A DNA stretch of 64,000 nt from contig DWWF01000002.1 of the NCBI GenBank assembly GCA_019119845.1, positions 13,374 through 77,373 on the forward strand. The letters are read 5' to 3'. A program made the position numbers and the translations under genes. The notes under the pieces were generated by a model. That model did no database searches and was not told the DNA's origin. It saw only the letters and a program-made list of their open reading frames with translations. Positions within the stretch are counted from its first letter, which is position 1. Every line of letters begins with the position of its first letter. Origin of the DNA: Candidatus Alistipes merdavium (GTDB taxonomy: Bacteria; Bacteroidota; Bacteroidia; Bacteroidales; Rikenellaceae). This document shows positions 1 to 64,000 of the stretch, in pieces.

Positions 1-257
1 CAGACCGCGGTGTAGCCGCCGCGTGCGGCGGCGGCGGTGCCGGTGGCGATGGTCTCCTTCTGCGGGAAGCCCGGCTCGCGCAGGTGCACATGCACGTCCA
101 CAAGCCCCGGGACGACCCACAATCCCCGCAGGCTGACGACGCGGTCGTCGGCGCGCGGCGTGCCGGCGGGGACGATGCGTCCCTGCTCGACGGCCAGCGA
201 CCCCTCGTCGAAGCGGCCGCCGCGGTAGATCCGGGCTTCGGTGTAAACGGTTCTCAT
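1..257 (-). CDS. pyrC: Dihydroorotase, 5' part (runs off window start)
   Basis: Manual translation of the minus strand from ATG at 257: [14 protein letters not shown]...[38 protein letters not shown], with the DxHxHLREPG metal motif of type I dihydroorotases. Not in the ORF track. Confidence 0.9.
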
Positions 258-277
258 AAGATCAGGCGCCGGAGCGC

Positions 278-311
278 AAAAAAATAGGGCAACCGAAAAA
301 CAGTTACCCTA
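278..311 (-). terminator. Intrinsic terminator/attenuator in the pyrC leader
   Basis: Minus strand TAGGGTAAC-tgtttttcg-GTTGCCCTA followed by T7, about 20 nt upstream of the pyrC start. Confidence 0.8.
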
Positions 312-432
312 ATAAGACAATAATAATACCCGTATCCGCCGCAGACTGAAAACCCGACCAATAGTCGTGCAGCCGGAAAAACTGCGCCGAGAGGATGTCG
401 TGGTTGCAATTCATAGGATACGGGGTAGCCAT
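304..432 (-). CDS. Putative 42-aa leader peptide upstream of pyrC
   Basis: ATG at 432 a few nt after the promoter; [42 protein letters not shown]; the TAA stop lies inside the 5' arm of the terminator stem. Confidence 0.55.
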
Positions 433-441
433 AATCGGTTA

Positions 442-473
442 CAAAGGTAAGGCTTTTTCGCGGAGCGTGCAAA
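442..473 (-). promoter_or_regulatory. Bacteroidota sigma-A promoter for the pyrC leader
   Basis: TTTG-N20-TACCTTTG on the minus strand, an exact match to the -33/-7 consensus. Confidence 0.75.
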
Positions 474-738
474 CCTTTGCAACGAAAAATTTTTCCGCCA
501 GGCCGGCGCGGCATCCCGCCCGTCGCGGCAGACGGTCTCCGCTCGATCCGGAGCGGACCCGGGTCCGAGGTCCCGTCGGCAGGCGCCTGCGCACCATCCG
601 GCCCTTCGGCGGCCCCGTCCCGCGGAAATCCCCGCTTTCGGGGAGTGTGATTCCCGCAAAAAGCACTATCTTTGCCCGAAAACGGCGGACGGAGCCGGCT
701 CGGACAAGCGGCCGTCCCGTCCCGCAGAGGAGACACTT

Positions 739-1539
739 ATGGAACAGAACATTCTCATACCCCTGCTGCTCACGCTCGGCGCCGGACTGGCGACGGGCAT
801 CGGCAGCGCCATCGCCTTCTTCGCCCGCCGCACGAACAAGCGGCTGCTGTCGTTCTCGCTCGGCCTGTCGGGCGGCGTAATGGTCTACGTCTCGTTCGTC
901 GAGCTCTTCCAGCAGGCCAACGCGACGCTCGCCGCCGAATGGGGCTCGCGCGCGGGAGGCGCCGTCACCGTGGCGGCCTTCTTCGCGGGCATTCTGCTCA
1001 TCGGCATCATCGACCGCCTCGTCCCCTCGGTCGAAAACCCACACGAGGCGCACAGCGTCGAGGAGATGGAGGCGCGGCCCCGCAATACGAAGCTCATGCG
1101 CATGGGGCTGCTCACGGCGCTGGCCATCGGCATCCACAACTTTCCCGAAGGCATCGCCACCTTCGCCTCGGCCGTCGACGACGTGACGCTCGGCGCCGCC
1201 ATCGCCGTGGCGATCGCCATCCACAACATCCCCGAGGGCATCGCCGTCTCGGTGCCGGTCTACTACGCCACGGGCAACCGCCGCAGGGCCTTCCTGCTGT
1301 CGCTGCTCTCGGGGCTCGCCGAGCCCGTGGGGGCGCTGCTCGCCTACCTCGTGCTCATGCCCTTCATGACGCCGACGCTCATGGGCTGCATCCTCGCCGC
1401 CGTGGCCGGCATCATGGTCTTCATCTCGATCGACGAGCTGCTGCCCGCCGCCCGCGAGTACGGCGAGGCCCACACGTCGATCTACGGCGTCGTGGCCGGC
1501 ATGGCCCTGATGGCCGTCAGCCTGCTGCTGCTCGCATAA
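739..1539 (+). CDS. zupT: ZIP-family zinc transporter
   Basis: 8-TM protein with HNFPEG and HNIPEG motifs; TATCTTTG -7 box at 667-674. Confidence 0.92.
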
Positions 1540-1572
1540 ACCTTCCGAAAGCCCAAAAAACGCTGTAACACA

Positions 1573-2523
1573 ATGGATATTCTGCTTCTTATCGTCGGCC
1601 TGGGGCTGATCCTCGCCGGCGCGAACTTTCTGACGGACGGCTCCGCGGCCGTGGCCCAGCGGCTGCGCGTTCCGGAATTCATCATCGGTCTGACGATCGT
1701 CGCCGTCGGCACCTCGACCCCCGAACTGGTGGTCTCCGTGCTCTCGGCCATTGCCGGCAAGAGCGACGTGGCGATCGGCAACATCGTCGGCTCGAACATC
1801 TTCAACGTCTTCGTCATCCTGGGCATCTGCGCCCTGATCCGCCCGCTGCCCCTCACGCGCAGCACCATCCGCCGCGACATTCCGATCGGCATGGTCGTCT
1901 CGCTGCTGCTCTTCGTACTGGCGTCGGACGCCCTGCTGCACCTCGGCCCGACCGACCGGCTGGGCCGCGGCGACGGCATCCTGATGCTCATACTCTACGT
2001 CGCGCTGATGTGGTACACGATCCGCGCCGCCGGGCGCACCGAGGAGACACCGGCCGAAGGCGCGAAGGCCCCGATGGCGGCATGGCTCGCCGCGGTGATG
2101 ATCGTCGGCGGCCTGGCCGGGCTGGTCTTCGGCGGCGAGCTCTTCCTCGACAGCGCCACGGCACTCGCCCGGCAGCTGGGCGTCAGCGAGTCGGTCATCG
2201 CCATCACGCTCGTGGCGGGCGGCACGTCGCTGCCCGAACTGGCCTCGTCGGTCGTCTCGCTCGTCAAGGGCAAGGCCGACATGGCGCTGGGCAACGTCAT
2301 CGGCTCGAACATCGCCAACATCCTGCTGATTCTGGGTTTGAGCGCCACGATCAACCCCCTGACCATGGGCGGCATCACGACGACCGACCTCGCGGTGGTG
2401 ATCCTCACGTCGCTGCTCCTCTTCCTGACGGCCTTCACGTTCCGCCGCAGGGCCGTGGACCGCTGGGAGGGGGTGATCTTCCTCGTGATCTACGCCCTCT
2501 ACATCTGGCAGCTCGTCAGGTAA
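1573..2523 (+). CDS. Calcium/sodium antiporter (CaCA, YrbG-like)
   Basis: Two alpha repeats GTSTPE/GTSLPE with GNIVGSNIFN/GNVIGSNIAN. Confidence 0.9.
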   Translation: MDILLLIVGLGLILAGANFLTDGSAAVAQRLRVPEFIIGLTIVAVGTSTPELVVSVLSAIAGKSDVAIGNIVGSNIFNVFVILGICALIRPLPLTRSTIRRDIPIGMVVSLLLFVLASDALLHLGPTDRLGRGDGILMLILYVALMWYTIRAAGRTEETPAEGAKAPMAAWLAAVMIVGGLAGLVFGGELFLDSATALARQLGVSESVIAITLVAGGTSLPELASSVVSLVKGKADMALGNVIGSNIANILLILGLSATINPLTMGGITTTDLAVVILTSLLLFLTAFTFRRRAVDRWEGVIFLVIYALYIWQLVR

Positions 2524-3545
2524 CGGTCGAGCAGGCGCGGCACGGCATATTCGCCGAGTGCCGACGTCGGCACGGCGGCTGCGGCCGCATCGGGCGTCAG
2601 CTCCGGAACCTCGATCCGGTAAAAGGTCGCATGAAGGGTCTGATGTGAAAGCTGGTGGCGCGGCATCGCAACGCTCCGCACCAGGTGCCACGACGGCCCG
2701 ACCCAGCGCCGGAACGGCTCCGTCGCGATCAAATCGCCGAACTCCGCGGCGGCGGGGGTCTCCACCATCGGGAACTCGTAAAGCCCCTGCCAGATGTCGC
2801 CCGCACCGCGGCGGCACAGCACCGTCCGCTCCCCGCAGGTGACGTGCAGGTAGTTGAACCAGCGGTCGCGCGTCTGCGTGCGTCCCCGCTTGACGGGACG
2901 TGCGGCGATGCTCCCGGCCGCACGGGCCAGACAACGCACCCCGAAGGGGCAGTCGCCGCACTGCGGCTGTGCGGGGGTGCACTGCAACGCCCCGAAATCC
3001 ATGATCGCCTGATTGTACAGTCCCGGACGTTCCCGGTCGAGCAGCCGCTGCGCCAGCTCGGCAAAGGCCCGCTTCCCAGCCGCCGTGTCGATCGGGGTCT
3101 CCAGGTCAAACAGCCGTGCCAGCACGCGGTAGACATTGCCGTCGACAACGGCGCAGGGCACATTCCACGCCGCCGAGCAGATCGCCGCGGCCGTATAGTC
3201 ACCCACGCCGCGCAGTGAGCGCACGGCGCTCACCTCCGCGGGGAACACCCCGCCGAACCGTGCGACGACCTGCCGCGCCGCGGCATGCAGGTTGCGGGCC
3301 CGGCTGTAGTAGCCCAGCCCCTGCCACAGCTTGAGCACCTCGTCCTCCGAGGCCGCGGCCAGCGCCCGCACGTCGGGGAAGCGCTCGACAAAGCGCCGGT
3401 AGTAGTCCAGCCCCTGCGCCACGCGCGTCTGCTGGAGAATGACCTCCGAGAGCCAGATGCGGTAGGGATCGCGCGTGCGGCGCCACGGCAGGTCGCGCCC
3501 GCAGCGGGCGTACCAGTCGAGCAATATGTCGGAAAAATCCTCCAT
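2499..3545 (-). CDS. mutY: A/G-specific adenine glycosylase
   Basis: WLSEVILQQT, GLGYYSRARNLH, HhH motif, CxxxxxxCxxCxxxxxC Fe-S cluster; 3' end overlaps the antiporter by 25 bp. Confidence 0.95.
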   Translation of the reverse strand: MEDFSDILLDWYARCGRDLPWRRTRDPYRIWLSEVILQQTRVAQGLDYYRRFVERFPDVRALAAASEDEVLKLWQGLGYYSRARNLHAAARQVVARFGGVFPAEVSAVRSLRGVGDYTAAAICSAAWNVPCAVVDGNVYRVLARLFDLETPIDTAAGKRAFAELAQRLLDRERPGLYNQAIMDFGALQCTPAQPQCGDCPFGVRCLARAAGSIAARPVKRGRTQTRDRWFNYLHVTCGERTVLCRRGAGDIWQGLYEFPMVETPAAAEFGDLIATEPFRRWVGPSWHLVRSVAMPRHQLSHQTLHATFYRIEVPELTPDAAAAAVPTSALGEYAVPRLLDRYLTSCQM

Positions 3546-3610
3546 GACGCAGGCAAAGGTACGACAACGGAACCGAATTTGAAGTATCTTCGCAAAAAAT
3601 CGACATCCCT

Positions 3611-3901
3611 ATGGAGAACACCCCCTACACCCTGCTGCACGACGCGGCCGCACGGCGCTACTTTTTCGAGATCGACGGACACCGCGCCTACATCGAATAC
3701 GAAGAGCGGCCCGGCGCACTGGCGCTGACTCACACGATAGTCCCCGAAGAACTGCGCGGCGGCGGCATCGCCGCGGCACTCACGCAGGCCGTACTGGAGG
3801 AGATCCGCACACGGGGGCTGCGCATCGTGCCGGAGTGTTCGTATGTCGTCCGCTACATCGAGCGCCACCCCGAGTGGCAGAAGATCGTGGCAAGGGAGTA
3901 G
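3611..3901 (+). CDS. Small GNAT-like acetyltransferase (YjdJ-like)
   Basis: LTHTIVPEELRGGGIA and IVPECSYV motifs. Confidence 0.8.
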   Translation: MENTPYTLLHDAAARRYFFEIDGHRAYIEYEERPGALALTHTIVPEELRGGGIAAALTQAVLEEIRTRGLRIVPECSYVVRYIERHPEWQKIVARE

Positions 3902-3920
3902 CCCTCTGCCGGAGACCGGA

Positions 3921-4517
3921 ATTTGTATTGTCAATATCCTTTGCCGCCCGTGGCGGCACCACGAATCCGCACTCTCGTTTGACGCGGAAAAAGAGGGTGC
4001 GGGCTGCGGCGCGTCCGTCACGGGGTGGCACATAGGCCTGATCTTGCGCGCCCCGTGCAGCGCCGCGGCTCGCGCACTCCCGCGGAAAACGTCGTGCGGA
4101 GGCTTTTGGTACTTTTGGCCTCAAAAGTACATGAACAATCTTTTTTCTTTTCCTCTGCTTTTCGGTGGCGAAAAGCAGCAAAAAGCCTCTCGAAGTCCTT
4201 TTACGCCTTTCGGAAAAAACTCTTTTTTTCCCTGCTTTTCGATGGCGAAAAGCAGCAAAAGCCACCCGTCCGATTCCGATGTCGGCGTCCGGACGTCTGA
4301 AAGCGGCGTCGGGCGACTGCGCGGGTTTGCAAGCAAACCGTCCCCGCCGCTCTCGCTTTCAGCCCTCCGTCCGCTTCTCCGCCATCGGAACCAGGTCGGG
4401 ACCCGCCATGCGGGAGAAGAAGAGGTAATGGATATCGAGGTGCGTTGCCAAATAAAATAATGCCGCCCATGGCGGCACCACGAATCCGCACTCTCGTTTG
4501 ACGCGGGAAAAGAGGGG
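3921..4517 (+). repeat. Structured modular repeat array, locus 1 (linker tail, full unit 3942-4415, linker, partial unit 4461-4517)
   Basis: Near-identical to sequences at 49348-50092 (reverse) and 56047-57485; hairpins TGCCGCC-N3-GGCGGCA, GTACTTTTG-N4-CAAAAGTAC and CTGCTTTTCG-N4-CGAAAAGCAG (x2), plus a long nested stem at 4261-4415. Confidence 0.95.
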
Positions 4518-4616
4518 ACGGACCCTGCTTCCGCCGCCGAAAGTCCCGTTTCATACAGTCTCCCCACCGGACAAAAACAAAATGCCAAACCCCGGCAGAA
4601 ATTTTTCATCTGAAAA

Positions 4617-4648
4617 TTTGGTTTATAAAATAAACTACTTTATATTTG
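4617..4648 (+). promoter_or_regulatory. Promoter with palindromic operator in the spacer
   Basis: TTTG(4617-4620)-N20-TATATTTG(4641-4648); perfect GTTTAT-aaa-ATAAAC palindrome at 4621-4635. Confidence 0.65.
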
Positions 4649-4690
4649 CATCAGAAATACGAACCGAGCCCCGCTCACAAACCAAAAGCC

Positions 4691-4924
4691 ATGGAGACGA
4701 TACAAACTGCCCGTAACGACCGCCGCGCCCGATTCGCACGCAGCTTCGCGCGCAACGTCATTACCTATGCCGTAATCTGCGGATTCCTCACACTGGTCAA
4801 TGCCCTGACGTCGCCCCACTACTGGTGGGTAGCGTGGGTAGCCGGAGGCTGGGGCCTTGCCCTGCTGCTGCCCCTGCTCTTCCACCTGGTCGGTTGCGAC
4901 GAAGAGGAAGACGAGGCCAAATAA
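4691..4924 (+). CDS. Small 2TM-domain membrane protein
   Basis: ATG at 4691 downstream of the promoter; two hydrophobic helices, WWVAWVAGGWGLAL. Confidence 0.75.
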   Translation: METIQTARNDRRARFARSFARNVITYAVICGFLTLVNALTSPHYWWVAWVAGGWGLALLLPLLFHLVGCDEEEDEAK

Positions 4925-4954
4925 CCCGACACACAACACCCAATCCCCACCGCC

Positions 4955-5374
4955 ATGAAACGAATACTGACTTGTGCGGCCCTGCTGCTCGGCGCGGCGG
5001 CCGCAGCCGAAAATCCGAAAATCACGATTACGGGGCTGCGCTCCGACCGGGGGCTCGTCCTCTGGACTCTTCAGGGTGCGGACAACACGCACCGGCAGGG
5101 CATGGAACAACCCGCCGCCGGGCAGGCGGTCATCGAGCCCGGCCCGATCCGCGCCGACTCGGCCATGCTCTACGTGCTGCACGACGAAAACGGCAACTAC
5201 CGGCTCGACTGCCGCGACGACGGTACGCCGGATGAAGGGGTCGGTTCGTTCGTGATCCGCCGCGACGACCCCGCGGAGGAGATGTCTGTCGAACTCCGCT
5301 ACGATTTCGGCCCGAAGGCCGCGGACGGCACTCCCCAGCAGGCTTCCGCACCGCAACCCGGCAACGGGAAATAA
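4955..5374 (+). CDS. Secreted DUF2141-like protein
   Basis: Signal peptide; HDENGNYRLD...GTPDEGVG motif. Confidence 0.65.
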   Translation: MKRILTCAALLLGAAAAAENPKITITGLRSDRGLVLWTLQGADNTHRQGMEQPAAGQAVIEPGPIRADSAMLYVLHDENGNYRLDCRDDGTPDEGVGSFVIRRDDPAEEMSVELRYDFGPKAADGTPQQASAPQPGNGK

Positions 5375-5413
5375 CCGCAAACCCAACCCGCAAATTCCAA
5401 AACGCACCGCATA

Positions 5414-6067
5414 ATGGAAGAGAGAAAACTCGACGCGCAGGAGAGCATCGAACTCATCACGCGCATGATCCGCAACACGCGCCGGCGGCTCGAGCACAAC
5501 GCCGGACGCCCGTTCCTCGTCTGGGGCTACACCACCGTGGCAATCTCGCTGTTCAACTACCTTATGCGGATCAACGGGGCCGATCCCGAATGGTCGCTGA
5601 GCTGGTTTCTGATCCCCGTGCTCGGCGTGGTGCTGATGCGCCTTTTCCCCGCGAAAAAGAGCACCGAGCCCCGCACCGAGATCGACCGCATCGTCAACGC
5701 CCTGTGGCTCGTCTGCTCGCTGGCGCTCATCCCGATCTTCGTGATCTGCCTCTTCCACGGATGGCTCTACCGCACGAGCCTCTTCATGATGATCGCGCTC
5801 ACGATGGCAATCGGGACGGCCGCCACGGGACTGATCGTCCGCTCGAAGGTCTACGCCGTCAGCGGGCTGCTCGGCATGGCGCTCTCGACGCTCTTCGCCT
5901 TCAACGACTTCGCAATGAAGTCGCGGTTTGCGTCGCAGGCCGTTCCGGGGCAAGAGGGCTTCCTCGCGCTGCACAACGAGATTCTGATCTTTGCGGCGAT
6001 CTTCGTCGTCATGATGATCATCCCGGGGCACATCATCAACTACCAGAACCGCCGCGAAACGAAGTGA
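5414..6067 (+). CDS. Hypothetical multi-pass membrane protein
   Basis: About 6 hydrophobic helices; typical codon usage; in operon with the wHTH regulator. Confidence 0.75.
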   Translation: MEERKLDAQESIELITRMIRNTRRRLEHNAGRPFLVWGYTTVAISLFNYLMRINGADPEWSLSWFLIPVLGVVLMRLFPAKKSTEPRTEIDRIVNALWLVCSLALIPIFVICLFHGWLYRTSLFMMIALTMAIGTAATGLIVRSKVYAVSGLLGMALSTLFAFNDFAMKSRFASQAVPGQEGFLALHNEILIFAAIFVVMMIIPGHIINYQNRRETK

Positions 6068-6181
6068 CCATGCAGACCGCACGCCATACGGGTTCCCCGT
6101 CGGAACCCCGACAAACCCGCCTCGCCGCCCGAAGTCCGCATCCCGGGCCGGACGCTACAGCGAAGGCAAAACCGCACCGCC

Positions 6182-6469
6182 ATGTTCAGGGAGCTTAATC
6201 CGCTGCTGCACTCGGAGCTGCGGCTGGCCGTGATGTCGATCCTCATCGGGGTCGAAAACGCCGACTTCGTCTTCATCCGCCAGCAGACCGGCGCCACGGC
6301 CGGCAACCTCTCCGTGCAGCTGGACAAGCTGTCCCGGGCGGGCTACATCACCGTGGAAAAGACCTTCCGGGGCAAGATGCCCTGCACGGTCTGCCGCATC
6401 ACCGATGCGGGGCGCGACGCCTTTGCGGAGTATGTCGAGGCGTTGCAAAGCTACATCCGGCCGAAGTAA
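6182..6469 (+). CDS. Winged-helix transcriptional regulator (MarR/ArsR-like)
   Basis: LHSELRLAVMSIL...ATAGNLSVQLDKL..AGYI..EK motif. Confidence 0.85.
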   Translation: MFRELNPLLHSELRLAVMSILIGVENADFVFIRQQTGATAGNLSVQLDKLSRAGYITVEKTFRGKMPCTVCRITDAGRDAFAEYVEALQSYIRPK

Positions 6470-6520
6470 GGCCGCCGCGCGCGCCGACACGCACAGGCCC
6501 AGCCCGCGAACTCACGGGGC

Positions 6521-6633
6521 GAGGCCGCACGGATCGCGCGCGGAACGGAAGGGTCGCGAAAACCGTGCTCGGAGCCGAAAGAGGCCGCACGAATCGCGCG
6601 CGGAACGGAAGGGTCGCGAAAACCGTGCTCGGA
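6521..6633. repeat. 53-bp direct repeat, period 60, with degenerate continuation to about 6790
   Basis: gaggccgcacg(g/a)atcgcgcgcggaacggaagggtcgcgaaaaccgtgctcgga at 6521 and 6581, one mismatch. Confidence 0.9.
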
Positions 6634-6795
6634 ACGGAGGGAAGGCCGCAGAAATCACGCGCCGAACAGACGGGCCGCAGAGACCGCACGCGGAGCGGAA
6701 GGAGCCGCACGGATCGCCCCGAAGGGGCCGCGAGGGGCTTGAAGGGCCCGGAAACGCACGGAAGGGCCCCGCGGGAGGTGCGCCGCACGGAAAAA

Positions 6796-6835
6796 TTCGG
6801 GCCGGGGAGTATCGCACGATACTCCCCGGCCCGAA
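6796..6835. terminator. Long perfect hairpin between convergent genes (probable terminator)
   Basis: TTCGGGCCGGGGAGTATCG-ca-CGATACTCCCCGGCCCGAA, 19-bp inverted repeat. Confidence 0.7.
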
Positions 6836-6870
6836 CTGTTACAAAGGAACCCCGGAAAAGAAATCCCGGA

Positions 6871-9573
6871 CTACTGCTGCGCGCCGGATTCCGCCTCCAG
6901 CGTGAGTTTCTGAATCTGCTTCTCGGCCTCCTCCAGAAGTGCCTTGGACTGCTTTTTCGCCTCATCCACCAGGGCGTCGCCGGCCGCTTCGGCCGCGATC
7001 TTCGCCAGCGCCCCCTTCTTGGCCGCGGCATCGACGAGCTTCTGCCGCTGCGTCTCGGCCGCCTCGACGAGCTTTTCGCCCGCCCGCTGCGCCTCCTCGC
7101 GCAGGGCGGCTGCCCGCGTCTGCGTATCGTCCGAGAGCAGGCCGCCGCGGCCGCCCGTCAGGTTGTCTATCTGTTCCGAGACAACATTCGAGACCACCTG
7201 CTCGACCGTCTCCTGCACGCCCAGCGTGATCTTCGGCGAGGTGAACGTGCCGCCGATACCGACGTTGACCGCACCCAGCACGCCGCCCACACCGGCCGGA
7301 AGAGTCACCTTCGCCGTGTAGTCGATCGTCCGGTCGAGCCCCGTGGTGCCCGACATGTTGACATTCACGTCACCCATCTTCAGGTCGAAAGGCTCCGTGG
7401 TAACGCGCCCGTCCTTGATCGAGAAGCGGATCTTCAGATCGCGCGCCTCGATGCGGCGCAGCTTGTCGTTCTTCAGCAGGTCGGCCAGCTTGTCGAAGGC
7501 CTCGACCCCCTCCACGCTGACATTCTCGGAGCTGAGCTCGCCCTGCGCCGTCAGCGACATGAGGTCGGGCGACATCGCGGCATCGAGCGTCGTCCGCATG
7601 TCGATCGAGAGCGAATAGTCGCCGCTCGCCTTCTCGAAGATCGGCGCCAGCTGACGCACCGCCTCGATCTCCTCAAAGGTCCGGGGGAAGGAGGCCTTCG
7701 CGATCGAGGCCGCAAGCGAGAGGGTCGGATGCGCGGGATCGGCCGCCGTGGAGTAGCGTCCCGAGGCCGATGCCTTGCCGCCGAAGAGCTGCAACCCCAG
7801 CCGGTCGAGCGACAGCGTGCCGCCGGCTACGGACATCTCGCCCGCAATATCCGTAATGACCATCTTCTCGAAGAGCACCTTCTTCAGCTCGGCATTGAGC
7901 GAGAGATTCAGATTCTTCGGCACAACGATGGCCTGCGCGGGCGCCGCGGCGGCCTCTTCGGCCGGCTTCTCCGCTTCGGCGGACTCCGCTTCGGCGTCGG
8001 CGGGAACGGCCGCCCGGATTTCGTTCAGATCGAGCAGGTCGGACTTCACGTAGAGGCGGCCCGCAAGCTGCTCGCCGCGCATCAGGTACCCCAGGTAGCC
8101 CGTCAGCTGTCCGGTGGCCGACAGATCGCTGCCGCCCACCGTGACGCCGAACTCGCCCAGAGTCATGGCCTGCGGCGAGATCGTGGCGGCAGCCCGCCGG
8201 ATGAAGACCTCGGGCAGCTGCTGCACGTGCAGTCCGAGCTGCTCGACGACGAGCGATCCCGACGCCGAGATGCGCTCGTAGCGTCCGCTTTCGACGTCGG
8301 ACATGCGTCCCGAGAGTTTCATCGACGCTGCGATGCGGCCCGCCAGGTCGATCCCCTTCTCCAGCGGATAGACCTCGCGGATGGCCCCCAGATCGACCCG
8401 TCCGGAGAGCGTCGCCCGGAACGTGGGATCGCTCATGAGGTTCGTGGCGTAGCCCGTGGCCGAGAGGGAGTTGCCGGCCATCTTCAGACCGAATTCCGAG
8501 ATCTCAACCTCGGTCTTGTCCAGTTCGCCGCCCGCATTGGAGACCTTGGCCGCGATGTTGATGTCCGTCACGGCCTTCGGCAGCGAGGAGTACTGGAAGC
8601 TGCCGTTGTGCACCTCGGTCTTCAGCTCGAAGGCCGGGAGCTGCGCCCCGTGCATCTGGCCGCGCGCCCAGAGCTCCATCGAAAGCTCGCCCGACGCCGC
8701 CAGACTGCGGAATTCATGCTTGTAGAAGGCCGGGATGAGCGAGAGCAGGTCCTTGAAGCGAACCTCGCTGCATCCGGCACTGACGTCCATCGCCAGCGCA
8801 TCGCCGACCTGCTGCACCCAGCCGTCGAGACGCATCTCGATGGCATTCAGCCGCAGCGTGTTGCGCGAGAAGGTGAAGCGCCCCTCGGCCAGATCGGCAT
8901 CGATCTCGGCATCGAGGGCCAGCTCGGCGTCGTGCAGCAGCGGCACCCCGCCCTGCGTGAAGTCAACGCCCCCGGCCAGCAGGTCGAGATCGAGCTGTGT
9001 GCTTTCGGCCGACATGTCGCCCGAAAGACGCAGCGAGAGGGGTGCCGTCCGCAGCTCCATGCCCGTCGAGTCGTCCTCGTAGCGGATGACGGCATCCGTC
9101 AGGCGGAAGTCACGCACCGAAAGGCGGAACGACGACGGGGCGGACTCCTCCGCAGCGGTCGTGTCGGCCGGCTCCGAAGGCTTCATCACATCCCAGTTGA
9201 CCGCACCGTCGGCCAGCTTGTGCGCATGCAGGGCGGGCGAGGCGAGGATGATCTTGCGCACCTCGAAGCCCTCGTCGCCCACGAGCGACATGAGGTTCAC
9301 GACAACCGTAATGCGCCGGGCCGCAACGATCGTGTCGCCCTCGAAACGGTCCGTCCCGACGAGCGTCAGCCCCTTGAGGTTCAGCGACGCATTGGGAAAG
9401 TTGCGCAGCAGGCTGATGTCCAGCTTCTCGAAGTCGAGCCGTGCCGCCAGCATCGCATTGGCCTCACGCTTGACGATGTCGCCGATCTTGCCGCGCAGCA
9501 GCAGCGGCGTGACGATCGCCACCACCAGCACCACGGCCACCACCGTTGCCGTAATTTTCAGAAATCTCTTCAT
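6871..9573 (-). CDS. AsmA-family outer-membrane assembly/lipid-bridge protein
   Basis: N-terminal anchor helix, 900 aa beta-rich body, AsmA-like C-terminus (FSIKDGRVTTEPFDLK...GTTGLD). Confidence 0.85.
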   Translation of the reverse strand: MKRFLKITATVVAVVLVVAIVTPLLLRGKIGDIVKREANAMLAARLDFEKLDISLLRNFPNASLNLKGLTLVGTDRFEGDTIVAARRITVVVNLMSLVGDEGFEVRKIILASPALHAHKLADGAVNWDVMKPSEPADTTAAEESAPSSFRLSVRDFRLTDAVIRYEDDSTGMELRTAPLSLRLSGDMSAESTQLDLDLLAGGVDFTQGGVPLLHDAELALDAEIDADLAEGRFTFSRNTLRLNAIEMRLDGWVQQVGDALAMDVSAGCSEVRFKDLLSLIPAFYKHEFRSLAASGELSMELWARGQMHGAQLPAFELKTEVHNGSFQYSSLPKAVTDINIAAKVSNAGGELDKTEVEISEFGLKMAGNSLSATGYATNLMSDPTFRATLSGRVDLGAIREVYPLEKGIDLAGRIAASMKLSGRMSDVESGRYERISASGSLVVEQLGLHVQQLPEVFIRRAAATISPQAMTLGEFGVTVGGSDLSATGQLTGYLGYLMRGEQLAGRLYVKSDLLDLNEIRAAVPADAEAESAEAEKPAEEAAAAPAQAIVVPKNLNLSLNAELKKVLFEKMVITDIAGEMSVAGGTLSLDRLGLQLFGGKASASGRYSTAADPAHPTLSLAASIAKASFPRTFEEIEAVRQLAPIFEKASGDYSLSIDMRTTLDAAMSPDLMSLTAQGELSSENVSVEGVEAFDKLADLLKNDKLRRIEARDLKIRFSIKDGRVTTEPFDLKMGDVNVNMSGTTGLDRTIDYTAKVTLPAGVGGVLGAVNVGIGGTFTSPKITLGVQETVEQVVSNVVSEQIDNLTGGRGGLLSDDTQTRAAALREEAQRAGEKLVEAAETQRQKLVDAAAKKGALAKIAAEAAGDALVDEAKKQSKALLEEAEKQIQKLTLEAESGAQQ

Positions 9574-10010
9574 ATTTTCTCTCTTTTAAGGGTGAAGACC
9601 GAGGTCTCCGCCTCCACGAATCCCACTTTCCGATACAGGCTCCGGGCCGCCGTGCGGGCCGCCGACGAGGTGAGCATCACGCAGTCGGCCTCTTCCCGGC
9701 GCGCCCGTTCGAGCGCCGCACGCACCAGCGCCTCGCCCGCGCCGCTTCCGCGCGCCGCGGCATCGACGACCACATCCTCGATCCACGCCTTGCGGCCCGA
9801 GGGGGCGTCGTACCACGCCAGGGTCAGCATTCCGACGATGCGGCCGTCCTGCCGCGCAACGAGCAGCGCCGCCGCGGGCGACGCGCAGAGCCGCCGCAGC
9901 AGCCCGGCGGAGGGTGCGCACCGGTGCGCGGAGAGCTGCGGCATGAGCCGCGCGACCGCCTCGCACAGCGAGGGCGTGATCGCGATCTGTTCTTCCACGG
10001 TCGTTTCCAT
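9570..10010 (-). CDS. GNAT family N-acetyltransferase
   Basis: METTVEEQ...IEDVVVDAAARGSGAG acetyl-CoA motif; ATGA overlap with the asmA-like start; -7 box at 10037-10044. Confidence 0.85.
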   Translation of the reverse strand: METTVEEQIAITPSLCEAVARLMPQLSAHRCAPSAGLLRRLCASPAAALLVARQDGRIVGMLTLAWYDAPSGRKAWIEDVVVDAAARGSGAGEALVRAALERARREEADCVMLTSSAARTAARSLYRKVGFVEAETSVFTLKREKI

Positions 10011-10109
10011 CGCTTTCAGGTGCCTGCAATACATCGCAAAGATAATCTTTTTGGCGGAATTGCATGCACGAACGCGGCAATCTCGCAAAAAAAGGTTAAT
10101 TTTGCCCCG

Positions 10110-10282
10110 CGCAAGGTTCCGCAACGACGGCTTCCGACCGTCGGGATCAAAAGGGAATGCCGTGCGAATCGGCAACAGTTCCCGCTGCTGTGAGTTACAC
10201 CCTGCGTTCCGGCATCTCGGCCACTGTCCCCGCACGGGAACGGGAAGGCGCCGGAACGGTAACGAGTCAGAAGACCTGCCTA
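10110..10282 (+). ncRNA. Cobalamin riboswitch
   Basis: AGGTTCC...AAAAGGGAAtgccGTGcgAATC...CCCGCtgCTGTGA...GCCACTG...GGGAAGGC...AGTCAGAAGACCTGCC; TAATTTTG promoter at 10097-10104; upstream of B12-uptake genes. Confidence 0.93.
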
Positions 10283-10400
10283 CGGCGCCACGAAACGCAA
10301 CGCAACCCTGCGGAGAATGGGGTGACGCGCCCGCCGACGAGAACCGGCTCCGGTCACGTGCTCCCCGCTCCCCGCACCGAAACTGCCGAAACAACCCGCG

Positions 10401-11435
10401 ATGAGACGCTGGAGAGATATTGCCGCCTGCTGTGCGGCCGCGGCACTGACCGCGGCCTGCATGGACTACGGACCGCTCGACGAGGAGGCCTTCGCCACCT
10501 CGGGCCGCGGCGTCTTCATCACCTGCGAGGGCAACTTCACCTGGGACAACGCCTCGCTCTCGTACTACGACCCTGCGACGCGGCAGCTCGAAAACGAGGT
10601 CTTCATCCGCGCCAACGGCATGAAGCTCGGCGACGTGGCCCAGTCGATGAGCCTGCACGACGGCCGCGCCTACGTCGTGGTCAACAACTCGGGCGCGGTC
10701 TACGAGATCGACCCGGCGACGTTCCGCCTGAAGGGGATCATCGAGGGGGTCGTCTCGCCCCGCTACCTGCTCTTCCCGAACGACACGACGCTCTACGTCA
10801 CGGACCTCTACGATCCGCGCATCACCGTCGTCGACTCCCGCACGAACCGCATCCGGGGCCACATTCAGACCAACGGCCACAAGTCGACCGAGCAGATGGT
10901 GCAGTGGGGCGACGAGGTCTTCGTCAACTGCTGGTCCTACGACAACAAGCTGCTGGTCATCGACACCCGCACCGAACGGCTCGTCGACTCGATCAGCGTG
11001 GGACGCCAGCCCTCGTCGCTGGTCATCGACCGCAGCGGCCGGCTCTGGACCCTGACCGACGGGCTGAACGAGCCGGCGATCCTCTACCGCATCGACGCCG
11101 CGACGCGGCGCATCGAGCGGACGTTCGACTTCCCGGCGGGCGACCACCCGGCGCGCCTGGCCCTCAACGGGCGGCGCGACACGCTCTACTTCATCAACGG
11201 CGGCGTATGGCGCATGCGCATCGACGCCGAGCGGCTGCCCGACGCCCCGTTCCTGCCCTACGCCGGGACGATCTACTACGGGCTGGGGATCGACCCCGCG
11301 ACGTCGGAGGTCTACGTCGCCGACGCCATCGACTACGTGCAGCACGGCGTCGTCTACCGTTTCACGCCGCAGGGCCGGGCCCTCGACACGCTGCGCGTGG
11401 GCATCGTACCCGGATCGTTCTGCTTCAAACCGTAA
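10401..11435 (+). CDS. btuG: YncE-like beta-propeller lipoprotein, BtuG-like B12-binding protein
   Basis: Lipobox (LTAAC), EGNF..NASLSYYD start and propeller repeats; first gene under a B12 riboswitch. Confidence 0.8.
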   Translation: MRRWRDIAACCAAAALTAACMDYGPLDEEAFATSGRGVFITCEGNFTWDNASLSYYDPATRQLENEVFIRANGMKLGDVAQSMSLHDGRAYVVVNNSGAVYEIDPATFRLKGIIEGVVSPRYLLFPNDTTLYVTDLYDPRITVVDSRTNRIRGHIQTNGHKSTEQMVQWGDEVFVNCWSYDNKLLVIDTRTERLVDSISVGRQPSSLVIDRSGRLWTLTDGLNEPAILYRIDAATRRIERTFDFPAGDHPARLALNGRRDTLYFINGGVWRMRIDAERLPDAPFLPYAGTIYYGLGIDPATSEVYVADAIDYVQHGVVYRFTPQGRALDTLRVGIVPGSFCFKP

Positions 11436-11449
11436 AATACCGTCAAGCC

Positions 11450-12328
11450 ATGAAAAGATATGCACTGCTGATCCTCGCCGCGGCGACGGCCGCCTGCAAT
11501 TCGAGCGAGGAGTTCGTCTCCGCCCGCGTCTCGCAGCCCGCGGACCGCATCGTCGAATACACCCCCGCGCCGGGGCAGTTCATCAACGAACCCCAGAGCG
11601 GATTCACGGACGTGACGACCCCCGAAGCGGCGTGCGCCTATGCCGAGCAGCGGATCGCCCAGGGGGCCTACGTCTCGCTGGGCGGCTGGGGCGGCACGCT
11701 CGTGGCCCGCTTCGACGAGCCTGTCCCGGCGGGCAATGACTACGAGCTGTGGGTCCGCGGCAACACCTTCGACGGGTCGTCCGAGCCGGGCATCGTCTAC
11801 GTCATGCAGGACACGAACGGCGACGGGCTGCCGAACGACACGTGGTACGAGCTCAAGGGGAGCGAATACGACCGTTCGGACACCGGCTACGAGATCACCT
11901 ACCTGCGTCCGGAGCAGCCCGGCACCGACATTGCCTGGCGCGACAACCGCGGCGGCGAAGGGGTTGTCGCCCGCAACGGGCACCACACGCAGGAGAGCTA
12001 CTTCCCGGCCTGGGTCGAGGGCGACGCCCTGACCATCCGCGGCACGCTGCTCCCGAGCAACATCACGGAGACCGACGACGGGCTCTACGTCATGGTGGCC
12101 TTCGGCTGGGGATATGTCGACAACGCGTCGACGCGCGACCTCATGAGCGGCATCAACTGCCTGCGCATCGCCAACGCCGTGACAGCGGACGGGGCACCGG
12201 CCAACCTCACGCAGGTGGACTTCATCAAGGTGCAGACAGGCGTGAACGACGCCCGGCCGCTCATCGGCGAGATCTCGACCGAGGTGTGCGGCATTGGCTG
12301 CTTCCGCACCGTCACCCGCAAAGAGTAA
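11450..12328 (+). CDS. Surface lipoprotein, probable BtuH-type B12-binding domain
   Basis: Lipobox AAC; EYTPAPGQFIN, SLGGWGG, GNTF..SSEPGIV.VMQD.NGDGLPND.WYELKGS and IDF/VDFIKVQTG motifs typical of Bacteroidota btu-locus cell-surface proteins. Confidence 0.7.
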   Translation: MKRYALLILAAATAACNSSEEFVSARVSQPADRIVEYTPAPGQFINEPQSGFTDVTTPEAACAYAEQRIAQGAYVSLGGWGGTLVARFDEPVPAGNDYELWVRGNTFDGSSEPGIVYVMQDTNGDGLPNDTWYELKGSEYDRSDTGYEITYLRPEQPGTDIAWRDNRGGEGVVARNGHHTQESYFPAWVEGDALTIRGTLLPSNITETDDGLYVMVAFGWGYVDNASTRDLMSGINCLRIANAVTADGAPANLTQVDFIKVQTGVNDARPLIGEISTEVCGIGCFRTVTRKE

Positions 12329-12336
12329 CCGCAGCG

Positions 12337-14394
12337 GTGTTCCGGAACGTCATCCTCCTCGTGCTCTCGGCTCTCTGCACGGCGACCGCCGCCGCGCAGG
12401 GCGACGCGACGGCGCGCAGCATCGACATCGAGCAGGTGGAGATCGCCGCGAGCCGTCCGATGAAGCAGATCGGCGTGCAGCGCACGCTGATCGACAGCAC
12501 CGTCCTGCGCGAGAACATCACCTCGTCGCTGGCCGACGCCCTGACCACCGGAACGACCATCTTCATCAAGTCCTACGGCCGCGCGACGCTCGCGACGGCC
12601 TCGTTCCGCGGCACGGCGCCCTCGCACACGCAGGTGACGTGGAACGGCATGAAGATCAACTCGCCGATGCTCGGGCAGGTGGACTTCTCGCTCATCCCCT
12701 CCTACTTCATCGACGACGCGGCGGTCTTCCACGGCGCCAGTTCGGTGGGCATCACGGGCGGCGGACTGGGCGGCGCCGTGACGCTGAAGACCTCGCCGCC
12801 CGCGGAGGAGGGGCTCTCGCTGCGCTACGTGCAGGGCGTGGGGTCGTTCTCGACCTTCGACGAGTTCGCCCGCCTGACCTGGCGCGGGAAGCGCTGGAGC
12901 AGCTCCACGCGCGTGCTGTGCAGCACCTCGGAGAACGACTTCCGCTACCACAACTACAACACCAAGCAGTTCGTCACGGACGAGAACGGCAACATCGTCG
13001 ACAGCTACTACCCGCTGCAGCGCAACCGCGGCGGAGGCTTCCGCGACCTGCACGTGATGCAGGAGCTCTACTACACGACGCGCGGCGGCGACCGGCTCTC
13101 GCTGGCGGCCTGGTACCTCGACTCGCATCGCGGGCTGGCGATGACCAGCGCCGAGCGCAACACCGACAAGCAGAAGCGCAACACGCAGGACGAGCGCACG
13201 CTGCGTGCCGTGGCGGCGTGGCAACGGCTGCGCGGCGGGCTGAAGACGGAGGTGCGCGGCGGCTACACCCACACCGAGATGCGCTACCTGATGCGCGTCG
13301 ACGTCGAGGGGCAGGGCAACTTCTTCTCGGCGACCGATGCGCAGAGCCGCATCCGCACGCTCTTTGCCGAGGCCGAGGCCGAATACGCCCTCGGCGAGCG
13401 GTGGCTCTTCACGGGCAGCCTCTCCATGCATCAGCACGACACGCGCACGGGCGACCTCTCGCTCATCGACTACGTCACGGGCCAGCACGCCGATACGCTC
13501 TACCGCAAGCAGCGCTTCGAGGCCTCGGCCTTCGCCGCCGTGAAGTGGCGGCCCCACCCGCGGCTGGGCCTGGCGGCCGACCTGCGCTGGGAGCTCTACG
13601 GCGACCGCACGACGCCCCTCATTCCGGCGCTCTTCGCCGACTATCTGCTCTCGCGGCGCGGCAACGTCGTCGTGAAGGCCTCGACGGCGCGCAACTACCG
13701 CTTCCCGACCCTGAACGACCTCTATTTCCGCCCGGGCGGCAACCCCGACCTCAAACCCGAACACGGCTGGACGTGGGATGCCGGCGTCGAGACGGCACTC
13801 GAACGCGGAGCGCACAGCCTGAAGGCTTCCGTCACGGCCTTCGACTCCTATATCGACGACTGGATTCTCTGGATCGCCACCGCCAAGCAGGGCATCTACA
13901 CGCCGGTCAACGTGCGGCGCGTACACAGCTACGGCATCGAGACGAAACTCACGGCCCGCACGGCGTGGGGCAACGGCTGGCAGGCCCTCTTCGACGGCAA
14001 CTTCGCCTGGACGCGCTCGATCAACCGCGGCGACAAGTTCAGCGACGCGGACCGCTCGGTGGGCAAGCAGCTGGTCTACATCCCGGTCTACTCGGCAGCC
14101 TTCACCGCGCGGCTGCTGTGGCGGCGGTGGGAGCTCGACTACAAGTGGTGCTGGTACAGCGAGCGCTACACGATGACGGACAACGACCCCGGCGTGCTGG
14201 GGCGCGTGAAGCCCTATTTCATGAGCGACCTGTCGCTCGCCCGCAGCTTCGAGTGCGCGTGGGCGTCGTTCTCGCTCAAGGGCTGCATCCACAACCTGCT
14301 GAACGAGGAGTACGAAACGGTCCTCTCGCGACCGATGCCGCGGCTCAACGTCTCGTTCTTCCTGGGCATCACCCCCAAATTCCGCAAACGATGA
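12337..14394 (+). CDS. btuB: TonB-dependent cobalamin receptor
   Basis: Probable GTG start at 12337; plug domain (SYGRATLATASFRGTAPSHTQVTWNG), barrel NPDLKPE motif, C-terminal NLLNEEY...PMPR; riboswitch context. Confidence 0.88.
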   Translation: MFRNVILLVLSALCTATAAAQGDATARSIDIEQVEIAASRPMKQIGVQRTLIDSTVLRENITSSLADALTTGTTIFIKSYGRATLATASFRGTAPSHTQVTWNGMKINSPMLGQVDFSLIPSYFIDDAAVFHGASSVGITGGGLGGAVTLKTSPPAEEGLSLRYVQGVGSFSTFDEFARLTWRGKRWSSSTRVLCSTSENDFRYHNYNTKQFVTDENGNIVDSYYPLQRNRGGGFRDLHVMQELYYTTRGGDRLSLAAWYLDSHRGLAMTSAERNTDKQKRNTQDERTLRAVAAWQRLRGGLKTEVRGGYTHTEMRYLMRVDVEGQGNFFSATDAQSRIRTLFAEAEAEYALGERWLFTGSLSMHQHDTRTGDLSLIDYVTGQHADTLYRKQRFEASAFAAVKWRPHPRLGLAADLRWELYGDRTTPLIPALFADYLLSRRGNVVVKASTARNYRFPTLNDLYFRPGGNPDLKPEHGWTWDAGVETALERGAHSLKASVTAFDSYIDDWILWIATAKQGIYTPVNVRRVHSYGIETKLTARTAWGNGWQALFDGNFAWTRSINRGDKFSDADRSVGKQLVYIPVYSAAFTARLLWRRWELDYKWCWYSERYTMTDNDPGVLGRVKPYFMSDLSLARSFECAWASFSLKGCIHNLLNEEYETVLSRPMPRLNVSFFLGITPKFRKR

Positions 14395-15104
14395 ACACGC
14401 TCCGTGAACGGCTCGTCGCCATGAGCGACCCCGCCTACCGACAGTTCAACGCCTCGCTGCTGCCGGGCGTCACCGACCTGCTGGGCATCCGCCTGCCCAA
14501 ACTGCGCGCGCTGGCCCACGAGATCGCCCGCGGCGAGGCGTGGCGCGACCTGCTCCGCGACGGCGACATCCGCTACTTCGAGGAGCGCATGCTCCGCGGG
14601 CTGGTCATCGGCTACGTCCGCTGCCCGCTGGAGGAGCGGCTCGCGCTGGTGCGGGAGTTCGTTCCGACGATCGACAACTGGGCCGTCTGCGACACCTTCT
14701 GCCGGCGGCTGCGAAGCGACGAACGCGAGCCGGTGTGGCGCATGATCCAGCCGCTGTTCGAGTCGCCGCGGGAGTTCGAGGCCCGCTTCGCCGCGGTGAC
14801 GGCCCTCGGGAACTTCGTCGACGCGGAGCACCTCGACCGCCTCTTCGAGCGGCTCGAGGCCATGCGCTGCGAGGCCTACTACGCCCGCATGGGCGTGGCG
14901 TGGGCCGTGTCGGTCTGCTACGTGAAGTTCCCCGAGCGGACCGAAGCGTGGCTCGACCGGTGCCGCCTCGACGACTGGACCTTCAACCGTTCGCTGCAGA
15001 AGATCACCGAATCGTGGCGCGTGGACGATGCGGCCAAACGGCGCATCCGTGCCAGAAAACGTCCCGCAAAAAAGGGACTCCCGGAGGACAAATCGGCAAA
15101 ATAA
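14391..15104 (+). CDS. DNA alkylation repair protein (AlkD-like HEAT repeat)
   Basis: LGIRLPKLRALA, FEERML, IDNWAVCD, YYARMGVAWAVS motifs; ATGA overlap with btuB. Confidence 0.8.
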   Translation: MNTLRERLVAMSDPAYRQFNASLLPGVTDLLGIRLPKLRALAHEIARGEAWRDLLRDGDIRYFEERMLRGLVIGYVRCPLEERLALVREFVPTIDNWAVCDTFCRRLRSDEREPVWRMIQPLFESPREFEARFAAVTALGNFVDAEHLDRLFERLEAMRCEAYYARMGVAWAVSVCYVKFPERTEAWLDRCRLDDWTFNRSLQKITESWRVDDAAKRRIRARKRPAKKGLPEDKSAK

Positions 15105-15153
15105 TAGTATATTTGCATATATTTGCAACGACTGAAGACGAAACACCGACGCC

Positions 15154-15873
15154 ATGCGCAAACTGGTAATCATTCCGACCTACAACGAAAAGGAGAACAT
15201 CTCGGCGATGATCTCGAAAGTCTTTTCGCTGCCCGAACCCTTCGACATGCTCGTCATCGACGACGGATCGCCCGACGGCACGGCCGCCATCGTCCGCGAA
15301 CGGCAGCGGGAGTTTCCCGACCGCCTGCACCTGATCGAACGCAAGGGCAAGCTGGGCCTCGGCACGGCCTACCTGGCGGGCTTCCGCTGGGGACTGGAGC
15401 AGGGCTACGACTACCTCTGCGAGATGGACTGCGACTTCTCGCACAACCCCGACGACCTGGTGCGGCTCTACCACGCGGCGGCCGAGGGCTACGACGTGGT
15501 CGTGGGCTCGCGCTACGTGCAGGGCGTCAACGTCGTCAACTGGCCCATGGGGCGGCTGCTGATGTCCTATTTCGCCTCGATGTACGTGCGGCTGGTCACG
15601 CGCATGCCGCTGCGCGACGCCACGGCCGGCTTCGTCTGCTACTCGCGCCGGGCGCTCGAGACGATCGACCTGGACCGCATCCGCATGAAGGGCTACGGAT
15701 TCCAGATCGAGATGAAGTATACGGCCTGGAAGCTGGGCATGAAGCTGCGCGAGGTCTCGATCATCTTCACCGAGCGCCGCGAGGGGGCCTCGAAGATGTC
15801 GGGCGGCATCTTCGGCGAAGCCTTCTTCGGAGTCCTCGGCCTTCCGCTGCGCCGGATCCGCGGCCGCCGGTAA
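15154..15873 (+). CDS. Polyprenol monophosphomannose synthase (GT2, Dpm1/GtrB-like)
   Basis: IIPTYNEKENI, IDDGSPDGT, EMDCDFSH, GSRY, GYGFQIE motifs. Confidence 0.9.
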   Translation: MRKLVIIPTYNEKENISAMISKVFSLPEPFDMLVIDDGSPDGTAAIVRERQREFPDRLHLIERKGKLGLGTAYLAGFRWGLEQGYDYLCEMDCDFSHNPDDLVRLYHAAAEGYDVVVGSRYVQGVNVVNWPMGRLLMSYFASMYVRLVTRMPLRDATAGFVCYSRRALETIDLDRIRMKGYGFQIEMKYTAWKLGMKLREVSIIFTERREGASKMSGGIFGEAFFGVLGLPLRRIRGRR

Positions 15874-15892
15874 TCCGACACGCCGTCCCGGA

Positions 15893-15940
15893 AAAACAGA
15901 CGCGCGGGCAGGAGATCGCTCCTGCCCGCGCGTCTGTTTT
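15893..15940. terminator. Bidirectional terminator
   Basis: AAAACAGACGCGCGGGCAGGAG-atcg-CTCCTGCCCGCGCGTCTGTTTT, 22-bp stem between convergent genes. Confidence 0.85.
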
Positions 15941-15965
15941 GCAACCGTCCGCCGCCGGGGCGCTA

Positions 15966-16334
15966 TCAGAAGTTGAAGAAGTAGTTCATGAAGAAGTTCC
16001 AGAAGGTCACCACCCCGATGGCGAAGAGCTTGGCCAGATAGAAGTTGAGCCGGAAGCGGCCGTGCAGCACGTAGATCGTCAGGTTGTTGATCGCAAGGCC
16101 CACGGCCGAGATGCCCAGGAAGCGCATGTACTGGACGGCGACGTGCGGATCGGTGCTGCCGAAGGTCCACAGGCGGTTGAGCACGTAGTTCGACGTCGCG
16201 GCGCAGAGGAAGCCCAGCGAATTGGCCACATACTTGTTCAGGCGCAGCCACTCCTTGCAGAGGTACGTGATGCCGAAGTCGACGAAGACGCCCGACCCGC
16301 CCACGAGGCAGAATTTGAGGAACTGTTCGATCAT
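15966..16334 (-). CDS. GtrA-family flippase-like protein
   Basis: QFLKFCLVG...VDF, 4 TM helices, WNF C-terminus. Confidence 0.88.
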   Translation of the reverse strand: MIEQFLKFCLVGGSGVFVDFGITYLCKEWLRLNKYVANSLGFLCAATSNYVLNRLWTFGSTDPHVAVQYMRFLGISAVGLAINNLTIYVLHGRFRLNFYLAKLFAIGVVTFWNFFMNYFFNF

Positions 16335-18046
16335 AGATGTGCGACCTCCACACGGAGGGGTTTACCGTTGAACCAGTTGACATAGCCCTCGCGGCGCAGG
16401 GCGAAGCCGGCGTCGAAATCCGTGCCGGCGAGCTCGTCGGGGACGCGCAGGGGCACCTCCAGCGTCAGATGGCCGCGGGCCGGAAGGGTGAAGGGCGCCG
16501 CCTGCACGGGGAACTCCTCGACGCGGAAGCGGCCGTGCTTCCACAGCATGACGAGCGAAAGGGGGCGGCCGTCGACCCGGATGTCGTAGTCATAGGGATT
16601 CTCCAGACGCAGCGTGAGCGTCAGCTCCTCGCCCGGCGCAACCCGTGCGGGCAGCCCCTCGCAGGCGATTTCGACGCGGCGCGTCGGGAGGTAGCAGCTG
16701 TCGACAAGCCACGTGAAGCGCCGTCCGTTGGCCAGCGCGACGCTCCGCACGGACAACGTCGTGTCGGAGGCCGGGCGCGCCGCGGTCTCGACGAGCACCT
16801 CGCGTCCGGCGAAGCGGTCATCGTCGTCGCGGAACTGCCACTGGTGCGTGCGGTAGCGGATGTTGGGCTGGCAGTAGGCCTCGCCGCCCGTATAGAAGCG
16901 GTACTTGGCCGCCACGGCATATCCGTGGCGGAAGACGACCGGGCGGCCGTCGGCCACGCGGGCGATCTCGCCGTAGCTTGCGGCGTTGTCGAAGACCTCG
17001 AAGCGGATGTGCAGCGGGTTGAAGATCATCTCCAGCCGCACGAGCGCCACGAGGACGATCGTCACGCCGCCGGCCCGCATCAGGTAGCGGCGCGTGCGGG
17101 GGTGGCGGCGGGCATAGTCAAAGAGCACCCACAGCAGACCGAACGTCGCGACGATGATCCACTGCGGCTGCACGTAGCCGCGCAGCGACGAGAGGAGGAA
17201 GAAGCCGATGAAGGCGGGCGGCAGCAGCTTCAGCGCCCGCTGCAGGGCGTTCCGCGGCCGGGTCTTGCGCCAGGCCTGAACATAGAGCGGCACGAAGAGG
17301 GGGTTGAAGACCACCAGCACGTTGAGCAGGAACTCCACGGGGTAGTTGGGGCGGAAGACCGAGTTGCGCCCCGCGAGGTGGTAGGCGAACGACGCCCAGT
17401 CGTGTTCGTACTGCCAGAGCAGGTGCGGGACGAGGAGCACGAGGGCCACGGCGCCGGAGGCGTAGAGCCCGGGGCGCAGCAGCAGGCGCGGGTTGGCCGC
17501 CAGGCAGAAGATCACCACCAGCGCCCCGTGGTATTTGCTGTAGGCCATCGCGGCCATCGCCACGCCCATCCAGAGCCAGGCCAGGGGCCGCCGCTCGGCG
17601 AAGTTGCGGAACGTCCAAAGGAAGAGTGCCGCAGTCATCATCAGCGGCCCGTCGGGCACGGCGATGAAGCCGTAGAGCTCGAGGATGAGCGTCGCGGCCG
17701 ACAGCACGACGTAGAGCGCCGCATCGCGGCGCGTGGCCTCCGCCGGGCGGACGAGCCGCCAGAAAACATAGAGGTAGAGCGGCTGCAGCAGCGTGAAGAA
17801 GAGGCGCACGCCCAGCTCGCCGCCCGCCACCAAGCCGCCCAGACGCACGAGCAGCGCCGTCATCGGGGGGTGGTCGAAGTATCCCCACGCAAGCCGCTCG
17901 GCGAACATATGGTAGTAGGCCTCGTCGTTGGCCAGCTCTGTCAGACCGGCCTGCAGCAGGTTGCACACCCACCACACGCCCAGCCACACGGCCACCAGCG
18001 CATCGGCTCCGAGCCGTGGAAATCTTTTTCGGACAAAACGCTCCAT
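16331..18046 (-). CDS. GT-C fold glycosyltransferase (GT39/ArnT/PMT-like)
   Basis: DEAYY...WGYFDHPP, PDGPL, SKY motifs, many TM helices and a periplasmic C-terminal domain; start ATG 18046 after the -7 box at 18056-18063. Confidence 0.85.
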   Translation of the reverse strand: MERFVRKRFPRLGADALVAVWLGVWWVCNLLQAGLTELANDEAYYHMFAERLAWGYFDHPPMTALLVRLGGLVAGGELGVRLFFTLLQPLYLYVFWRLVRPAEATRRDAALYVVLSAATLILELYGFIAVPDGPLMMTAALFLWTFRNFAERRPLAWLWMGVAMAAMAYSKYHGALVVIFCLAANPRLLLRPGLYASGAVALVLLVPHLLWQYEHDWASFAYHLAGRNSVFRPNYPVEFLLNVLVVFNPLFVPLYVQAWRKTRPRNALQRALKLLPPAFIGFFLLSSLRGYVQPQWIIVATFGLLWVLFDYARRHPRTRRYLMRAGGVTIVLVALVRLEMIFNPLHIRFEVFDNAASYGEIARVADGRPVVFRHGYAVAAKYRFYTGGEAYCQPNIRYRTHQWQFRDDDDRFAGREVLVETAARPASDTTLSVRSVALANGRRFTWLVDSCYLPTRRVEIACEGLPARVAPGEELTLTLRLENPYDYDIRVDGRPLSLVMLWKHGRFRVEEFPVQAAPFTLPARGHLTLEVPLRVPDELAGTDFDAGFALRREGYVNWFNGKPLRVEVAHL

Positions 18047-18190
18047 AGCTGCGGCCAAAGATACGAAAATTTATCACAATTCGCGCGCGCGGCGCCCGCT
18101 AATCCGCGCGGCAGGGCGCTGTTTACAATTTGTTCATTAAAAAAACGCGCCGCGGCTTGCCGATCCGCAAACTCTCCCTATCTTTGTCAC

Positions 18191-18360
18191 GGCAAGGTTC
18201 CCCGCCGGCGGCTGCCGGCACGGGATCAAAAGGGAACGCCTGTGCGAATCAGGGACTATTCCCGTAGCTGTGAGCTCCATGCGGGCTGCGCAATCTCAAC
18301 ATGCCACTGTCCCCCGGGACGGGAAGGCGCGCAGCGGGAGCGAGTCAGAAGACCTGCCTT
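18191..18360 (+). ncRNA. Cobalamin riboswitch upstream of nrdDG
   Basis: Same conserved blocks as 10110-10282 (AAAAGGGAA, CCCGtagCTGTGA, GCCACTG, GGGAAGGC, AGTCAGAAGACCTGCC); TATCTTTG at 18179-18186. Confidence 0.93.
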
Positions 18361-18529
18361 GCCGCGAAAGGGGCCCGCCTTCGGGATGTAGGGCGACTCC
18401 GGAACTTTTTGACTGGCAACACATATTTTCACGTCAGAGGCATTCCCTCTCTGTCCGCTGCCGGATGGAGAGGCGAAGACGGGGAACGCCCGCACCGAAG
18501 ACACAGAACAAAAAAACACTGGGATAACC

Positions 18530-20647
18530 ATGGGTATTTCGGAACTTTACATCGTCAAGCGCGACGGCAAACGCGAGGCGTTCTCCGTCGAGAAGATCAA
18601 GCGGGCCGTGAGCAAGGCCTTCCTTTCGGTCGGCGGCTACGCCACGGACGACGACCTCACGGCCGTGCTGAGCCGCGTGCACATCGCCGACGGCATGTCC
18701 GTCGAGGAGATTCAGAACCAGGTGGAGGTGGCCCTCATGGCCGAGCGCTATTTCGCCGTGGCCAAAAGCTACATGCTCTACCGCCAGCGCCACACCGAGG
18801 AGCGCGAGGAGCGCGAGAAGCTGCGCTTCCTGACCGATTACTGCGACGCCTCGAACCCCGCGACGGGCTCGAAGTACGACGCCAACGCCAACGTCGAGAA
18901 CAAGAACATCGCCACGCTCATCGGCGAGCTGCCCAAGCAGAACTTCATCCGCCTGAACCGCCGCCTGCTGACCGACCGCCTGAAGGAGATGTACGGCAAG
19001 GAGCTCGCGGACCGCTACCTCTACCTGCTGCGCAACCACTTCATCTACAAGAACGACGAAACCTCGATGGCCAACTACTGCGCTTCGATCACGATGTACC
19101 CGTGGCTGCTCGGCGGCACGCTCTCGATCGGCGGCAACTCGACGCGCCCGACCAACCTCAAGTCGTTCTGCGGCGGCTTCGTCAACATGGTCTTCATCGT
19201 CTCGTCGATGCTCTCGGGCGCGTGCGCCACGCCCGAGTTCCTCATGTACATGAACTACTTCATCGAGCAGGAGTACGGCGAGGACTACTACCTGCACGCC
19301 GACCGCGTCGTCGACCTCTCGTCCAAACGCCGCACGATCGACAAGGTCATCACCGACTGCTTCGAGCAGATCGTCTACTCGATCAACCAGCCCACCGGCG
19401 CGCGCAACTTCCAGGCCGTCTTCTGGAACGTCGCCTACTACGACCGCTACTACTTCGAGAGCCTCTTCGGGGAGTTCTTCTTCCCGGACGGCTCGCGCCC
19501 CCACTGGGAGTCGCTCTCGTGGCTCCAGAAGCGCTTCATGCGGTGGTTCAACCGTGAACGCACGCGCACGGTGCTGACCTTCCCCGTCGAGACGATGGCG
19601 CTGCTCACGCGCGACGGCGACGTGATGGACCGCGAGTGGGGCGACTTCACGGCCGAGATGTATGCCGAGGGGCACTCGTTCTTCACCTACATCAGCGACA
19701 ACGCCGACTCGCTCTCGTCGTGCTGCCGCCTGCGCAACGAGATCCAGGACAACGGATTCAGCTACACGCTCGGCGCCGGCGGCGTCTCGACCGGCTCGAA
19801 GAGCGTGCTGACGATCAACCTCAACCGCTGCGTGCAGTACGCCGTGAAGAACGGCATGCACTACCTCACCTTCCTGGGCGAGATCACCGACCTGGTGCAC
19901 AAGGTGCAGCTGGCCTACAACGAAAACCTCAAGGAGTTGCAGCGCAAGGGCATGCTGCCGCTCTTCGACGCCGGGTACATCAACCTCGCGCGGCAGTACC
20001 TGACCATCGGCGTCAACGGACTGGTCGAGGCGGCCGAGTTCCTCGGGCTGAAGATCGACGACAACGACGACTACGCCCGCTTCGTGCAGGAGGTGCTGGG
20101 GCTCATCGAGCAGTACAACCGCCGCTACCGCACGCGCGAGGTGATGTTCAACTGCGAGATGATCCCCGCGGAGAACGTCGGCGTGAAGCACGCCAAGTGG
20201 GACCGCGAGGACGGCTATGCCGTGCCGCGCGACTGCTACAACTCCTATTTCTACGTCGTCGAGGACCCGTCACTGAACGTCATCGACAAGTTCCGCCTGC
20301 ACGGCCGCCGCTACATCGAGCACCTGACCGGCGGCTCGGCCCTGCACATGAACCTCGAGGAGCACCTCTCGAAGGAGCAGTACCGGCAGCTGCTGCGCGT
20401 GGCGGCAGCCGAAGGATGCAGCTACTTCACGTTCAACATTCCGAACACGGTCTGCAACGCGTGCGGACACATCGACAAGCGCTACCTGAAGGAGTGTCCC
20501 GCATGCCACTCGGCCAACGTCGACTACCTCACGCGCGTGATCGGCTACATGAAGCGCGTGTCGAATTTCTCGGCGGCGCGCCAGCAGGAGGCCGCCCGCC
20601 GCTACTACGGACACATGACCCCCGCAGAGGATGGTGCGCTATCATAA
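18530..20647 (+). CDS. nrdD: Anaerobic (class III) ribonucleoside-triphosphate reductase
   Basis: N-terminal ATP cone (IVKRDG), SSCCRL finger loop, CxxC...CxxC, TRVIGY glycyl-radical motif. Confidence 0.95.
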   Translation: MGISELYIVKRDGKREAFSVEKIKRAVSKAFLSVGGYATDDDLTAVLSRVHIADGMSVEEIQNQVEVALMAERYFAVAKSYMLYRQRHTEEREEREKLRFLTDYCDASNPATGSKYDANANVENKNIATLIGELPKQNFIRLNRRLLTDRLKEMYGKELADRYLYLLRNHFIYKNDETSMANYCASITMYPWLLGGTLSIGGNSTRPTNLKSFCGGFVNMVFIVSSMLSGACATPEFLMYMNYFIEQEYGEDYYLHADRVVDLSSKRRTIDKVITDCFEQIVYSINQPTGARNFQAVFWNVAYYDRYYFESLFGEFFFPDGSRPHWESLSWLQKRFMRWFNRERTRTVLTFPVETMALLTRDGDVMDREWGDFTAEMYAEGHSFFTYISDNADSLSSCCRLRNEIQDNGFSYTLGAGGVSTGSKSVLTINLNRCVQYAVKNGMHYLTFLGEITDLVHKVQLAYNENLKELQRKGMLPLFDAGYINLARQYLTIGVNGLVEAAEFLGLKIDDNDDYARFVQEVLGLIEQYNRRYRTREVMFNCEMIPAENVGVKHAKWDREDGYAVPRDCYNSYFYVVEDPSLNVIDKFRLHGRRYIEHLTGGSALHMNLEEHLSKEQYRQLLRVAAAEGCSYFTFNIPNTVCNACGHIDKRYLKECPACHSANVDYLTRVIGYMKRVSNFSAARQQEAARRYYGHMTPAEDGALS

Positions 20648-21101
20648 CTTCGACGTGGTCTTCGCGGAGATTCCCGACGAGACGACCCTGGCGATCAACA
20701 TCACGGGCTGCCCGAACCGTTGCCCGGGGTGCCACAGCCCCCATCTGCAGCGCGACGCGGGGCGGCCGCTCGACGACGCGGAGCTGCGCGCCCTGCTCGG
20801 CCGCTACGGAGAGTCCGTAACGTGCGTCTGCTTCATGGGCGGGGATGCCTCGCCGCACGAGATCGCCCGCCTGGCGCGTCTCGTGCGGCAGGAGCGGACG
20901 GCGTTGCGCACGGCGTGGTACTCGGGGCGGGCCGACCTGCCCGAAGGGCTCGACGTCGCGGCCTTCGACTACGTGAAGCTCGGGCCGTGGGTCGAACGGC
21001 TCGGGCCGCTGACCGCCCCGACGACCAACCAGCGCCTCTACCGGCTGTCGGACGACGGGACGCTGCACGACATCACGGAGCGCTTCCGGCGCCGTACATA
21101 G
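20631..21101 (+). CDS. nrdG: Class III RNR activating protein (radical SAM)
   Basis: CPNRCPGC motif; directly follows nrdD. Confidence 0.92.
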   Translation: MVRYHNFDVVFAEIPDETTLAINITGCPNRCPGCHSPHLQRDAGRPLDDAELRALLGRYGESVTCVCFMGGDASPHEIARLARLVRQERTALRTAWYSGRADLPEGLDVAAFDYVKLGPWVERLGPLTAPTTNQRLYRLSDDGTLHDITERFRRRT

Positions 21102-21157
21102 ATTTTTTCGGCGGCGTCGTGTGCGCTTCGCCGGAAAAATCCTATTTTTGTGCCGTC

Positions 21158-21925
21158 ATGAAGACCAGACACGAGTTGATCGAAACGCTTGATTTCATTG
21201 CCGAGTACGCGACCTACCTGCTCGGGTCGGGCGTGCACACCTCGCGCGTGATCCGCAACTCGCAGCGCATCGGCGCCTCGCAGGGGGTCGATGTCCAGCT
21301 CTCGAGCTTCCAGCGCAGCACGATCCTCACCGTGCGCGACGAGGCGAGCGGCGAGGCCGTCACCCGCGTGGTGCGGATCCCGGCGCTGCCCGTCAGCTTC
21401 GAGCGCAACTCCGACCTGAGCGCCCTGAGCTGGGACGCCCTCGACGAGGGGCTGCCCCTCGCGGAGGTGCGCCGCCGCTTCGGGGAGCTGATCGACAAGC
21501 CGCGCATCGACCCGATCTTCGTGCTGCTGACCGTGGGGCTGGCCAACGCCTCGTTCTGCCGCCTGTTCGGCGGCGACTGGACAGCCATCGGCATCGTCTT
21601 CACCGCAACGCTCGTCGGCTACGCCGTCAAGCAGCGCATGCAGGCGCACGGCGTCAACCACTTCCTGATCTTCATCGGCGCGGCCTTCACGGCCTCGCTC
21701 TGCGCCTCGGCGGCGCTGCGCTTCGACTGCACGGCCGAGATCGCCCTGGCCACGAGCCCGCTCTTTCTGGTACCGGGCGTACCGCTCATCAACGGCGTCA
21801 TCGACATCGTCGAGGGACACATCCTGATCGGGTTCAGCCGCCTGATCAACGCCCTGCTGCTCATCATCTGCATCGCCGTGGGGCTGGCGGCCACCCTGCT
21901 GATGGTAAAGGACAGCCTGCTATGA
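21158..21925 (+). CDS. Threonine/serine exporter family protein (ThrE/YjjP-like)
   Basis: G..T.RV...R motif, LVPGVPLING; ATG at 21158 after a TATTTTTG box. Confidence 0.85.
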   Translation: MKTRHELIETLDFIAEYATYLLGSGVHTSRVIRNSQRIGASQGVDVQLSSFQRSTILTVRDEASGEAVTRVVRIPALPVSFERNSDLSALSWDALDEGLPLAEVRRRFGELIDKPRIDPIFVLLTVGLANASFCRLFGGDWTAIGIVFTATLVGYAVKQRMQAHGVNHFLIFIGAAFTASLCASAALRFDCTAEIALATSPLFLVPGVPLINGVIDIVEGHILIGFSRLINALLLIICIAVGLAATLLMVKDSLL

Positions 21926-22428
21926 TCGCTTTGGACATCCTGCTCGACGGACTCTTCGCCGCCGTGGCCGCCGTCGGCTTCGGCGCCATCTCCGATCCGC
22001 CGATGCGGGCCTTCCCCCGCATCGCGCTGCTCGCCGCCGCGGGGCACGCCCTGCGCTTCTCGCTGATGAACTACGCCGGCGTGGACATCGCCACGGCGTC
22101 GCTCGCCGCCGCCGTCACGATCGGCATGGGAAGCCTCTGGCTCGGACGCGGCATCCGTTGCCCGATGACGGTGCTCTACATCCCGGCGCTGCTGCCGATG
22201 GTGCCGGGCATCTACGCCTACAAGACGGTCTTCTCGCTCATTATGTTCCTGCAGTCGCTCAACGACCCCGGACAGGGGCTCCAGTACATGCAGCAGTTCT
22301 TCCTCAACGCCACCGTCTCGCTGAGCGTCATCGCCCTGCTGGCCGCGGGGGCCACGCTGCCGATCTTCATCTTCAACCGCCGGGCCTTCTCGCTTACGCG
22401 ACGCCGCCGCCCCGGCCCCGACCGCTGA
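21922..22428 (+). CDS. Threonine/serine exporter small subunit (YjjB-like)
   Basis: IPALLPMVPG motif; overlaps the partner gene by 4 nt. Confidence 0.85.
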   Translation: MIALDILLDGLFAAVAAVGFGAISDPPMRAFPRIALLAAAGHALRFSLMNYAGVDIATASLAAAVTIGMGSLWLGRGIRCPMTVLYIPALLPMVPGIYAYKTVFSLIMFLQSLNDPGQGLQYMQQFFLNATVSLSVIALLAAGATLPIFIFNRRAFSLTRRRRPGPDR

Positions 22429-22435
22429 CACCGCC

Positions 22436-23170
22436 ATGGAGACCTTCTGGAATACGATAGCAGCCTACAACGAGGGGACCTGGCCCGTGCAGATCGTCTG
22501 GACGCTGGCCGGCGCCCTGCTCGTCGTCCTGCTGCGGCTACGCCCCTCGCGCGGCGTGCGCATCGCCATGAAGCTCTACATGGCGGGGCTCAACTTCTGG
22601 ATCGCGGGCGTCTACTACCTCGTCTACTGCGGACAGCGGCAGCACAACGACATGCTGGCGCTCTTCTGGGCCATCATGGGCGGCATCTGGATCTACGACC
22701 TCGCCGCACGCAACGCCTCGCTCGCCCGCACGGGGCACCATCCGCACTTCGCCCTGCCGCTCATGCTCATGCCACTCGTCTACCCGGCGGTCTCGCTGCT
22801 GCTCGGCCGCTCGTTCCCGATGATGACCTCGCCGGTGATGCCCTGCTCGGTGGCGGTCTTCACCGTGGGGCTGATGCTCGCCTTCTCGGAGCGGGTCAAC
22901 ATCGTGCTGGCGATGTTCCTCTGCCACTGGGCCCTGATCGGGCTGTCGAAGGTCTACTACTTCGGTATTCCGGAGGACTACCTGCTGGCCGGCAGCGTCG
23001 TGCCGGCCCTGTTCGTCTTCTTCCGCGAGTACGTCGCCGAACGGAGCGGCCGGCCGGGTAAACCCTCGCCGCGCGTGCTGAATGCGCTGCTGGCCCTGCT
23101 CGGCACGATCATCGCCCTATGCATCGTCGCCACGCTGCTCCACCAGTTCGACCTCTTCACGGAGCTCTGA
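22436..23170 (+). CDS. Membrane protein (DUF6064-like)
   Basis: FW..IAAYN..TWP.Q start, multiple TM helices, MPCS motif. Confidence 0.65.
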   Translation: METFWNTIAAYNEGTWPVQIVWTLAGALLVVLLRLRPSRGVRIAMKLYMAGLNFWIAGVYYLVYCGQRQHNDMLALFWAIMGGIWIYDLAARNASLARTGHHPHFALPLMLMPLVYPAVSLLLGRSFPMMTSPVMPCSVAVFTVGLMLAFSERVNIVLAMFLCHWALIGLSKVYYFGIPEDYLLAGSVVPALFVFFREYVAERSGRPGKPSPRVLNALLALLGTIIALCIVATLLHQFDLFTEL

Positions 23171-23218
23171 CCGCGGCAGCCGACCACCCGATTTCACCAA
23201 CACCCAATCCCTCACTCC

Positions 23219-24925
23219 ATGAAACGACTCATCTGCGGAGCCCTGCTGCTCCTCGCCGCCACGCTTTGCGGCTGCTCGGACCACCCCCGCACGACGGCGC
23301 TTCTCGCGCAGGCGGAGGCGCTTCTCGCCGAACGGCCCGACAGCGCGCTGCAGCTGCTGCGGCAGCTCCCGGCGGAGCGGCTCGGCAGCCGGGCCCTCAA
23401 GGCCCGGCACGCCCTGCTCACGGCGGAGGCCTGCGCGCGTGCAGGCAGCGATGCGGAGACCGACTCGCTGCTCGACGCCGCCTGGGACTACTACCGCAAC
23501 CGCCCCGACGAGGTACGCAACCGCTGCCGGACCCGCTACTACCAGGGGCGCAGCCGCCTGCGCCGGGGCGACAAGCCGGGGGCCCTGCGGCTCTTTCTCG
23601 AGGTCGAGGAGGAGCTGCTCCGGGTCGACGAGCCCTACTACCGGGGGTTGCTCTGCCTGCGGATCGGCGAAGTGCACTACGCCGAACTCGACTTCGCCGG
23701 AGCCTACCGCCGCTTCCGCGAGGCGCGCAACCTCTTCATGCGCTCGGAACGGCCGCGGCAGACGGTCGAGGCGCTGCTCGGCATGACCTCGTCGGCCCTG
23801 CGGATGCGCGATCCCGAGCGGGCGCGCCGCGACTGCACGCTGGCGCTTGACCTGGCCGACGAACTGCAGGACGAGGCGCTCGCCGGACGCTGTCTGGCCT
23901 GCTTCGCCACCCTCTATACCGTATCGGACCGGGAGCGGATTCCGGATGAGCTGCTGCAGCGCATCGACCGCTCGGTACGCGGCGACACGACCGCCACGGG
24001 GCTCCGCACGCTCGCGCAGGTGCAGCTGCTCCGGCAGCGGCCCGACAGCGCCCGCCGCACGCTGGCACTGGCCATCGGGCGCACGACCCGCAGCGAGGAG
24101 CGGCCCATCGAGCTCTACACGGCCTACCGCATAGAGACGCAGGCCGGATGCTACCGCGAGGCGGCCCGGATGATTCACCGCTTCATCTTCCTGAACGACT
24201 CGCTGACGCGGGCGACGCTGCAAACCTCCGCCGGGATGATCGAGAAGGAGTATTTCCGCGAACGGACGGCCTTTGCCGACTACCGGATGCGGAGCCGCCG
24301 CATCGGTGAAACGGCCACCGCCGTGATCCTCCTGCTCGTTGTCGCCGCCGGAGTGCTGCTCGTCCGCCAGCGGATGCGGCTCCAGCGCGAACGCTACGAA
24401 CGCGAGCTGCTGCTGGCCGGGGAGGTGCGCGAGAAGTACCGCGAGCTGGTCCGCCAGACGGAACAGACGCTCCACGCCGAAAACCGGATGAAGGGGATTC
24501 TCGCCACCCGCTTCGACATCGTGGACCGGCTCGGCAAGACCCTCTACGAACGCGAGAACACCGCCTCGGGACAGGCCGCCATGACGCGGCAGGTGAAGCG
24601 GCTCATCGACGGATTCGCCGCCGACGGCGAGATGCTGCCCGAGCTCGAACGCATCGTCGACATCGTCCACGACAACGCCATGCGGAAACTGCGGCGCGAC
24701 TTCCCGGGCATGAAGCAGGCCGACATCCGGCTGCTGTGCTACATTTTCGGCGGATTCTCGCCGCAGGTCATCAGCCTCTTCATGCACGACAGCGTCGCCA
24801 ACATCTACGCCCGCAAGTCGCGGCTCAAGACACGCATCCGCAACTCCGAATCGCCCGAGCGGGAGCTTTTCATCGCACTGCTCGAGCAGAAGTCAGACCC
24901 CTGTCAGAAATCGGACGCGGAGTAA
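23219..24925 (+). CDS. Membrane-spanning TPR sensor/regulator with C-terminal HTH-like domain
   Basis: Lipobox LCGC, PDSAL..L TPR region, one TM helix near residue 370, C-terminal LRRDFP.MK..DIRLLCY...FS...IS......NIYARKSRLK.RI. Confidence 0.75.
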   Translation: MKRLICGALLLLAATLCGCSDHPRTTALLAQAEALLAERPDSALQLLRQLPAERLGSRALKARHALLTAEACARAGSDAETDSLLDAAWDYYRNRPDEVRNRCRTRYYQGRSRLRRGDKPGALRLFLEVEEELLRVDEPYYRGLLCLRIGEVHYAELDFAGAYRRFREARNLFMRSERPRQTVEALLGMTSSALRMRDPERARRDCTLALDLADELQDEALAGRCLACFATLYTVSDRERIPDELLQRIDRSVRGDTTATGLRTLAQVQLLRQRPDSARRTLALAIGRTTRSEERPIELYTAYRIETQAGCYREAARMIHRFIFLNDSLTRATLQTSAGMIEKEYFRERTAFADYRMRSRRIGETATAVILLLVVAAGVLLVRQRMRLQRERYERELLLAGEVREKYRELVRQTEQTLHAENRMKGILATRFDIVDRLGKTLYERENTASGQAAMTRQVKRLIDGFAADGEMLPELERIVDIVHDNAMRKLRRDFPGMKQADIRLLCYIFGGFSPQVISLFMHDSVANIYARKSRLKTRIRNSESPERELFIALLEQKSDPCQKSDAE

Positions 24926-25101
24926 TTTGCAACATACTGATTTTCAGACCACATTTTTGACAAGTGTTAGATCCGGGGCCGCAAAAGAGAACCCCGGAAC
25001 GGCCCGGCCGATCTAACTTTGCAACCGGAAAACCCCTCCGAGCGACACCCGGCCGGGGCTCGCGGGGAGGACCGTATCACACAAAAAAACGATCTGAAAT
25101 C

Positions 25102-26361
25102 ATGCAAACGAAAAGTCTTCTTACCCTGCTGTTCGTAGGGACCTTCGCCCTCACAGCCTGCAACAAGAAGGAGGATTCCCATCCCGCACCGAAAGCGGCT
25201 GTCGTGCAGGTCACGGTAGTCGATGCGAAGGGCGCACCGGCTGCCGGCGTACCCGTCAAGCTCTACGATGAATCCTCCTACGCGAAATTCCAGAAAGACA
25301 ACCTCACGGCGCCGCAGCGCACCGAACTCACCGACAAGAAGGGACAGGTCGTCTTCCGCCTTCCCGACGCCAAGTGGTTCAAACAGGGCTCGCGTCAGCT
25401 GACCTTCGTCGTTCAGAAGGGCAGCGGCAAGGAGAACTTCCATATCTGGAGCGCTTCGCGGACGGTTGCGGCATCGCAGCGTCTGCGGGTCGAAATCAAG
25501 CTCGAGAACGGTCCGGGAATGTCCGATGACCCGGCCAAGCCCGAGGATCCGGCCAAACCCGAGGACCCCGCCAAACCGGACCCCGGAAAGCCCGGCAAAC
25601 CCGGTGATCCGGGCAAGCCCGGAAATCCCGGTAACCCCGGAAAACCCGGAAGACCCGGAAGACCCGGCAATCCGGGACTTCCCGGCAGACCCGGACTCCC
25701 CGGAGCGCCCGGCAAACCCGGAGTGACGGGACCCGGATTGTCGGAGGTCGCCTCGCTCGATCTCTACGACGAGCTGAACGGCCAGACGCTCTTCGGCGGA
25801 GCGGTCTACCTCAACGCAGCACACGAGCTGGTCGGCGGCAACCGCTACTCATTCATCGCTTCGGGTCCCGTGACAGGGCCCGAAGCGATGGGCTTGCCGG
25901 CCATCGACCGGATAGCGTCGCGCACGGCGGTGGAGCCCGGACACGGCTACCTCATTTGCAAGGATATTTCGCTGGCACAGTTTCCCTCGGGAAGCTGGGC
26001 GCTGGCCAGCTCCGCGGAGTATGTCAAGGCCTATGTTCCGGAGTGGATTCACCGCGACGGCGCGGTGGTCGGCGCCCGGTTGCAGTTCACGACGCACCGT
26101 GTCGAGGCCGACGACCTGCCGCAGTGGAACCGGACCTACGACGTGGCCCTCGCGGGCGAGCGGAGCGTGACCGTGCCGCTGAAGGGTTCGGGCGACCATG
26201 AGTTCATGGCGCTGCGGGGTGACCGGCTGCAGTTCGTATCCGGCGCCGACGAGGTGACCGTGCGCATACTCGACCCCGCCGCCGCGGCCGGCAAGCAGTA
26301 TGCGGCCTGCATCCGCGCGGGGAGTGTCTATACCGAAATCCGGCTGCGCCTGACGCTATGA
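25102..26361 (+). CDS. Lipoprotein with central collagen-like Gly-X-Pro repeat
   Basis: Lipobox LTAC; beta-rich N-domain, (DPAKPE)n then 15 consecutive G-X-P triplets, globular C-domain; TAACTTTG box at 25014-25021. Confidence 0.85.
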
Positions 26362-26596
26362 TCCGCCGCAAGGAAGAGTACGCCGCTCCGTCGGCCGTCC
26401 GAAACGAAGCCGACGAAGAGCACCATGCTGTTGTCCGTATTGCTGCTTGTATTGCTGCGCCTCGCACGCGCCGCACGCCGAAGGGTCGCCGCCGAAGGAG
26501 CCGCATCGACCCCGACGCACACAAACGACGCCCCGGCGGACGGGCATCCGTGCGCCGCCGCACACCGAAAGGCAGCCCCCGCCGCACGCCGTCGGT

Positions 26597-28129
26597 TTAC
26601 TTCTTGATCCGCAACTCGTAGAGGTCGTTCCGACGATCGCGCAGGTTGCGGACACTGCCGTAAGTGTGCAGCTCGCTGAGCAGGTTCAGGTCGACATCCG
26701 AGATGAGGATCATCTCCGTATTGGGCGTAGCCTCGGCCCGCTTGCCGTCGGTCGGGAAGGCGAAGTCGCACGGCGTGAAGACGCCCGACTGCGCATACTG
26801 GATATCCATGTTATGGACCCTCGGCAGATTGCCCACGCTGCCGGCGATCGCCACGAAGCACTCGTTCTCGATGGCCCGGGCCTGGGCGCAGACCCGCACG
26901 CGCGAATAACCGTTCTGCGTGTCGGTCAGGAAGGGGACGAAGAGAATCTGCATCCCCTGGTCGGCCATGATGCGCGACAGCTCGGGGAACTCCACGTCGT
27001 AACAGATCAGCACGCCGATGCGCGCGCAGTCCGTATCGAAGGTCTGCACCAGGCGTCCGCCGCTCAAGCCCCAGCTCTTCACCTCGTCGGGCGTGACGTG
27101 CACCTTCTCGTACATGTCGTAGGTACCGTCGCGGCGGCAGAGGAAGCCCACGTTGTAGAGCGCGCCGTCGCTCTTGATGTAGGGCATGCTGCCGGTAATG
27201 ATGTTGATGTTGTAGCTGATGGCCAGCTCGACGAAGCGGTCGCGGATCTCCTCCGTATACTGTGCCAGGCCGCGGATCGACTGCGCCTCGCCAAGGTTGT
27301 TGAAACGCGCCATGAGCGGGGCGTTGAAGTATTCGGGGAAGAGCACGAAGTCGCTCTTGTAGTCCGACACGGCGTCGACGAAGAACTCGACCTGCTCGAA
27401 CACGTCGTCGAGCGTCTTGTAGGTACGCATCTGCCACTGCACCAGTCCGACACGCACGGTGGTCTTCTTGTCGACATACTCCTGCGTGGGCGGCTGGTAG
27501 TAGATGTTGTCCCACTGCAGCAGCGTCGCGCAGTGGCACGACTCCTCGTCGTTGGGCAGGTAGTTGGGCATCACGCGCCGCACGTGAAAGTCGTTCGAGA
27601 GCTGGAAGGTCAGCACCGGATCGTAGATTTCGCGCGAACGCACCTTCTCGATATACTCCTTCGGACGCATGCGGTCGGCATACTTGTAGTAGTTCGGGAT
27701 GCGCCCGCCGAACATGATGGCCTTCAGGTTGAGCTTCTCGCACAGCTCCTTGCGGTAGTCGTACATGCGTCGGGCCAGCCGCAGGCCGCGGTAGTCGGGG
27801 TGGATGAAGACCTCGATGCCGTAGAGGATGTTGCCGGCGGGATTGTGCGTCGAGAAGGTCTCGTTGCCGGTCACCTTCGCATAGGTGTGGTCGCCCTTGA
27901 CCATGTCGTAGTCGACGATGATCGAGAGGGCGCATCCGACGATCCGGTCGTCGACGACCGTGACGATCTGCCCCTCGGGAAAGATCTCGACCAGCTTGTG
28001 AATCTGCTCGCGGGTCCAGAAGACATCCTTGTCCGCGTAGACGCGGGTAAACGACTGCGCCAGCTGCGCGTAGTCTTCCATCTGGAGGTTGCGGACCTCG
28101 ACCCGATTGATTTTGTGCGTGTCAGCCAT
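26597..28129 (-). CDS. Bifunctional GNAT acetyltransferase / carbon-nitrogen hydrolase
   Basis: N-terminal GNAT (VFIHPDYRGLRLA); C-terminal nitrilase triad FPEY / YEK / ICYD. Confidence 0.88.
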   Translation of the reverse strand: MADTHKINRVEVRNLQMEDYAQLAQSFTRVYADKDVFWTREQIHKLVEIFPEGQIVTVVDDRIVGCALSIIVDYDMVKGDHTYAKVTGNETFSTHNPAGNILYGIEVFIHPDYRGLRLARRMYDYRKELCEKLNLKAIMFGGRIPNYYKYADRMRPKEYIEKVRSREIYDPVLTFQLSNDFHVRRVMPNYLPNDEESCHCATLLQWDNIYYQPPTQEYVDKKTTVRVGLVQWQMRTYKTLDDVFEQVEFFVDAVSDYKSDFVLFPEYFNAPLMARFNNLGEAQSIRGLAQYTEEIRDRFVELAISYNINIITGSMPYIKSDGALYNVGFLCRRDGTYDMYEKVHVTPDEVKSWGLSGGRLVQTFDTDCARIGVLICYDVEFPELSRIMADQGMQILFVPFLTDTQNGYSRVRVCAQARAIENECFVAIAGSVGNLPRVHNMDIQYAQSGVFTPCDFAFPTDGKRAEATPNTEMILISDVDLNLLSELHTYGSVRNLRDRRNDLYELRIKK

Positions 28130-28477
28130 AGATGCGATAACGTATTTCAAACGGCGCAAAATTATAAATTTATCCGTTCCGTTATCCTCCGCTGCCCGAC
28201 TTTCGTACCGGACCGCCCCCGCCGAGGGGTCGTCTTGCTGCAAGGGGCCGCTGCCCTGAAGGGAAGCGTCTCGCCGCAAGGGGCCCCCTGCTCCGGAAAA
28301 GGCCCCGTGTTCAAAGGCCCGTGCGCACCGACAGAGCCGATTCGCCTCCGGCACACCCCGGCATCGCAATCCGCTGCGATCTGCTGCGATCCGCCGCGAT
28401 CCGTCACAGCAATGTCACACGGTTGTCGCAGCAATGAAAGGCATCGGGCATTTCTTTGCGGTGTCAAAAAGAGTCAA

Positions 28478-29233
28478 ATGACACCAACCCGACATTTCAA
28501 GACCATCGTCATGTCCGACATCCACCTCGGATCGAAGTGGTCAAAGGCCAAGGAGGCCAACCGTTTCCTGAGAAGCCATACCTGCGACACGCTGATTCTC
28601 TGCGGCGACGTCATCGACGGCTGGGAGCTCGTCCGCGGGCGCCGCGAGAAGTGGAAACGCCGCCACACGAACTTCATCAGCCGCTTGCTCGACATCCAGC
28701 ACGACACACACATCATCTACCTGCGCGGCAACCACGACGACTTTCTGGACCGCATCCTGCCCCTGCAGTTCGCCAACGTCAGCGTCCTGAAGGAGTACGT
28801 CTACACGAGCGGCGACAAACGCTACTACGTGCTGCACGGCGACGTCTTCGACCACGTCACCTCGTCGATGAGGTGGCTCGCCAAGGTGGGCGACGTGGGC
28901 TACTCGGCGCTCATGTGGTTCAACCGCCTCTACAACCGGCGAAGGCTCCGCCGCGGGCTGCCCTACTACTCGATCTCGCAGCGGATCAAGCAGAAGGTCA
29001 AGGCCTCGGTCTCCTACATCAGCGACTTCGAGCAGCACCTGGTACAGGTCGCCGCGCAGAAGGGCTGCTCGGGGGTCATCTGCGGGCACATCCATCAGGC
29101 CGACAAGCGCATGATCGGCGACATCCTCTACCTGAACTCGGGCGACTGGGTCGAATCGCTGACGGCCCTCGCCGAGGACTACGACGGCAACTGGGAGATT
29201 CTCCGCTACGAGGCGGAAAAAACGAACGGGTGA
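28478..29233 (+). CDS. Metallophosphoesterase, LpxH2/PlcP-like
   Basis: SDIHLG, GDVIDGW, GNHD, HGD, CGHIH, NSGDWVES motifs. Confidence 0.85.
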   Translation: MTPTRHFKTIVMSDIHLGSKWSKAKEANRFLRSHTCDTLILCGDVIDGWELVRGRREKWKRRHTNFISRLLDIQHDTHIIYLRGNHDDFLDRILPLQFANVSVLKEYVYTSGDKRYYVLHGDVFDHVTSSMRWLAKVGDVGYSALMWFNRLYNRRRLRRGLPYYSISQRIKQKVKASVSYISDFEQHLVQVAAQKGCSGVICGHIHQADKRMIGDILYLNSGDWVESLTALAEDYDGNWEILRYEAEKTNG

Positions 29234-30375
29234 TGCGGTTTCTCTTCATCGTGCAGGGCGAGGGGCGCGGCCACCTCACGCAGGCCCTGTCGCTGGCGGC
29301 AATGCTGCGGCGCCACGGCCACGAGATCACGGGCGTGCTGGTGGGCCGCAGTCCGCAGCGCGTGCTTCCCGACTTCTTCCGGGCGCGGATCGGTGCCCCG
29401 GTCGTCGAATTCGAGGCTCCCCGCTTCGCCTTCGACCGCAGCAACCGGAGCGTCAGCATGCTGCGGACCCTGCTGGGTAACCTCAGCCCGGGGAGCCTCG
29501 CCCGCTTCCGGCGCAGCGCGCGGATCATCCGCGAGCAGATCGCCGCGCAGCATCCCGACCGGATCGTCAACTTCTACGAGCTGCTCTCCAGCCTGACCGT
29601 CCGGCTGTACGGCATCCGCATCCCGATGACGGGCATCGCCCACCAGTTCCTGCTCGGGCACCGCGCCTATCCCTACGCCCGCAACACGGGCGTGGAGGGA
29701 TTTCTGCTGCGGCTCCACGCCCGGATGACCGCCTGCGGATGCGCGCAGCTGCTCGGGCTCTCGTTCCGACCGATGGACGACGACACGCGCCGGCACATCC
29801 GCGTCGTTCCGCCCCTGCTGCGGCGCGACGCCCTGAGTGGCAGCGTCTCCGACGAGGGCTTCGTCCTCGGATACATGGTCAACAACGGATTCGCCGCCGA
29901 GCTGCGGCAATGGTGCGCCGGGCACCCGCAATGGAGCGTCCACCTCTTCTGGGACCGGTTCGGTGCCCCGCAGACACTCCCGGCCGAGGGCGGGCTGGTG
30001 TTCCACCGGCTCGACGACGCGGAGTTCCTCGACCGCATGCACCGCTGCCGCGGGTACGTGACGACGGCCGGATTTGAATCCGTCTGCGAGGCGATGTACC
30101 TCGGCAAACCCATGATGCTCATCCCCGCCCACATCGAACAGCGCATCAACGCCGCCGACGCGGCTGCGGCCGGAGCCGGCATCGTGGCCGGACGCTTCGA
30201 CCTGGGGCGCTTCACCGACTACCTCGGCCACAGGCATCCCCCCGTCGCAGGCTTCCGAGAGTGGGTTGACTCGGCCGAGGAGCGCTTCATCCGGCTGCTC
30301 GTCCCGGCCCTGAAGGCCGGACCGCAACCGATCCCGAAAGCCGGACCGCAACCGGCGGCGAGAACAGGATCGTGA
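29233..30375 (+). CDS. GT-B glycosyltransferase (MJ1255/VC2487-like)
   Basis: VQGEGRGHLTQA start; TTAGFESVCEAMYLGKP...HIEQ..NA motif; TGATG overlap with the phosphoesterase. Confidence 0.82.
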   Translation: MRFLFIVQGEGRGHLTQALSLAAMLRRHGHEITGVLVGRSPQRVLPDFFRARIGAPVVEFEAPRFAFDRSNRSVSMLRTLLGNLSPGSLARFRRSARIIREQIAAQHPDRIVNFYELLSSLTVRLYGIRIPMTGIAHQFLLGHRAYPYARNTGVEGFLLRLHARMTACGCAQLLGLSFRPMDDDTRRHIRVVPPLLRRDALSGSVSDEGFVLGYMVNNGFAAELRQWCAGHPQWSVHLFWDRFGAPQTLPAEGGLVFHRLDDAEFLDRMHRCRGYVTTAGFESVCEAMYLGKPMMLIPAHIEQRINAADAAAAGAGIVAGRFDLGRFTDYLGHRHPPVAGFREWVDSAEERFIRLLVPALKAGPQPIPKAGPQPAARTGS

Positions 30376-30502
30376 CCGGCAGCTGAAACAGAAACAAGAT
30401 CGTCCGCGAAACCCGAATCGGAATCGCCAACGGGAACCGGATCTGGCCGGCAGCAGGAACCGGATCGGCATTGGCGCCGCGCTCACCAACTGCCATATAC
30501 GC

Positions 30503-30539
30503 AATGATTCCGGACAGCCTCTGGCTGTCCGGAATCATT
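30503..30539. terminator. Bidirectional terminator 3' of tRNA-Leu
   Basis: AATGATTCCGGACAGCC-tct-GGCTGTCCGGAATCATT, perfect 17-bp stem. Confidence 0.85.
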
Positions 30540-30544
30540 TTTCG

Positions 30545-30628
30545 TACCCGGAGCCGGGGTCGAACCGGCACGACATTGCTGTCATTGGTGTTTGAGACCA
30601 ACGCGTCTACCGATTCCGCCATCCGGGC
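30545..30628 (-). tRNA. tRNA-Leu(CAA)
   Basis: GCCCGGATGGCGGAATCGGTAGACGCGTTGGTCTCAAACACCAA...GGTTCGACCCCGGCTCCGGGTA; long variable arm. Confidence 0.97.
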
Positions 30629-30839
30629 TGCACGTTCCGGAATCCGCGGCCGCATCCGTCAACCTCTCCGTGAAAACCTGTCAGGTAAACACCTCCCGTA
30701 AAAGAGCATCCCTTTCACAGGAAGCCTCTTCCCTCCCATCTGGGCATGCCCGCGCGGGAAGAGCCAAAATGCGGCACCGTTCCGTAAGAATCGGGATGAC
30801 AAAGATAGGCCTTTTCGGGCAAAATCCAAAGCCCGGGGG

Positions 30840-32663
30840 CTATTTTTCAAAAAATTCGCGGATTTTCTTCGCCCTGGCAGGTCCGACCAGCGCCGACAGC
30901 TCCTCGATGTTTGCCGTGCGGACCTTCTCCACCGTGCGGAAATGTTGCAGCAGCGTGCGGACCGTCTTCTCGCCGACCCCTTCGATCTGTTCCAGTTCGC
31001 TGTGGATGAAGGCCTTGCTCCGCTTCTGGCGGTGGAACGTAATCGCAAACCGGTGCACCTCCTCCTGGATGCTCGCCAGGAAGTGGAGCAGCGGCGACGT
31101 GGGCCGCAGCCCGACCAGCAGCGGCGGATAACCGCTGTAGAGCTCCGCCGTGCGGTGGCGGTCATCCTTCGCAAGGCCCGCAATCGGAATATCGAGTCCC
31201 AAAGCCTCCAGCACCTCGTGGATCGCCCCCATCTGCCCCTTGCCGCCGTCGGCGATAATCAGATCGGGCAGTTCGGCCCCTTCGGCCTGCAGACGGCTGT
31301 AACGGCGGAAGACCACCTCGCGCATCGAGGCGTAGTCGTCGGGACCCTCCACGGTCTTGATATTGAAATGGCGGTACTCCTTGCGCGAGGGCTTGCCGTC
31401 ACGGAAGACGACGCACGACGCCACGGGATTCGAGCCCTGAAGGTTCGAGTTGTCAAAACACTCGATGTGGCGCGGCTGCCGATCGAGGTTCAGCGCCTTG
31501 CACAGCGCCTCCATCAGCCGCTCCGTATGGCGCTCGGGATTCTTGATCTCGAGGTTCTTGAGCTGCTCGGCCCGGTAGATGCGGGCGCTCTTCTGCGAGA
31601 ATTCCAGCAGGTCGAGCTTCTCGCCCCGCTTGGGCACGGTGAAGGTCACCCCGTCGAAGAGCAGCGTCGTCGAGGGGAGGAAGGGGACGATGACCTCGCG
31701 GGCGAGCTTGCCGTCGGCGACCTGCTCGACGACGTGCTGGATGGCCAGCGTCAGCATGTCGCGCGGATCGCCGCCGACGCCCGCCGTGAGCCGCACGGTA
31801 TAGACCCCGACGATCGAGCCGTGGCGGATGCGCGTGAAGTTGCAGTAGGCCACGTCGTCGTCCTCGAGCAGCGAGAAGACATCCACGTCGACGATCCGCG
31901 CGCTGACGATCACCGAGCGGCCGGCATAGTTGTCCAGCGCGTCAAGGCGCTGCTTGTAGCGCTGCGCCGCCTCGAAGCGCAGCTCCGCGGCCGCCCGCTC
32001 CATTTCGCCCGTGAGGTACTGCCGCACGGGCCGCAGGTCGCCCTTGAGCACCGAGACGACCAGTTCGACCTGCCGCGCATACTCCTCCTCGCTCTGCAGC
32101 CCCACGCAGGGGCCCTTGCAGTTGCCCAGATGGTACTGCAGGCAGACGGTGTACTTTCCGCGGGCGATCTTCGCGGGCGAGAGGTCCAGCTTGCAGGTGC
32201 GCAGCGGCACCACCTCGCGCACGAACTCCAGCACGCTGTGCTGCATCATCACCGAACCGTAGGGGCCGAAGTATTGCGACCCGTCGCGCACGACCTGCCG
32301 CGTGGACTGCACGCGCGGGAAGCGCTCGCGCCGCACGACGATCCACGGATAGGTCTTGTCGTCCTTGAGCAGGATGTTGTAGCGCGGCTGGAGGTTCTTG
32401 ATGAGCGAATTTTCGAGCAGCAGGGCGTCGGTTTCGCTGCCGACGACGATGTGGCGGATTTCGGCAATCTGCCGCACCAGTGCGCGGACCTTCGCGCTGT
32501 GCTCCTTCGACTGCACGAAGTACGACGAGACGCGCTTGCGCAGGCTCTTGGCCTTGCCCACGTAGATGATCGTGCCCGAGCGGTCCAGGAACTGGTAGAC
32601 GCCGGGCGACAGGGGCAGCAGCGAGACCTGCTCCCGCAGGTGGTCTTGCAGGGTTTCGGCCAT
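30840..32663 (-). CDS. uvrC: Excinuclease ABC subunit C
   Basis: GIY-YIG (PGVYQF...IYVGKAKSLRKRV), IECFDNS, DGGKGQ, C-terminal HhH. Confidence 0.96.
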   Translation of the reverse strand: MAETLQDHLREQVSLLPLSPGVYQFLDRSGTIIYVGKAKSLRKRVSSYFVQSKEHSAKVRALVRQIAEIRHIVVGSETDALLLENSLIKNLQPRYNILLKDDKTYPWIVVRRERFPRVQSTRQVVRDGSQYFGPYGSVMMQHSVLEFVREVVPLRTCKLDLSPAKIARGKYTVCLQYHLGNCKGPCVGLQSEEEYARQVELVVSVLKGDLRPVRQYLTGEMERAAAELRFEAAQRYKQRLDALDNYAGRSVIVSARIVDVDVFSLLEDDDVAYCNFTRIRHGSIVGVYTVRLTAGVGGDPRDMLTLAIQHVVEQVADGKLAREVIVPFLPSTTLLFDGVTFTVPKRGEKLDLLEFSQKSARIYRAEQLKNLEIKNPERHTERLMEALCKALNLDRQPRHIECFDNSNLQGSNPVASCVVFRDGKPSRKEYRHFNIKTVEGPDDYASMREVVFRRYSRLQAEGAELPDLIIADGGKGQMGAIHEVLEALGLDIPIAGLAKDDRHRTAELYSGYPPLLVGLRPTSPLLHFLASIQEEVHRFAITFHRQKRSKAFIHSELEQIEGVGEKTVRTLLQHFRTVEKVRTANIEELSALVGPARAKKIREFFEK

Positions 32664-32868
32664 GGGTCGTGTGCGAAGATTGCAGTCGCACAAAGGTAAC
32701 AATTATTTCGCAAACCGCGACACGCACCCGGGCAGCGCCGCGGACGGCGGAAAAGAGAGGTGGAAACGGACGGTGGAAAAAGCAGCGGAAAAGAGTGGCC
32801 GTTTGTTGTTTTTTTCCCGCCGAATTCCTATATTTGTCCTATTACCATCCACCCATCATTGAACGCCT

Positions 32869-33807
32869 ATGAAAAAATTGCCGCTTCTGTTCCTTGTCGG
32901 GCTGCTCGCCGCAGGATGCGTCGACAAGGAGTACGATCTGAAAGATGTCGAAACGGACAACATCGCCATCGGCGATTCGCAGAGTGAATTCCGCTGCCCG
33001 CTCATGACCATCCGCGTGAGCATGCAGGAGATCACCGACAACGGCATCGACATCGAAAACGTCTTCCGCGAGACGGACATCTGGCTGCCCACCGAACTGC
33101 CCGACGCCTATGTCGACATCCGGCGGCTCGTCTCCGACGAGGCCTACGTCTCCACGCTGCTCGACCTGCTCGTCGACGAGCTGCTCGTAAGCGACACCAA
33201 GCTGGACCAGGTCGTCGAGCTGATCTGGAACAACCCCGCGTACCGCCAGTCGGTCACCGGCTCCGTACCCGAGCTCGATCTGGACGACGCCGACACCTTC
33301 CGTTCGCTCTTCCGCTCGCTGTACCAGAACAACGCCCAGGTGCGCGAGCTGCTCGACGAGCAGGTGCGGCTGCTCGCACACGACTACCTGACGGCCCTCC
33401 AGGTCGACGACATCACCTATGACATCGACCGCATCGACCTCGACAACAACATCGTGGACATGCTCGCCGAGAACCTCGATCCCGAAGGGACGCCCGACGC
33501 GAAAAACACGCTGCACATCTACGGCACGATCGCCAACCGGCTGCCGTTGAGCGCCGAGATCCAGGCCCGGCTCCGCCCGACGCTCATCGAGGTTCCGGTG
33601 CAGATCGACGCCAAGAGCGAGGAGAACGTCATCGCCGAGACGCCGATCTACGGCGAAGACCTGCGCACGCTCATCCACGGCTGCCAGGTCGTCATTCCCG
33701 TGACGCTCGACCGCTACTACCGCAACGGATTCGACAATACGGCCGACTGCCAGCTGCTCATCGAGCTGCACCTGGTCAAGCGCGGCGGACTGAAACTCAA
33801 CCTCTAA
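32869..33807 (+). CDS. Hypothetical lipoprotein
   Basis: Lipobox LAAGC followed by an acidic motif (VDKEYDL). Confidence 0.75.
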   Translation: MKKLPLLFLVGLLAAGCVDKEYDLKDVETDNIAIGDSQSEFRCPLMTIRVSMQEITDNGIDIENVFRETDIWLPTELPDAYVDIRRLVSDEAYVSTLLDLLVDELLVSDTKLDQVVELIWNNPAYRQSVTGSVPELDLDDADTFRSLFRSLYQNNAQVRELLDEQVRLLAHDYLTALQVDDITYDIDRIDLDNNIVDMLAENLDPEGTPDAKNTLHIYGTIANRLPLSAEIQARLRPTLIEVPVQIDAKSEENVIAETPIYGEDLRTLIHGCQVVIPVTLDRYYRNGFDNTADCQLLIELHLVKRGGLKLNL

Positions 33808-33820
33808 ACCACCTCCGACC

Positions 33821-35167
33821 ATGAAAAAGACACTTGCACTTCTGCTGTCGCTGACGTTCGCGGCCGGTGTGTCGGCTCAGAGCAACACGGCCTACTTCAT
33901 GGAGGGATCGACCCTCCGCAGCCAGCTCAACCCGGCCCTTGCGCCGCAGCGCGGCTACTTCAACATCCCGGGCGTGGGCGGCATCAACGTCTCCACGAGC
34001 GGCAACATCGCCCTCGGCGACGTGCTCTTCCCGCGCAACGGAAAGCTCGTGACGCTGCTCGACAGCTCCGTCTCGTCGGCCGACGCCCTCGCGGGGCTGA
34101 ATGCCGAGAACTACCTCGGCGTGGAGACCCGCGTCAACATCCTCGGCTTCGGCGCCTACACCAAAAACCGCCGCAACTTCTGGTCCTTCGACCTGAATCT
34201 CCGCACGGCAAGCGACGTCGACCTGCCCCGCTCGCTCTTCGAGTTTCTCAAGACCGGCCGGGAGGGCGTCGTGCGCAACGTCGGCGTCTCGACCGACGCC
34301 TACCTCGAGGCGGGCTTCTCCTATTCGTTCCCGCTGCTGAACGACAAGCTCTACCTCGGCGCCCGCGCCAAGTTCCTCGTCGGTATGGCCCGCGCCCGGC
34401 TCAACTACGACCGCATGGACATCCGGCTCGACGAAAACCGCTGGAGCGTCGACGCCTCGGGTACGCTCGACCTGACGGCCAACGGCGCGGCGAGCGACGA
34501 CATCTCCTGCGACGAGAACGGCACCTACACCCTCGGCGACCTCTCGCCCAAGCCCTACAAGCCCGCCGGATACGGCTTTGCCGTGGACCTGGGCGCCACC
34601 TACGACATCCTGCCCGAGCTGCAGGTCTCGGTGGCCGTCACCGACCTGGGATTCATCTCCTGGAACGAGAAGTACAACAGCACGGGCCGCTCGGTCAAAA
34701 GCATGGAGTTCACGGGCGTGCAGATCGAAAACGGCCAGACGGCCGAACAGCCCGACTTCGACATGAACCTGCTGGAGTTCACTCCGGCCGCGGCGCAGGG
34801 CGCCACCAAGAGCCTCAACGCCTCGCTCAACGCCGGCGTCGAATACAAGGTCTGGCGTGAGAAGATCGGCATCGGACTGCTCTACACGGCCCGCTTCTGG
34901 GAGTTCAAGACCCGGCACAGCCTCACCGGCTCGGTGAACTTCCAACCCGCCCGGTGGTTCACGCTGACGGGCAGCTACACGGTCATCGACAACCGGGGCG
35001 GCGTCGTGGGTCTGGCGATGAACCTCTCCCCCGGGTGGATCAACTTCTTCGTGGCCACCGACCTGCTGACGATGAAACACACGCCGCAGTGGGTTCCCGT
35101 CCGGAAGAGCGCCGCACACCTCACGCTCGGACTGGGCATCCCCATCGGCCGCCACGGCATCCGGTAG
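33821..35167 (+). CDS. Outer-membrane beta-barrel protein (DUF5723-like)
   Basis: Signal peptide, LNPALAP motif, G.G.AVDLGATY, amphipathic strands. Confidence 0.75.
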   Translation: MKKTLALLLSLTFAAGVSAQSNTAYFMEGSTLRSQLNPALAPQRGYFNIPGVGGINVSTSGNIALGDVLFPRNGKLVTLLDSSVSSADALAGLNAENYLGVETRVNILGFGAYTKNRRNFWSFDLNLRTASDVDLPRSLFEFLKTGREGVVRNVGVSTDAYLEAGFSYSFPLLNDKLYLGARAKFLVGMARARLNYDRMDIRLDENRWSVDASGTLDLTANGAASDDISCDENGTYTLGDLSPKPYKPAGYGFAVDLGATYDILPELQVSVAVTDLGFISWNEKYNSTGRSVKSMEFTGVQIENGQTAEQPDFDMNLLEFTPAAAQGATKSLNASLNAGVEYKVWREKIGIGLLYTARFWEFKTRHSLTGSVNFQPARWFTLTGSYTVIDNRGGVVGLAMNLSPGWINFFVATDLLTMKHTPQWVPVRKSAAHLTLGLGIPIGRHGIR

Positions 35168-35182
35168 CACCGCGCGCAGGCC

Positions 35183-35275
35183 CGGTGCCGACACGGCAGG
35201 CCAACCGATATGACAGGCAGAGCCGGAAGGTCGGTGCCGCACGGCAGGCCAACCAGATATGACAGGCAGAGCCGG
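35183..35275. repeat. 44-bp tandem duplication
   Basis: cggtgccg(a)cacggcaggccaacc(a)gatatgacaggcagagccgg at 35183 and 35232. Confidence 0.85.
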
Positions 35276-35652
35276 GAGCTCCCCGAAAGGGACTTCCGGC
35301 TCGCTTTGCTGTTTCCATACCGGCGGGAGCGGCCGGCGGCAGGAGGCCCGGACGACGCTGACGGCAGTGTCGGCGGCGCATCCGAAAAGCCCCTGCCGGG
35401 GATGCAATCTTCCGATTATTGCACCGCAACATGTTGCCGATCGGGAAACTTTGTATATCTTTGTCCTGTGAAAAAGTCGGAATCCGGAGGCGCACCAGAG
35501 CCCTGACGCCCTCCGCACCCCGGACCGACGACTCTCCGAAAACGATTTGCGACGGCCCGGGGAATCTGTGCGAAGTTGCGTCACTTCATCATTTTGAATT
35601 CTTCAGCATACGGGTCGTCGCAATCTTTGTTTGCTCCGGCAAAAAGCGTGCC

Positions 35653-36456
35653 TCAACGATCCGCCCGGCCCGACGCCAGGCGTTCAAGCGCCGTGCGTGT
35701 CGCCGCCCGGCCCGCCTCGATCAACTCCTCGGCCCGATAGAATTCAAACATGCCGTAGCTGTCGGCCGGCAGCTCGATCAGCAGATCGGGCGGCGTCAGG
35801 CGGCACATGAGCTGCGCGATGTGCTGCTGCATGATCTGCGACGAGGCGGTGAGGAGCTTGTAGTAATTGAGCGAAGCGCCGGCCCGCGGTGCGGGATCGG
35901 CGGCGAACGGCGCACAAACATCCACCCCCACCAACAGATCCCCATCGGTACGCCGCACGCGGTTGAGCGGCAGCGGATTGACCGTGCCGCCGTCGATGAG
36001 CACCATGCCGTCGCGCCGCACCGGACGGAAGACCGACGGGATGGAGATCGAGGCCCGGATGGCGTCGTAGAGCCCGCCGCGGTCGATCACCACCTCGCGG
36101 CCCGTGAGCAGATCGGCCGCCACGGCGGCATAGGGCAGCGGCATCTGTTCGATGCGCACGTCGGGAATCAGCTCCTCCATGGCCCGGATGACCCGGTCGC
36201 CCTTGACGAAGCCCTCCGCACTGAGCGAAAAATCCATCAGCGAGAAGACCTTGTAGCGGTCCAGCGTGCAGAACCACTCCCTGAAGGAGTCCAAATGTCC
36301 CGCGGCGTACATGCCGCCGACGAGCGCCCCCATCGAGGTCCCCGCAACGGCCGCGATCTCGAACCCCCGGCTCTCCAACTCTTCGATGGCGCCGATGTGC
36401 GCCACACCCCTTGCTCCTCCGCCGGACAACACCAGCGCTGCCTTCCTTCGCTCCAT
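35653..36456 (-). CDS. Patatin-like phospholipase
   Basis: GGGARG, GTSMG (GxSxG) and DGG motifs. Confidence 0.9.
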   Translation of the reverse strand: MERRKAALVLSGGGARGVAHIGAIEELESRGFEIAAVAGTSMGALVGGMYAAGHLDSFREWFCTLDRYKVFSLMDFSLSAEGFVKGDRVIRAMEELIPDVRIEQMPLPYAAVAADLLTGREVVIDRGGLYDAIRASISIPSVFRPVRRDGMVLIDGGTVNPLPLNRVRRTDGDLLVGVDVCAPFAADPAPRAGASLNYYKLLTASSQIMQQHIAQLMCRLTPPDLLIELPADSYGMFEFYRAEELIEAGRAATRTALERLASGRADR

Positions 36457-36608
36457 AAGTCAAAAAAACTGATTCACCGGCATCCGTCTGCCGATACCTT
36501 ATATCTTTTCATTTCGCCGAGCGGGCTTCGTTGCGGGCACCCTTCGGTGCACGGCCGCATCGCAACCGCTCCGCACACACCGTGCCGCGCCGTCCGCCCG
36601 AGGCCGGT

Positions 36609-37142
36609 TCAACCCGCGCAGACCGCATCCATCCGCACGTCGTGCGGCTCGACGGGCAGCTCCCCGACCAGCTGGTGGGCAAAGCAGACGCCGACCTTCA
36701 CGGCGTGCATGCCCTCACGCGAGAGGTAGCGGTCGTAGTAGCCGCGGCCGCGCCCCATGCGCTCTCCGGCCGCCGTGAAGGCCACGCCCGGCACGACGAT
36801 GAGGTCGATCTCCGACGCATCGCACGGCACCGCCCCGGGGCCCGGTTCGGCGATGCCGAAGGCCCCCGGCACCAGCGTCGCGGGATCGTACTCGAAGAAC
36901 GCCATCTCCTCGCCCGCGACGCGCGGTAAGACGATCCGCTTCTCACGGCTCCAGCGCGCCAGCACCCCGTCGGTCGGCGGCTCGTCAGGCAGCGAACAGA
37001 ACACCGCCACGCACCGCGCGGCACCGAATGCGGGCAACTCCCCGACTCGGCGGAATATCCGCCCGGCGGCTGCGGCACGCTCTTCGGGAGCCATCTCCCG
37101 GTTCCGCCGTTTCATCGCCCGGCGCAGCTCCTTTTTCTCCAT
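36609..37142 (-). CDS. 5-formyltetrahydrofolate cyclo-ligase
   Basis: K..LRR, DLIVVPGVAF...RMGRGRGYYDR, EPHD motifs. Confidence 0.92.
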   Translation of the reverse strand: MEKKELRRAMKRRNREMAPEERAAAAGRIFRRVGELPAFGAARCVAVFCSLPDEPPTDGVLARWSREKRIVLPRVAGEEMAFFEYDPATLVPGAFGIAEPGPGAVPCDASEIDLIVVPGVAFTAAGERMGRGRGYYDRYLSREGMHAVKVGVCFAHQLVGELPVEPHDVRMDAVCAG

Positions 37143-37260
37143 AAAACCACTCTTTCGGGGCGCAAATTTCCCGCCCTCGCTATTGTTATTCCGCAAACAA
37201 TGGCTATCTTTGCATCGATGAACACAAATCTTTAACAAATATAAACAAATTTAATCCATT

Positions 37261-37965
37261 ATGAGCTGTTTCCTATCCAATTCCTCTCTTGGCAAGAAGT
37301 TAGTGATGAGCGTGACGGGCTGCTTCCTCGTGCTCTTTATCCTCTTCCACATGGCCATGAACGTGACTGCGATCATCTCGCCCGAGGCGTATAACGCAGT
37401 CTGCGCATTCCTGGGGGCAAACTGGTATGCACTGGCCGGTACGGTCGTCCTGGCCCTCGGCGTGCTGATCCACTTCATCTACGCCCTCATCCTCACGCTG
37501 AACAACTACCGCGCACGCGGCACGCAGCGCTACGCCGTCACCGTACAGGAGCCGGGCGTGGCCTGGGCCTCGAAGAACATGCTCGTACTGGGTGTCATCA
37601 TTCTGCTCGGCATGGGGCTGCACCTCTACAACTTCTGGGCGAAGATGCAGCTCGTGGAGATCATGGGCAACCACGTGAACTCGCTGGGTTACAGCCCCAC
37701 GGACGGTGCCGCGCTGATCGCCTACACCTTCTCGCAGTGGTACTACGTCGTTCTCTACCTCATCTGGTTCGCCGCCCTGTGGTTCCACCTCACGCACGGC
37801 GTATGGTCGATGTTCCAGACCGTGGGCTGGGCAAACGACACGTGGTATCCGCGCCTGAAGTGCATCGCGAACGTCGTGGCCACGATCGTCTTCCTGGGCT
37901 TCGCCGCCGTTGTGGTGGTCTATTTCATCAAGAGCGTATGTCCCTGCTGCGCAGGCGCCTGCTAA
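37261..37965 (+). CDS. sdhC: Succinate dehydrogenase/fumarate reductase cytochrome b subunit
   Basis: KKLVMSVTG..L..F..FH, heme His residues; TATCTTTG at 37205-37212. Confidence 0.93.
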   Translation: MSCFLSNSSLGKKLVMSVTGCFLVLFILFHMAMNVTAIISPEAYNAVCAFLGANWYALAGTVVLALGVLIHFIYALILTLNNYRARGTQRYAVTVQEPGVAWASKNMLVLGVIILLGMGLHLYNFWAKMQLVEIMGNHVNSLGYSPTDGAALIAYTFSQWYYVVLYLIWFAALWFHLTHGVWSMFQTVGWANDTWYPRLKCIANVVATIVFLGFAAVVVVYFIKSVCPCCAGAC

Positions 37966-37999
37966 TCCATCATTGTAGAACGATAAACACACAAACGAT

Positions 38000-39946
38000 A
38001 TGGCTTTCAAATTAGATGCTAAAATTCCTGCCGGCGCTCTCGCAGACAAGTGGAGCAACCACAAGGCAGCTATCAAGGTCGTAAGCCCCGCCAACAAGCG
38101 CAAACTCGACATCATCGTCGTCGGAACCGGTCTGGGCGGCGCCTCCGCAGCCGCTTCGCTGGGCGAGCTGGGCTACAACGTCAAGGTCTTCTGCATCCAG
38201 GATTCGCCCCGCCGCGCCCACTCGATCGCCGCGCAGGGTGGTATCAACGCCGCGAAGAACTACCAGAACGACAACGACTCCGTATACCGTCTCTTCTACG
38301 ATACGATCAAGGGCGGCGACTACCGCGCCCGCGAGGCCAACGTCTACCGCCTGGCCGAGGTCTCGAACCTCATCATCGACCAGTGCGTAGCCCAGGGCGT
38401 ACCCTTCGCCCGCGAGTATGGCGGTCTGCTGGCCAACCGTTCGTTCGGCGGTGCACAGGTATCGCGTACCTTCTATGCCCGCGGCCAGACGGGACAGCAG
38501 CTCCTGCTGGGTGCCTACGCCGCACTGAACAAGGAGATCGCCGCCGGCTCGGTCAAGAGCTACCCGCGCCACGAGATGCTCGACATCGTCATCGAGGACG
38601 GCGAGGCCCGCGGTATCATCGCGCGCAACCTCGTCACGGGTGAGATCGAGCGCCACGGCGCCCACGCCGTCGTGCTGGCCACGGGCGGCTACGGCAACGT
38701 CTTCTTCCTCTCGACGAACGCCATGGCCTCGAACGGCTCGGCCGCATTCCAGTGCTACCGCAAGGGTGCCGGCTTCGCCAACCCCTGCTTCACGCAGATC
38801 CACCCGACGTGTATCCCCGTACACGGCGACCAGCAGTCGAAGCTGACCCTCATGTCGGAGTCGCTGCGCAACGACGGCCGCATCTGGGTTCCCAAGAAGC
38901 TCGAGGACGTGAAGGCGCTGCGCGCCGGCACCAAGAAGCCGTCGGACATCGCCGAGGAGGACCGCGACTACTATCTGGAGCGCCGCTACCCGGCCTTCGG
39001 AAACCTCGTGCCGCGTGACGTCGCCTCGCGTGCCGCCAAGGAGCGCTGCGACGCCGGCTACGGCGTGAACGAGACGGGTCTGGCCGTCTTCCTCGACTTC
39101 AAGACCGCCATCGAGCGTCTGGGCAAGGACATCATCAAGCAGCGTTACGGCAACCTCTTCGACATGTACGAGGAGATCACCGACGTGAGCCCCTACGAGC
39201 AGCCGATGCAGATCTTCCCGGCCGTGCACTACACGATGGGCGGTCTGTGGGTCGACTACAACCTGATGACCACGATCCCGGGTCTGTACGCCATCGGCGA
39301 GGCCAACTTCTCGGATCACGGTGCCAACCGTCTGGGTGCCTCGGCCCTGATGCAGGGTCTGGCCGACGGTTACTTCGTCCTGCCCTACACGATCGGCGAC
39401 TACCTCTCGCACAAGATCCAGGCTCCGAAGGTGAAGACCGACACCAAGGCCTTCGACGAGGCCGAGAAGGCCGTGCGCGAGAAGATCGCCAAGCTCTTCG
39501 CCATCAAGGGCAAGCAGTCCGTGGACGACATCCACAAGAAGCTCGGCCACATCATGTGGGAGAACGTCGGCATGGCCCGCACGAAGGCATCCCTCGAGAA
39601 GGCCATCACCGAGATTCAGGCCCTGCGCAAGGAGTTCTGGAAGGACGTGAAGGTTGTAGGCCGCGAAAACGACTTCAATGTCGAGCTCGAAAAGGCAATC
39701 CGTCTGGCCGACTTCCTCGAGCTGGGCGAGCTGATGGCCCGCGACGCACTCCACCGCGAAGAGTCGTGCGGCGGTCACTTCCGCTCGGAGCACCAGACCG
39801 AGGAGGGCGAGGCCAAGCGTGACGACGAAAACTTCGTATATGCCGCCGTCTGGGAGTACAAGGGCATGGACCAGGTTCCCGAGATGACCAAGGAGCCGCT
39901 GAACTTCGAGTTCGTACACCCGGCACAGCGCAACTACAAGGATTAA
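38000..39946 (+). CDS. sdhA: Succinate dehydrogenase/fumarate reductase flavoprotein subunit
   Basis: [45 protein letters not shown]. Confidence 0.96.
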
Positions 39947-39985
39947 GGTTTTCTGACGTTCAACATTGACAACAAATTTGGAATT

Positions 39986-40729
39986 ATGAATTTCACATTG
40001 AAGATATGGCGTCAGAAAGACGCCAAAACCAAGGGTGCTTTCGAGACCTACAAGGTTGAAAACATCTCGGCCGACACCTCGTTCCTCGAGATGCTCGACA
40101 TCCTGAACAACAACCTCATCCACGAGGGCAAGGAGCCCGTGGCCTTCGACCACGACTGCCGCGAGGGTATCTGCGGCATGTGCTCGCTGCACATCGACGG
40201 CCATGCCCACGGACCCGGCCAGGGTGCCACGACGTGCCAGATCTACATGCGCAAGTTCAAGGACGGCGCCACGATCACCATCGAGCCGTGGCGTTCGGCC
40301 GCCTTCCCCGTCATCAAGGACCTCGTGGTGAACCGCTCGGCCTACGACCAGATTCTGCAGGCCGGAGGTTTCATCTCGGTGCGCACCAACTCGGTGCCCG
40401 ACGCCAACGCTGTCCTGATCCCGAAGGCCGACGCCGACGAGTCGATGGATGCCGCCGCCTGCATCGGCTGCGGAGCCTGCGCCGCCACCTGCAAGAACGG
40501 TTCTGCCATGCTCTTCGTCGCTGCGCGCGTGTCGTCGCTGGCCAAGCTGCCGCAGGGCCGCGTCGAGGGTGCCCGCCGCGCCAAGGCGATGGTCGCCAAG
40601 ATGGACGAGTTGGGATTCGGTAACTGCACCAACACGGGAGCCTGCCAGGCCGAGTGTCCGAAGCAGATTTCGATCGCCCACATTGCCCGCCTGAACCGCG
40701 AGTTCCTCTCGGCGAAGTTCGAGGATTAA
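39986..40729 (+). CDS. sdhB: Succinate dehydrogenase/fumarate reductase Fe-S subunit
   Basis: [16 protein letters not shown] and C....C...C clusters. Confidence 0.95.
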
Positions 40730-40751
40730 TCCGCGCGATACATCCGAAAAG

Positions 40752-40784
40752 GAGAGCCTGCACCGCTATGGTGCAGGCTCTCTT
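40752..40784 (+). terminator. Terminator after sdhB
   Basis: GAGAGCCTGCACC-gctat-GGTGCAGGCTCTC followed by a short U tract. Confidence 0.7.
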
Positions 40785-40895
40785 CATGTATACGGACAGG
40801 AGTGATGAACACGTTCTCGTTCAGTTTATTGTATCCTCCATATTTTTGTTTAATCAAAAAATCACTATATTTGTTTCACACCAAAAACTTAAATT

Positions 40896-42872
40896 ATGAG
40901 AAGCTTGATTTTGGGAGTGCTTGCCTTCACTCTAATTCTGCCATTTACGGCAACCGGTCAGCATAGCGATAAAAGCAACAGAGTTTTTTGGGATGGCGGA
41001 ACAATACCGGACAACAGGTTCCGGGAATATGTATTGATCAATTTTGACACAGACCATAACGGAACCATAGACCAGACTGAAGCTGATGCTGTTACTGAAA
41101 TGCGTCTTAATCCGTTAGTCATAAATGAAGACAAGACAAAACCGGAAATTACTTCTCTGCAGGGGATAAGTTATTTTCAGAATCTTGAAACCTTAATGCT
41201 TACGAGCAATGAAATCAAACTTACAGACTTATCATATCTCTCACAGAACGGTAAGCTTAAACAGCTTGCTATCGATAATTCGGAGCTGTTAACCCAGCTC
41301 GACCTTTCCGTTGTTCCAACATTAGAAAGGTTTATCTACACCGGGACAAAACTCAAATCTTTAATTCTGGATAATCCGGAGTTGAAAGAAGCATATTTGT
41401 ACAACGATGATTGGAAAGGAGAAGGGCATAGCGGTCTTACTCAACTTGATTTTTCCGCACGCACCACAAATTTGGAGACACTGGATATCAGCGATAATTT
41501 CATTACCAAGATAGATCTCTCCCATTTAGTGAATTTGAAAAAGGTTTCCATTTCCTGCAAAAATCTTTCATCTCTAAATCTTCCGGCCAGTCTGAAGTTG
41601 ACCGAATTAGCGTATTGGGGCAAAACGAAGTTTCCGGGAAATCTTGCCGATTTCCCGAATCTAACACGACTTTCCATTAGAGGTGTGGAAACGCCTTTGG
41701 ATTTATCCAAGAACTCCAAACTGAAAGATCTGGACTGTTCATACAACGGACTGACGAGACTCGATGTGTCCGTTCTTCCCGATTTGGAGAAGCTGGTGTG
41801 TGATGGGAACGAACTTGTATCTTTGGATTTATCCAGGAATCCCAGGCTGAAAGAGTTGGAGTGTTCAAATAACAAATTACCGGAACTCGACGTGTCGGCT
41901 CTTCCCGATTTGGAGAAATTAAAATGCAAGTGGAATGCCATTACATCTTTAGACCTGTCCCAAACTACCAAACTGGTAGAATTAGACTGTTCAAATAACA
42001 AATTGACGAGCCTCGATATCTCACGCTGTCCAGCAATCAAAGATGTAAGATTAGGCTTCAATAATTTGACAGAATTCAATTTTTCGCATACAGAACTGGA
42101 GAACCTCAATAGCCGGGGAGCCTTCAAATCATCAAATCTGACTTTCTACGACGGAAATGCTATAGCAGACTATATGATAGACTGTTGGGTGTTTACCGGA
42201 GCTGCAGAGCCCAAACAGATCGACGGAGAGGCCAACAGAAACCTGCTTCAGTCAATACGGGATTACAAAAGAGATATCGCCGCCAAAGAACATGTTGCAG
42301 CCGAAGAACAACGAGCCAAGGCTCATCGTATGGCCGCAGAATATAAAAGGCAGATTATGCCATACATAACAAGCAACGACTGGAATGAGGCGGACAAAAT
42401 CGCAGCCGAGGCACTCTACAACCTGCCGGAAGGAGATGCCTTTCTCTACTATGTCAGAGCAAAGGCGTATTATCTGAACAATCTCGACTTTGAGGTGGAG
42501 GATAGCGAAAATATGACCGATTATTTCAAGGCATACCGCAGAGAGGCGGAACATTTGGCTGAACTCTGCCGTAAATCCATCACATGCGACCCATCTGACG
42601 GCAATGAAGCCTATTTTTACAGAGGGCTCGCATATATCGTGTTAGGAAGGGCTAATGACGCAGCAAATGACTTTATGCGATGTGCGAGAGGAAACGAATC
42701 TATCAAAGCAGTCTGTTACTACAATATAGGCATAGCATATAAAAATGCCGGGCGGTACAATGCGGCTCTCGATCAATTCAAAAATGCCCGCCAATACTTT
42801 TCCGATGCAGACAATAAAGAACGGTGCCTCAGAAAGATAAAAGAGTGCCAGCAAAAGATTAGCGGCAAATAA
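40896..42872 (+). CDS. Low-GC secreted leucine-rich-repeat protein with C-terminal TPR domain
   Basis: Signal peptide; IPDNRFREYVLINFDTDHNGTIDQTEA cap; LxxLxCxxNxLxxLDLS repeats; TPR (AYFYRGLAY, YYNIGIAY..AGRY..A); TATATTTG at 40866-40873. Confidence 0.85.
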   Translation: MRSLILGVLAFTLILPFTATGQHSDKSNRVFWDGGTIPDNRFREYVLINFDTDHNGTIDQTEADAVTEMRLNPLVINEDKTKPEITSLQGISYFQNLETLMLTSNEIKLTDLSYLSQNGKLKQLAIDNSELLTQLDLSVVPTLERFIYTGTKLKSLILDNPELKEAYLYNDDWKGEGHSGLTQLDFSARTTNLETLDISDNFITKIDLSHLVNLKKVSISCKNLSSLNLPASLKLTELAYWGKTKFPGNLADFPNLTRLSIRGVETPLDLSKNSKLKDLDCSYNGLTRLDVSVLPDLEKLVCDGNELVSLDLSRNPRLKELECSNNKLPELDVSALPDLEKLKCKWNAITSLDLSQTTKLVELDCSNNKLTSLDISRCPAIKDVRLGFNNLTEFNFSHTELENLNSRGAFKSSNLTFYDGNAIADYMIDCWVFTGAAEPKQIDGEANRNLLQSIRDYKRDIAAKEHVAAEEQRAKAHRMAAEYKRQIMPYITSNDWNEADKIAAEALYNLPEGDAFLYYVRAKAYYLNNLDFEVEDSENMTDYFKAYRREAEHLAELCRKSITCDPSDGNEAYFYRGLAYIVLGRANDAANDFMRCARGNESIKAVCYYNIGIAYKNAGRYNAALDQFKNARQYFSDADNKERCLRKIKECQQKISGK

Positions 42873-42900
42873 GGAGAAAAACAATTTGCAGAACCAGTCA

Positions 42901-42933
42901 AAAACCGGGGAGCCATAATGGTTCCCCGGTTTT
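42901..42933. terminator. Terminator between the LRR gene and transaldolase
   Basis: AAAACCGGGGAGCCA-taa-TGGTTCCCCGGTTTT. Confidence 0.8.
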
Positions 42934-43004
42934 CTGCAATAAAAAATAGCTCTATCAAGTTCCGCCCTCTACGGTTCCGCTACACGCGCCTTCCGCTCCG
43001 GGCG

Positions 43005-43661
43005 CTACCCGTTCACGCGGGCGTGGTCGGCAAGGAACTGCGCCAGTCCGCTGTCGGTGAGCGGGTGTTTCAACAGCCCCTTGATCGCCGAGAGCGGGCA
43101 GGTGGCGACATCCGCCCCGGCATCGAGGCACTGGATGATGTGGTGCGTATGGCGGATTGACGCGGCGAGCACCTGCGTGCGGAAGCCGTAGGTGCGGTAG
43201 ACCCGCACGATGTGGGCCACCAGTCCGATGCCGTCCTCCGAAATGTCGTCCAGGCGTCCGACGAAGGGCGAGACGTAGGTCGCACCCGCCTTGGCTGCGA
43301 GCAGCGCCTGCCCGACGGAGAAGACCAGCGTGCAGTTGGTCCTAACGCCCCGCTGGGCAAAATACTTCACGGCGCGGATACCGTCGGCCGTGCAGGGGAG
43401 CTTGACGACGATCTGCGGATGGAGCGCCGCCAGTTCGGTGCCCTCGCGGACCATGCCGTCGAAATCCGTTGCGATCACCTCGGCGCTCACGTCGCCCTTG
43501 ACCAGGTTGCAGATCTCGACATAGTGGCGGCGGCAGGCCTCCTCGCCGCGGATGTTCTCCTTGGCCATAAGCGAAGGGTTGGTCGTCACACCGTCGAGCA
43601 CGCCCATTTCACACGCCTCGCGAATCTGGGCCAGATTCGCCGTGTCCAGAAAGAATTTCAT
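43005..43661 (-). CDS. tal: Transaldolase / fructose-6-phosphate aldolase (TalC/Fsa type)
   Basis: MKFFLDTAN, GVTTNPSL, VVKLP, YVSPFVGRLDD. Confidence 0.92.
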   Translation of the reverse strand: MKFFLDTANLAQIREACEMGVLDGVTTNPSLMAKENIRGEEACRRHYVEICNLVKGDVSAEVIATDFDGMVREGTELAALHPQIVVKLPCTADGIRAVKYFAQRGVRTNCTLVFSVGQALLAAKAGATYVSPFVGRLDDISEDGIGLVAHIVRVYRTYGFRTQVLAASIRHTHHIIQCLDAGADVATCPLSAIKGLLKHPLTDSGLAQFLADHARVNG

Positions 43662-43768
43662 GTCAGTAGCAGGGTTTGGTTTCTGAAAGATACGAAAAAA
43701 GTGCGACCCCGCCAACGCGGAGCCGCACAAATAATTTGCCTGCGCCACCGGCCGCCCCGGCGCAGCGG

Positions 43769-44770
43769 TCAGAAGAGATACTTCTCGTTGCGGACCTTGT
43801 TGACCAGGCGGAAGATGTCCGACCAGGCCTCCTCACCGAAGGTCGTGCCGACGACCTCGATCACCTTGCCCGCCGTGATGGCGCCGATCGTGCCGCACTG
43901 CCGCAGCGTCAGCCCCTCGCAGAGGCCCGCCATGAAGCCCGCAGCGTAGAAGTCGCCCGCACCCGTCGTGTCGACGCGTTTGGCGGCGGCCATGATGCCG
44001 ACGTGCACCACCTCGTTGCCCTGCTTGATGAGCGCCCCCTTGATGCCGATCTTCACGACGGCCAGATCGACCATCTCCGAGATGGCCTGCAGGGCGTTGA
44101 GCGGCTCGGCCTCGCACGTGAAGGTCTTGGCCTCGTCCTCGTTGGCAAAGACGATGTCGACGCTCTCGCGCACGAGCGTGCGCAGGAACTCGAGGTTCTC
44201 GGCCACGATGTTGAAGCTCGCCAGGTCGATGGCCACCTTCAGTCCGCACTCCTTGGCCGTGCGGGCGGCCTTGCGGATCAGGTCGTGGTTCTGCACCAGG
44301 TAGCCCTCGACGTAGAGGCAGTCATACCCCTCGAAGATCGCGGGGTCGATCTCCTGGGCCCCGAGCTCCAGCGCCGCACCGAGGTGCGTGATCATCGTGC
44401 GCTCGCCGTCGGGCGAGATGAGCGACACGCACTTGCCCGAACGCTCCGCACCGCGGAAGATCACCGGTTCGACACCCAGATTCTCAAGCGCCTGAATGAA
44501 GAAGTCGCCCGTCGTGTCGGGACCGACCTTGCCGATGAAGCCGACGCTGCACCCCAGGCGGGCCATGGCGCGGATCGTATTGCCCGCCGAGCCGCCGAGC
44601 GACAGCGAGTAGGGCAGTCCCGCCACGGATTTCGAGATTTCGGTCTGGAGTTTGGTGTCCACGAGGCTCATCGAGCCCTTGGCGAGCTTGAACCGCCCCA
44701 GCACGGAGTCGGTCTTCAGGTTGACCAGCATGTCGGTCAGGGCATTGCCGATGCCTATTACGCGTTTCAT
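43769..44770 (-). CDS. PfkB/adenosine kinase family carbohydrate kinase
   Basis: GGSAGNT, FANEDEA, DTTGAGD motifs. Confidence 0.9.
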   Translation of the reverse strand: MKRVIGIGNALTDMLVNLKTDSVLGRFKLAKGSMSLVDTKLQTEISKSVAGLPYSLSLGGSAGNTIRAMARLGCSVGFIGKVGPDTTGDFFIQALENLGVEPVIFRGAERSGKCVSLISPDGERTMITHLGAALELGAQEIDPAIFEGYDCLYVEGYLVQNHDLIRKAARTAKECGLKVAIDLASFNIVAENLEFLRTLVRESVDIVFANEDEAKTFTCEAEPLNALQAISEMVDLAVVKIGIKGALIKQGNEVVHVGIMAAAKRVDTTGAGDFYAAGFMAGLCEGLTLRQCGTIGAITAGKVIEVVGTTFGEEAWSDIFRLVNKVRNEKYLF

Positions 44771-44801
44771 TCGCTTAAGTCCGGGTTATTTTTTCAGGTT
44801 G

Positions 44802-45782
44802 CTATATCGAGAGGATCTTCACCAGGTCGATGTCCGCCCGGTTGATGCCCTTGTTGTGACGCACGGCCTTGGCGAAGGGCACGTAGACGATCTTGCCGTT
44901 CTCGATGCCGATCATCACGTTGCGCTGTCCGTCGAGGATCGCCTCGATGGCCGCCTCGCCCATGCGCGAAGCCAGGATGCGGTCGATGGCCGTCGGCGAG
45001 CCGCCGCGCTGGATGTGGCCCAGGATCGTGACCCGCGCGTCGTACTGCGGGAACTCCTTCTTCACGCGCTCGGCCAGCGCCGTGGCGCCGCCCGTCTTGG
45101 GATTCTCGGCCACGATGACGATCGCCGAGTTCTTGCTCTTGCGGAAACCGTGGTTGATGAGTTCGGCCAGCTGGTCGACCTCGGTCTCCATCTCGGGGAT
45201 GATCGCCGCCTCGGAGCCCGTCGCCAGCGCGCTGTTGAGCGCCAGGTAGCCGGCCGTGTGGCCCATCACCTCGACGAAGAAGAGCCGCTCGTGGCTCGAT
45301 GCCGTGTCGCGCAGCTTGTCGACCGCCTGCACGATCGTATTGAGCGCCGTATCGTATCCGATCGTCGAATCCGTACCGCCCAGGTCGTTGTCGATCGTTC
45401 CGGGCAGCCCCACGATCGGCACGTTGTACTCCTCGGCAAAGATGCCGGCTCCGGTCAGCGAGCCGTCACCGCCGATCACCACCAGCGCGTCGATCCCCGC
45501 CGCCGTCATGTTCTCGTAAGCCGTCTTGCGGCCTTCCGCGGTCATGAACTCCTTGCAGCGGGCCGTCTTGAGGATCGTACCGCCCAGCTGGATGATGTTG
45601 CTCACACTCTGGGACTTGAATTCCACGATCTCGTTGAACACCAGTCCCTTGTACCCACGCATGATTCCCTTCACGGCGAACCCGTTGTAGATTGCGCTGC
45701 GGGTCACCGCGCGAATTGCCGCATTCATGCCCGGCGCGTCGCCGCCCGAGGTCAGAATGCCGATGCATTTGATTCCGGCCAT
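44802..45782 (-). CDS. pfkA: ATP-dependent 6-phosphofructokinase
   Basis: [35 protein letters not shown]. Confidence 0.96.
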
Positions 45783-45943
45783 ACTCTCATTATTAAAAAC
45801 AAAACCGCCCAAAGGTAGTAATTTATTTACTTATTTCAAAAGAACGCAGGCGGTACCTTTCGGCCCGCCCGCATCCGGAAACTTTTTATTTTAAAATCCT
45901 GCGGTCCTCACGGCAGCTGACGCTGCGCGACCGCCACACCCGT

Positions 45944-47272
45944 TCACTGCAACGTATCCGCGGAGGCCCCGCCCGAATGCACGGCGTCGATCTGCACGGC
46001 GCCCTCCTCCGATCCGATGCGGATGCGCGCCGATTCTCCCGTCACGGAGTCCGCGCCCGCGACCTCCATCCGTCCGCGCCCCTTGTCGACGGTGATGTCG
46101 ATCGACCGCGACGGCACGCTGATGTGGAGCGTTTTGCGGCCCTCCTCGATGACCGACTCGTCGTCGTACTCCTCGAGCAGCTTCTCGAGCGTCATGAGCC
46201 GCCCGTCGACGTTCACCTCGGTGTTCTCCAGCACCCGTTCGAGCGTGATGCGTCTGTGGCGGAACTTCTCGCCGACATCTTCGCGGATGGCGATCACCGA
46301 GCAGGCGACGACCGAAGCGAGCCACAGCAGGAAGATGACCAGCACGGTGCGCCCTCCGGGCTTGCGCGAGGCGATCAGGCACATGAGCACGTAGATGAGC
46401 AGCATCACCGGGATGAATACAATTAATATGCCCAACATCGGAACCCAGAGCGAAAAGTCCTCGAACTTGCCCAGGTGGGCATACTCGGGGCCGCCGATCA
46501 GCAGGGCGAACATGCCGATAATCAGGGCGCAGGCGCAGAGGATGAGTCCGAAGACGATCGCCCCGGCCAGGATCTTCAGCAGGATGAGCACCACCTTGCC
46601 GAAGAGCGAGACGGCCTCGGCGACGATGGGTTTGGCGCGCGCGTCGGGATCGCAGCCCGCGGCAGCCGTCGTCACCTCGCCGATCGACTGCGCGGTGATG
46701 CGCTCGCCGTTCATCTCGAGCTTTTGCCGGGCCGTGCGAGCCGCCGGCACAGCGAACCACATGATCAGGTAGCAGATCACGAAGATACCGAACAGGTTGC
46801 CCATCATCGGGCCGGTCCAGTGCAGGAAGGGCACCGCTCCGAAGCAGGAGAGGATCAGCGGCAGGAACATTGCCAACCGCACCCACACGGGGTCGATGTC
46901 AAAATACCGGCCGATGCCGGCGCAGACGCCGCTCAGCTTGGCGTTCTCCGTGTCGCGGTACAGCCGGCGCGGGATGCGCGGCTCCTCGCGGCGTTCCGAC
47001 CCGTCGGCGCTCTCCTCGGAGATGTCCTCGGCCGAGCCCATCTGCCGGATGATGTTCAGGATCAGCGGTTTTTCGACGACTTTCGTGTTGTCCTGCGCCG
47101 AGAGGATCAGCTCCGCGATGCGGGCCTCGATGTCGGCGACGATCTCCGCGCCGTCGGGCGAATCCTTATAGGTATTCTTGAGGCTCTCCAGGTAGGCCGA
47201 CAGGGCTTCGTAAGCCTCGACGTCCATCGTGAACGCCACCCCGGAAAGGCTGCATTTCTTCACTTCGTTCAT
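45944..47272 (-). CDS. PspC-domain membrane protein (long form)
   Basis: RRLYRD....LSGVCAGIGRYF PspC motif preceded by a DIE.RIAEL helical domain. Confidence 0.85.
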   Translation of the reverse strand: MNEVKKCSLSGVAFTMDVEAYEALSAYLESLKNTYKDSPDGAEIVADIEARIAELILSAQDNTKVVEKPLILNIIRQMGSAEDISEESADGSERREEPRIPRRLYRDTENAKLSGVCAGIGRYFDIDPVWVRLAMFLPLILSCFGAVPFLHWTGPMMGNLFGIFVICYLIMWFAVPAARTARQKLEMNGERITAQSIGEVTTAAAGCDPDARAKPIVAEAVSLFGKVVLILLKILAGAIVFGLILCACALIIGMFALLIGGPEYAHLGKFEDFSLWVPMLGILIVFIPVMLLIYVLMCLIASRKPGGRTVLVIFLLWLASVVACSVIAIREDVGEKFRHRRITLERVLENTEVNVDGRLMTLEKLLEEYDDESVIEEGRKTLHISVPSRSIDITVDKGRGRMEVAGADSVTGESARIRIGSEEGAVQIDAVHSGGASADTLQ

Positions 47273-47284
47273 GGTCGTAACGGA

Positions 47285-48094
47285 TTAACGGTTAATGGAA
47301 TGTACGCTGCCGCCGCTCGAGTGCTGCGCCTCCACCTTGCACTCTCCGCTGTAGGAGATGTCCGCGCCGCTCGAAGCCGAGGCCCGGAGCGTGTCGGTGC
47401 AGTGCACGTCGGCCGAAGCGCCGCTCGAAGCGTCGACCAGGCCGTGGGCGACGACCAGACGCCCGGCATCGAAATTCGCCGCGGAGCTGACATCCACCTC
47501 ACACCACCGGCTCCGGCCCGAGAGTCGGGCCTTCGCGGCACTCGACAGGTCGGCCGTGCAGCTGTCCGCCTCGAGGGCTGCCACCAGCTCGCCCGCACTC
47601 GAAACATCGATTCGGCATTGCGTCGCCTTCAGCGCCACATCGATCTGCGCGGCGCTCGACACGTCGATCAGGAATTCATAGGCCTCCAGCGCCGTTTCGC
47701 AGATGATCTGCGCGGCACTCGAGGCATCCAGGGCGCGGATCTCCCCGTTGGCCGGCACCCGCACCGTCACGCTGTGGTCCGAGATGCGGCGCACCGACTT
47801 GTCGATGCCGACAAACAGCGTTCCGCGACGGCTCTCGACCAGCACCTTCTCCATCACGTTGTCGTCGGCCTCGATGACGATCTCATCCGTCAGGGCGTCC
47901 GTGACGATCACCTTGACGGCGCGCGAGGCGTCGATGGCGGCGAAGTCCGGCGCTTCGATCCGTTTCGTGACGATATTGCCGCTGCCGCGGAGGCGTCCGG
48001 CGGCAAAGAGGTTCGTGGCGGTGATGCCGGCAATGCCGAAGAGCACGCCAGCGGCAAGCAGGCAGGCAAAAAGGACGATTAAAATTCTTTTCAT
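47285..48094 (-). CDS. DUF2807 (GIN/head) domain protein
   Basis: GSGNIVT start, SSAA beta-helix repeats, ASSGADISYSG. Confidence 0.85.
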   Translation of the reverse strand: MKRILIVLFACLLAAGVLFGIAGITATNLFAAGRLRGSGNIVTKRIEAPDFAAIDASRAVKVIVTDALTDEIVIEADDNVMEKVLVESRRGTLFVGIDKSVRRISDHSVTVRVPANGEIRALDASSAAQIICETALEAYEFLIDVSSAAQIDVALKATQCRIDVSSAGELVAALEADSCTADLSSAAKARLSGRSRWCEVDVSSAANFDAGRLVVAHGLVDASSGASADVHCTDTLRASASSGADISYSGECKVEAQHSSGGSVHSINR

Positions 48095-48117
48095 GGCGTA
48101 TGGTTCTTTTTTGAGGG

Positions 48118-48456
48118 TTAATTTTCGGGTTTGCCGTGGCGGATCACCTGAATCTGCCCGACGAGTTCCTCCCACGCGGCGTCGAGCGTCGCCAGGTATT
48201 CACGGCCCTTGTCCGTGAGGGTGTAGTATTTGCGGGGCGGCCCCTGCGGGGACTCCTCCCAGCGGTAGGTGAGCAGCCCGGCATTCTTCTGCCGGGTGAG
48301 GATCGGGTAGAGCGTACCCTCGACTACGATCATCTCGGCCTGTTTGAGCTCGGCGATGATCTTCGGAGCATACGACGCCTCGCGCGAAAGTATGGCGAGG
48401 ATGCAATACTCCAGGATTCCCTTGCGCATCTGCGCTTTTACGTTGTCTTCAGCCAT
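48118..48456 (-). CDS. padR: PadR-family transcriptional regulator
   Basis: KGILE..IL, Y...I, EGTLYPIL.R, GPPRKYY.LT..G. Confidence 0.92.
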   Translation of the reverse strand: MAEDNVKAQMRKGILEYCILAILSREASYAPKIIAELKQAEMIVVEGTLYPILTRQKNAGLLTYRWEESPQGPPRKYYTLTDKGREYLATLDAAWEELVGQIQVIRHGKPEN

Positions 48457-48460
48457 AATG

Positions 48461-48667
48461 CTATTCGTTTAACCGTTGCGGGGCCTTGGGCACGATCAGC
48501 CAGAGGATGATGTACACCCAGAGCGAAAGGCCGCCGGCGAGGATCAGGATCAGGGTCATCAGCCGGACGAGCGAGACGTTGAGTCCGAAAAACTCGGCGA
48601 CGCCGCCGCACACGCCGGCCACGATGCCGTCCCGGGTTCTGTAAAGACGATTGTTGTTCGTTTGCAT
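48461..48667 (-). CDS. pspC: Minimal PspC-domain protein
   Basis: RLYRTRDGIVAGVCGGVAEFFG...YIILWLIVP. Confidence 0.88.
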   Translation of the reverse strand: MQTNNNRLYRTRDGIVAGVCGGVAEFFGLNVSLVRLMTLILILAGGLSLWVYIILWLIVPKAPQRLNE

Positions 48668-48680
48668 GGTCTTATCGTTT

Positions 48681-49217
48681 TTATTGTTTTTTGTCGTTGC
48701 CGTTGAATGAGAACCGCCGTGCGGGCTCCTCGGGAATGACGATCCAGAGGATGATGTAGATCCAGATGGAGATGCCGCCGAAGAGGATCAGCAGGAGCGT
48801 CACCAGACGAATCATCGTCGGGTCGGCGTCGAAAAATTCGCCAATGCCGCCGCAGATGCCGGCAATCGAGCGGTTCGTGCGCGAGCGGTAGAGACGGCGC
48901 CGCTCCGGCTCCGCGTCGGTTGGACTCTCACCTGCGCTCGCCGTCCGCGTCCCGTTGCGCGGCTCGCCGAAGTCGGAGGGCTCGCCCATCTGCGCCATCG
49001 CCGCATGCACCACGTCGAGCGTGATGACCCGCATGGGCGAGGAGACCCGTTCACGGAAAATCTCCGCCATCCGGGCTTCGATGTCGTTCATCGTCTCCGT
49101 ATCGCCCTCGGGCAGCCGGTTGCGGATGTCGTCGAAATAGCTCCGCAAGGCAAAATAGGCATCTTCGTCGAGCGTGAATGCCACGGAACCGATGTTCACG
49201 TTTACTGTCTCTTTCAT
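48681..49217 (-). CDS. PspC-domain protein
   Basis: N-terminal DIEARMAE domain plus RLYRSRTNRSIAGICGGIGEFF PspC motif. Confidence 0.88.
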   Translation of the reverse strand: MKETVNVNIGSVAFTLDEDAYFALRSYFDDIRNRLPEGDTETMNDIEARMAEIFRERVSSPMRVITLDVVHAAMAQMGEPSDFGEPRNGTRTASAGESPTDAEPERRRLYRSRTNRSIAGICGGIGEFFDADPTMIRLVTLLLILFGGISIWIYIILWIVIPEEPARRFSFNGNDKKQ

Positions 49218-49273
49218 GGTTGCAAAGGTATTTTTCGAGTCAATATTTTGTGGGTTCTACTACTTTCACAGCG

Positions 49274-49310
49274 CAAATATAATACACATTTTAGTATTAT
49301 GCAATACAAA
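49274..49310 (-). promoter_or_regulatory. Promoter of the PspC/PadR operon with candidate PadR operator
   Basis: TATATTTG -7 box (49274-49281) and GTATT-N4-AATAC palindrome (49294-49307) over the -33 region; second TACCTTTG at 49223-49230. Confidence 0.45.
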
Positions 49311-49347
49311 GTACCTATTTTTTTTGATTTTTTTATATGCTGTCCCT

Positions 49348-50092
49348 CCCCGACTTGGTTCCGATGGCGGGAAAGCGGCCGGAGGGCTGAAAGCGACAGC
49401 GGCGGGGACGGTTTGCTTGCAAACCCGCGCAGTCGCCCGACGCCGCCTTCAGTCCTCCGGACGCCGACATCGGAATCGGTCGGGTGGCTTTTGCTGCTTT
49501 TCGCCACCGAAAAGCAGTTAAAATAAAAAAGAGTTTTTCATGTACTTTTGGGGCCAAAAGTACCAAAAGCCTCCGCACGTCGTTTTCCGCGGGAGTGCGC
49601 GAACCGCGGCGCTGCACGGGGCGCGCAAGATCAAGCCTATGCGCTACCCCGTGACGAACGCGCCGCAGCCCGCACCCTCTTTCTCCGCGTCAAACGAGAG
49701 TGCGGATTCGTGGTGCCGCCAACGGCGGCATTATTTATATGGCAATGCGCTTCGGATGCCCGTATCAACTTACTTTTTCTGAAATCTCCACCCGGTAGTG
49801 CGTTTCTTTTGGTTTCCCGCAAGGCGGGTCCCGATTTGGTTCCGATGGCGAGAAAGCGGACGGAGGGCTGAAAGCGACAGCGGCGGGGACGGTTTGCTTG
49901 CAAACCCGCGAATAGTCGCCCGACGCCGCTTTCAGTCCTCCGGACGCCGACATCGGAATCGGTCGGGTGGCTTTTGCTGCTTTTCGCCACCGAAAAGCAG
50001 AGAAAAAAGTTTTTTCAGACGTTTTCTCCGGAAGCCGAAAAAGGACGTCGAGAGGCTTTTTGCTGCTTCTCGCCACCGAAAACAAAAAAAAG
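49348..50092 (-). repeat. Structured modular repeat array, locus 2 (partial unit 50092-49815, linker, full unit 49730-49348)
   Basis: Reverse complement of the element at 3942-4415 and 56365-57350. Confidence 0.95.
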
Positions 50093-50135
50093 CCCCCAGA
50101 CAATCAACAAAGAATACTATCCTGCCGCAAGGCTC

Positions 50136-51050
50136 CTACGCCTTCGATTTGCCGCGCAAACAGTCTCCGAGCAGTCCGTAGCTGATCTCGCGCCGCATCA
50201 GCAGCAGCCACCGCGCCTTGCGCGGCGACATGGTCAGGGCAAGCAGCAGTGTAACACCCCACTTCGCCGCCTCCGACAGCAGCGCCCCCACATAGCGGCA
50301 CCGTTTGCAGGCCTGCATGCGCTGGCTGACACCGACATTGTAGCACAGGCGCCGGAAATACCCTTCGGTGAGCTTCTCGGGCGGGATGATATGCCAGATT
50401 ACGGCATCGGGGACATACCACAGCGTCACGCCGCCCCGCACAAGCCGTGCAAAGAAATCGGTCTCCTCACCGCCGATCGGACGGTCGTTCGTGCGCCCGA
50501 GCGAGGGGTCGAATCCTCCGTAGGGGGCCACTTCCAAACGACGGAAAGCCATGTTTCCGCCTCCGGGAATCTTTCCGCGGGGATAGGGCCGCACGTCGGG
50601 GCCGAAATCCATCGGATTGGCGATCGGCTTTTCGGTATACTTCGACATCCACACCGGGCGTCCGGCAGGATACTCGGCGATGATGCGCCCCCCGGCGACC
50701 AGCGCCTCGGGATGCGCATCGAAAAAGTCGACGTAGGCCCGCATGTACCCGGGATTGATCCGCTCGTCGTCGTCGATGATCGCCACGACGGGTGCCGCGG
50801 CCTCGGCCACACCGCGGTTGCGGGCGGGCGAGACCCCGGGGCGGAATTCGTCGACAAGGCGGAGCCGGCACGCGGAGTGCGCCGCGGCGAAGGCCTCGAA
50901 ACATGCCGGCGTATCGTCCGTCGAATTGTTGTTCACGACAATGCACTCCCACTCCGCAGCGGGCAGATCCTGCCGCACGACGGACTCCAGGGTCACAAGA
51001 AGCTGCGCCGCACGATTGTGCGTCGCGATGATGAGCGAAAGACGAATCAT
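50136..51050 (-). CDS. Glycosyltransferase family 2
   Basis: IIATHNR, VNNNSTD, RNRG, IIDDD, GGEETD. Confidence 0.9.
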   Translation of the reverse strand: MIRLSLIIATHNRAAQLLVTLESVVRQDLPAAEWECIVVNNNSTDDTPACFEAFAAAHSACRLRLVDEFRPGVSPARNRGVAEAAAPVVAIIDDDERINPGYMRAYVDFFDAHPEALVAGGRIIAEYPAGRPVWMSKYTEKPIANPMDFGPDVRPYPRGKIPGGGNMAFRRLEVAPYGGFDPSLGRTNDRPIGGEETDFFARLVRGGVTLWYVPDAVIWHIIPPEKLTEGYFRRLCYNVGVSQRMQACKRCRYVGALLSEAAKWGVTLLLALTMSPRKARWLLLMRREISYGLLGDCLRGKSKA

Positions 51051-51114
51051 TATGCGAATATAGCAAATTATCCGTAAAAACCGCTATCTTTGCGGGGAAA
51101 GAACCAAAAACCAC

Positions 51115-53298
51115 ATGACTATGCACAAACTCCTACGCCACAGCCTGCTGACCCTCACGGCGCTGCTGACGGCCGCGCTGGCCGCCGCGCAGAGCGTCAC
51201 GTGGAAAAGCAGCGTGGAGCCGCTCGGCGGCGACGCCTACCGCATCGTGCTGGAGGCCGCCATCCCCGCAGGCTACCACATGTACGACATGGGGCCCTAC
51301 GAGGGCGGTCCGACCGCCACGACCATCGTCCTGACGCCGGGCGAGGGCGTTCAACTCGACGGGCCGGTCGAGCAGCTTACGAAAGCCCACACCTACTACG
51401 ACGAACTGTTCGGAATGCAGATCGGCACCCTCTCGGGCAAGCCGCGCTTCGCACAGAAGGTGCACCTCGCCACGGCAAAGGGCACCGTCACGGCCCAGCT
51501 CGAATGGATGATCTGCAACGATTCGAGCTGCATGCCGCCCGACGAAACGGAGCTGACCATCGAGATTGCCGCCTCCGCCGCACCGGCCGCACCGGCCAAG
51601 GGTGAAGCGGTCCAGAGCGCACCGGCCGCAACGACGCCCGTCAAGACAACCCCGGCCAAAGCGGAAACTACCCCCGCAGCCGCGACGGCACAGACGGCGG
51701 AATCCGCCGTGCAGGAGCCTGCACAGGAGGCTGCTCCGGCGACTGTCGCACCGGCCGGGGAGCAAACGGAGCCGGCCGCCGAGGCCGCACCGGTCAAGGA
51801 TGCCGCCGGCAGCAAGGGGCTCTGGGCCCTGATTATCGAGGCGATCCTCTGGGGCTTCGCCGCCCTGCTGACCCCATGCGTCTTCCCGATGGTGCCGATG
51901 ACCGTCTCGTACTTCCTCAAGGGGGAGGGCGGTGCCGCCATGGGACGCCTGCGCGCCTCGCTCTACGGGCTCTTCATCGTGCTGCTCTACACGGTGCCCA
52001 TCGCCGCCATCATCCTCATCACGCGCATCGTGGGCGGTGACGCCGTGACGGCCGATATCTTCAACTGGCTCGCCACGCACTGGCTGCCCAACATCATCTT
52101 CTTCCTCGTCTTCATGATCTTTGCCGCCTCGTTCTTCGGGGCGTTCGAGATCACCATGCCCTCGTGGATGGTCAACAAGACCGACTCGAAGGCCGATACG
52201 AAAGGCATCGGCGGCATCTTCTTCCTGGCCCTGACCCTCGTGCTCGTCTCGTTCTCCTGCACGGGACCGATCGTCGGATCGGTGCTCATCAAGTCCACCT
52301 CGGGCGAGTTCTGGACACCGATCATCACCATGCTGGCCTTCTCCGTAGCCTTCGCCCTGCCGTTCACCCTCTTCGCGCTCTTCCCCTCGGTGCTGAAGAA
52401 GCTTCCGAAGAGCGGCGGATGGCTCAACTCCGTGAAGGTGGTCATCGGCTTCATCGAGGTGGCCCTCGGCATGAAGTTCCTCTCCGTGGCCGACCAGACC
52501 TACCACTGGGGACTGCTCGACCGAGAGGTCTACCTGGCCGTCTGGATCGTCGTCTTCGCGCTGCTGGGCTTCTACCTGCTGGGCAAGATCAAGTTCGCGC
52601 ACGACAGCGACCTGCCCTACGTGGGTGTCGGACGCCTCACGCTGGCCATCATCGTCTTCTCGTTCGTCGTCTACATGATCCCCGGCATGTGGGGCGCCCC
52701 GCTCAAGGCCCTCTCGGGCTACCTGCCGCCGCTCACGACGCAGGACTTCGTCCTCGGGCAGCACACCGCCGCCGTCTCGGCCGGCACGTCGGCGAGCGGA
52801 AGCCACACCCTGCTGACCGTGGAGGGGAAGCAGCCCAAGTACAGCGACTTCCTCCACCTGCCGCACGGGCTCGAGGGCTTCTTCGACCTCAAGGAGGCCG
52901 AGGCCTACGCCGTAAAGGTCGGCAAGCCGCTCTTCATCGACTTCACGGGCCACGGCTGCGTCAACTGCCGCGAAATGGAGGCCCGCGTATGGTCCGACCC
53001 GCAGGTGCTCGACATCCTGCGCAACGACTACGTGATCTGCGCGCTCTATTCGGACGACAAGAAGGTGCTGCCCGAGAGCGAATGGGTCACCACCGACGCC
53101 GGCAAGGTCCTCAAGGGGCTCGGCAAGATCAACTCCTACTACGCACTGAAGACCTACGGCGTGAATGCCCAGCCCTACTACGTGCTGCAGGGAGCAGACG
53201 GACGGCCGCTTGTCGCACCGCGCGGCTACGACCTCTCGGTCGAGGGCTTCGTCGAGTTCCTCCAAAGCGGACTGGCAGCCTACAAGCAGCAGAAATAA
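51115..53298 (+). CDS. dsbD: Protein-disulfide reductase DsbD family
   Basis: N-terminal Ig-like domain with CNDSSC, Ala/Pro linker, TM domain with LTPCVFPM and SCTGP, thioredoxin GCVNC. Confidence 0.9.
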   Translation: MTMHKLLRHSLLTLTALLTAALAAAQSVTWKSSVEPLGGDAYRIVLEAAIPAGYHMYDMGPYEGGPTATTIVLTPGEGVQLDGPVEQLTKAHTYYDELFGMQIGTLSGKPRFAQKVHLATAKGTVTAQLEWMICNDSSCMPPDETELTIEIAASAAPAAPAKGEAVQSAPAATTPVKTTPAKAETTPAAATAQTAESAVQEPAQEAAPATVAPAGEQTEPAAEAAPVKDAAGSKGLWALIIEAILWGFAALLTPCVFPMVPMTVSYFLKGEGGAAMGRLRASLYGLFIVLLYTVPIAAIILITRIVGGDAVTADIFNWLATHWLPNIIFFLVFMIFAASFFGAFEITMPSWMVNKTDSKADTKGIGGIFFLALTLVLVSFSCTGPIVGSVLIKSTSGEFWTPIITMLAFSVAFALPFTLFALFPSVLKKLPKSGGWLNSVKVVIGFIEVALGMKFLSVADQTYHWGLLDREVYLAVWIVVFALLGFYLLGKIKFAHDSDLPYVGVGRLTLAIIVFSFVVYMIPGMWGAPLKALSGYLPPLTTQDFVLGQHTAAVSAGTSASGSHTLLTVEGKQPKYSDFLHLPHGLEGFFDLKEAEAYAVKVGKPLFIDFTGHGCVNCREMEARVWSDPQVLDILRNDYVICALYSDDKKVLPESEWVTTDAGKVLKGLGKINSYYALKTYGVNAQPYYVLQGADGRPLVAPRGYDLSVEGFVEFLQSGLAAYKQQK

Positions 53299-53322
53299 AT
53301 AGGGCTGCAACCACCACGACAG

Positions 53323-53356
53323 AAGGAGCGGATGTTCGGTACATTCGCTCCTTTTT
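53323..53356 (+). terminator. Terminator after dsbD
   Basis: AAGGAGCGGATGT-tcggt-ACATTCGCTCCTT followed by T's. Confidence 0.75.
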
Positions 53357-53449
53357 CGTATATTTGCCATGCGCGCCCCGACTCGCCGCCGACCGCGGAG
53401 CATACGCCCGCAAGGCAGGCATCCCGACGCAGAGAAAAACCGACCGAAA

Positions 53450-55228
53450 ATGAAGAGATCCTATCTTTGGCTCCTGTGCCTCGCACTGGCAGGCGCATGC
53501 AGCGGATGCACGGAGACCTATCCGACCTACTCCACGGAATACAACCTGGATTTCGAGTACGCCCTAAACGACAGCGTGCCGGCGCAATGGACGCTGCGCA
53601 ACACGTCGCTCACCGGATACGAGTATGCGCTCGACCGGCAGACCGTGCACCACGGTGCGGCGAGCCTTCGGGCCCGATGGAGCGAACGGATAACCCTGCC
53701 GGGCAGCTGGGGCGGATTCCAGACCTTCCTCTCCGCCGGGCAGGCCGCAGGGCGGGAGGTCGAGATCAGCGGCTGGATCAAAACCCGCGACAGCGTGAAC
53801 CTGCGTGCCGGATTCGGCATTTTCCCCTTCGTGCCCGACCGTACCCCGATGGATTTTCTGTCGCGGATCGACACGACGGGCGGTGTCCGGGGCACCTCCG
53901 ACTGGAGGCGCTGCACGACCCGGATGAAGATCGACAGCGCCGCGACCTGCATCATGATCGCCGGCTTTGCCTCGGGTGTGGGGAGCGTCTGGTTCGACGA
54001 TCTGGAGATCCGCATCGACGGCAAACGAATCGCCGAACGGGAGATTCCGCTCGTCGACAAACTGTCGCCCGCCGACCGGCAGGCGCTGCTGCGCTATGTC
54101 CATCCGTTCGCGACCTGGGACCCGACGGCTCCGGACACGGACGACCTCGACGCCCTCGGACAGGCGGCGACCGGATGCCGGATCGTCGGGCTGGGTGAGA
54201 ACACGCACGACACCGGCGAGGTGTTTGCCATGAAGGACCGCATAGTCCGCTACCTGACAGACCGCCACGGATTCGGCATCTTCGCGCTGGAGGCCAATCT
54301 GCCCGAGGCAGAGCGGGTAAACGACTACACGATCCGCGGGGAGGGCGACCCGAAACAGCTGATCCGGGGGATGTACGTCTGGCCCTGGATGACCGACGAG
54401 ATGCTGACGATGGTCGAGTGGATGAAGACCGTCAACACGCCGGAGCCCCGCATCACCTTCACGGGGGTCGATCTGCAGATGCCCACCACGCTGATGGCTG
54501 CGTTGCAGCGGCTGCTGCCCGCATCGGGATCGGCCGCACGCCGGGCTGCCGCGCTGGCGGAGCAGCTGCAACATATTTACACCCGATCCTACCAACTGGA
54601 TGTCGAACTGGCCCGGAAACTCGAACCCGAGCTGGATGCGCTGGCCGCCGACAGCGACCTGGCATCGCTGTCCGGGGAGAAACGCACCGAGATCGGAGGA
54701 TACATCGACATGCTGCGCGCCTTTCTGAGCCAGTACCGCGACCCTTCGTGGCGGGACCGGGGCATGGCCGGGACCATGGCGTGGATCATGGCCCTCCACC
54801 CGGAGTCGCGGGCGGTTCTCTGGGCACACAACCAGCACATCAACCAGCGCGAGGGAACGACAAGGCTGATTCGTCCGACCGGATACTACCTCAAGCAGCA
54901 ATTCGGGGACGGCTACCTCTCCGTCGGCTTCGTAACCGGCCAGGGCACCTATACGGCCTGGAAAAACGGTCTCCGGGCCTTTGAACTCCCGGTTCCGGCA
55001 CCCGGCACGCTGGAGCATGTGCTCGGACAACTCGACGAGCCGATCTTCCTGCTCAACCTGAAACGGATGCGGCAGGAGCAGGCGCCCCAGCTGCAATGGC
55101 TCGACGCGCTGTCGTTCCGCGAGATCGGCGCCACGCCCGAGGTATTCTACTACACGGGCATCTCCGAAGCGTTCGACTGTCTGATCTTTATCCGAAACAC
55201 CTCGGCTTCGCACCTGCTGCAATTCTGA
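53450..55228 (+). CDS. Erythromycin-esterase (Ere/Bcr136)-family lipoprotein with N-terminal galactose-binding-like domain
   Basis: Lipobox; VGLGENTH, FALEAN, FTGVD, RD.GMA, WAHNQH motifs. Confidence 0.82.
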   Translation: MKRSYLWLLCLALAGACSGCTETYPTYSTEYNLDFEYALNDSVPAQWTLRNTSLTGYEYALDRQTVHHGAASLRARWSERITLPGSWGGFQTFLSAGQAAGREVEISGWIKTRDSVNLRAGFGIFPFVPDRTPMDFLSRIDTTGGVRGTSDWRRCTTRMKIDSAATCIMIAGFASGVGSVWFDDLEIRIDGKRIAEREIPLVDKLSPADRQALLRYVHPFATWDPTAPDTDDLDALGQAATGCRIVGLGENTHDTGEVFAMKDRIVRYLTDRHGFGIFALEANLPEAERVNDYTIRGEGDPKQLIRGMYVWPWMTDEMLTMVEWMKTVNTPEPRITFTGVDLQMPTTLMAALQRLLPASGSAARRAAALAEQLQHIYTRSYQLDVELARKLEPELDALAADSDLASLSGEKRTEIGGYIDMLRAFLSQYRDPSWRDRGMAGTMAWIMALHPESRAVLWAHNQHINQREGTTRLIRPTGYYLKQQFGDGYLSVGFVTGQGTYTAWKNGLRAFELPVPAPGTLEHVLGQLDEPIFLLNLKRMRQEQAPQLQWLDALSFREIGATPEVFYYTGISEAFDCLIFIRNTSASHLLQF

Positions 55229-55265
55229 ATCCGGGCCGCATGCCCCGCTCCGCCGGTCGGCCGCG

Positions 55266-55961
55266 CTACTTTCCGCCGAACAGCGCGGAGGTGATCTCCA
55301 GCGGCCGCGAGGCGTCGAACCAGATCTGCGGAGCGGTGTAATATTCGCTGCTCTCGGTCAGATCAAAGACGTCGCACGTACCGACCAGACGCTGGGCGTC
55401 GTACCGCCACAGCTCGAGGTAATAGCGCATGAAGCAGTATTCGTCGCTGACCTTCGTCACGCAGAACGGGTGTTCCTCGCTGCCGTTTCCCGTCCAGGCA
55501 ATCGCCCCCAGCGCCCGGATTCCCCGGTTGTAGAAGAGCTGCCCTTCGTCGCGCGTGCGGGACTCGTCGCCCGACTCGAGCATGCCGGCAATGGCGTATG
55601 CCGCCATGAAAAGCGCCTCGGCATGCACCGAATTGATCGCCAGCACCTCCTCGGCCAGCGCCAGCGCCTCGGCATAGCGCCCCGCGCGATAGGCCTCGTA
55701 CATATCATGAACCTTGGGCTCCTCGCTGTCGTTGGTCAGCAGCGACTGCCCGAAAAAGGCGACGATCTTCTCCTGCACGGTCAGGGTCGTATCGCGTTCA
55801 GGGGCGGAGAGCCTCCGCACCAGCTCACGAACCCGTTCGGGGTCCTTTTTGACAATGGAGCGAATCTCTTTCCAGTCTACCGGGAAAATCTCTTGCTGCG
55901 CATGGGCAGCGAAGCCGCAGAAAAGCAGCAGCAACGACAGGATGAGTGTTTTGGTTCTCAT
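55266..55961 (-). CDS. Secreted TPR-like protein (DUF4919-like)
   Basis: Signal peptide; TGNGSEEHPF.V..VSDEY motif. Confidence 0.7.
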   Translation of the reverse strand: MRTKTLILSLLLLFCGFAAHAQQEIFPVDWKEIRSIVKKDPERVRELVRRLSAPERDTTLTVQEKIVAFFGQSLLTNDSEEPKVHDMYEAYRAGRYAEALALAEEVLAINSVHAEALFMAAYAIAGMLESGDESRTRDEGQLFYNRGIRALGAIAWTGNGSEEHPFCVTKVSDEYCFMRYYLELWRYDAQRLVGTCDVFDLTESSEYYTAPQIWFDASRPLEITSALFGGK

Positions 55962-56046
55962 AACGGGTTGTTTTAGGTTGGAACATACTGTGAACACCCG
56001 GCGGCCGGGTGTGACTTTCCGAAAATCTCGCGAACATTCAGTTCTG

Positions 56047-57485
56047 AAAAACTTTTTTCTCTGCTTTTCAGCGGCGAAAAGCAGCAAAAGCCCCCGAAGT
56101 CCTTTCCTCTTTTCAGAAAAGTGCCAAAAAACTTTTTTCCCTGCTTTTCGGTGGCGAAAAGCAGCAAAAGCCACCCGACCGATTCCGATGTCGACGTCCG
56201 GACGCCTGAAAGCGGCGTCGGGCGACTGCGCGGGTTTGCAAGCAAACCGTCCCCGCCGCTCTCGCTTTCAGCCCTCCGGCCGCTCTTTCGCCATCGGAAC
56301 CAAGTCGGGACCCGCCATGCGGGAAAAAAGAGTGCCGGAGCGCATGCCATATAAATTATTATACTGCCGCCTCCGGCGGCACAGTAATTCCGCACTCTCG
56401 TTCGACGCGGAAAAAAGAGGGTACGACACGCGGCGCGTCCGTCACGGGGTGGCGCTAAGGCCTGATCTTGCGCGCCCCGTGCAGCGCCGCGGCTCGCGCA
56501 CTCCCGCGGAGAACGACGTGCGGAGGCTTTTGGTACTTTTGGCCCCAAAAGTACATGAGAAAACTTTTTCTTTTTCTCTGCTTTTCGGCGGCGAAAAGCA
56601 GCAAAAGCCACCCGACCGATTCCGATGTCGGCGTCCGGACGCCTGAAAGCGGCGTCGGGCGACTGCGCGGGTTTGCAAGCAAACCGTCCCCGCCGCTCGC
56701 GCTTTCAGCCCTCCGGCCGCTCTTTCGCCATCGGAACCAAGTCGGGAATCACCTTGCGGAAAAAAATGGAGTTGCGAGGGTGGTTGGTTTTGCGAAACAA
56801 AAGTGACACGCAGCCGGAGGCGGGCAGGAAAAGTAAGCTGGAACGGGCTTCCGAGGCGCATTGCCATGTAAAATAAACAATGCCGCCGTTGGCGGCACCA
56901 CCAATCCGCACTCTCGTTTGACGCGGAAAAAGAGAGGGCGGGCTGCGGCGCGTCCGCCACGGGGTGGCGCATAGGCTTGATCTTGCGCGCCCCGTGCAGC
57001 GCCGCGGATCGCACGCTCCCGCGGAAAACGACGTGCGGAGGCTTTTGGTACTTTTGGCCCCAAAAGTACACGAGAAAACTTTTTCTTTTTCTCTGCTTTT
57101 CGGTGGCGAAAAGCAGCAAAAAACCTCTCGAAGTCCTTTTGCAGCTTCCGGAAAAACTCTTTTTTCTCTGCTTTTCGGTAGCGAAAAGCAGCAAAAGCCA
57201 CCCGACCGATTCCGATGTCGACGTCCGGACGCCTGAAAGCGGCGTCGGGCGACTGCGCGGGTTTGCAAGCAAACCGTCCCCGCCGCTCTCGCTTTCAGCC
57301 CTCCGTCCGCTCTTTCGCTATCGGAACCAAGTCGGGGATCGCCTTGCGGGGTAAAAAATAAAGCACACGTTACCGAAACGTATTTGTCTTTATTTATCCT
57401 TTGCCGCCCGTGGCGGCACCACAAATCCGCACTCCCGCGGAGAACGACGTGCGGAGGCTTTTGGTACTTTTGACCCCAAAAGTAC
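56047..57485 (+). repeat. Structured modular repeat array, locus 3 (partial unit 56061-56323, full units 56365-56760 and 56881-57350, internally deleted unit 57402-57485)
   Basis: Direct repeats visible in the sequence; same module order as loci 1 and 2. Confidence 0.97.
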
Positions 57486-57626
57486 AAGGGAAAAATACAT
57501 GGAACCTGCCGTTTTCAAAGATACGCACATCGAAACAAAAATCCAACTCTCGGGGCAGGAAAAGGGCGCGGCACGGGCCGGGGAGCAGAACAAAAAAAGC
57601 GGACGACTTTTTCAAGACGTCCGCTG

Positions 57627-57702
57627 TGGTAGCGGGGGGAGGACTCGAACCTCCGACCTCCGGGTTATGAGCCCGACGAGCTGCCAACTGCTCTACCCCG
57701 CG
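57627..57702 (-). tRNA. Initiator tRNA-Met(CAT)
   Basis: CGCGGGGTAGAGCAGTTGGCAGCTCGTCGGGCTCATAACCCGGAGGTCGGAGGTTCGAGTCCTCCCCCCGCTACCA; C1:A72 mismatch, GGG/CCC anticodon stem, encoded CCA; -7 box at about 57757-57764. Confidence 0.97.
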
Positions 57703-58092
57703 ATGTATCGTTGAACCGAAGCTTGGCGCTTCGTGATCTATCGCTTTTGCGAGTGCAAAGATAAGGCAAAAAAACGGTTTCTGCAAATAATTTTTTCACA
57801 ACGGCGCCCTGCAGCCGCGCTCCGGATTCATTTCCAGCCGGTTGAAAGCGTCGTTTTTTTCACACGCACACCCCGGAACACCGTTTCGCGCGACCGGAAA
57901 CCCCGATTAGCCCGCGAGGCTGCCTCACCACCCGGCTTTGGCCGCCACCGGGAAAATTCGTGCCCGGCCATTCCCACACAACCTCACCCGCCGCAACCGG
58001 AAGAGCGTTCCCGCACCCCGGCACTGTAGCCGCACCCCGACACCGCAGCCGCACCCCCAGCCGGCAACCGGAAGCACTTCGGGACGCACGCC

Positions 58093-59874
58093 CTACGAGA
58101 GGTGCGAGGCGACGATCTCGGCCAGGTCGCGCACCTCTCCCTTCGTACCGCGGCCGATGGCCTTCTTGCAGAGGGGGCAGGCCGTGACGATCACCTCGGC
58201 ACCTGTCGCCTCCAGCTCCTCGGCCACCGCACGGGCGATCTGCACCTGCTGGCCGTCCGAGATGGCCGTATTGGCCACCGACGAGCCGCAGCAGAGGGCA
58301 TGCTCGCGCGTCTGTGCCGGTTCGAGCAGCTCACCCACGGCCTCGATCACGGCACGCGGCTCGTCGTAGATGCCGCTGCCGCGCCCCAGCTCGCAGGGAT
58401 CGTGGTAGGTATAGTGCGTCGTGCCGCGCTGGAGGTTGAGCCGTTCGGCACGGATCAGCCGCAGGATGTATTCCGAGTGGTGCAGCACTTCGATGCCCGG
58501 CAGGTCGTAATCCTCGCGAAAAACCTTCAGGCAGATCGGGCACGAGGTCACGAGCGTCGTGATGCCGTGCTTGAGGAAGAGCTCCGTGTTGTAGCGCATC
58601 ATCTTGTGCGCCGAGTCGGTCTCGCCAGCGAGCTTCAGCGGACGCCCGCAGCAGACGCCCCCCTCGCGGTCGGCCCACCAGACCTCCTCGCCCGCGGCGT
58701 CGAACAGGCGCTCCATGGCCGACATCGTGCGGGGCGTGAGCAGGGTCATACACCCGGCAAAGTAGCCCACCTTGCCCGTGCCGGAGGAGCGGTCCAGTCC
58801 CTTGAAGTAGTCGTAGCGCCGCTCGTCGGGGACGTTGCGCAGGCGGTCGCGCGAGTTGATGCGCAGCGTATTGAGGTCGATGCCCACGGGGCAGCGCTCG
58901 GCACAGCGGCCGCACAGCAGGCAGTTGTCCGCCACGTCGCGCCGCAGCATGCCGTAGCGGCGGTCACGCAGGAAATAGACCGACTGCACGTTGTCGACAT
59001 GCAGGACGCTCTGCAGCTGGCAGGGGTCGATGCAGATGCCGCAGCGCGAGCAGGCCTCGACCTGGAAATGGTCGTAGGCACTCTCCTTCTCGCCCGAACG
59101 CAGGCCGTAGCGGCGCAGGAAGATGAGCGGGATCTCCGTGAAGATGTGCATGTAGCGCGAGAAGGGCAGCGCCACGAAGAACAGCCCGAGGCACGACGAA
59201 TAGAACCACCAGGCGGCGGTCTCGAGGTTCATGAGCGCCAACACGGAGATGTGCTCGTGCATCCACCCGCCGAGCGAACCCGTCAGGAAGCTGCCGCCGC
59301 CGTAGAGCGCGCAGGTCGTGCTCTCGGCCAGCAGGCGCGCCGGGAAGATGAACCACAGCGCCGTGAGGGCCACGCGGTCGCCCGGCACGTGCTTCGTCGT
59401 GCGCCGCATGCCCATGGCCCTCGACCAGAAGCGCTTGCCCCAGGCGAGCGCCACGCCCGAGAGGACGAAGAGCAGCAGCAGGTCCATGACGAAATCGAAG
59501 CCGGGCTTGTGTTCGAGGCCCGTGGCGAAGTACTTGAAGAAGACGTGCCCCTGCAGCGGCACGAAGCGCAGCCCGAGGTAGGCGACGGTCTCGGTCCACC
59601 CCACGGCGATGAGCAGGAACCAGCCGAAGGCCAGCGACATGTGCATGTAGCCCAGCAGTGGGTTGACACGGAAGATGCGGCGGTGCAGCAGCGACTCGCG
59701 CACCACCTCCCACAGGGCCTCCAACGTGCGTCGCGTGGGCAGACCGCGCAGGATCAGCCGCTTGTCGGCACGGGGCAGCCGGTAGAGCCACGAGCCCCAC
59801 TTCCAGAGCAGCGTCGCAAACATCACGGCGGCGCCGATGATGAACGGCAGGCAGAACGGTGCGTAGAATGTCAT
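58093..59874 (-). CDS. Membrane cytochrome b (NarI/HdrE-like) fused to 2x[4Fe-4S] and CCG domains (HdrD-like)
   Basis: TM helices with YMH...FG and PFSRYMH His motifs; CSRCGICIDPC and CLLCGRCAERC; CCG, CPIC, YHDPC, CCG, ACPLC. Confidence 0.85.
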   Translation of the reverse strand: MTFYAPFCLPFIIGAAVMFATLLWKWGSWLYRLPRADKRLILRGLPTRRTLEALWEVVRESLLHRRIFRVNPLLGYMHMSLAFGWFLLIAVGWTETVAYLGLRFVPLQGHVFFKYFATGLEHKPGFDFVMDLLLLFVLSGVALAWGKRFWSRAMGMRRTTKHVPGDRVALTALWFIFPARLLAESTTCALYGGGSFLTGSLGGWMHEHISVLALMNLETAAWWFYSSCLGLFFVALPFSRYMHIFTEIPLIFLRRYGLRSGEKESAYDHFQVEACSRCGICIDPCQLQSVLHVDNVQSVYFLRDRRYGMLRRDVADNCLLCGRCAERCPVGIDLNTLRINSRDRLRNVPDERRYDYFKGLDRSSGTGKVGYFAGCMTLLTPRTMSAMERLFDAAGEEVWWADREGGVCCGRPLKLAGETDSAHKMMRYNTELFLKHGITTLVTSCPICLKVFREDYDLPGIEVLHHSEYILRLIRAERLNLQRGTTHYTYHDPCELGRGSGIYDEPRAVIEAVGELLEPAQTREHALCCGSSVANTAISDGQQVQIARAVAEELEATGAEVIVTACPLCKKAIGRGTKGEVRDLAEIVASHLS

Positions 59875-59875
59875 C

Positions 59876-60211
59876 TCAGAAGTCCCCCAGTTTACGTTTT
59901 ATGAGCATCACGACGCCGCGCGTGTTGATGCCGCGCGGGCAGACCAGCCGGCACTTGCCGCAGAGCATGCACTTGTTCATCTCCTCGTAGGCCCCCTGGT
60001 ACTCGCCGCGCCGCACGAGCGTATGCACGCGGCGGAAGTTGAACGACGTGAGGTTGCCCGCCGTGCAGACGGCCGTGCAGGCCCCGCAGCCGATGCAGGT
60101 CTGCAGCTCGGGCATCTCGCGCAGGATCTCGTCGCTCTTGCGCAGGTTGTTGCGGTCCATGTCGATGGCCCGGGGCTTGGAGATCGTATATCCGAAATTG
60201 ATCGCTGCCAT
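59876..60211 (-). CDS. Small 2x[4Fe-4S] protein (HdrC-like)
   Basis: MAAINFGY...CIGCGACTAVC...CMLCGKCRLVCP. Confidence 0.88.
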   Translation of the reverse strand: MAAINFGYTISKPRAIDMDRNNLRKSDEILREMPELQTCIGCGACTAVCTAGNLTSFNFRRVHTLVRRGEYQGAYEEMNKCMLCGKCRLVCPRGINTRGVVMLIKRKLGDF

Positions 60212-60213
60212 CG

Positions 60214-61224
60214 CTATGCTCCGAGGTATTGCGCCGCGGCGTCGGCCGCCGCAACGGCTTCGTTCAACGTCTCGCCGATGGTCTTCGGCGCGGTGACGGT
60301 CCCGGCATAGAAGATGCCGTCGACGTCGCTGCACACGTTGTTCAGGAAGAGGTCGCGCGGCGCGAAGAAGCCGCTCGGCGCGCGCCGCAGCCCCGCCCCC
60401 TCGGCCAGGGCGGCGTTCTCGTCGTTGGCCCGCATGCCCACGAGCAGGATCAGCATGTCGACGCTCATGCGCAGCGGACGTCCCGTGAGCGTATCCTCGG
60501 CCTTGATCTGCACGCGGCCGTCGATCGTGGGGCTCGCCTCCGAGATGCGGCCGCGCACGAAGTGGATGTTGCAGCGCTGCTGCGCCTCGCGGTACATCTC
60601 CTCGTAACCGGGGCCGAACATGCGGATGTCCATGTAGAAGTTGAAGACGTCGGCCTCGGGGAAGAGCCGCTTGAGCTCCATGGCCTGTTTGACGCCCGTG
60701 ATGCAGCACACCTTCGAGCAGTGCTGCTGGCACACCTTCTCGTCGCGCGAGCCGACGCAGTGCAGCAGCGCGATGCGCTTCGGGCGCGATCCGTCGGCCT
60801 TCGCCACGCGCCCCTCGCCCAGCATGCGCTCGATGTCGACCGAGGTGAAGACGTTGTCGTAGATGCCGTATCCGTACTCCTCCTTGATGCGGGCGTCGAA
60901 GAGCGTGAAGCCCGAGGCGAGCACCACGGCGTCGCACGCGAGCGTCCGCCCGTCGGCGAGCCTTACGCTCCGCGCGTCGAAGCCCCGCACCTCGGTCGAG
61001 GTCAGCACCTCGATCCCCCGCTCGCGGACACGCTGACGCAGCTGCGTCAGCACCTCCGCCGCGGGCGTAAAGGAGGGGAAGAGCACATACCAGTTCCGGA
61101 GCTTGCCGCCCAGTTCCGCCTCGCGCTCCACGATGACGGGCTCCACGCCCTGCTCGGCCAGGCGCAGGGCCGTCTGCATGCCTGCCGCACCGCCGCCTAT
61201 GACAATCACTCGTTTCTTCATCAC
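60214..61224 (-). CDS. hdrA: Heterodisulfide reductase subunit A-like flavoprotein (short form)
   Basis: GGGAAG FAD motif, YGYG.Y.NV.T..D.E, HCVGSR...CSKVCC, FYMDIR..G..YEE, GT..APK.I. Confidence 0.85.
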   Translation of the reverse strand: MMKKRVIVIGGGAAGMQTALRLAEQGVEPVIVEREAELGGKLRNWYVLFPSFTPAAEVLTQLRQRVRERGIEVLTSTEVRGFDARSVRLADGRTLACDAVVLASGFTLFDARIKEEYGYGIYDNVFTSVDIERMLGEGRVAKADGSRPKRIALLHCVGSRDEKVCQQHCSKVCCITGVKQAMELKRLFPEADVFNFYMDIRMFGPGYEEMYREAQQRCNIHFVRGRISEASPTIDGRVQIKAEDTLTGRPLRMSVDMLILLVGMRANDENAALAEGAGLRRAPSGFFAPRDLFLNNVCSDVDGIFYAGTVTAPKTIGETLNEAVAAADAAAQYLGA

Positions 61225-62306
61225 TCTCTTATGTCGTAAATCATCTCCGACGGGCAGTTGACCACCGCCGACTCGGGTTTGCCGATATATTTTCCGTTGC
61301 GGCCCAGGTACTTGGCCGCGGGGTCGTAGTCGATGCCCATCTTGTCGAGCAGCGGCTCGACGTCGACCTGGTGCATCTGCATGCCCAGCACCCAGGGGTC
61401 ATAGCCCAGCACCAGGCCGGCCATCTCCTCGTAGGTCAGCACCGGGATGCCGTGGCCGTTCTCGCCGTAGGTCGTCCCCTCCATCTCGGCGATGGCATAC
61501 TGCCACTTGTCGAGGAACATCGCGCAGCCCGGGCAGTTGGCCACGATGAAGTCGGGCTTGTAGGGGGCCATGCTCTCGAGCTTCTTGTGCGAGTTGGCGA
61601 TCGAGTAGCCGCGGTTGGCCTGCACGAGGTAGTTGCGGAAGCCGAAGCCGCAGCAGTGCCGCCGCTCGGGATAGTCCACGCACTCGCCGCCCCACGACTC
61701 GACCATGCCGGCCAGCACGTAGGGGAACTCCGAGCCCCCGATGCCCGATTTCGGGAATATCTTGGCATAGTGGCAGCCGATGTGCTCGACGACACGCAGC
61801 GGCTCGCCCGTCACGGCGTTGACCAGCCGGTGGCGGGCCTTCGCGGCGATCGCGTCGCGGAAGTGGAAGACCACGTCCGACGTGTGGGCCAGGCTTGCGG
61901 GCTTGCGGAACTCGCGTCCGGTGGCCTTGTAGAGGTTTTCGCGCGTGCGCTCCTCGGTCTCGGGGAACTCCGCCCACGTGGCCAGCACCTCGGTGTAGAT
62001 GCCGAACGAGGTGATGCACGAGGTGACGAAATTCTCGTAGCCCGCCTCGTTCATCAGCGAGAACTGCCGCGCCACGACCGTCATGATCGTCTCCAGCGGC
62101 ACGATGTCCGAGTGGTAGCCGATGCCCGTGCACGACGAATGCTTCGGATCGTCCAGAATATCGCGGCCCAGGTCGTTCTGCAGCATATCGATGAAGAACT
62201 TTTCGCTGCCCGGAAAGAAGTTCTGGCGGATGCAGCTGCGCGCATAGTAGTATCGGTCGTCGGCAATCTGTTTCTGATACTCCTGCCAACTGTTACGCTT
62301 CATCAT
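61221..62306 (-). CDS. hdrB: Heterodisulfide reductase subunit B-like
   Basis: CCG domains: SC..., SCTG, SCITS, HIGCH, CCGFG, ANCPGC...LD. Confidence 0.85.
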   Translation of the reverse strand: MMKRNSWQEYQKQIADDRYYYARSCIRQNFFPGSEKFFIDMLQNDLGRDILDDPKHSSCTGIGYHSDIVPLETIMTVVARQFSLMNEAGYENFVTSCITSFGIYTEVLATWAEFPETEERTRENLYKATGREFRKPASLAHTSDVVFHFRDAIAAKARHRLVNAVTGEPLRVVEHIGCHYAKIFPKSGIGGSEFPYVLAGMVESWGGECVDYPERRHCCGFGFRNYLVQANRGYSIANSHKKLESMAPYKPDFIVANCPGCAMFLDKWQYAIAEMEGTTYGENGHGIPVLTYEEMAGLVLGYDPWVLGMQMHQVDVEPLLDKMGIDYDPAAKYLGRNGKYIGKPESAVVNCPSEMIYDIRE

Positions 62307-62311
62307 AGGGT

Positions 62312-63010
62312 TCAATAGTGTTCGTTGCTGTTGTTGAGAAAGACATCCATCATGTAGCGATGGTCGGCCCCCTGCTCGTAGCCCATCTCGCGGGCCTTGC
62401 GGTCGGAGTGGCGCTCGATGGTCTCGAACAGCTCGCTGCCGCCGCTCACCTCGAAGATGCGGTTGATCTCCGAGAGCGACTCCTCGTCGAGGCGGCGCAA
62501 CGCCCCGGCGCCGTGGCGCATGTAGGAAGGGGTGAACTGCCCGTAGACCTCGCGGTCGTTGTCGTAGATCCACTTCCAGACGGTCCCCTGCTCGGGATGC
62601 AGCTCGGGCTTGACGAGCCGCGGCACGATGCAGTAGCCCGTGCGGAGGATGTTCTCGCCGATGATGCGCTTGAGGGCCAGCTGCTGCCGTCCCTTCTCGC
62701 TCTCGACGAAGAAGCCCAGCTTCTGCGAGAGCGTGCGCAGCGCCTGGATCACGTAGCCGGGCGTATTGCCCCGCGGGCAGCGCGGACGGCACGACATGCA
62801 CTCGCCGCAATACCAGATCGTGTCGCTCTTGAGCAGCTCCTCGATGGCCTCGTCGTCGCGCGACTGCACCGTGCAGACGATCTGGCGGGGGTCGTAGTTG
62901 TAGAACTCGGCCGCCGGACAGACGCCCGTGCAGACACCGCAGTTCATGCAGGCGTTCAGCCCCTCGCGGCAGCGGACGTCCTCCATCAGCATATCGAAAT
63001 ACTTTCCCAT
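62312..63010 (-). CDS. hdrC: Heterodisulfide reductase subunit C-like
   Basis: CMNCGVCTGVCP, YDPRQI, IWYCGECMSCRPRCP. Confidence 0.88.
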   Translation of the reverse strand: MGKYFDMLMEDVRCREGLNACMNCGVCTGVCPAAEFYNYDPRQIVCTVQSRDDEAIEELLKSDTIWYCGECMSCRPRCPRGNTPGYVIQALRTLSQKLGFFVESEKGRQQLALKRIIGENILRTGYCIVPRLVKPELHPEQGTVWKWIYDNDREVYGQFTPSYMRHGAGALRRLDEESLSEINRIFEVSGGSELFETIERHSDRKAREMGYEQGADHRYMMDVFLNNSNEHY

Positions 63011-63086
63011 ACGGATACAAAAAAACCTTTGCCGATGCAAAGGTAGGGATTCCCGCCGGGTCGTGCGGTGGTATAAATGCGTAATT

Positions 63087-63566
63087 TCAGCGCCGCTCGT
63101 AGAGCTCGAAGGCGAAGGGATAGGGGTATTCGGCCCCGGCGGCGAACGCCTCGGAGTGCACCAGCCGCCAGGCGCCCTCGTCCCATGCCGGGAAGCGCGT
63201 GTCGCCCTCGTAGGGGTGGAAGATGCGCGTCAGGTAGAAGCGCGAGGCGAGCGGCAGGGCCGCGGCGTAGAGCTGCGCGCCGCCGATGACGAAGAGCTCC
63301 TCCGACGGATCGAACAGCGCAAGGGCCTCCCCGAGCGAATGGACGACACGGCAGCCCGGAATCGCAAGCTCCTGCCGCGTGACGACCACGTTCTCGCGCC
63401 TGGGCAGCGGGCGCCCCAGCGACTCGTAGGTCTTGCGGCCCATGATGACCGGATGGCCCGTCGTCACGTGCCGGAAATAGCGCATGTCCTCGGCGATGTG
63501 CCACAGCAGGGAGTTGTTGTTGCCGATGACGCCGTTTTCGGCCACGGCCGCGATGATGCTTACCAT
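63087..63566 (-). CDS. folA: Dihydrofolate reductase
   Basis: IIAAVAENGVIG....LLWH..ED, VIMGRKTYES.GRPLP.R, IGG. Confidence 0.95.
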   Translation of the reverse strand: MVSIIAAVAENGVIGNNNSLLWHIAEDMRYFRHVTTGHPVIMGRKTYESLGRPLPRRENVVVTRQELAIPGCRVVHSLGEALALFDPSEELFVIGGAQLYAAALPLASRFYLTRIFHPYEGDTRFPAWDEGAWRLVHSEAFAAGAEYPYPFAFELYERR

Positions 63567-63580
63567 GATTCGACCTTTTT

Positions 63581-64000
63581 TCAGAATGACATCGGGGCCT
63601 TGATCGCCGGCCAGGGATCGTAGCCCTCGAGGGTGAAGTCCTCGTAGCGGAAGTCGAAGATCGACCGCACGGCGGGGTTGAGCCGCATGTGCGGCAGCGG
63701 GCGGGGTTCGCGCGCGAGCTGCTCGTCGACCTGCTCCAGGTGGTTCAGGTAGAGGTGCGTGTCGCCCAGCGTATGAATGAATTCCCCGGCCTCCAGGCCG
63801 CACACCTGCGCCATCATCATGGTCAGCAGGGCGTAGGAGGCGATGTTGAACGGGACGCCGAGGAACGTGTCGGCGCTGCGCTGGTAGAGCTGGCACGAGA
63901 GCCGCCCCTCGGCCACGTAGAACTGGAACAATACGTGGCACGGCGGCAGGGCCATCCGGCCGATGTCGGCGACATTCCACGCCGAGACGACGATGCGCCG
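63581..64000 (-). CDS. thyA: Thymidylate synthase, 3' part (runs off window end)
   Basis: [39 protein letters not shown]. Confidence 0.96.

Follow-up and report, generated by a model that had tools for sequence, protein, structure and literature searches.

Repeat arrays of the window and their building blocks

The stretch of DNA analysed here (the window, 64,000 nucleotides from Candidatus Alistipes merdavium, genome G000) carries three arrays of a repeated, hairpin-rich element. Repeat finding and direct reading both confirm the three loci reported by a first-pass annotation, and all three are intergenic, as it had described. Array 1 follows a small gene that ends at 3901 and precedes a gene whose start is near 4692; both genes are on the plus strand. 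Array 2 is flanked by a PspC-domain gene (48684-49217, minus) and a GT2 glycosyltransferase gene (50139-51050, minus), and array 3 by a DUF4919 gene (55269-55961, minus) and a tRNA (57630-57702, minus). Two long imperfect hairpins, which we call Rod1 and Rod2, occur in each array, accompanied by four kinds of accessory hairpin (A, G, C and E). The features of the window, with the score of each rod against its model, are as follows.

3921-4517, plus: array 1, reading linker, A, Rod1, G, C, C, Rod2, E, linker, A and a truncated Rod1 start
3942-3958, plus: A hairpin
3964-4104, plus: Rod1 copy (model R2, 162.6 bits)
4109-4130, plus: G hairpin
4155-4178, plus: C hairpin
4232-4255, plus: C hairpin
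4261-4402, plus: Rod2 copy (model R1, 167.4 bits)
4402-4414, plus: E hairpin
4461-4477, plus: A hairpin
49347-50092, minus: array 2, reading on the minus strand degenerate C, C, Rod2, E, linker, A, Rod1, G, C, Rod2
49347-49488, minus: Rod2 copy (model R1, 170.3 bits)
49494-49517, minus: C hairpin
49542-49563, minus: G hairpin
49568-49708, minus: Rod1 copy (model R2, 166.5 bits)
49714-49730, minus: A hairpin
49816-49828, minus: E hairpin
49828-49971, minus: Rod2 copy (model R1, 164.7 bits)
49977-50000, minus: C hairpin
50063-50085, minus: degenerate C hairpin at the array edge
56047-57494, plus: array 3, reading C, C, Rod2, E, two full units, then A joined to a fused Rod1 remnant, and G
56061-56084, plus: C hairpin
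56141-56164, plus: C hairpin
56170-56311, plus: Rod2 copy (model R1, 169.4 bits)
56311-56323, plus: E hairpin
56365-56381, plus: A hairpin
56387-56528, plus: Rod1 copy (model R2, 150.5 bits)
56533-56554, plus: G hairpin
56578-56601, plus: C hairpin
56607-56748, plus: Rod2 copy (model R1, 172.9 bits)
56748-56759, plus: E hairpin, weakened copy
56881-56897, plus: A hairpin, with a T-rich tail behind it on the minus strand and a terminator-like score
56903-57043, plus: Rod1 copy (model R2, 164.6 bits)
57048-57069, plus: G hairpin
57093-57116, plus: C hairpin
57168-57191, plus: C hairpin
57197-57338, plus: Rod2 copy (model R1, 167.1 bits)
57338-57349, plus: E hairpin
57402-57418, plus: A hairpin
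57464-57485, plus: G hairpin

The four Rod1 and six Rod2 copies of the window amount to four full and four partial units, the count given at first reading, and the whole genome holds six intergenic loci with nine Rod1 and 12 Rod2 copies. No open reading frame crossing the arrays matches Pfam, and the copies vary by indels of 1-2 nt, which rules out coding potential and agrees with the earlier view that no ORF is conserved. The order A, Rod1, G, C (one or two), Rod2 is indeed fixed in every copy, the cyclic order of modules is constant in all six arrays, and linker types recur between loci. At the end of array 3, an A hairpin is joined to a Rod1 start that is itself fused to a Rod1 end, followed by G.

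Rod1 is an imperfect hairpin of 141 nt with the apical loop AGGCCTGATCTT; the first-pass annotation had divided it into a separate A2 stem and a module B, which are better read as one long-range rod. Rod2, its module D, is an imperfect hairpin of 142 nt with the apex GGTTTGCAAGCAAACC, and each rod is an inverted repeat along its whole length. The accessory hairpins are only 13-24 nt long: A has the form TGCCGCC-N3-GGCGGCA, G is GTACTTTTG-N4-CAAAAGTAC, C is CTGCTTTTCG-N4-CGAAAAGCAG, and E, a short GC hairpin after Rod2, takes the place of A in the other half of the unit.

The "unit" of 450-530 bp in fact comprises two diverged half-units, each ~200 bp long, arranged as an inverted doublet, a symmetry that the earlier statement of "no terminal inverted repeats" overlooks. 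In each half-unit, the imperfect rod of ~140 nt has a short GC hairpin on one side (A or E) and, on the other, an AT-stem hairpin (G or C) that is linked to the rod via CTTTTGG/CAAAAGCC. The two half-units stand head to head and the doublets are tandemly repeated, so that orientation flips from one rod to the next, in the manner of REPs within the BIMEs of E. coli. Aligned with C-Rod2-E, the reverse complement of A-Rod1-G scores 111.5, whereas shuffles score 77.8 +/- 7.3 and the forward orientation 81, and the Rod2 model also matches the opposite strand of Rod1. Inverted rod pairs are present in three other genomes as well (G332, G011 and G173), of which G011 and G332 are 99%-complete assemblies in one contig with 8-13 rods. 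Half-units are also found alone in relatives; one stands between two genes in G062, at a site that is an 83-bp spacer in this genome.

Hairpin conservation, strand symmetry and transcription

A 494-nt unit folds much better than shuffled sequence on both strands (z = -8.2 and -5.8), and the two strands fold equally well (-227.9 and -230.2 kcal/mol). Across Alistipes species, 87.8% of cells are paired in Rod2 compared with 36-48% in slid controls, and both sides have changed in 45 of 47 pairs; for Rod1 the values are 88.7%, 35-46%, and 49 of 52. The middle helix of the rods is hypervariable yet complementary, while the base and the apex of the rods are conserved. The rods are thus maintained as hairpins by compensatory change, and the first reading of the element as non-coding, with structure conserved far beyond chance, is borne out by this covariation.

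Structured RNAs that function from one strand have G-U pairs far more often than A-C mismatches on that strand, and a fixed orientation to transcription. In Rod2, G-U (53) and A-C (49) are nearly equal. Rod1 has a modest excess (31 G-U to 14 A-C, one fixed column excluded), which leaves room for a role at the RNA level on the plus strand. Relative to flanking co-directional genes, nine rods lie in the same and seven in the opposite orientation. Because covariation comes with no clear preference of G-U over A-C, and with random orientation, the evidence points to a palindrome working on either strand rather than a one-strand RNA gene, and the "structured RNA family" offered earlier as an alternative is weakened.

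Among 32 loci, 21 lie between co-directional, nine between convergent and two between divergent genes (30 of 32 behind gene 3' ends), although some of these loci are orthologous and the effective sample for the depletion from divergent spacers is therefore smaller than 32. In two RNA runs (X25 and X26), contigs cross from the upstream gene into array 1 and into array 2, keeping the depth of that gene, and depth falls to 0 immediately past both arrays. The ratio of repeat to flank depth is 10-31x in RNA runs and 5-9x in DNA runs. Corrected for DNA copy number, the RNA depth of Rod2 is ~10-13 times that of the upstream mRNA in run X25, while repeat abundance in run X30 is no higher than DNA copy number predicts; these data are unstranded assembled metagenome contigs, in which repeat reads are not assignable to a locus or strand. 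The hairpins have no U-tract of the kind found in classical intrinsic terminators. A terminator scan returned three sites where 4.7 are expected from shuffles; the three are the minus-strand A hairpin (two overlapping calls on one copy) and a short stem near 57426-57441. A scan for sigma-70-type promoters, which does not cover the promoters of Bacteroidota, returned 0 sites.

These observations bear on the possibility that the rods, or the whole unit, are genes for stable trans-acting RNAs, with the tandem copies as gene duplicates. The very strong covariation, the conserved single-stranded apical loops, the abundance of Rod2 RNA in run X25, and the Rod1 G-U excess are what such genes would show. 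However, strand symmetry in Rod2 and in folding, and random orientation to neighbouring genes, speak against them. In addition, the two rods of a unit are homologous in opposite orientations, so that a single transcript contains one sense and one antisense rod. The unit is not bounded by promoter-like or terminator-like signals (within the reach of the promoter scan just described), and the transcripts come in from the upstream gene. Copy number ranges from one to 15 per genome, with the family missing in most Alistipes, and the arrays have no match in Rfam 15 at the gathering score. We regard RNA genes as decidedly unlikely. The Rfam result also agrees with the earlier description of the family as unannotated; at E <= 10, only chance-level matches of miRNA type appeared.

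Locus history and the search for a mobilising enzyme

Of the 151 genomes of the genus, 22 carry the family. It occurs in a single group of gut Alistipes and in one neighbouring genus of Rikenellaceae. The first-pass annotation had proposed looking for presence/absence polymorphism and empty sites, and between more distant species loci are gained or lost: many sites that are filled in other species are short empty spacers in G000. The sister species (G362) has all six loci of this genome and no new insertions; what differs is unit number, together with gene conversion and rearrangement. At locus 1 the sister has three Rod2 copies and this genome one, at locus 3 the sister has one and this genome three, and at the C4 locus the counts are two and three. 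A half-unit indel separates strains at the left edge of array 1. Copies mostly group by genome; genus-wide, nearest copies are 94-98% identical within a genome and ~56% between genomes, and the copies are partly homogenised within each genome. At orthologous sites, the family persists even between species with MnmA identities of only 82-89%. Genomes with a single Rod1 have their lone copy at sites orthologous to arrays elsewhere; these copies share no common neighbour gene, which rules out a "master" copy beside one particular gene.

Variation in unit number and partial homogenisation are also what would be expected of satellite-like DNA with no function, in which a chance palindrome was amplified by slippage or duplication, complementarity persisted only through template-switch "quasipalindrome correction", and there was no effect in cis. 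Nearly all pairs are Watson-Crick and mismatches are symmetric, as templated correction would give, and the two sister genomes compared are both metagenome assemblies, which brings assembly artefact into consideration. Yet asymmetric bulges, internal loops and the 14-nt apical loop are kept across species, where templated correction would erase them. The same arrays recur across many independent DNA runs, and genomes assembled independently contain them too. The persistence at orthologous sites and the depletion from divergent promoter spacers (2 of 32 loci, some orthologous) are likewise at odds with functionless DNA, and we find a satellite or an artefact highly improbable.

The main reading of the first-pass annotation was a non-autonomous element mobilised in trans, for which HUH/RAYT transposases were the model. 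Mobilisation by such an enzyme is contradicted: PF01797, the family of Y1/HUH transposases (RAYT or IS200 TnpA), had 0 matches in this genome and in 21 other element-bearing genomes, complete genomes included, in a search in which control genomes did give matches. TnpB (PF07282) was absent as well. The IS110 DEDD transposase is absent here and in the sister species, and occurs in five of 19 carriers and three of 15 non-carriers, with no correlation. When the flanking ORFs of ~70 loci were clustered, only orthologous neighbours recurred, and the earlier remark that no enzyme gene lies nearby holds for the examined flanks, here and in relatives. Phage and plasmid sequences had no match to the repeats. 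The apex motif was absent from the literature, and a human-microbiome RNA-motif survey gave no match in the first 200 of its 408 supplement files.

An actively transposing element (REPIN-, PATE- or MITE-like), with rods seen as folded single-stranded DNA by an enzyme encoded elsewhere and moved by cut- or copy-and-paste, would account for several features. These include the REPIN-like inverted doublet, the conserved rod base and apex with free covariation of the middle helix, as structure recognition predicts, the multi-copy and dispersed occurrence in 22 of 151 genomes, the sites filled in one species and tight in G000, the high similarity of copies within a genome, and the half-unit indel between strains. 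Against it stand the missing Y1/HUH transposase and TnpB, the uncorrelated IS110, the lack of a protein family that recurs next to the repeats, the absence of phage or plasmid copies, and a sister species with all six loci and no new site. No target duplication or defined termini are readable, in filled/empty comparisons between species that are too diverged. Active transposition seems to us rather unlikely.

Relation to known palindromic repeats

Repeated extragenic palindromes have been studied in depth in Proteobacteria, and the partnership of REP and RAYT accounts for how they spread there. To our knowledge, little has been described on such repeats in Bacteroidota, a dominant gut phylum. 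The comparison to REP/BIME/REPIN mosaics made at first reading is apt. Like the BIMEs of E. coli and other Enterobacteria, the Alistipes arrays are extragenic, follow gene 3' ends, combine palindromes of alternating orientation with a small set of recurring linkers, vary in cluster size, are co-transcribed with the upstream gene, and form species-specific families. However, the main palindrome of a BIME is 20-40 bp and that of the Alistipes arrays a rod of ~140 nt, with only the accessory hairpins A, G, C and E in the size range of REPs; the repeats are about five times larger than the REP/BIME repeats of E. coli. The Alistipes family also differs in its lack of a RAYT gene, its low number of loci (~6 per genome), and its host phylum. 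Di Nocera et al. (PMC3733652) describe a GTAG or CGTC tetranucleotide at the palindrome foot as the RAYT recognition tag. Neither stands at the feet of the Alistipes hairpins, which read TGCCGCC, CCGCAC, GTAC, CTGC and CCCGAC in aligned copies.

With the REPIN-RAYT systems of Pseudomonas and Enterobacteria, the family shares an inverted doublet of a palindromic unit, largely vertical inheritance with long persistence at orthologous sites, and a sequence population of its own in each genome. Unlike a REPIN, it has two rod types with different apices, one in each of its diverged halves, and doublets that are tandemly arrayed, and the single-copy Y1 RAYT gene that defines REPIN-RAYT systems is missing in all 22 carriers tested. 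ERIC/IRU elements, imperfect palindromes of ~127 bp in Enterobacteria and Vibrio, form a single long imperfect hairpin in transcribed intergenic regions, in either orientation, with compensatory change in the stem, and no transposase is known for them. The Alistipes rods resemble them in length, orientation, compensatory change and the lack of a known transposase. There is no sequence relation, though, and the rods have two small flanking hairpins, doublets, tandem arrays and a hypervariable middle helix that ERIC/IRU do not. In PATEs derived from IS200/IS605, the subterminal hairpins are acted on by TnpA (Y1), and TnpB is often present too; both enzymes (PF01797 and PF07282) are absent for the Alistipes family. 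MITEs from DDE insertion sequences have terminal inverted repeats and a target-site duplication.

Taken as a whole, the arrays are probably REP/BIME-like extragenic palindromic mosaics of an undescribed family that is now reshaped mainly by recombination, where "mainly" covers only the changes seen between two sister species. The hairpins would work in cis in either orientation, their likeliest role being that of 3'-UTR structures by which transcripts are stopped or protected, and the conserved apices may also be bound by a host protein. Present-day change would proceed by unequal crossing-over and ectopic gene conversion between arrays, with new loci presumably arising only rarely. A more specific proposal is that the rods are substrates of a protein that recognises hairpins. 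This could be a recombinase or nuclease with no relation to RAYT, or a host factor that binds RNA or DNA, and it would read the apex GGTTTGCAAGCAAACC, the AGGCYTGATCTT loop and the rod base while ignoring the hypervariable middle helix. We put this forward as a speculation that is itself unlikely. If true, it would be the first RAYT-independent REPIN-like system, in Bacteroidota and with units several times the size of any REP.

The family shows that a BIME- or REPIN-like arrangement can exist without RAYT and with much larger hairpins, which raises the questions of what makes the repeats and what reads them. In practice, the arrays break metagenome assemblies. They are also candidate breakpoints for two apparent differences between the sister species, an inversion of ~10 kb between the two C8 arrays and an indel of 2.65 kb at array 3, and they may set the 3' ends and the stability of neighbouring mRNAs.

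Repeat arrays and half-units

The repeats lie in an assembly (34 contigs, 2.32 Mb) of an uncultured Alistipes from chicken gut, in which the window is C1:13374-77373. Repeat finding and direct reading placed them where the first-pass annotation had, and landmark patterns bore out its fixed module order, the same cyclic order recurring in all copies: A, Rod1, G, C (once or twice), Rod2, the small hairpin E and an AT-rich variable linker, Rod1 and Rod2 being imperfect hairpins of ~140 nt. Its four full and four partial units in the window were likewise recovered, as 4 Rod1 and 6 Rod2 copies; the whole assembly holds 9 Rod1 and 12 Rod2 at six loci (three on contig C1, two on C8, one on C4).

Repeat arrays, their small hairpins and other features of the window
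3921-4517, plus strand: array 1
49347-50092, minus strand: array 2
56047-57494, plus strand: array 3
A hairpin: TGCCGCC-N3-GGCGGCA
G hairpin: GTACTTTTG-N4-CAAAAGTAC
C hairpin, single or double: CTGCTTTTCG-N4-CGAAAAGCAG
10111-10297 and 18178-18375, plus strand, 8 kb apart: two cobalamin riboswitches (Rfam RF00174; 96.8 and 103.4 bits)
6521-6699: GC-rich unit of 58-61 nt, three tandem copies, 72-95% identical, within or beside a long ORF
35183-35280 and 41695-41946: short tandem duplications (49 nt and 126 nt, two copies each)
48473-48863: dispersed pair, 147 nt, two copies

The 494-nt unit folds much better than its shuffles, at -227.9 kcal/mol (z = -8.2) on one strand and -230.2 kcal/mol (z = -5.8) on the other. 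The module annotated at first pass as D stands as Rod2, and the A2 stem and B are better taken together, the consensus fold merging both into a 141-nt long-range rod. The rods share a conserved base (CCGCAYUCUCG ... CGACRUGCGG), a middle helix of ~20 bp, read directly in the sequences as complementary though hypervariable, and one of two apex types, the loop AGGCYUGAUCUU or the palindrome GGTTTGCAAGCAAACC. They are modular; a copy in the relative G113 has a Rod1-type base and a Rod2-type apex.

Because the Rod2 model matches Rod1 on the opposite strand, and A-Rod1-G, once reverse-complemented, aligns with C-Rod2-E (score 111.5, against 81 in forward orientation and 77.8 ± 7.3 for shuffles), the unit is a doublet whose two half-units have diverged and are inverted relative to each other. 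The best-matching stretch is the head, GTACTTTTGGGGCCAAAAGTAC-CAAAAGCC-TCCGCAC against CTGCTTTTCGGTAGCGAAAAGCAG-CAAAAGCC-ACCCGAC, and in each half a rod is accompanied by a short GC hairpin and an AT-stem hairpin. Folding closes the doublet's centre, where GGCUUUUG, 3' of Rod1, pairs with CAAAAGCC, 5' of Rod2. The rods of G332 and G011 also form inverted pairs or short arrays (period ~460 bp), and G062 has a solo half-unit between two genes, where the matching spacer in this genome is 83 bp. The architecture is modular, with alternating orientation.

Pairing on both strands and distribution among relatives

Selection has acted for hairpin pairing on either strand. For Rod2 (45 distinct sequences, ~22 genomes), 87.8% of cells pair against 36-48% with slid partners, and 45 of 47 pairs show changes at both partners, values reached by none of 500 shuffles; for Rod1 (33 sequences) the figures are 88.7% against 35-46%, and 49 of 52, although all these counts are inflated by model-fitted alignments that include some reverse-strand rows. 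Many pair types per position can be seen directly in the rods. The conservation of asymmetric bulges and loops is hard to square with templated "palindrome correction" alone, and it is scarcely credible that the repeats are an artefact or satellite DNA without function. In forward-strand rows only, G-U and A-C number 53 and 49 in Rod2, and 31 and 14 in Rod1 (one constant G-U column excluded); pairing is therefore about equal on both strands. That the family consists of ncRNA genes read from one strand is improbable.

Of 151 genomes sampled in the genus, 22 carry Rod2, with at most 15 copies each, and 13 carry Rod1; at family level, Rod2 is present in 2 of 31 genera. Nearest copies are 94-98% identical inside one genome and on average 56% between genomes. 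G173 also has the array downstream of mnmA, as G153 probably does, and G011 has one near the same site; array 1 recurs in G110 and G141. Many sites occupied in other species are element-free spacers here, overlapping or of at most ~230 bp.

In the complete Alistipes genome G011 (L050, C1:2751500-2757500), two inverted Rod2-Rod1 clusters bracket a 2.5-kb pair of genes for an NhaC-like antiporter and a HAD phosphatase, which in this genome (C1:82-84 kb) stand without arrays. Intergenic clusters in G153 (L057), G173 (L055) and G332 (L104-L106) are mosaics of several families, their rods interleaved with further small palindromic repeats, for example CCGGCTTAAGAAGCCGG then TTTTAGGGGCG, ATTCCCGCGAAAGCGGGAAT and GTCATTCCCCGCTTGACGGGGAATCCA.

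Array change, gene context and transcription

In the sister species G362, whose flanks are 86-96% identical in DNA, all six loci are present and unit numbers differ: Rod2 numbers 3 against 1 here at locus 1, 1 against 3 at locus 3, and 2 against 3 at the C4 locus. Loci shared with distant species, empty sites and these changes indicate that loci turn over slowly and array content fast; loci are conserved, and are gained and lost slowly, and copies are partly homogenised. A tree of 22 Rod2 copies groups them mostly by genome rather than locus (locus 3 excepted; branch support moderate), which points to gene conversion between arrays.

This genome and G362 are both metagenome assemblies. G362 appears to lack a 2.65-kb segment left of array 3 (53369-56030, C1:66742-69403) that carries a 619-aa ORF and a DUF4919 gene. 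There (L230), its one-Rod2 array adjoins sequence homologous to C1:66751 downward, and the indel is bounded by the array. In addition, the ~10 kb separating the C8 arrays (C8:51425-52409 and C8:62325-62927) are inverted relative to G362 C12 and C24 (L232, L235), with both breakpoints within arrays; the inversion may be genuine, produced by repeats recombining with each other, or may reflect a mis-join in either assembly. Array 1 shows a half-unit indel at its margin: in two other strains, flank position 3919 is joined to 4146 (runs X9, X11) or to 4221 (run X25). In array 3, the final partial unit (57402-57485) has lost the stretch between the two CGCACTC[TC]CG motifs present in every Rod1, so that the Rod1 start CCGCACTC runs straight into the Rod1 end CCCGCGGAGAACGACGTGCGGAGG; such a deletion signals recombination inside the repeat.

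The flanking genes are ordinary (mnmA, fabG-like, glyA-like, GT2 glycosyltransferase, PspC-domain protein, DUF4919, tRNA), and the arrays lie behind genes and are co-transcribed with them. Across this and other genomes, 21 of 32 loci have co-directional neighbours, 9 convergent and 2 divergent ones; for the divergent class a quarter would be expected, though some loci are orthologous and hence not independent. Rod2 has the orientation of its co-directional neighbours in 9 cases and the opposite in 7. In metatranscriptome X25, a contig at upstream-gene depth (183) carries on for 161 nt inside array 1, and positions 4478-4832 have zero depth. At array 2, an X26 contig leads out of the glycosyltransferase gene and reaches the first C hairpins, and X25 has zero depth at 49137-49318. 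The repeats are 10-31x as deep as their flanks in X25, X26 and X28, only ~2x in X30 and 5-9x in DNA runs. Because contigs are unstranded and repeat depth sums all copies, these data show transcription, not strand or locus.

A probable REP/BIME-like family

The family is non-coding: no ORF that crosses the arrays contains a Pfam domain, and indels between copies break the frame. No Rfam family matches the arrays, and no phage or plasmid matches the repeats. As to the mobilisation in trans first proposed, a HUH/RAYT transposase as its agent is contradicted: PF01797 (Y1/HUH, including RAYT) is missing here and in 21 other carriers, while control genomes matched. TnpB was not found either, IS110 is absent here and from G362 (it is present in 5 of 19 carriers and 3 of 15 non-carriers), and the only proteins to recur next to the repeats are orthologous neighbours. 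An active trans-mobilised element is thus unlikely.

We consider the arrays probably extragenic palindromic mosaics that form a family akin to REP/BIME. Unlike REP/BIME/REPIN, the Alistipes family has larger units (140-nt rods, 500-bp doublets), no GTAG/CGTC tag and no RAYT. The apex motif had no match in the literature searched and, as far as our tools reach, the family is undescribed; its habit is that of a known kind. The arrays would act in cis at transcript 3' ends, independently of orientation, and their conserved apices may be bound by protein. Recombination would be the main current process, with new loci presumably seeded by some rare one.

Follow-up and report, generated by a model that had tools for sequence, protein, structure and literature searches.

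A modular intergenic repeat of gut Alistipes composed of two convergent, paralogous hairpin modules with opposite strand preference

The REP, BIME and REPIN elements of Proteobacteria are intergenic, dispersed hairpins, present in tens to hundreds of copies per genome, which are arranged in mosaics or inverted pairs, lie mostly downstream of genes and display compensatory changes indicative of folding as a single strand. The Correia (Neisseria), ERIC/IRU (enterobacteria) and bcr1-type (Bacillus cereus group) repeats are imperfect, RNA-folding palindromes of 100-160 bp located in transcribed spacers; some of these repeats affect termination or processing and, in the case of the bcr repeats, the G·U patterns have been used as an argument for a role at the RNA level. 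In the BOX elements of Streptococcus pneumoniae (boxA-boxB-boxC) the modules always follow one another in the same order, the internal one varies in number and the predicted structure is stable, whereas the intrinsic (Rho-independent) terminators, including the bidirectional ones, consist of a GC-rich stem followed by a U tract. Finally, the ncRNA arrays of UG27 are made of ~150-nt units, each with a main hairpin whose asymmetric internal loop bears conserved motifs and with an extra basal hairpin; these units are highly diverse and lie beside a reverse transcriptase, within prophages (10.64898/2026.09.22.753630).

The sequence found at positions 3942-4415 of the 64,000-nt stretch of Candidatus Alistipes merdavium DNA analyzed here (hereafter, the window) is a copy of a non-coding repeat, previously undescribed, of gut Alistipes. 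Members of this genus abound in the gut of humans and animals, yet almost no non-coding elements have been described from them. The behavior of this repeat is akin to that of the interspersed structured repeats REP/BIME/REPIN, ERIC, Correia, BOX and bcr1: it shares with the first the dispersed intergenic hairpins, the mosaics and inverted pairs, the position mostly downstream of genes and the compensatory changes, with ERIC, Correia and bcr1 the imperfect palindromes in transcribed spacers that fold in RNA, and with BOX the order of modules, the variable number of internal modules and the stable predicted structure; on the other hand, it fails the defining tests of REP-RAYT, MITEs, IS605-type ends, UG27 arrays and every Rfam family. 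Compared to REP and REPIN its modules are 4-6 times longer, with a conserved apex, variable ends and a T tract that belongs to the conserved design, and the copies are as few as 1-12 per genome. There is no sequence relation to the Correia, ERIC or bcr1 families, the terminal inverted repeats and target duplication of the Correia type were not found in the Alistipes repeat, and we know of no description in these families of a unit formed by two paralogous, convergent modules that differ in apex type. While BOX is read in one orientation, the two halves of the Alistipes repeat have opposite polarity, each with a terminator-like tail of its own, and while the modules resemble intrinsic terminators in having a U tract after a GC-rich stem, with their convergence placing a signal in both directions, they differ from these in their length (135-160 nt), conserved apex, short U tract set back by 3-6 nt, repetition and variability among strains. 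What sets the repeat apart is that its apex is conserved on freely changing stems, that a T tract is part of the element itself, that a single scaffold carries either of two apex types and that the unit joins two convergent paralogues.

The segment 3942-4415 of the window is non-coding, and the repeat it represents measures ~520 nt per copy; on its left is a gene for a GNAT acetyltransferase (3611-3901, + strand; PF14542), past whose stop codon it is located, and on its right the promoter of a gene encoding a small 2TM protein, whose start is at 4692. Two further arrays, the first of them inverted, are found in the window (Table 1) and three more loci lie outside it, elsewhere in this 2.32-Mb genome (contigs C4 and C8); the whole-genome tally amounts to 12 D and 9 B modules. 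The copies of this genome are ~90% identical and are dispersed in housekeeping spacers.

Table 1. Positions of the parts of the 3942-4521 copy and of the other arrays of the window
Feature	Position	Strand	Remarks
A, small GC hairpin, 5′ end of module 1	3942-3958	+	TGCCGCC-cgt-GGCGGCA; stem the same in all copies, loop variable
B, long hairpin of module 1	3967-4099	sense +	Basal stem CCGCAC/GTGCGG; conserved apical loop AGGCCTGATCTT
T tract CTTTTGG, 3′ of B on the B sense strand	4103-4109	+	At least 4 T after B in 22/23 representatives
G, small AT-stem hairpin, 3′ end of module 1	4109-4130	+	GTACTTTTGG-cc-TCAAAAGTAC
Extra copy of the C hairpin	4155-4178	-	CTGCTTTTCG-gtgg-CGAAAAGCAG; present or absent depending on copy and strain
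C, small AT-stem hairpin, 3′ end of module 2 on the - strand	4232-4255	-	Preceded on the - strand by D, then by the tract GGCTTTTG
T tract of module 2	4256-4264	-	TGGCTTTTG on the - strand
D, long hairpin of module 2	4265-4400	sense -	Conserved - strand apex CGGGGAC-GGTTTGCTTGCAAACC-CGCGnnnAGTCGCCCG
E, small GC hairpin, 5′ end of module 2 on the - strand	4402-4414	-	CCCGC-cat-GCGGG
Second module 1, truncated start (A hairpin and 5′ arm of B)	4461-4521	+	Right edge of the array; same edge in conspecific strains
Second array	49338-50092	-	Opposite orientation; D at 49338-49494 and 49819-49977; B at 49562-49717
Third array	56047-57494	+	D (sense -) at 56164-56320, 56601-56757 and 57191-57347; B (sense +) at 56378-56533 and 56894-57049
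B-deleted copy in the third array	57395-57494		Deletion of B resembling the miniB form of other strains

Read on its sense strand, each module displays the same succession of elements: a small GC hairpin (A or E) comes first and is followed by a long hairpin, by the string GG-(C)TTTT(T)-G and, last, by a small hairpin with an AT-rich stem (G or C); a GC hairpin at the position of A is present in other species as well. The long hairpin is irregular and spans 135-160 nt, its apical 30-40 nt being conserved across genera and its stems changing freely while remaining paired; the T tract comprises only 4-5 T and begins 3-6 nt past the base of the stem. All the sequence details that had been listed on the basis of the window alone are borne out. 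The stem of the A hairpin, described as invariant beneath a variable loop, is indeed identical in 6/6 copies of the window (loops cgt, cat, gtt, tcc, gtt and cgt), the G and C hairpins likewise retain their stems while their loops vary and, in more general terms, 13% of the paired as opposed to 45-47% of the unpaired columns vary across the copies that this genome has of AB (9) and D (12). The nested stems of D are those of the predicted fold, as had been listed, and the stem of B (GCGGGCTGCGGCGC / GCGCCGCGGCTCGC) contains two G·T pairs on the + strand, a third one arising from a C to T change in the copy at 49.6 kb. Also the D copy at ~49.44 kb carries, as claimed, CTGAAGGCG opposite CGCTTTCAG; this A to G change, yielding a G·T pair on the + strand, is real, yet it is opposite to the trend in D.

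That the two modules are related emerged from a covariance model (R1) built from D on the - strand. This model scores the D copies at 124-134 bits on the - strand (126 bits for the D at 4255-4411) and at 11-15 bits antisense, and it also finds every intact B of the window, on the opposite strand and over the full model length, at 30-33 bits (E ~1e-6), the match to the B of the first copy extending from 3955 to 4110 on the + strand. The match of R1 to B is reproduced in conspecific strains, and some copies with a D apex from other species have a base of the B type, CCGCAC...GCGGAAAGAGG...CCCGCGAAAAGCAACTTGCGGCTGGTTTTGG. Since a model of D on the - strand detects B on the + strand, B and D are paralogous modules set in inverse, i.e., convergent, orientation.

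The original prediction had assumed that the substitutions preserve pairing on a single strand of the unit, so that the folded form would correspond to one strand of the whole 400-520 nt. This assumption does not hold: it is on the + strand that module B, together with A and G, folds better and carries its wobble pairs, whereas for module D, together with E and C, it is the - strand. The entire unit folds far better than shuffled sequence (MFE z-scores of -8.2 on + and -6.8 on -), but its folding energy is nearly the same on the two strands (-234.1 and -232.8 kcal/mol), because the two halves cancel each other. Taken separately, the body of B in the window has an energy of -84.0 on + and -71.6 on -, that of D an energy of -68.5 on + and -75.0 on -; the alifold energies are -106.3 on + and -90.3 on - for the AB copies of this genome and -59.6 on + and -76.8 on - for its D copies, in which 45 G·U cells are found on the - strand and 14 on the + strand. 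The same opposition is seen beyond this genome, the MFE being lower on + in 31/34 copies of B and lower on - in 109/120 copies of D. In a strand-symmetric comparison of the arms of B, isolated transition mismatches are wobble-compatible 20 times on + and 4 times on -, and in the consensus structure of B on the + strand the ratio of G·U to A·C is 36 to 11 (p = 3e-4). As for D, z is -3.45 on - vs -3.03 on + after correction by dinucleotide shuffling, with 31/45 representative clusters favoring the - strand (p = 0.007), and 82 mismatches of the arm comparison are wobble-compatible on - vs 26 on +, although 29 of the 82 come from one conserved site; taken by itself, the MAFFT/alifold alignment shows a weak wobble bias in D (32 vs 20, p = 0.13). 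An even distribution of wobble-compatible changes over the two strands had been named as the outcome that would speak against a strand-specific fold, and the sum over both modules, 56 such cells on the + strand vs 43, indeed comes near to it; the bias that had been proposed does exist, but only module by module. It follows that, as the signal of a strand-specific fold cancels when the unit is treated as a single strand, tests of strandedness are to be run per module.

Selection for an intramolecular fold of both long hairpins is well supported by the comparison of species, in which the apices are nearly invariant and the outer stems are replaced by unrelated, still complementary sequence. On the - strand of D (39 sequences), 19/30 pairs show compensatory change, 92.7% of the cells are paired vs 75.2% after shuffling and the covariation score is 0.444 vs 0.152 after shuffling and 0.06-0.12 in slid controls. 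The corresponding figures for B on the + strand (23 sequences) are 25/50 pairs, 94.5% vs 79.4%, and 0.394 vs 0.118, with slid controls at 0.06-0.10; for D as well as for B, neither the observed percentage of paired cells nor the observed score was reached in any of 500 shuffles. The strong covariation expected among diverged copies is thus present in the representative sets, for D on - and for B on +, and the stems swapped between species yet complementary, along with the strand bias of the wobble pairs, uphold the earlier view that selection acts on a single-stranded fold formed within one molecule and not on a double-stranded palindrome.

The opposite view, that the repeat is a double-stranded DNA palindrome serving as the site of a dimeric DNA-binding or nucleoid protein, or extruding as a cruciform, draws on the apex of D, a near-perfect inverted repeat (GGTTTGC-AA-GCAAACC) in which a central change of C/G to T/A is symmetric in the two halves. 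We regard it as very improbable: an operator needs no covariation of 60-70 bp stems of wholly different sequence, the wobble pairs, the MFE and the T tract are all asymmetric with respect to the strand, and there is asymmetry even within the conserved apex, of which, on the - strand, only one side contains a stretch of 8-9 nt (CGCG, then ~4-5 variable nt before a conserved AG).

The distribution of the family among species is patchy. The 20-nt core of D (GCGGGTTTGYAARCAAACCG) has matches in >116 stretches of public genomes, nearly all from Alistipes or Rikenellaceae, with A. timonensis JC136 (DSM 25383), A. montrealensis kh20, A. muris DSM 112343 and A. senegalensis among the carriers; it occurs exactly in 16/151 Alistipes species sampled, a control pattern giving 0 matches, whereas the apical loop of B is rarer (6/151 species) and adjoins D in a constant relative orientation. 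Matches to R1 were obtained in 27/201 Rikenellaceae genomes, belonging to 5/31 genera, with 1-12 copies per genome; the modules stand alone, form pairs that converge or diverge, or are repeated in tandem with a period of ~270 to 575 nt. Rfam 15 contains no family matching the repeat at the gathering score, an E of up to 10 yielding only two chance microRNA models (16-20 bits); a distant-mode search of phage and plasmid collections gave no match, and no description of the repeat family was found in the literature searched on REP, MITE or hairpin repeats of Alistipes or Bacteroidales. The repeats always lie between ordinary genes, the flanking genes being unrelated housekeeping genes: among ~110 loci no neighboring gene is recurrent (366 flanking ORFs were clustered, the largest cluster having 5 members from 3 loci, all ordinary) and no transposase or reverse transcriptase adjoins the repeats. 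In the case of the copy at 3942 the array is situated between the stop codon of the GNAT gene and a promoter downstream of it. This promoter (TTTG...TATATTTG) is conserved in two other Alistipes species, in whose orthologous MutY-GNAT-2TM spacers the array is absent. With these empty sites no target duplication can be defined.

A fold selected in a single strand could belong to RNA or to a single-stranded DNA intermediate, and it is the T tract that favors the former, being located 3′ of each hairpin on the sense strand only: at least 4 T follow the sense strand in 34/39 representatives of D and 22/23 of B, as compared with 8/39 and 0/23, respectively, on the antisense side. This tract would be left unexplained if the repeat were selfish DNA of the REPIN or MITE type, moving through a single-stranded intermediate whose folded form is recognized by an enzyme, with any effect at the RNA level being incidental. 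Such an origin, which we hold to be unlikely, would agree with the dispersion of the copies, their patchy occurrence among species at 1-12 per genome, their presence or absence at orthologous sites and the differences in array content among strains; also the G·T pairs count in its favor, because these are tolerated in DNA hairpins too. A further point in its favor is that the sense strand of D is on the leading strand in 18/28 copies (three complete genomes, sampled GC skew), the leading strand having the sequence of the lagging-strand template; the replication bias of D (64-70%), however, does not exceed the bias of gene direction (76%). Furthermore, the opposite strand preference of the two modules within the unit is a misfit for a single active strand, variable ends around a conserved apex are the reverse of MITE and REP logic, no gene recurs beside the elements, and this genome is without a Y1/RAYT transposase (PF01797) and without TnpB.

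Indeed, PF01797 (Y1 HUH, RAYT) was not found in this genome, which is 91.8% complete, whereas six control genomes gave matches; nor was PF07282 (TnpB) found in this genome. A REP or REPIN system with its RAYT, the gene of which is typically flanked by REPs, was rejected on account of the absence of PF01797, of the low copy number and of the size of the hairpins, 135-160 nt vs palindromes of 20-40 nt with a conserved 5′ tetranucleotide, and ends of the IS200/IS605 type or scaffolds of TnpB guide RNAs were rejected because both domains are absent. MITEs have conserved terminal inverted repeats in common with an autonomous IS and give rise to a target-site duplication; the MITE assignment was discarded since the outer stems differ wholly between subfamilies around a conserved apex and no transposase lies beside the elements.

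The UG27 arrays, too, are tandem repetitions of a hairpin unit of ~150 nt whose asymmetric internal loop is conserved and which has an additional hairpin at its base, and the similar description of these arrays (10.64898/2026.09.22.753630), together with the presence of a UG26-type reverse transcriptase fragment in this genome, raises the question whether the modules could be template RNAs for a reverse transcriptase. The probability of this is next to negligible. The Alistipes repeats, ~90% identical and dispersed in housekeeping spacers, are unlike UG27 units; neither a reverse transcriptase nor a prophage is associated with their loci, and there is no co-occurrence of the modules with UG26 or UG27 enzymes. 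The template array was rejected in that the sole reverse transcriptase of this genome is a truncated UG26 on contig C33, no array adjoins any reverse transcriptase, and a genuine UG26 is found in 2/27 module-positive genomes.

What, then, could be the function of the fold? The reading that we favor, to which we give about an even chance of being correct, is that the repeat is a terminator-like intergenic element operating at the RNA level, spreading and being reshuffled by recombination. The modules would act in RNA, transcription coming from a neighboring gene causing the sense module to fold into a long stem-loop beside a U tract, and this structure would either put an end to transcription or shield the 3′ terminus; a putative factor probably docks at the conserved apex. 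A convergent pair would counter transcription from either side, which may render the cassette tolerable in any gene spacer. Homologous or unequal recombination between copies would be the cause of the changes in unit number and of the joining of arrays, the variation itself being directly observed.

The modules have what characterizes intrinsic terminators, namely, on the sense strand, a U tract past a stable hairpin rich in GC. The surroundings and the comparison of strains (below) also speak for this reading. According to our own heuristic, GC3-based calls of gene direction, which may be wrong, 28 of 94 D elements lie between convergent and 9 between divergent genes; by the same calls, of the D elements that have no B nearby and are flanked by co-directional genes, 35 have their sense strand running with these genes and 11 running against them. 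Some observations speak against a terminator: ~1/4 of these D-only elements are antisense to the co-directional genes around them, some arrays of other genomes (L174 and L178) lie between genes that seem divergent by the same calls, the stems are far longer than those of ordinary intrinsic terminators and the T tract, besides being short, starts 3-6 nt away from the stem. Conservation of the apex is left unexplained by a plain terminator role.

It is precisely this apex, conserved across five genera while the stems covary, that could be taken as the active site of independent trans-acting sRNAs, either regulatory or protein-binding, each module being a gene with its own promoter and the arrays being clusters of sRNA genes. 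In its build, from the hairpin at the 5′ end through the body to the U tract and the hairpin at the 3′ end, each module does resemble a stable sRNA, and two arrays of other genomes (L177 and L178) precede a gene while no gene of the same direction leads into them. Nevertheless, this possibility appears to us quite doubtful, because a search by eye upstream of the modules saw no consistent Bacteroidota promoter (TTTG ... TAnnTTTG), the D and B of locus L134, being ~30 nt apart, leave no space for two promoters, and copy number and placement shift between conspecific strains, which would be unusual for dosage-sensitive regulators. A bolder proposal, for which we see some chance though a small one, is that the modules constitute a new class of Rikenellaceae structured RNAs, each ~230 nt long and made up of three hairpins, bearing one or the other of two conserved, interchangeable apices and recognized at the apex by a putative dedicated protein, in which case the arrays would be clusters of RNA genes and not terminator-bearing junk.

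Returning to the terminator-like element, if the modules do end or stabilize transcripts, they could provide portable, orientation-defined terminator parts for Bacteroidota, and if the fold acts as RNA, the conserved apices would point to a putative binding factor. Regardless of function, the repeats are hot spots of structural variation, a circumstance that bears on metagenome assembly and strain typing. Indeed, in contigs of other metagenomes encoding an identical GNAT protein, which were used for the comparison of strains, the spacer following this gene is found in several states, namely B-D (the type of the window), B-D-B-D, miniB-D-B-D and D alone. The miniB of the conspecific strains consists only of CCGCAC-tttttccg-GTGCGG and TTTTTG, directly after the GNAT gene, and the D-alone state is joined to the right flank of the C4 array of this genome, thereby representing a rearrangement through the repeats.

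Besides the complete form of module 1 (the A-B-G hairpin succession, sense strand +), shorter versions of this repeat exist. In the copy at window positions 57395-57494 the entire B hairpin, the long one of the module, is missing between two GCACTC repeats; what remains comprises the two small hairpins, A and G, together with the basal stem and the T tract. A similar miniature B hairpin (CCGCAC-tttttccg-GTGCGG, followed by TTTTTG) is found directly 3′ of the GNAT gene in conspecific strains (L254 and L255, ~2860-2905).

A second type of variation concerns the small hairpins, whose loops are inverted in some copies relative to others, as seen by comparing copies on two further contigs of the same genome (C4:169555-169575 and C8:62880-62905); the A loop reads AAC in the inverted copies vis-à-vis GTT elsewhere, and the G loop GGGGCC instead of GGCCCC. 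Inverted loops of this kind would be the expected outcome of either a palindrome flip or an inversion of the whole small hairpin.

At a larger scale, in one of the conspecific strains (L255, 2780-3400) the GNAT locus is followed by a D module and then by the right flank of the C4 array (compared with C4:169950-170050), a junction that is a repeat-mediated chromosomal rearrangement. In a different Rikenellaceae genus (genome G189, locus L178, 1900-3160) a tandem array with a period of ~520-575 nt is present, each unit of which consists of one D-type module and a ~350-nt non-palindromic spacer; the D core of this array carries a compensatory variant (GTTTTGC...GCAAAAC).

Positions 4612-4650, downstream of the first array of the window and 5′ of the 2TM gene, carry a promoter of the canonical Bacteroidota type (TTTG ... 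TATATTTG), which is kept in the orthologous, array-free spacers of two other Alistipes species (L164 and L166).

Elsewhere in the genome, contig C33 (963-1748) encodes, close to the contig start, a UG26-type defence reverse transcriptase in truncated form (PADLOC RT_UG26, E = 1.8e-104), the match spanning profile positions 159-397 of 398; this gene has no repeat array in its vicinity.

Riboswitches, tRNA genes and other short tandem or direct repeats in the window
Feature	Position	Strand	Detail
Short repeat	6521-6699		3 x ~60 nt
Cobalamin riboswitch	10111-10297	+	RF00174, 96.8 bits
Cobalamin riboswitch	18178-18375	+	RF00174, 103.4 bits
tRNA gene	30545-30628	-	
Short repeat	35183-35280		2 x 49 nt
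Short repeat	41695-41946		2 x 126 nt
Short repeat	48473-48863		2 x 147 nt, 244-nt spacing
tRNA gene	57630-57702	-	

The four short repeats of the table bear no relation to the hairpin family. A gap of ~135 nt separates the third array from the rightmost tRNA gene, which lies on its right side and is transcribed in the direction of the array.

Follow-up and report, generated by a model that had tools for sequence, protein, structure and literature searches.

A five-gene variant of the sHdr complex with a membrane subunit as a candidate sulfite source in Alistipes

What does a heterodisulfide reductase (Hdr)-like operon do in a gut Alistipes? We analysed such an operon in the window, a stretch of 64,000 nucleotides from Candidatus Alistipes merdavium. 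An earlier note on this DNA had described tightly packed hdrC, hdrB, and hdrA genes, followed by genes for a 2x[4Fe-4S] protein and a membrane fusion, and had proposed an Hdr-like complex whose membrane subunit faces the quinone. Our results support this description, and show the complex to be genuine, conserved, and as yet uncharacterised. The note had missed the closest relative, the sHdr complex of sulfur oxidisers, and the link to sulfite.

The operon and its soluble core

The five ORFs are all intact and lie on the minus strand at the positions first given in that note. The junctions from hdrC1 to the membrane gene are a 5-nt gap, a 1-nt overlap, a 2-nt gap, and a 1-nt gap. Pfam and NCBIfam concurred on the domains of the five proteins, none of which reached an Hdr equivalog cut-off of NCBIfam. 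The cluster lacks mvhD, as had been described, and this gene was not found in the source genome or four relatives. The GC3 of the five genes (0.91–0.93) is similar to that of the neighbouring folA. A Bacteroidota-type −7 promoter box (TAnnTTTG; TACCTTTG) is located 27 nt 5' of hdrC1, at 63038–63045 on the minus strand. Of 132 loci, many of which are close kin, 111 have such a box within the 250 nt preceding hdrC1, as compared with a shuffle mean of 14 (maximum 23), and the operon is probably transcribed from a promoter of its own. No Crp/Fnr-type palindromes were found 5' of hdrC1 across the 132 loci.

HdrC1 (62312–63010, minus strand; 232 aa) is an sHdrC1-like protein with a Fer4_8 domain and two CxxCxxCxxxC motifs, predicted to bind two cubane [4Fe-4S] clusters. 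Its best NCBIfam match was HdrC (87.6 bits, below the cut-off), and it shares 40% identity with an sHdrC1 across 93 aa. The eight motif cysteines and C127 are invariant among 47 homologues. HdrB1 (61221–62306, minus strand; 361 aa) has a complete proximal CCG site, formed by C178-H179, C218, C219, C258, and C261. Conservation and the alignment to HdrB (5ODC/9SFI) showed a degenerate distal site (C25, S58-C59, and C97-x-x-S100): only three of the five cysteines are left in the N-terminal CCG domain, and the equivalents of C41 and C81 are Ser/Thr, leaving the ten-cysteine set of bifurcating HdrABC incomplete. The degenerate pattern is also present in a context-verified sHdrB1, with which HdrB1 shares S/T-C and C-x-T-S motifs. 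In a quick tree, where a single verified sHdrB1 sits on a long branch, HdrB1 is sister to the sHdrB1 clade (SH-aLRT 98). HdrB1 is the likely catalytic subunit. Whether there are two CCG catalytic subunits, as proposed, has become uncertain: HdrB1 belongs to the sHdrB1 type, and the CCG domain of the membrane subunit may act as a wire.

HdrA (60214–61221, minus strand) comprises 335 aa from an ATG, or 336 aa from a GTG at 61224. As previously reported for a protein of about 336 aa, it retains the FAD motif, C155, and CSxxCC at 168–173, and contains no CxxCxxCxxxC ferredoxin motif. The predicted cofactors are FAD and one [4Fe-4S] cluster, bound by C155, C168, C172, and C173. The protein had been called truncated, with a frameshift to be checked for; the short form is instead how sHdrA is naturally built. 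The alignment with the solved sHdrA 6TJR spans the protein from end to end (E 2e-59), and HdrA is 332–360 aa long and devoid of the ferredoxin motif in 126 loci, which rules out truncation by frameshift or pseudogene formation. E131 and K178, invariant in 43 of 43 homologues, correspond to E356/K409 of methanogen HdrA, the residues that mark bifurcating HdrA (PMC12054007, PMC9430772). The Lys position is occupied by Asn in sHdrA.

The membrane subunit, its modelled partner, and known relatives

The membrane subunit (58093–59874, minus strand; 593 aa) combines a NarI/HdrE-like helical membrane domain, a 2x[4Fe-4S] domain, and two CCG domains in one chain. Its AlphaFold2 structure (pLDDT 92.7) best matched EtfD 9OJN (TM 0.71). 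EMO/EtfD is an ETF:menaquinone oxidoreductase, known from M. smegmatis (9OJN; PMC13083937) and S. aciditrophicus (bioRxiv 10.64898/2026.08.18.745454), with the same domains in one chain. H78/H243 match the heme bP ligands H78/H241 of EtfD (PMC13083937), predicting one heme b and not two: at the distal heme position, the His of EMO/EtfD and HdrDE is replaced by a Tyr (Y225), invariant in 50 homologues. Unlike EMO/EtfD, in which a His blocks the proximal cluster and the distal cluster lacks a cysteine, the subunit carries all ten CCG cysteines and I447 in place of the His, again invariant in 50 homologues. The β-oxidation context of EMO/EtfD is absent as well. When the membrane subunit was used to search for homologues, only close Alistipes proteins came back.

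In the model, the partner of this subunit appears to be the 111-aa HdrC2-like protein (C2) and not ETF. C2 (59876–60211, minus strand) contains two CxxCxxCxxxC motifs and has HdrC as its best NCBIfam match. The C2-membrane subunit model scored 0.72, a mark attained by 58 of 80 solved pairs and 2 of 110 mismatched pairs; the best control scored 0.01. The score for C2 may reflect likeness to solved HdrB-HdrC. The runs shared at least 87% of contacts, with a partner pLDDT of at least 76. The modelled C2 sits on the CCG face of the membrane subunit, where ETF docks in SaEMO. In rearranged operons, the C2 gene travels with the membrane gene, and it lies apart from hdrA in loci L195 and L288. This separation, together with the HdrC type, argues against a split-off C-terminal HdrA ferredoxin. 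The idea that the protein substitutes for a HdrA ferredoxin domain is likewise not upheld, since an HdrC-type protein that follows the membrane gene and is modelled on its CCG domain would not replace that ferredoxin. C2 instead probably serves as an adaptor that joins HdrA to the membrane subunit.

Type I sHdr systems (shdrC1B1AHC2B2 with LbpA, TusA, and DsrE) occur in sulfur oxidisers such as Hyphomicrobium denitrificans (PMC11094781, PMC6067878). The Alistipes cluster shares with them the C1-B1-A...C2 order in one cluster, the second HdrC, a short HdrA with one [4Fe-4S] cluster, and an sHdrB1-type subunit from the sister clade with a degenerate distal site. Its CCG pair, like B2, is predicted to bind two non-cubane clusters, but forms one chain with a 2x[4Fe-4S] domain of its own and a membrane domain for heme b. 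The Asn of sHdrA is a Lys in this HdrA, and the hosts are fermentative anaerobes, not lithotrophs. The cluster contains no sHdrH gene, with only 2 nt between hdrA and the C2 gene, and no separate soluble sHdrB2. No lbpA or dedicated lipoylation genes were neighbours in 50 loci, and in five genomes a single GcvH gene lies away from the cluster. TusA, DsrE, and rhodanese were not found in the source genome (92% complete) or a 99% complete relative, and DsrE and rhodanese were also not found in a 98% complete one; LbpA was likewise among the carriers not found here or in these two Hdr-positive relatives. In two genomes (G004 and G011), sulfur transferases are confined to domains within a single long fusion protein. 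Since the cluster lacks sHdrH and lbpA, and no tusA, dsrE, rhodanese, or mvhD was found elsewhere in the genome, we regard the complex as an sHdr variant and not as a member.

In Type II sHdr (shdrC1B1AHB3-etfAB-emo), electrons are proposed to reach menaquinone through EtfAB and EMO (PMC11094781). Here too, the C1-B1-A core is followed by an EMO-like membrane protein with menaquinone as the proposed acceptor, but the cluster lacks sHdrH, the B3 fusion, etfAB, and lbpA, and C2 is a free gene. With C2 modelled directly on the membrane subunit, an ETF would be unnecessary; etfAB lies on another contig (C25), adjoining an acyl-CoA dehydrogenase-like gene. The subunits are also homologous to those of methanogen HdrABC-MvhAGD and HdrDE, with the E356/K409 equivalents in HdrA and an HdrE-HdrD-like fusion as the membrane subunit. 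HdrA, however, is half the size and without ferredoxin domains, MvhD and a second heme are lacking, and HdrB1 is without the C41 and C81 equivalents.

Distribution and linkage to cysteate synthase

The C1-B-A-C2-membrane order is retained in 128 of 149 loci, answering the question of synteny that the earlier note had raised. HdrB1 is present in 147 of 401 Bacteroidales genomes, about one third of the sample and a count that takes in orphan C1-B1 pairs, and is 60–70% identical across 98 genera. The module extends beyond Alistipes, where it had been placed. A phylum-wide search, whose draw included only seven Bacteroidales, found the close HdrB1 clade in Bacteroidales only and otherwise distant CCG proteins. 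The whole cluster also occurs in Altiarchaea. Among 50 loci drawn from many families, and apart from the cysteate synthase link that emerged afterwards, no substrate-defining neighbour was conserved in more than five.

Phosphoserine and sulfite are the precursors of cysteate, and the first step of sulfonolipid synthesis needs sulfite (PMC13692747), the product of sulfane sulfur oxidation by sHdr (PMC11094781). The source genome encodes a cysteate synthase above the cut-off, on a contig separate from that of the Hdr operon, and a SulA/CapB-like acyltransferase; APS reductase and CysD were not found in this 92% complete assembly. In five Bacteroidales families, the operon and cysteate synthase, or a divergent homologue assigned by gene context only, stand in one gene string (L096/L201, L195, L284, L288, and L344). 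In L345, from an Hdr-negative genome, an APS/PAPS reductase gene lies between the acyltransferase and synthase genes. Related archaeal C-B fusions directly precede cysteate synthase or lie beside marker 16 and comA, and another relative adjoins an SQR-like gene. ComA also requires sulfite.

The raw association between Hdr and cysteate synthase was weak and not significant (OR 1.5, p 0.06). Among cysH-negative genomes, 35 of 46 with Hdr carry the synthase, versus 14 of 102 without Hdr (18/9/11/35 by family), an association that emerges post hoc, only after stratification by cysH and inclusion of the divergent synthase. The genomes are kin, and p-values therefore overstate. cysH, mostly without cysDN nearby, is an imperfect proxy. 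Either cysH or the synthase occurs in 136 of 147 Hdr-positive versus 166 of 254 Hdr-negative genomes, and 74 of the 147 Hdr-positive genomes have neither synthase type. Among 24 Alistipes relatives, 23 have the synthase and 15 have Hdr; eight MAGs (79–91% complete) have the synthase but neither Hdr nor cysH. APS reductase was found in one of the 24, in a copy carrying stops.

A sulfite-forming reaction and its alternatives

We propose, with a probability of about one half, that the complex oxidises sulfane sulfur to sulfite with menaquinone and feeds cysteate synthase in Alistipes. The complex would be membrane-anchored, probably as C1-B1-A/A'-C2-Mem, with the soluble B2 of sulfur oxidisers swapped for an HdrE/HdrD-type fusion; substrate, direction, stoichiometry, quinone, and sulfite product are given here as we infer them. 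The sHdrB1-type subunit would convert sulfane sulfur, as a persulfide on some carrier, to sulfite. Electrons would pass from C1 through the HdrA dimer and C2 to the membrane subunit, along a wire of two non-cubane and two cubane clusters to one cytoplasm-side heme b and menaquinone. Menaquinol could be re-oxidised by fumarate reductase or cytochrome bd, both of which are present in the genome, as is MenA. Motifs of MenB and MenD were not found, nor was MqnC of the futalosine pathway above the cut-off, and menaquinone therefore probably comes from an imported precursor. In Alistipes, which has cysteate synthase without APS reductase, the sulfite would enter sulfonolipid synthesis through cysteate; elsewhere in the Bacteroidales, this sulfite/sulfane-sulfur chemistry may be put to different uses. 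The Lys retained in HdrA, the sulfur carriers that were not found, and the incomplete co-occurrence of Hdr and the synthase all count against this proposal.

The direction favoured by the earlier note was reductive: menaquinol would feed a heme/FeS wire, and a disulfide, persulfide, or polysulfide would be reduced at one or both CCG sites as in HdrDE, for sulfur respiration or thiol recycling. We consider this unlikely. The ten CCG cysteines without a substrate-blocking His are those expected of a catalytic HdrD, half of the Hdr-positive genomes lack cysteate synthase, and 13 Alistipes loci have a dsbD-like gene close to the cluster. Menaquinone, however, has a potential of −74 mV (PMC10734219). 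The reduction of ordinary disulfides, at about −200 mV or below, would be uphill from there, and the membrane subunit has no distal heme ligand with which to harness the proton gradient as SaEMO does. The recurrent linkage to sulfite-consuming enzymes and the sHdrB1-type site would also be left unexplained.

Less likely still, the complex might run mainly in reverse or for housekeeping: sulfite, whether produced by APS reductase or taken from the gut, would be reduced to sulfane sulfur or sulfide in siroheme-free assimilation or detoxification, with the sulfonolipid link as a lineage-specific side use. Among synthase-negative genomes, Hdr occurs in 63 of 113–134 cysH-positive versus 11 of 99 cysH-negative ones; in G345, cysH and the operon point away from each other, with cysND next to the operon; and the siroheme sulfite-reductase motif was found in none of 20 cysH loci, the loci themselves being what was searched. 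Alistipes, however, has Hdr without cysH, and a sulfite consumer in a cysteate synthase operon would compete for the substrate of the synthase.

An electron hub, in which the HdrA FAD couples a two-electron donor such as dihydrolipoyl-GcvH to menaquinone and a C1-B1 arm, by bifurcation or through lipoyl or ETF and with no net sulfur oxidation, seems improbable. The invariant E131/K178, the presence of GcvH and EtfAB in all five genomes tested, and the resemblance to EtfD would fit, but HdrA lacks a ferredoxin-binding insert, no cluster contains MvhD or a donor gene, etfAB is located elsewhere, and the modelled C2 takes the ETF docking face. A strain-specific degraded cluster or a lactate/glycolate-type dehydrogenase, suggested by weak matches of the membrane subunit through shared CCG domains (LdhH, 99.8 bits, cut-off 800; GlcF, 41, cut-off 333), can be dismissed given the intact genes, the invariant ligands, the conservation of order and of HdrB1, and a separate lutABC-like cluster on contig C8 of the same genome.

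The sulfite-forming proposal permits a wider, tentative reading. C1-B1(-A) with its degenerate distal site might be an ancient, oxygen-independent sulfite-generating enzyme, serving energy metabolism in sHdr, sulfonolipid synthesis in Bacteroidales, and, as related C-B fusions, coenzyme M synthesis in some archaea. The module would work without LbpA, TusA, or DsrE, and Bacteroidales would wire it directly to menaquinone via the one-heme membrane subunit.

Within our incomplete coverage of the literature, no report naming the sulfite source of Alistipes or describing this operon was found, and papers about SulA and about an M. acetivorans hdrABC mutant made no mention of sulfite. The five-gene complex is the best, if unproven, candidate for this source. 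It provides a concrete knock-out target in the cultured strains A. putredinis DSM 17216, A. timonensis DSM 25383, and A. muris DSM 112343. Coupled to the membrane and free of lipoate carriers, this naturally pared-down sHdr could help to settle the role of sHdrB1. The sulfonolipids made by Alistipes act on TLR4 and track with inflammatory bowel disease (PMC11525784), and it is to build these immune-active lipids that the genus needs sulfite.

The operon and its distribution

All five genes of the operon were found intact on the minus strand of the window: hdrC1 (62312-63010, 232 aa), hdrB1 (61221-62306, 361 aa), hdrA (60214-61221, 335 aa), a 111-aa 2x[4Fe-4S] protein (C2; 59876-60211), and a 593-aa membrane/FeS/CCG protein (58093-59874). 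The spacings from hdrC1 to the membrane gene (5, -1, 2, and 1 nt) confirm the tightly packed cluster described in the earlier note. A TAnnTTTG promoter box is located upstream of hdrC1 (63038-63045), and 111 of 132 loci carry the motif 5' of this gene, versus 14 in shuffles.

The distribution and synteny check across Bacteroidota, run on Bacteroidales, upheld the cluster: the order C1-B-A-C2-membrane subunit recurs in 128 of 149 loci, and HdrB1 homologues (E <= 1e-40), mostly 60-70% identical, were detected in 147 of 401 genomes and 98 of 227 genera. The remaining loci are clusters cut off by a contig edge, five orphan C1-B pairs, two operons rearranged to C1-C2-membrane-B-A, two pairs consisting of B-A, and a single C1-B pair adjoining a larger HdrA. 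The orphans are second hdrC1-hdrB1 pairs lacking hdrA and the membrane gene (L186, L189, L192, L193, L200), with methionine gamma-lyase-like, NifB/NifX-like, DUF134-like, and TonB receptor genes as neighbors; four of the five, together with L190, form one weakly supported clade.

The whole cluster is also present in Ca. Altiarchaeales, at 35-44% identity. The full cluster there (L265:8854-14958) contains an additional 65-aa ferredoxin as well as a NifB/NifX-like insert; it is preceded by a second copy of the C-B pair and followed by nitrogenase-like (PF00148) genes. Cysteine-dioxygenase-like cupins (L274:2735-3289; L162:9356-9904; L165:9399-9947; L270:3457-4014, on contig C28 of the source genome, G000) include genes that separate hdrB1 from hdrA in two families. 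In G000 and G004, but not in G011, G023, or G024, a homologue with 42% identity is encoded two genes 5' of cysteate synthase.

Elsewhere in the window, a DsbD-like thiol:disulfide interchange gene (51115-53298) lies ~5 kb downstream of the operon on the opposite strand, and is near the operon only in 13 close Alistipes loci. A 619-aa lipoprotein-like ORF (53369-55228) has an erythromycin-esterase-family look, judged by eye. An intergenic array of ~200-nt imperfect repeats (56040-57494 and 50042-50097), downstream of tRNA-Met (57627-57702), comprises three copies sharing 92-94% identity, together with shorter pieces, and related copies occur at nine places on contigs C1, C4, and C8.

The catalytic core and the membrane subunit

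The earlier description of HdrA as truncated did not hold. Residues 3-329 match the sHdrA of Hyphomicrobium denitrificans (349 aa; 6TJR, E 2e-59), and the length is 332-360 aa across 126 loci, none with a ferredoxin motif. The intact ORF and this constant short size rule out a frameshift or truncation. In HdrB1, the proximal CCG site is complete and the distal site has Ser/Thr in place of C41 and C81. The same degenerate pattern occurs in an sHdrB1 verified by its neighbors (radical SAM, lipoate ligase, dsrE, hdrC). In a quick tree with this single verified sHdrB1, on a long branch, the B1 proteins of Bacteroidales and Altiarchaea form the sister group of its clade (SH-aLRT 98).

The predicted structure of the membrane subunit is confident (pLDDT 92.7), and its best fold match is EtfD, an ETF:menaquinone oxidoreductase (EMO; TM 0.71). 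The invariant H78 and H243 align with the EtfD heme ligands H78/H241 (PMC13083937), and the distal-heme His position is occupied by the invariant Tyr225; we therefore predict one cytoplasm-side heme and no reverse redox loop like that of SaEMO, the S. aciditrophicus enzyme. Unlike EMO/EtfD, the subunit has all ten CCG cysteines, and Ile447 replaces their blocking His.

The 111-aa protein is of the HdrC type and stays beside the membrane gene in the rearranged operons. In a complex model, it sits on the CCG domain of the membrane subunit (residues 375-418 and 531-571), with a score of 0.72 versus 0.01 for the best of three controls; this mark was reached by 58/80 solved and 2/110 mismatched pairs, and the pass may reflect likeness to solved HdrB-HdrC. 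Contacts agreed by >=87% between runs, with partner pLDDT >=76. Together with the predicted sHdr stoichiometry, AA'C1B1C2B2 (PMC11094781), the model suggests an electron wire B1-C1-A/A'-C2-CCG-FeS-heme-quinone. The source genome (92% complete) encodes MenA, fumarate reductase (a fumarate reductase/succinate dehydrogenase flavoprotein at ~38111-39937 of the window), and cytochrome bd (G000:C1:84727-86250, ~8 kb upstream of the operon), making a quinone and quinol sinks plausible.

The operon is a real, widespread, uncharacterized sHdr variant, on which no publication was found in the literature searched. It shares the catalytic core of sHdr without the defining carriers, and its final component is a membrane subunit with one predicted heme. 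Membership in type I or II sHdr, EMO, HdrDE, or bifurcating HdrABC was rejected.

Sulfite and cysteate synthase

Cysteate synthase requires sulfite (PMC13692747), the product of sHdr (PMC11094781). The source genome contains a cysteate synthase above the cut-off and a SulA/CapB-like gene; searches of this 92% complete genome detected neither APS reductase nor CysD. Its SufS-like and tryptophanase genes are possible sources of persulfide or sulfide. A divergent threonine-synthase-fold family (L195:16853-18070; homologues L290-L327), ~25% identical to TIGR03844 and under its cut-off, was detected in 59 of the 271 genomes searched and is frequently flanked by an aminoacyl-transferase gene and an SDR gene; it is probably a second cysteate synthase type.

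Cysteate synthase lies directly 3' of the operon in one family (L096, L201). In three more (L195, L284, L288), the operon follows an acyltransferase, the divergent homologue, and often an SDR; in a fifth (L344), the divergent synthase comes after the operon. In an Hdr-negative genome (L345), an APS/PAPS reductase gene separates the acyltransferase from the synthase.

Across 401 genomes, Hdr and cysteate synthase are weakly associated in the raw counts (OR 1.5, p 0.06). With both synthase types pooled and genomes stratified post hoc by cysH, related genomes not being independent, cysH-negative genomes have a synthase in 35/46 Hdr-positive versus 14/102 Hdr-negative cases (18/9/11/35 by families), and cysH-positive genomes in 38/101 versus at least 81/152. 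Neither cysH nor synthase was present in 11/147 Hdr-positive versus 88/254 Hdr-negative genomes. Hdr and synthase are jointly present or absent among members of four families; three families retained the synthase after Hdr loss. Bacteroidales cysH is mostly orphan, with cysD/cysN within 8 kb in 4 of 20 loci (L347-L366); an mnmA-like gene is near cysH in 6 of the 20.

Outside Bacteroidota, archaeal HdrC-HdrB fusions (L259/L260, L264) have a related degenerate site. One is directly 5' of cysteate synthase (L259), and another (L264) is beside marker 16 and comA, with comB and comDE-like genes nearby; these fusions may provide sulfite for CoM synthesis. Another relative adjoins an SQR-like gene (L266).

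Direction and role of the complex

The redox potentials of the sulfur/sulfite and sulfide/sulfite couples are ~ -38 and ~ -116 mV. The potential of menaquinone is -74 mV (PMC10734219). The reaction is thus near equilibrium, and its direction could vary by lineage. Quinol-driven reduction of a disulfide or persulfide is an unlikely alternative to sulfite formation. Sulfite reduction or a housekeeping role appears somewhat less likely still. We consider a bifurcating or lipoyl-linked hub improbable. HdrA does keep E131/K178, equivalent to the E356/K409 pair that marks bifurcating HdrA (PMC12054007, PMC9430772), where sHdrA has Asn in place of the Lys. In the neighborhoods of 50 loci, sHdrH, lbpA, lipoylation genes, and etfAB were all absent from the cluster. 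The source genome has a single canonical gcvH, and its etfAB adjoins an acyl-CoA dehydrogenase-like gene; tusA, dsrE, rhodanese, and mvhD were not found in it (92% complete), extending to the genome the absence of mvhD noted earlier for the cluster.

Counting against a link to sulfonolipids, 74 of 147 Hdr-positive genomes lack any synthase. In an Alistipes draw, the synthase was present in 23/24 genomes and Hdr in 15/24; eight Alistipes MAGs (79-91% complete) have the synthase and neither Hdr nor cysH. Given these MAGs and the synthase-less Hdr genomes, the complex is neither obligatory for nor dedicated to sulfonolipids. We consider most likely, with a probability of about 0.5, the oxidative reading, in which the complex would convert sulfane sulfur to sulfite, with electrons passing to menaquinone, and in Alistipes this sulfite would feed cysteate synthase.
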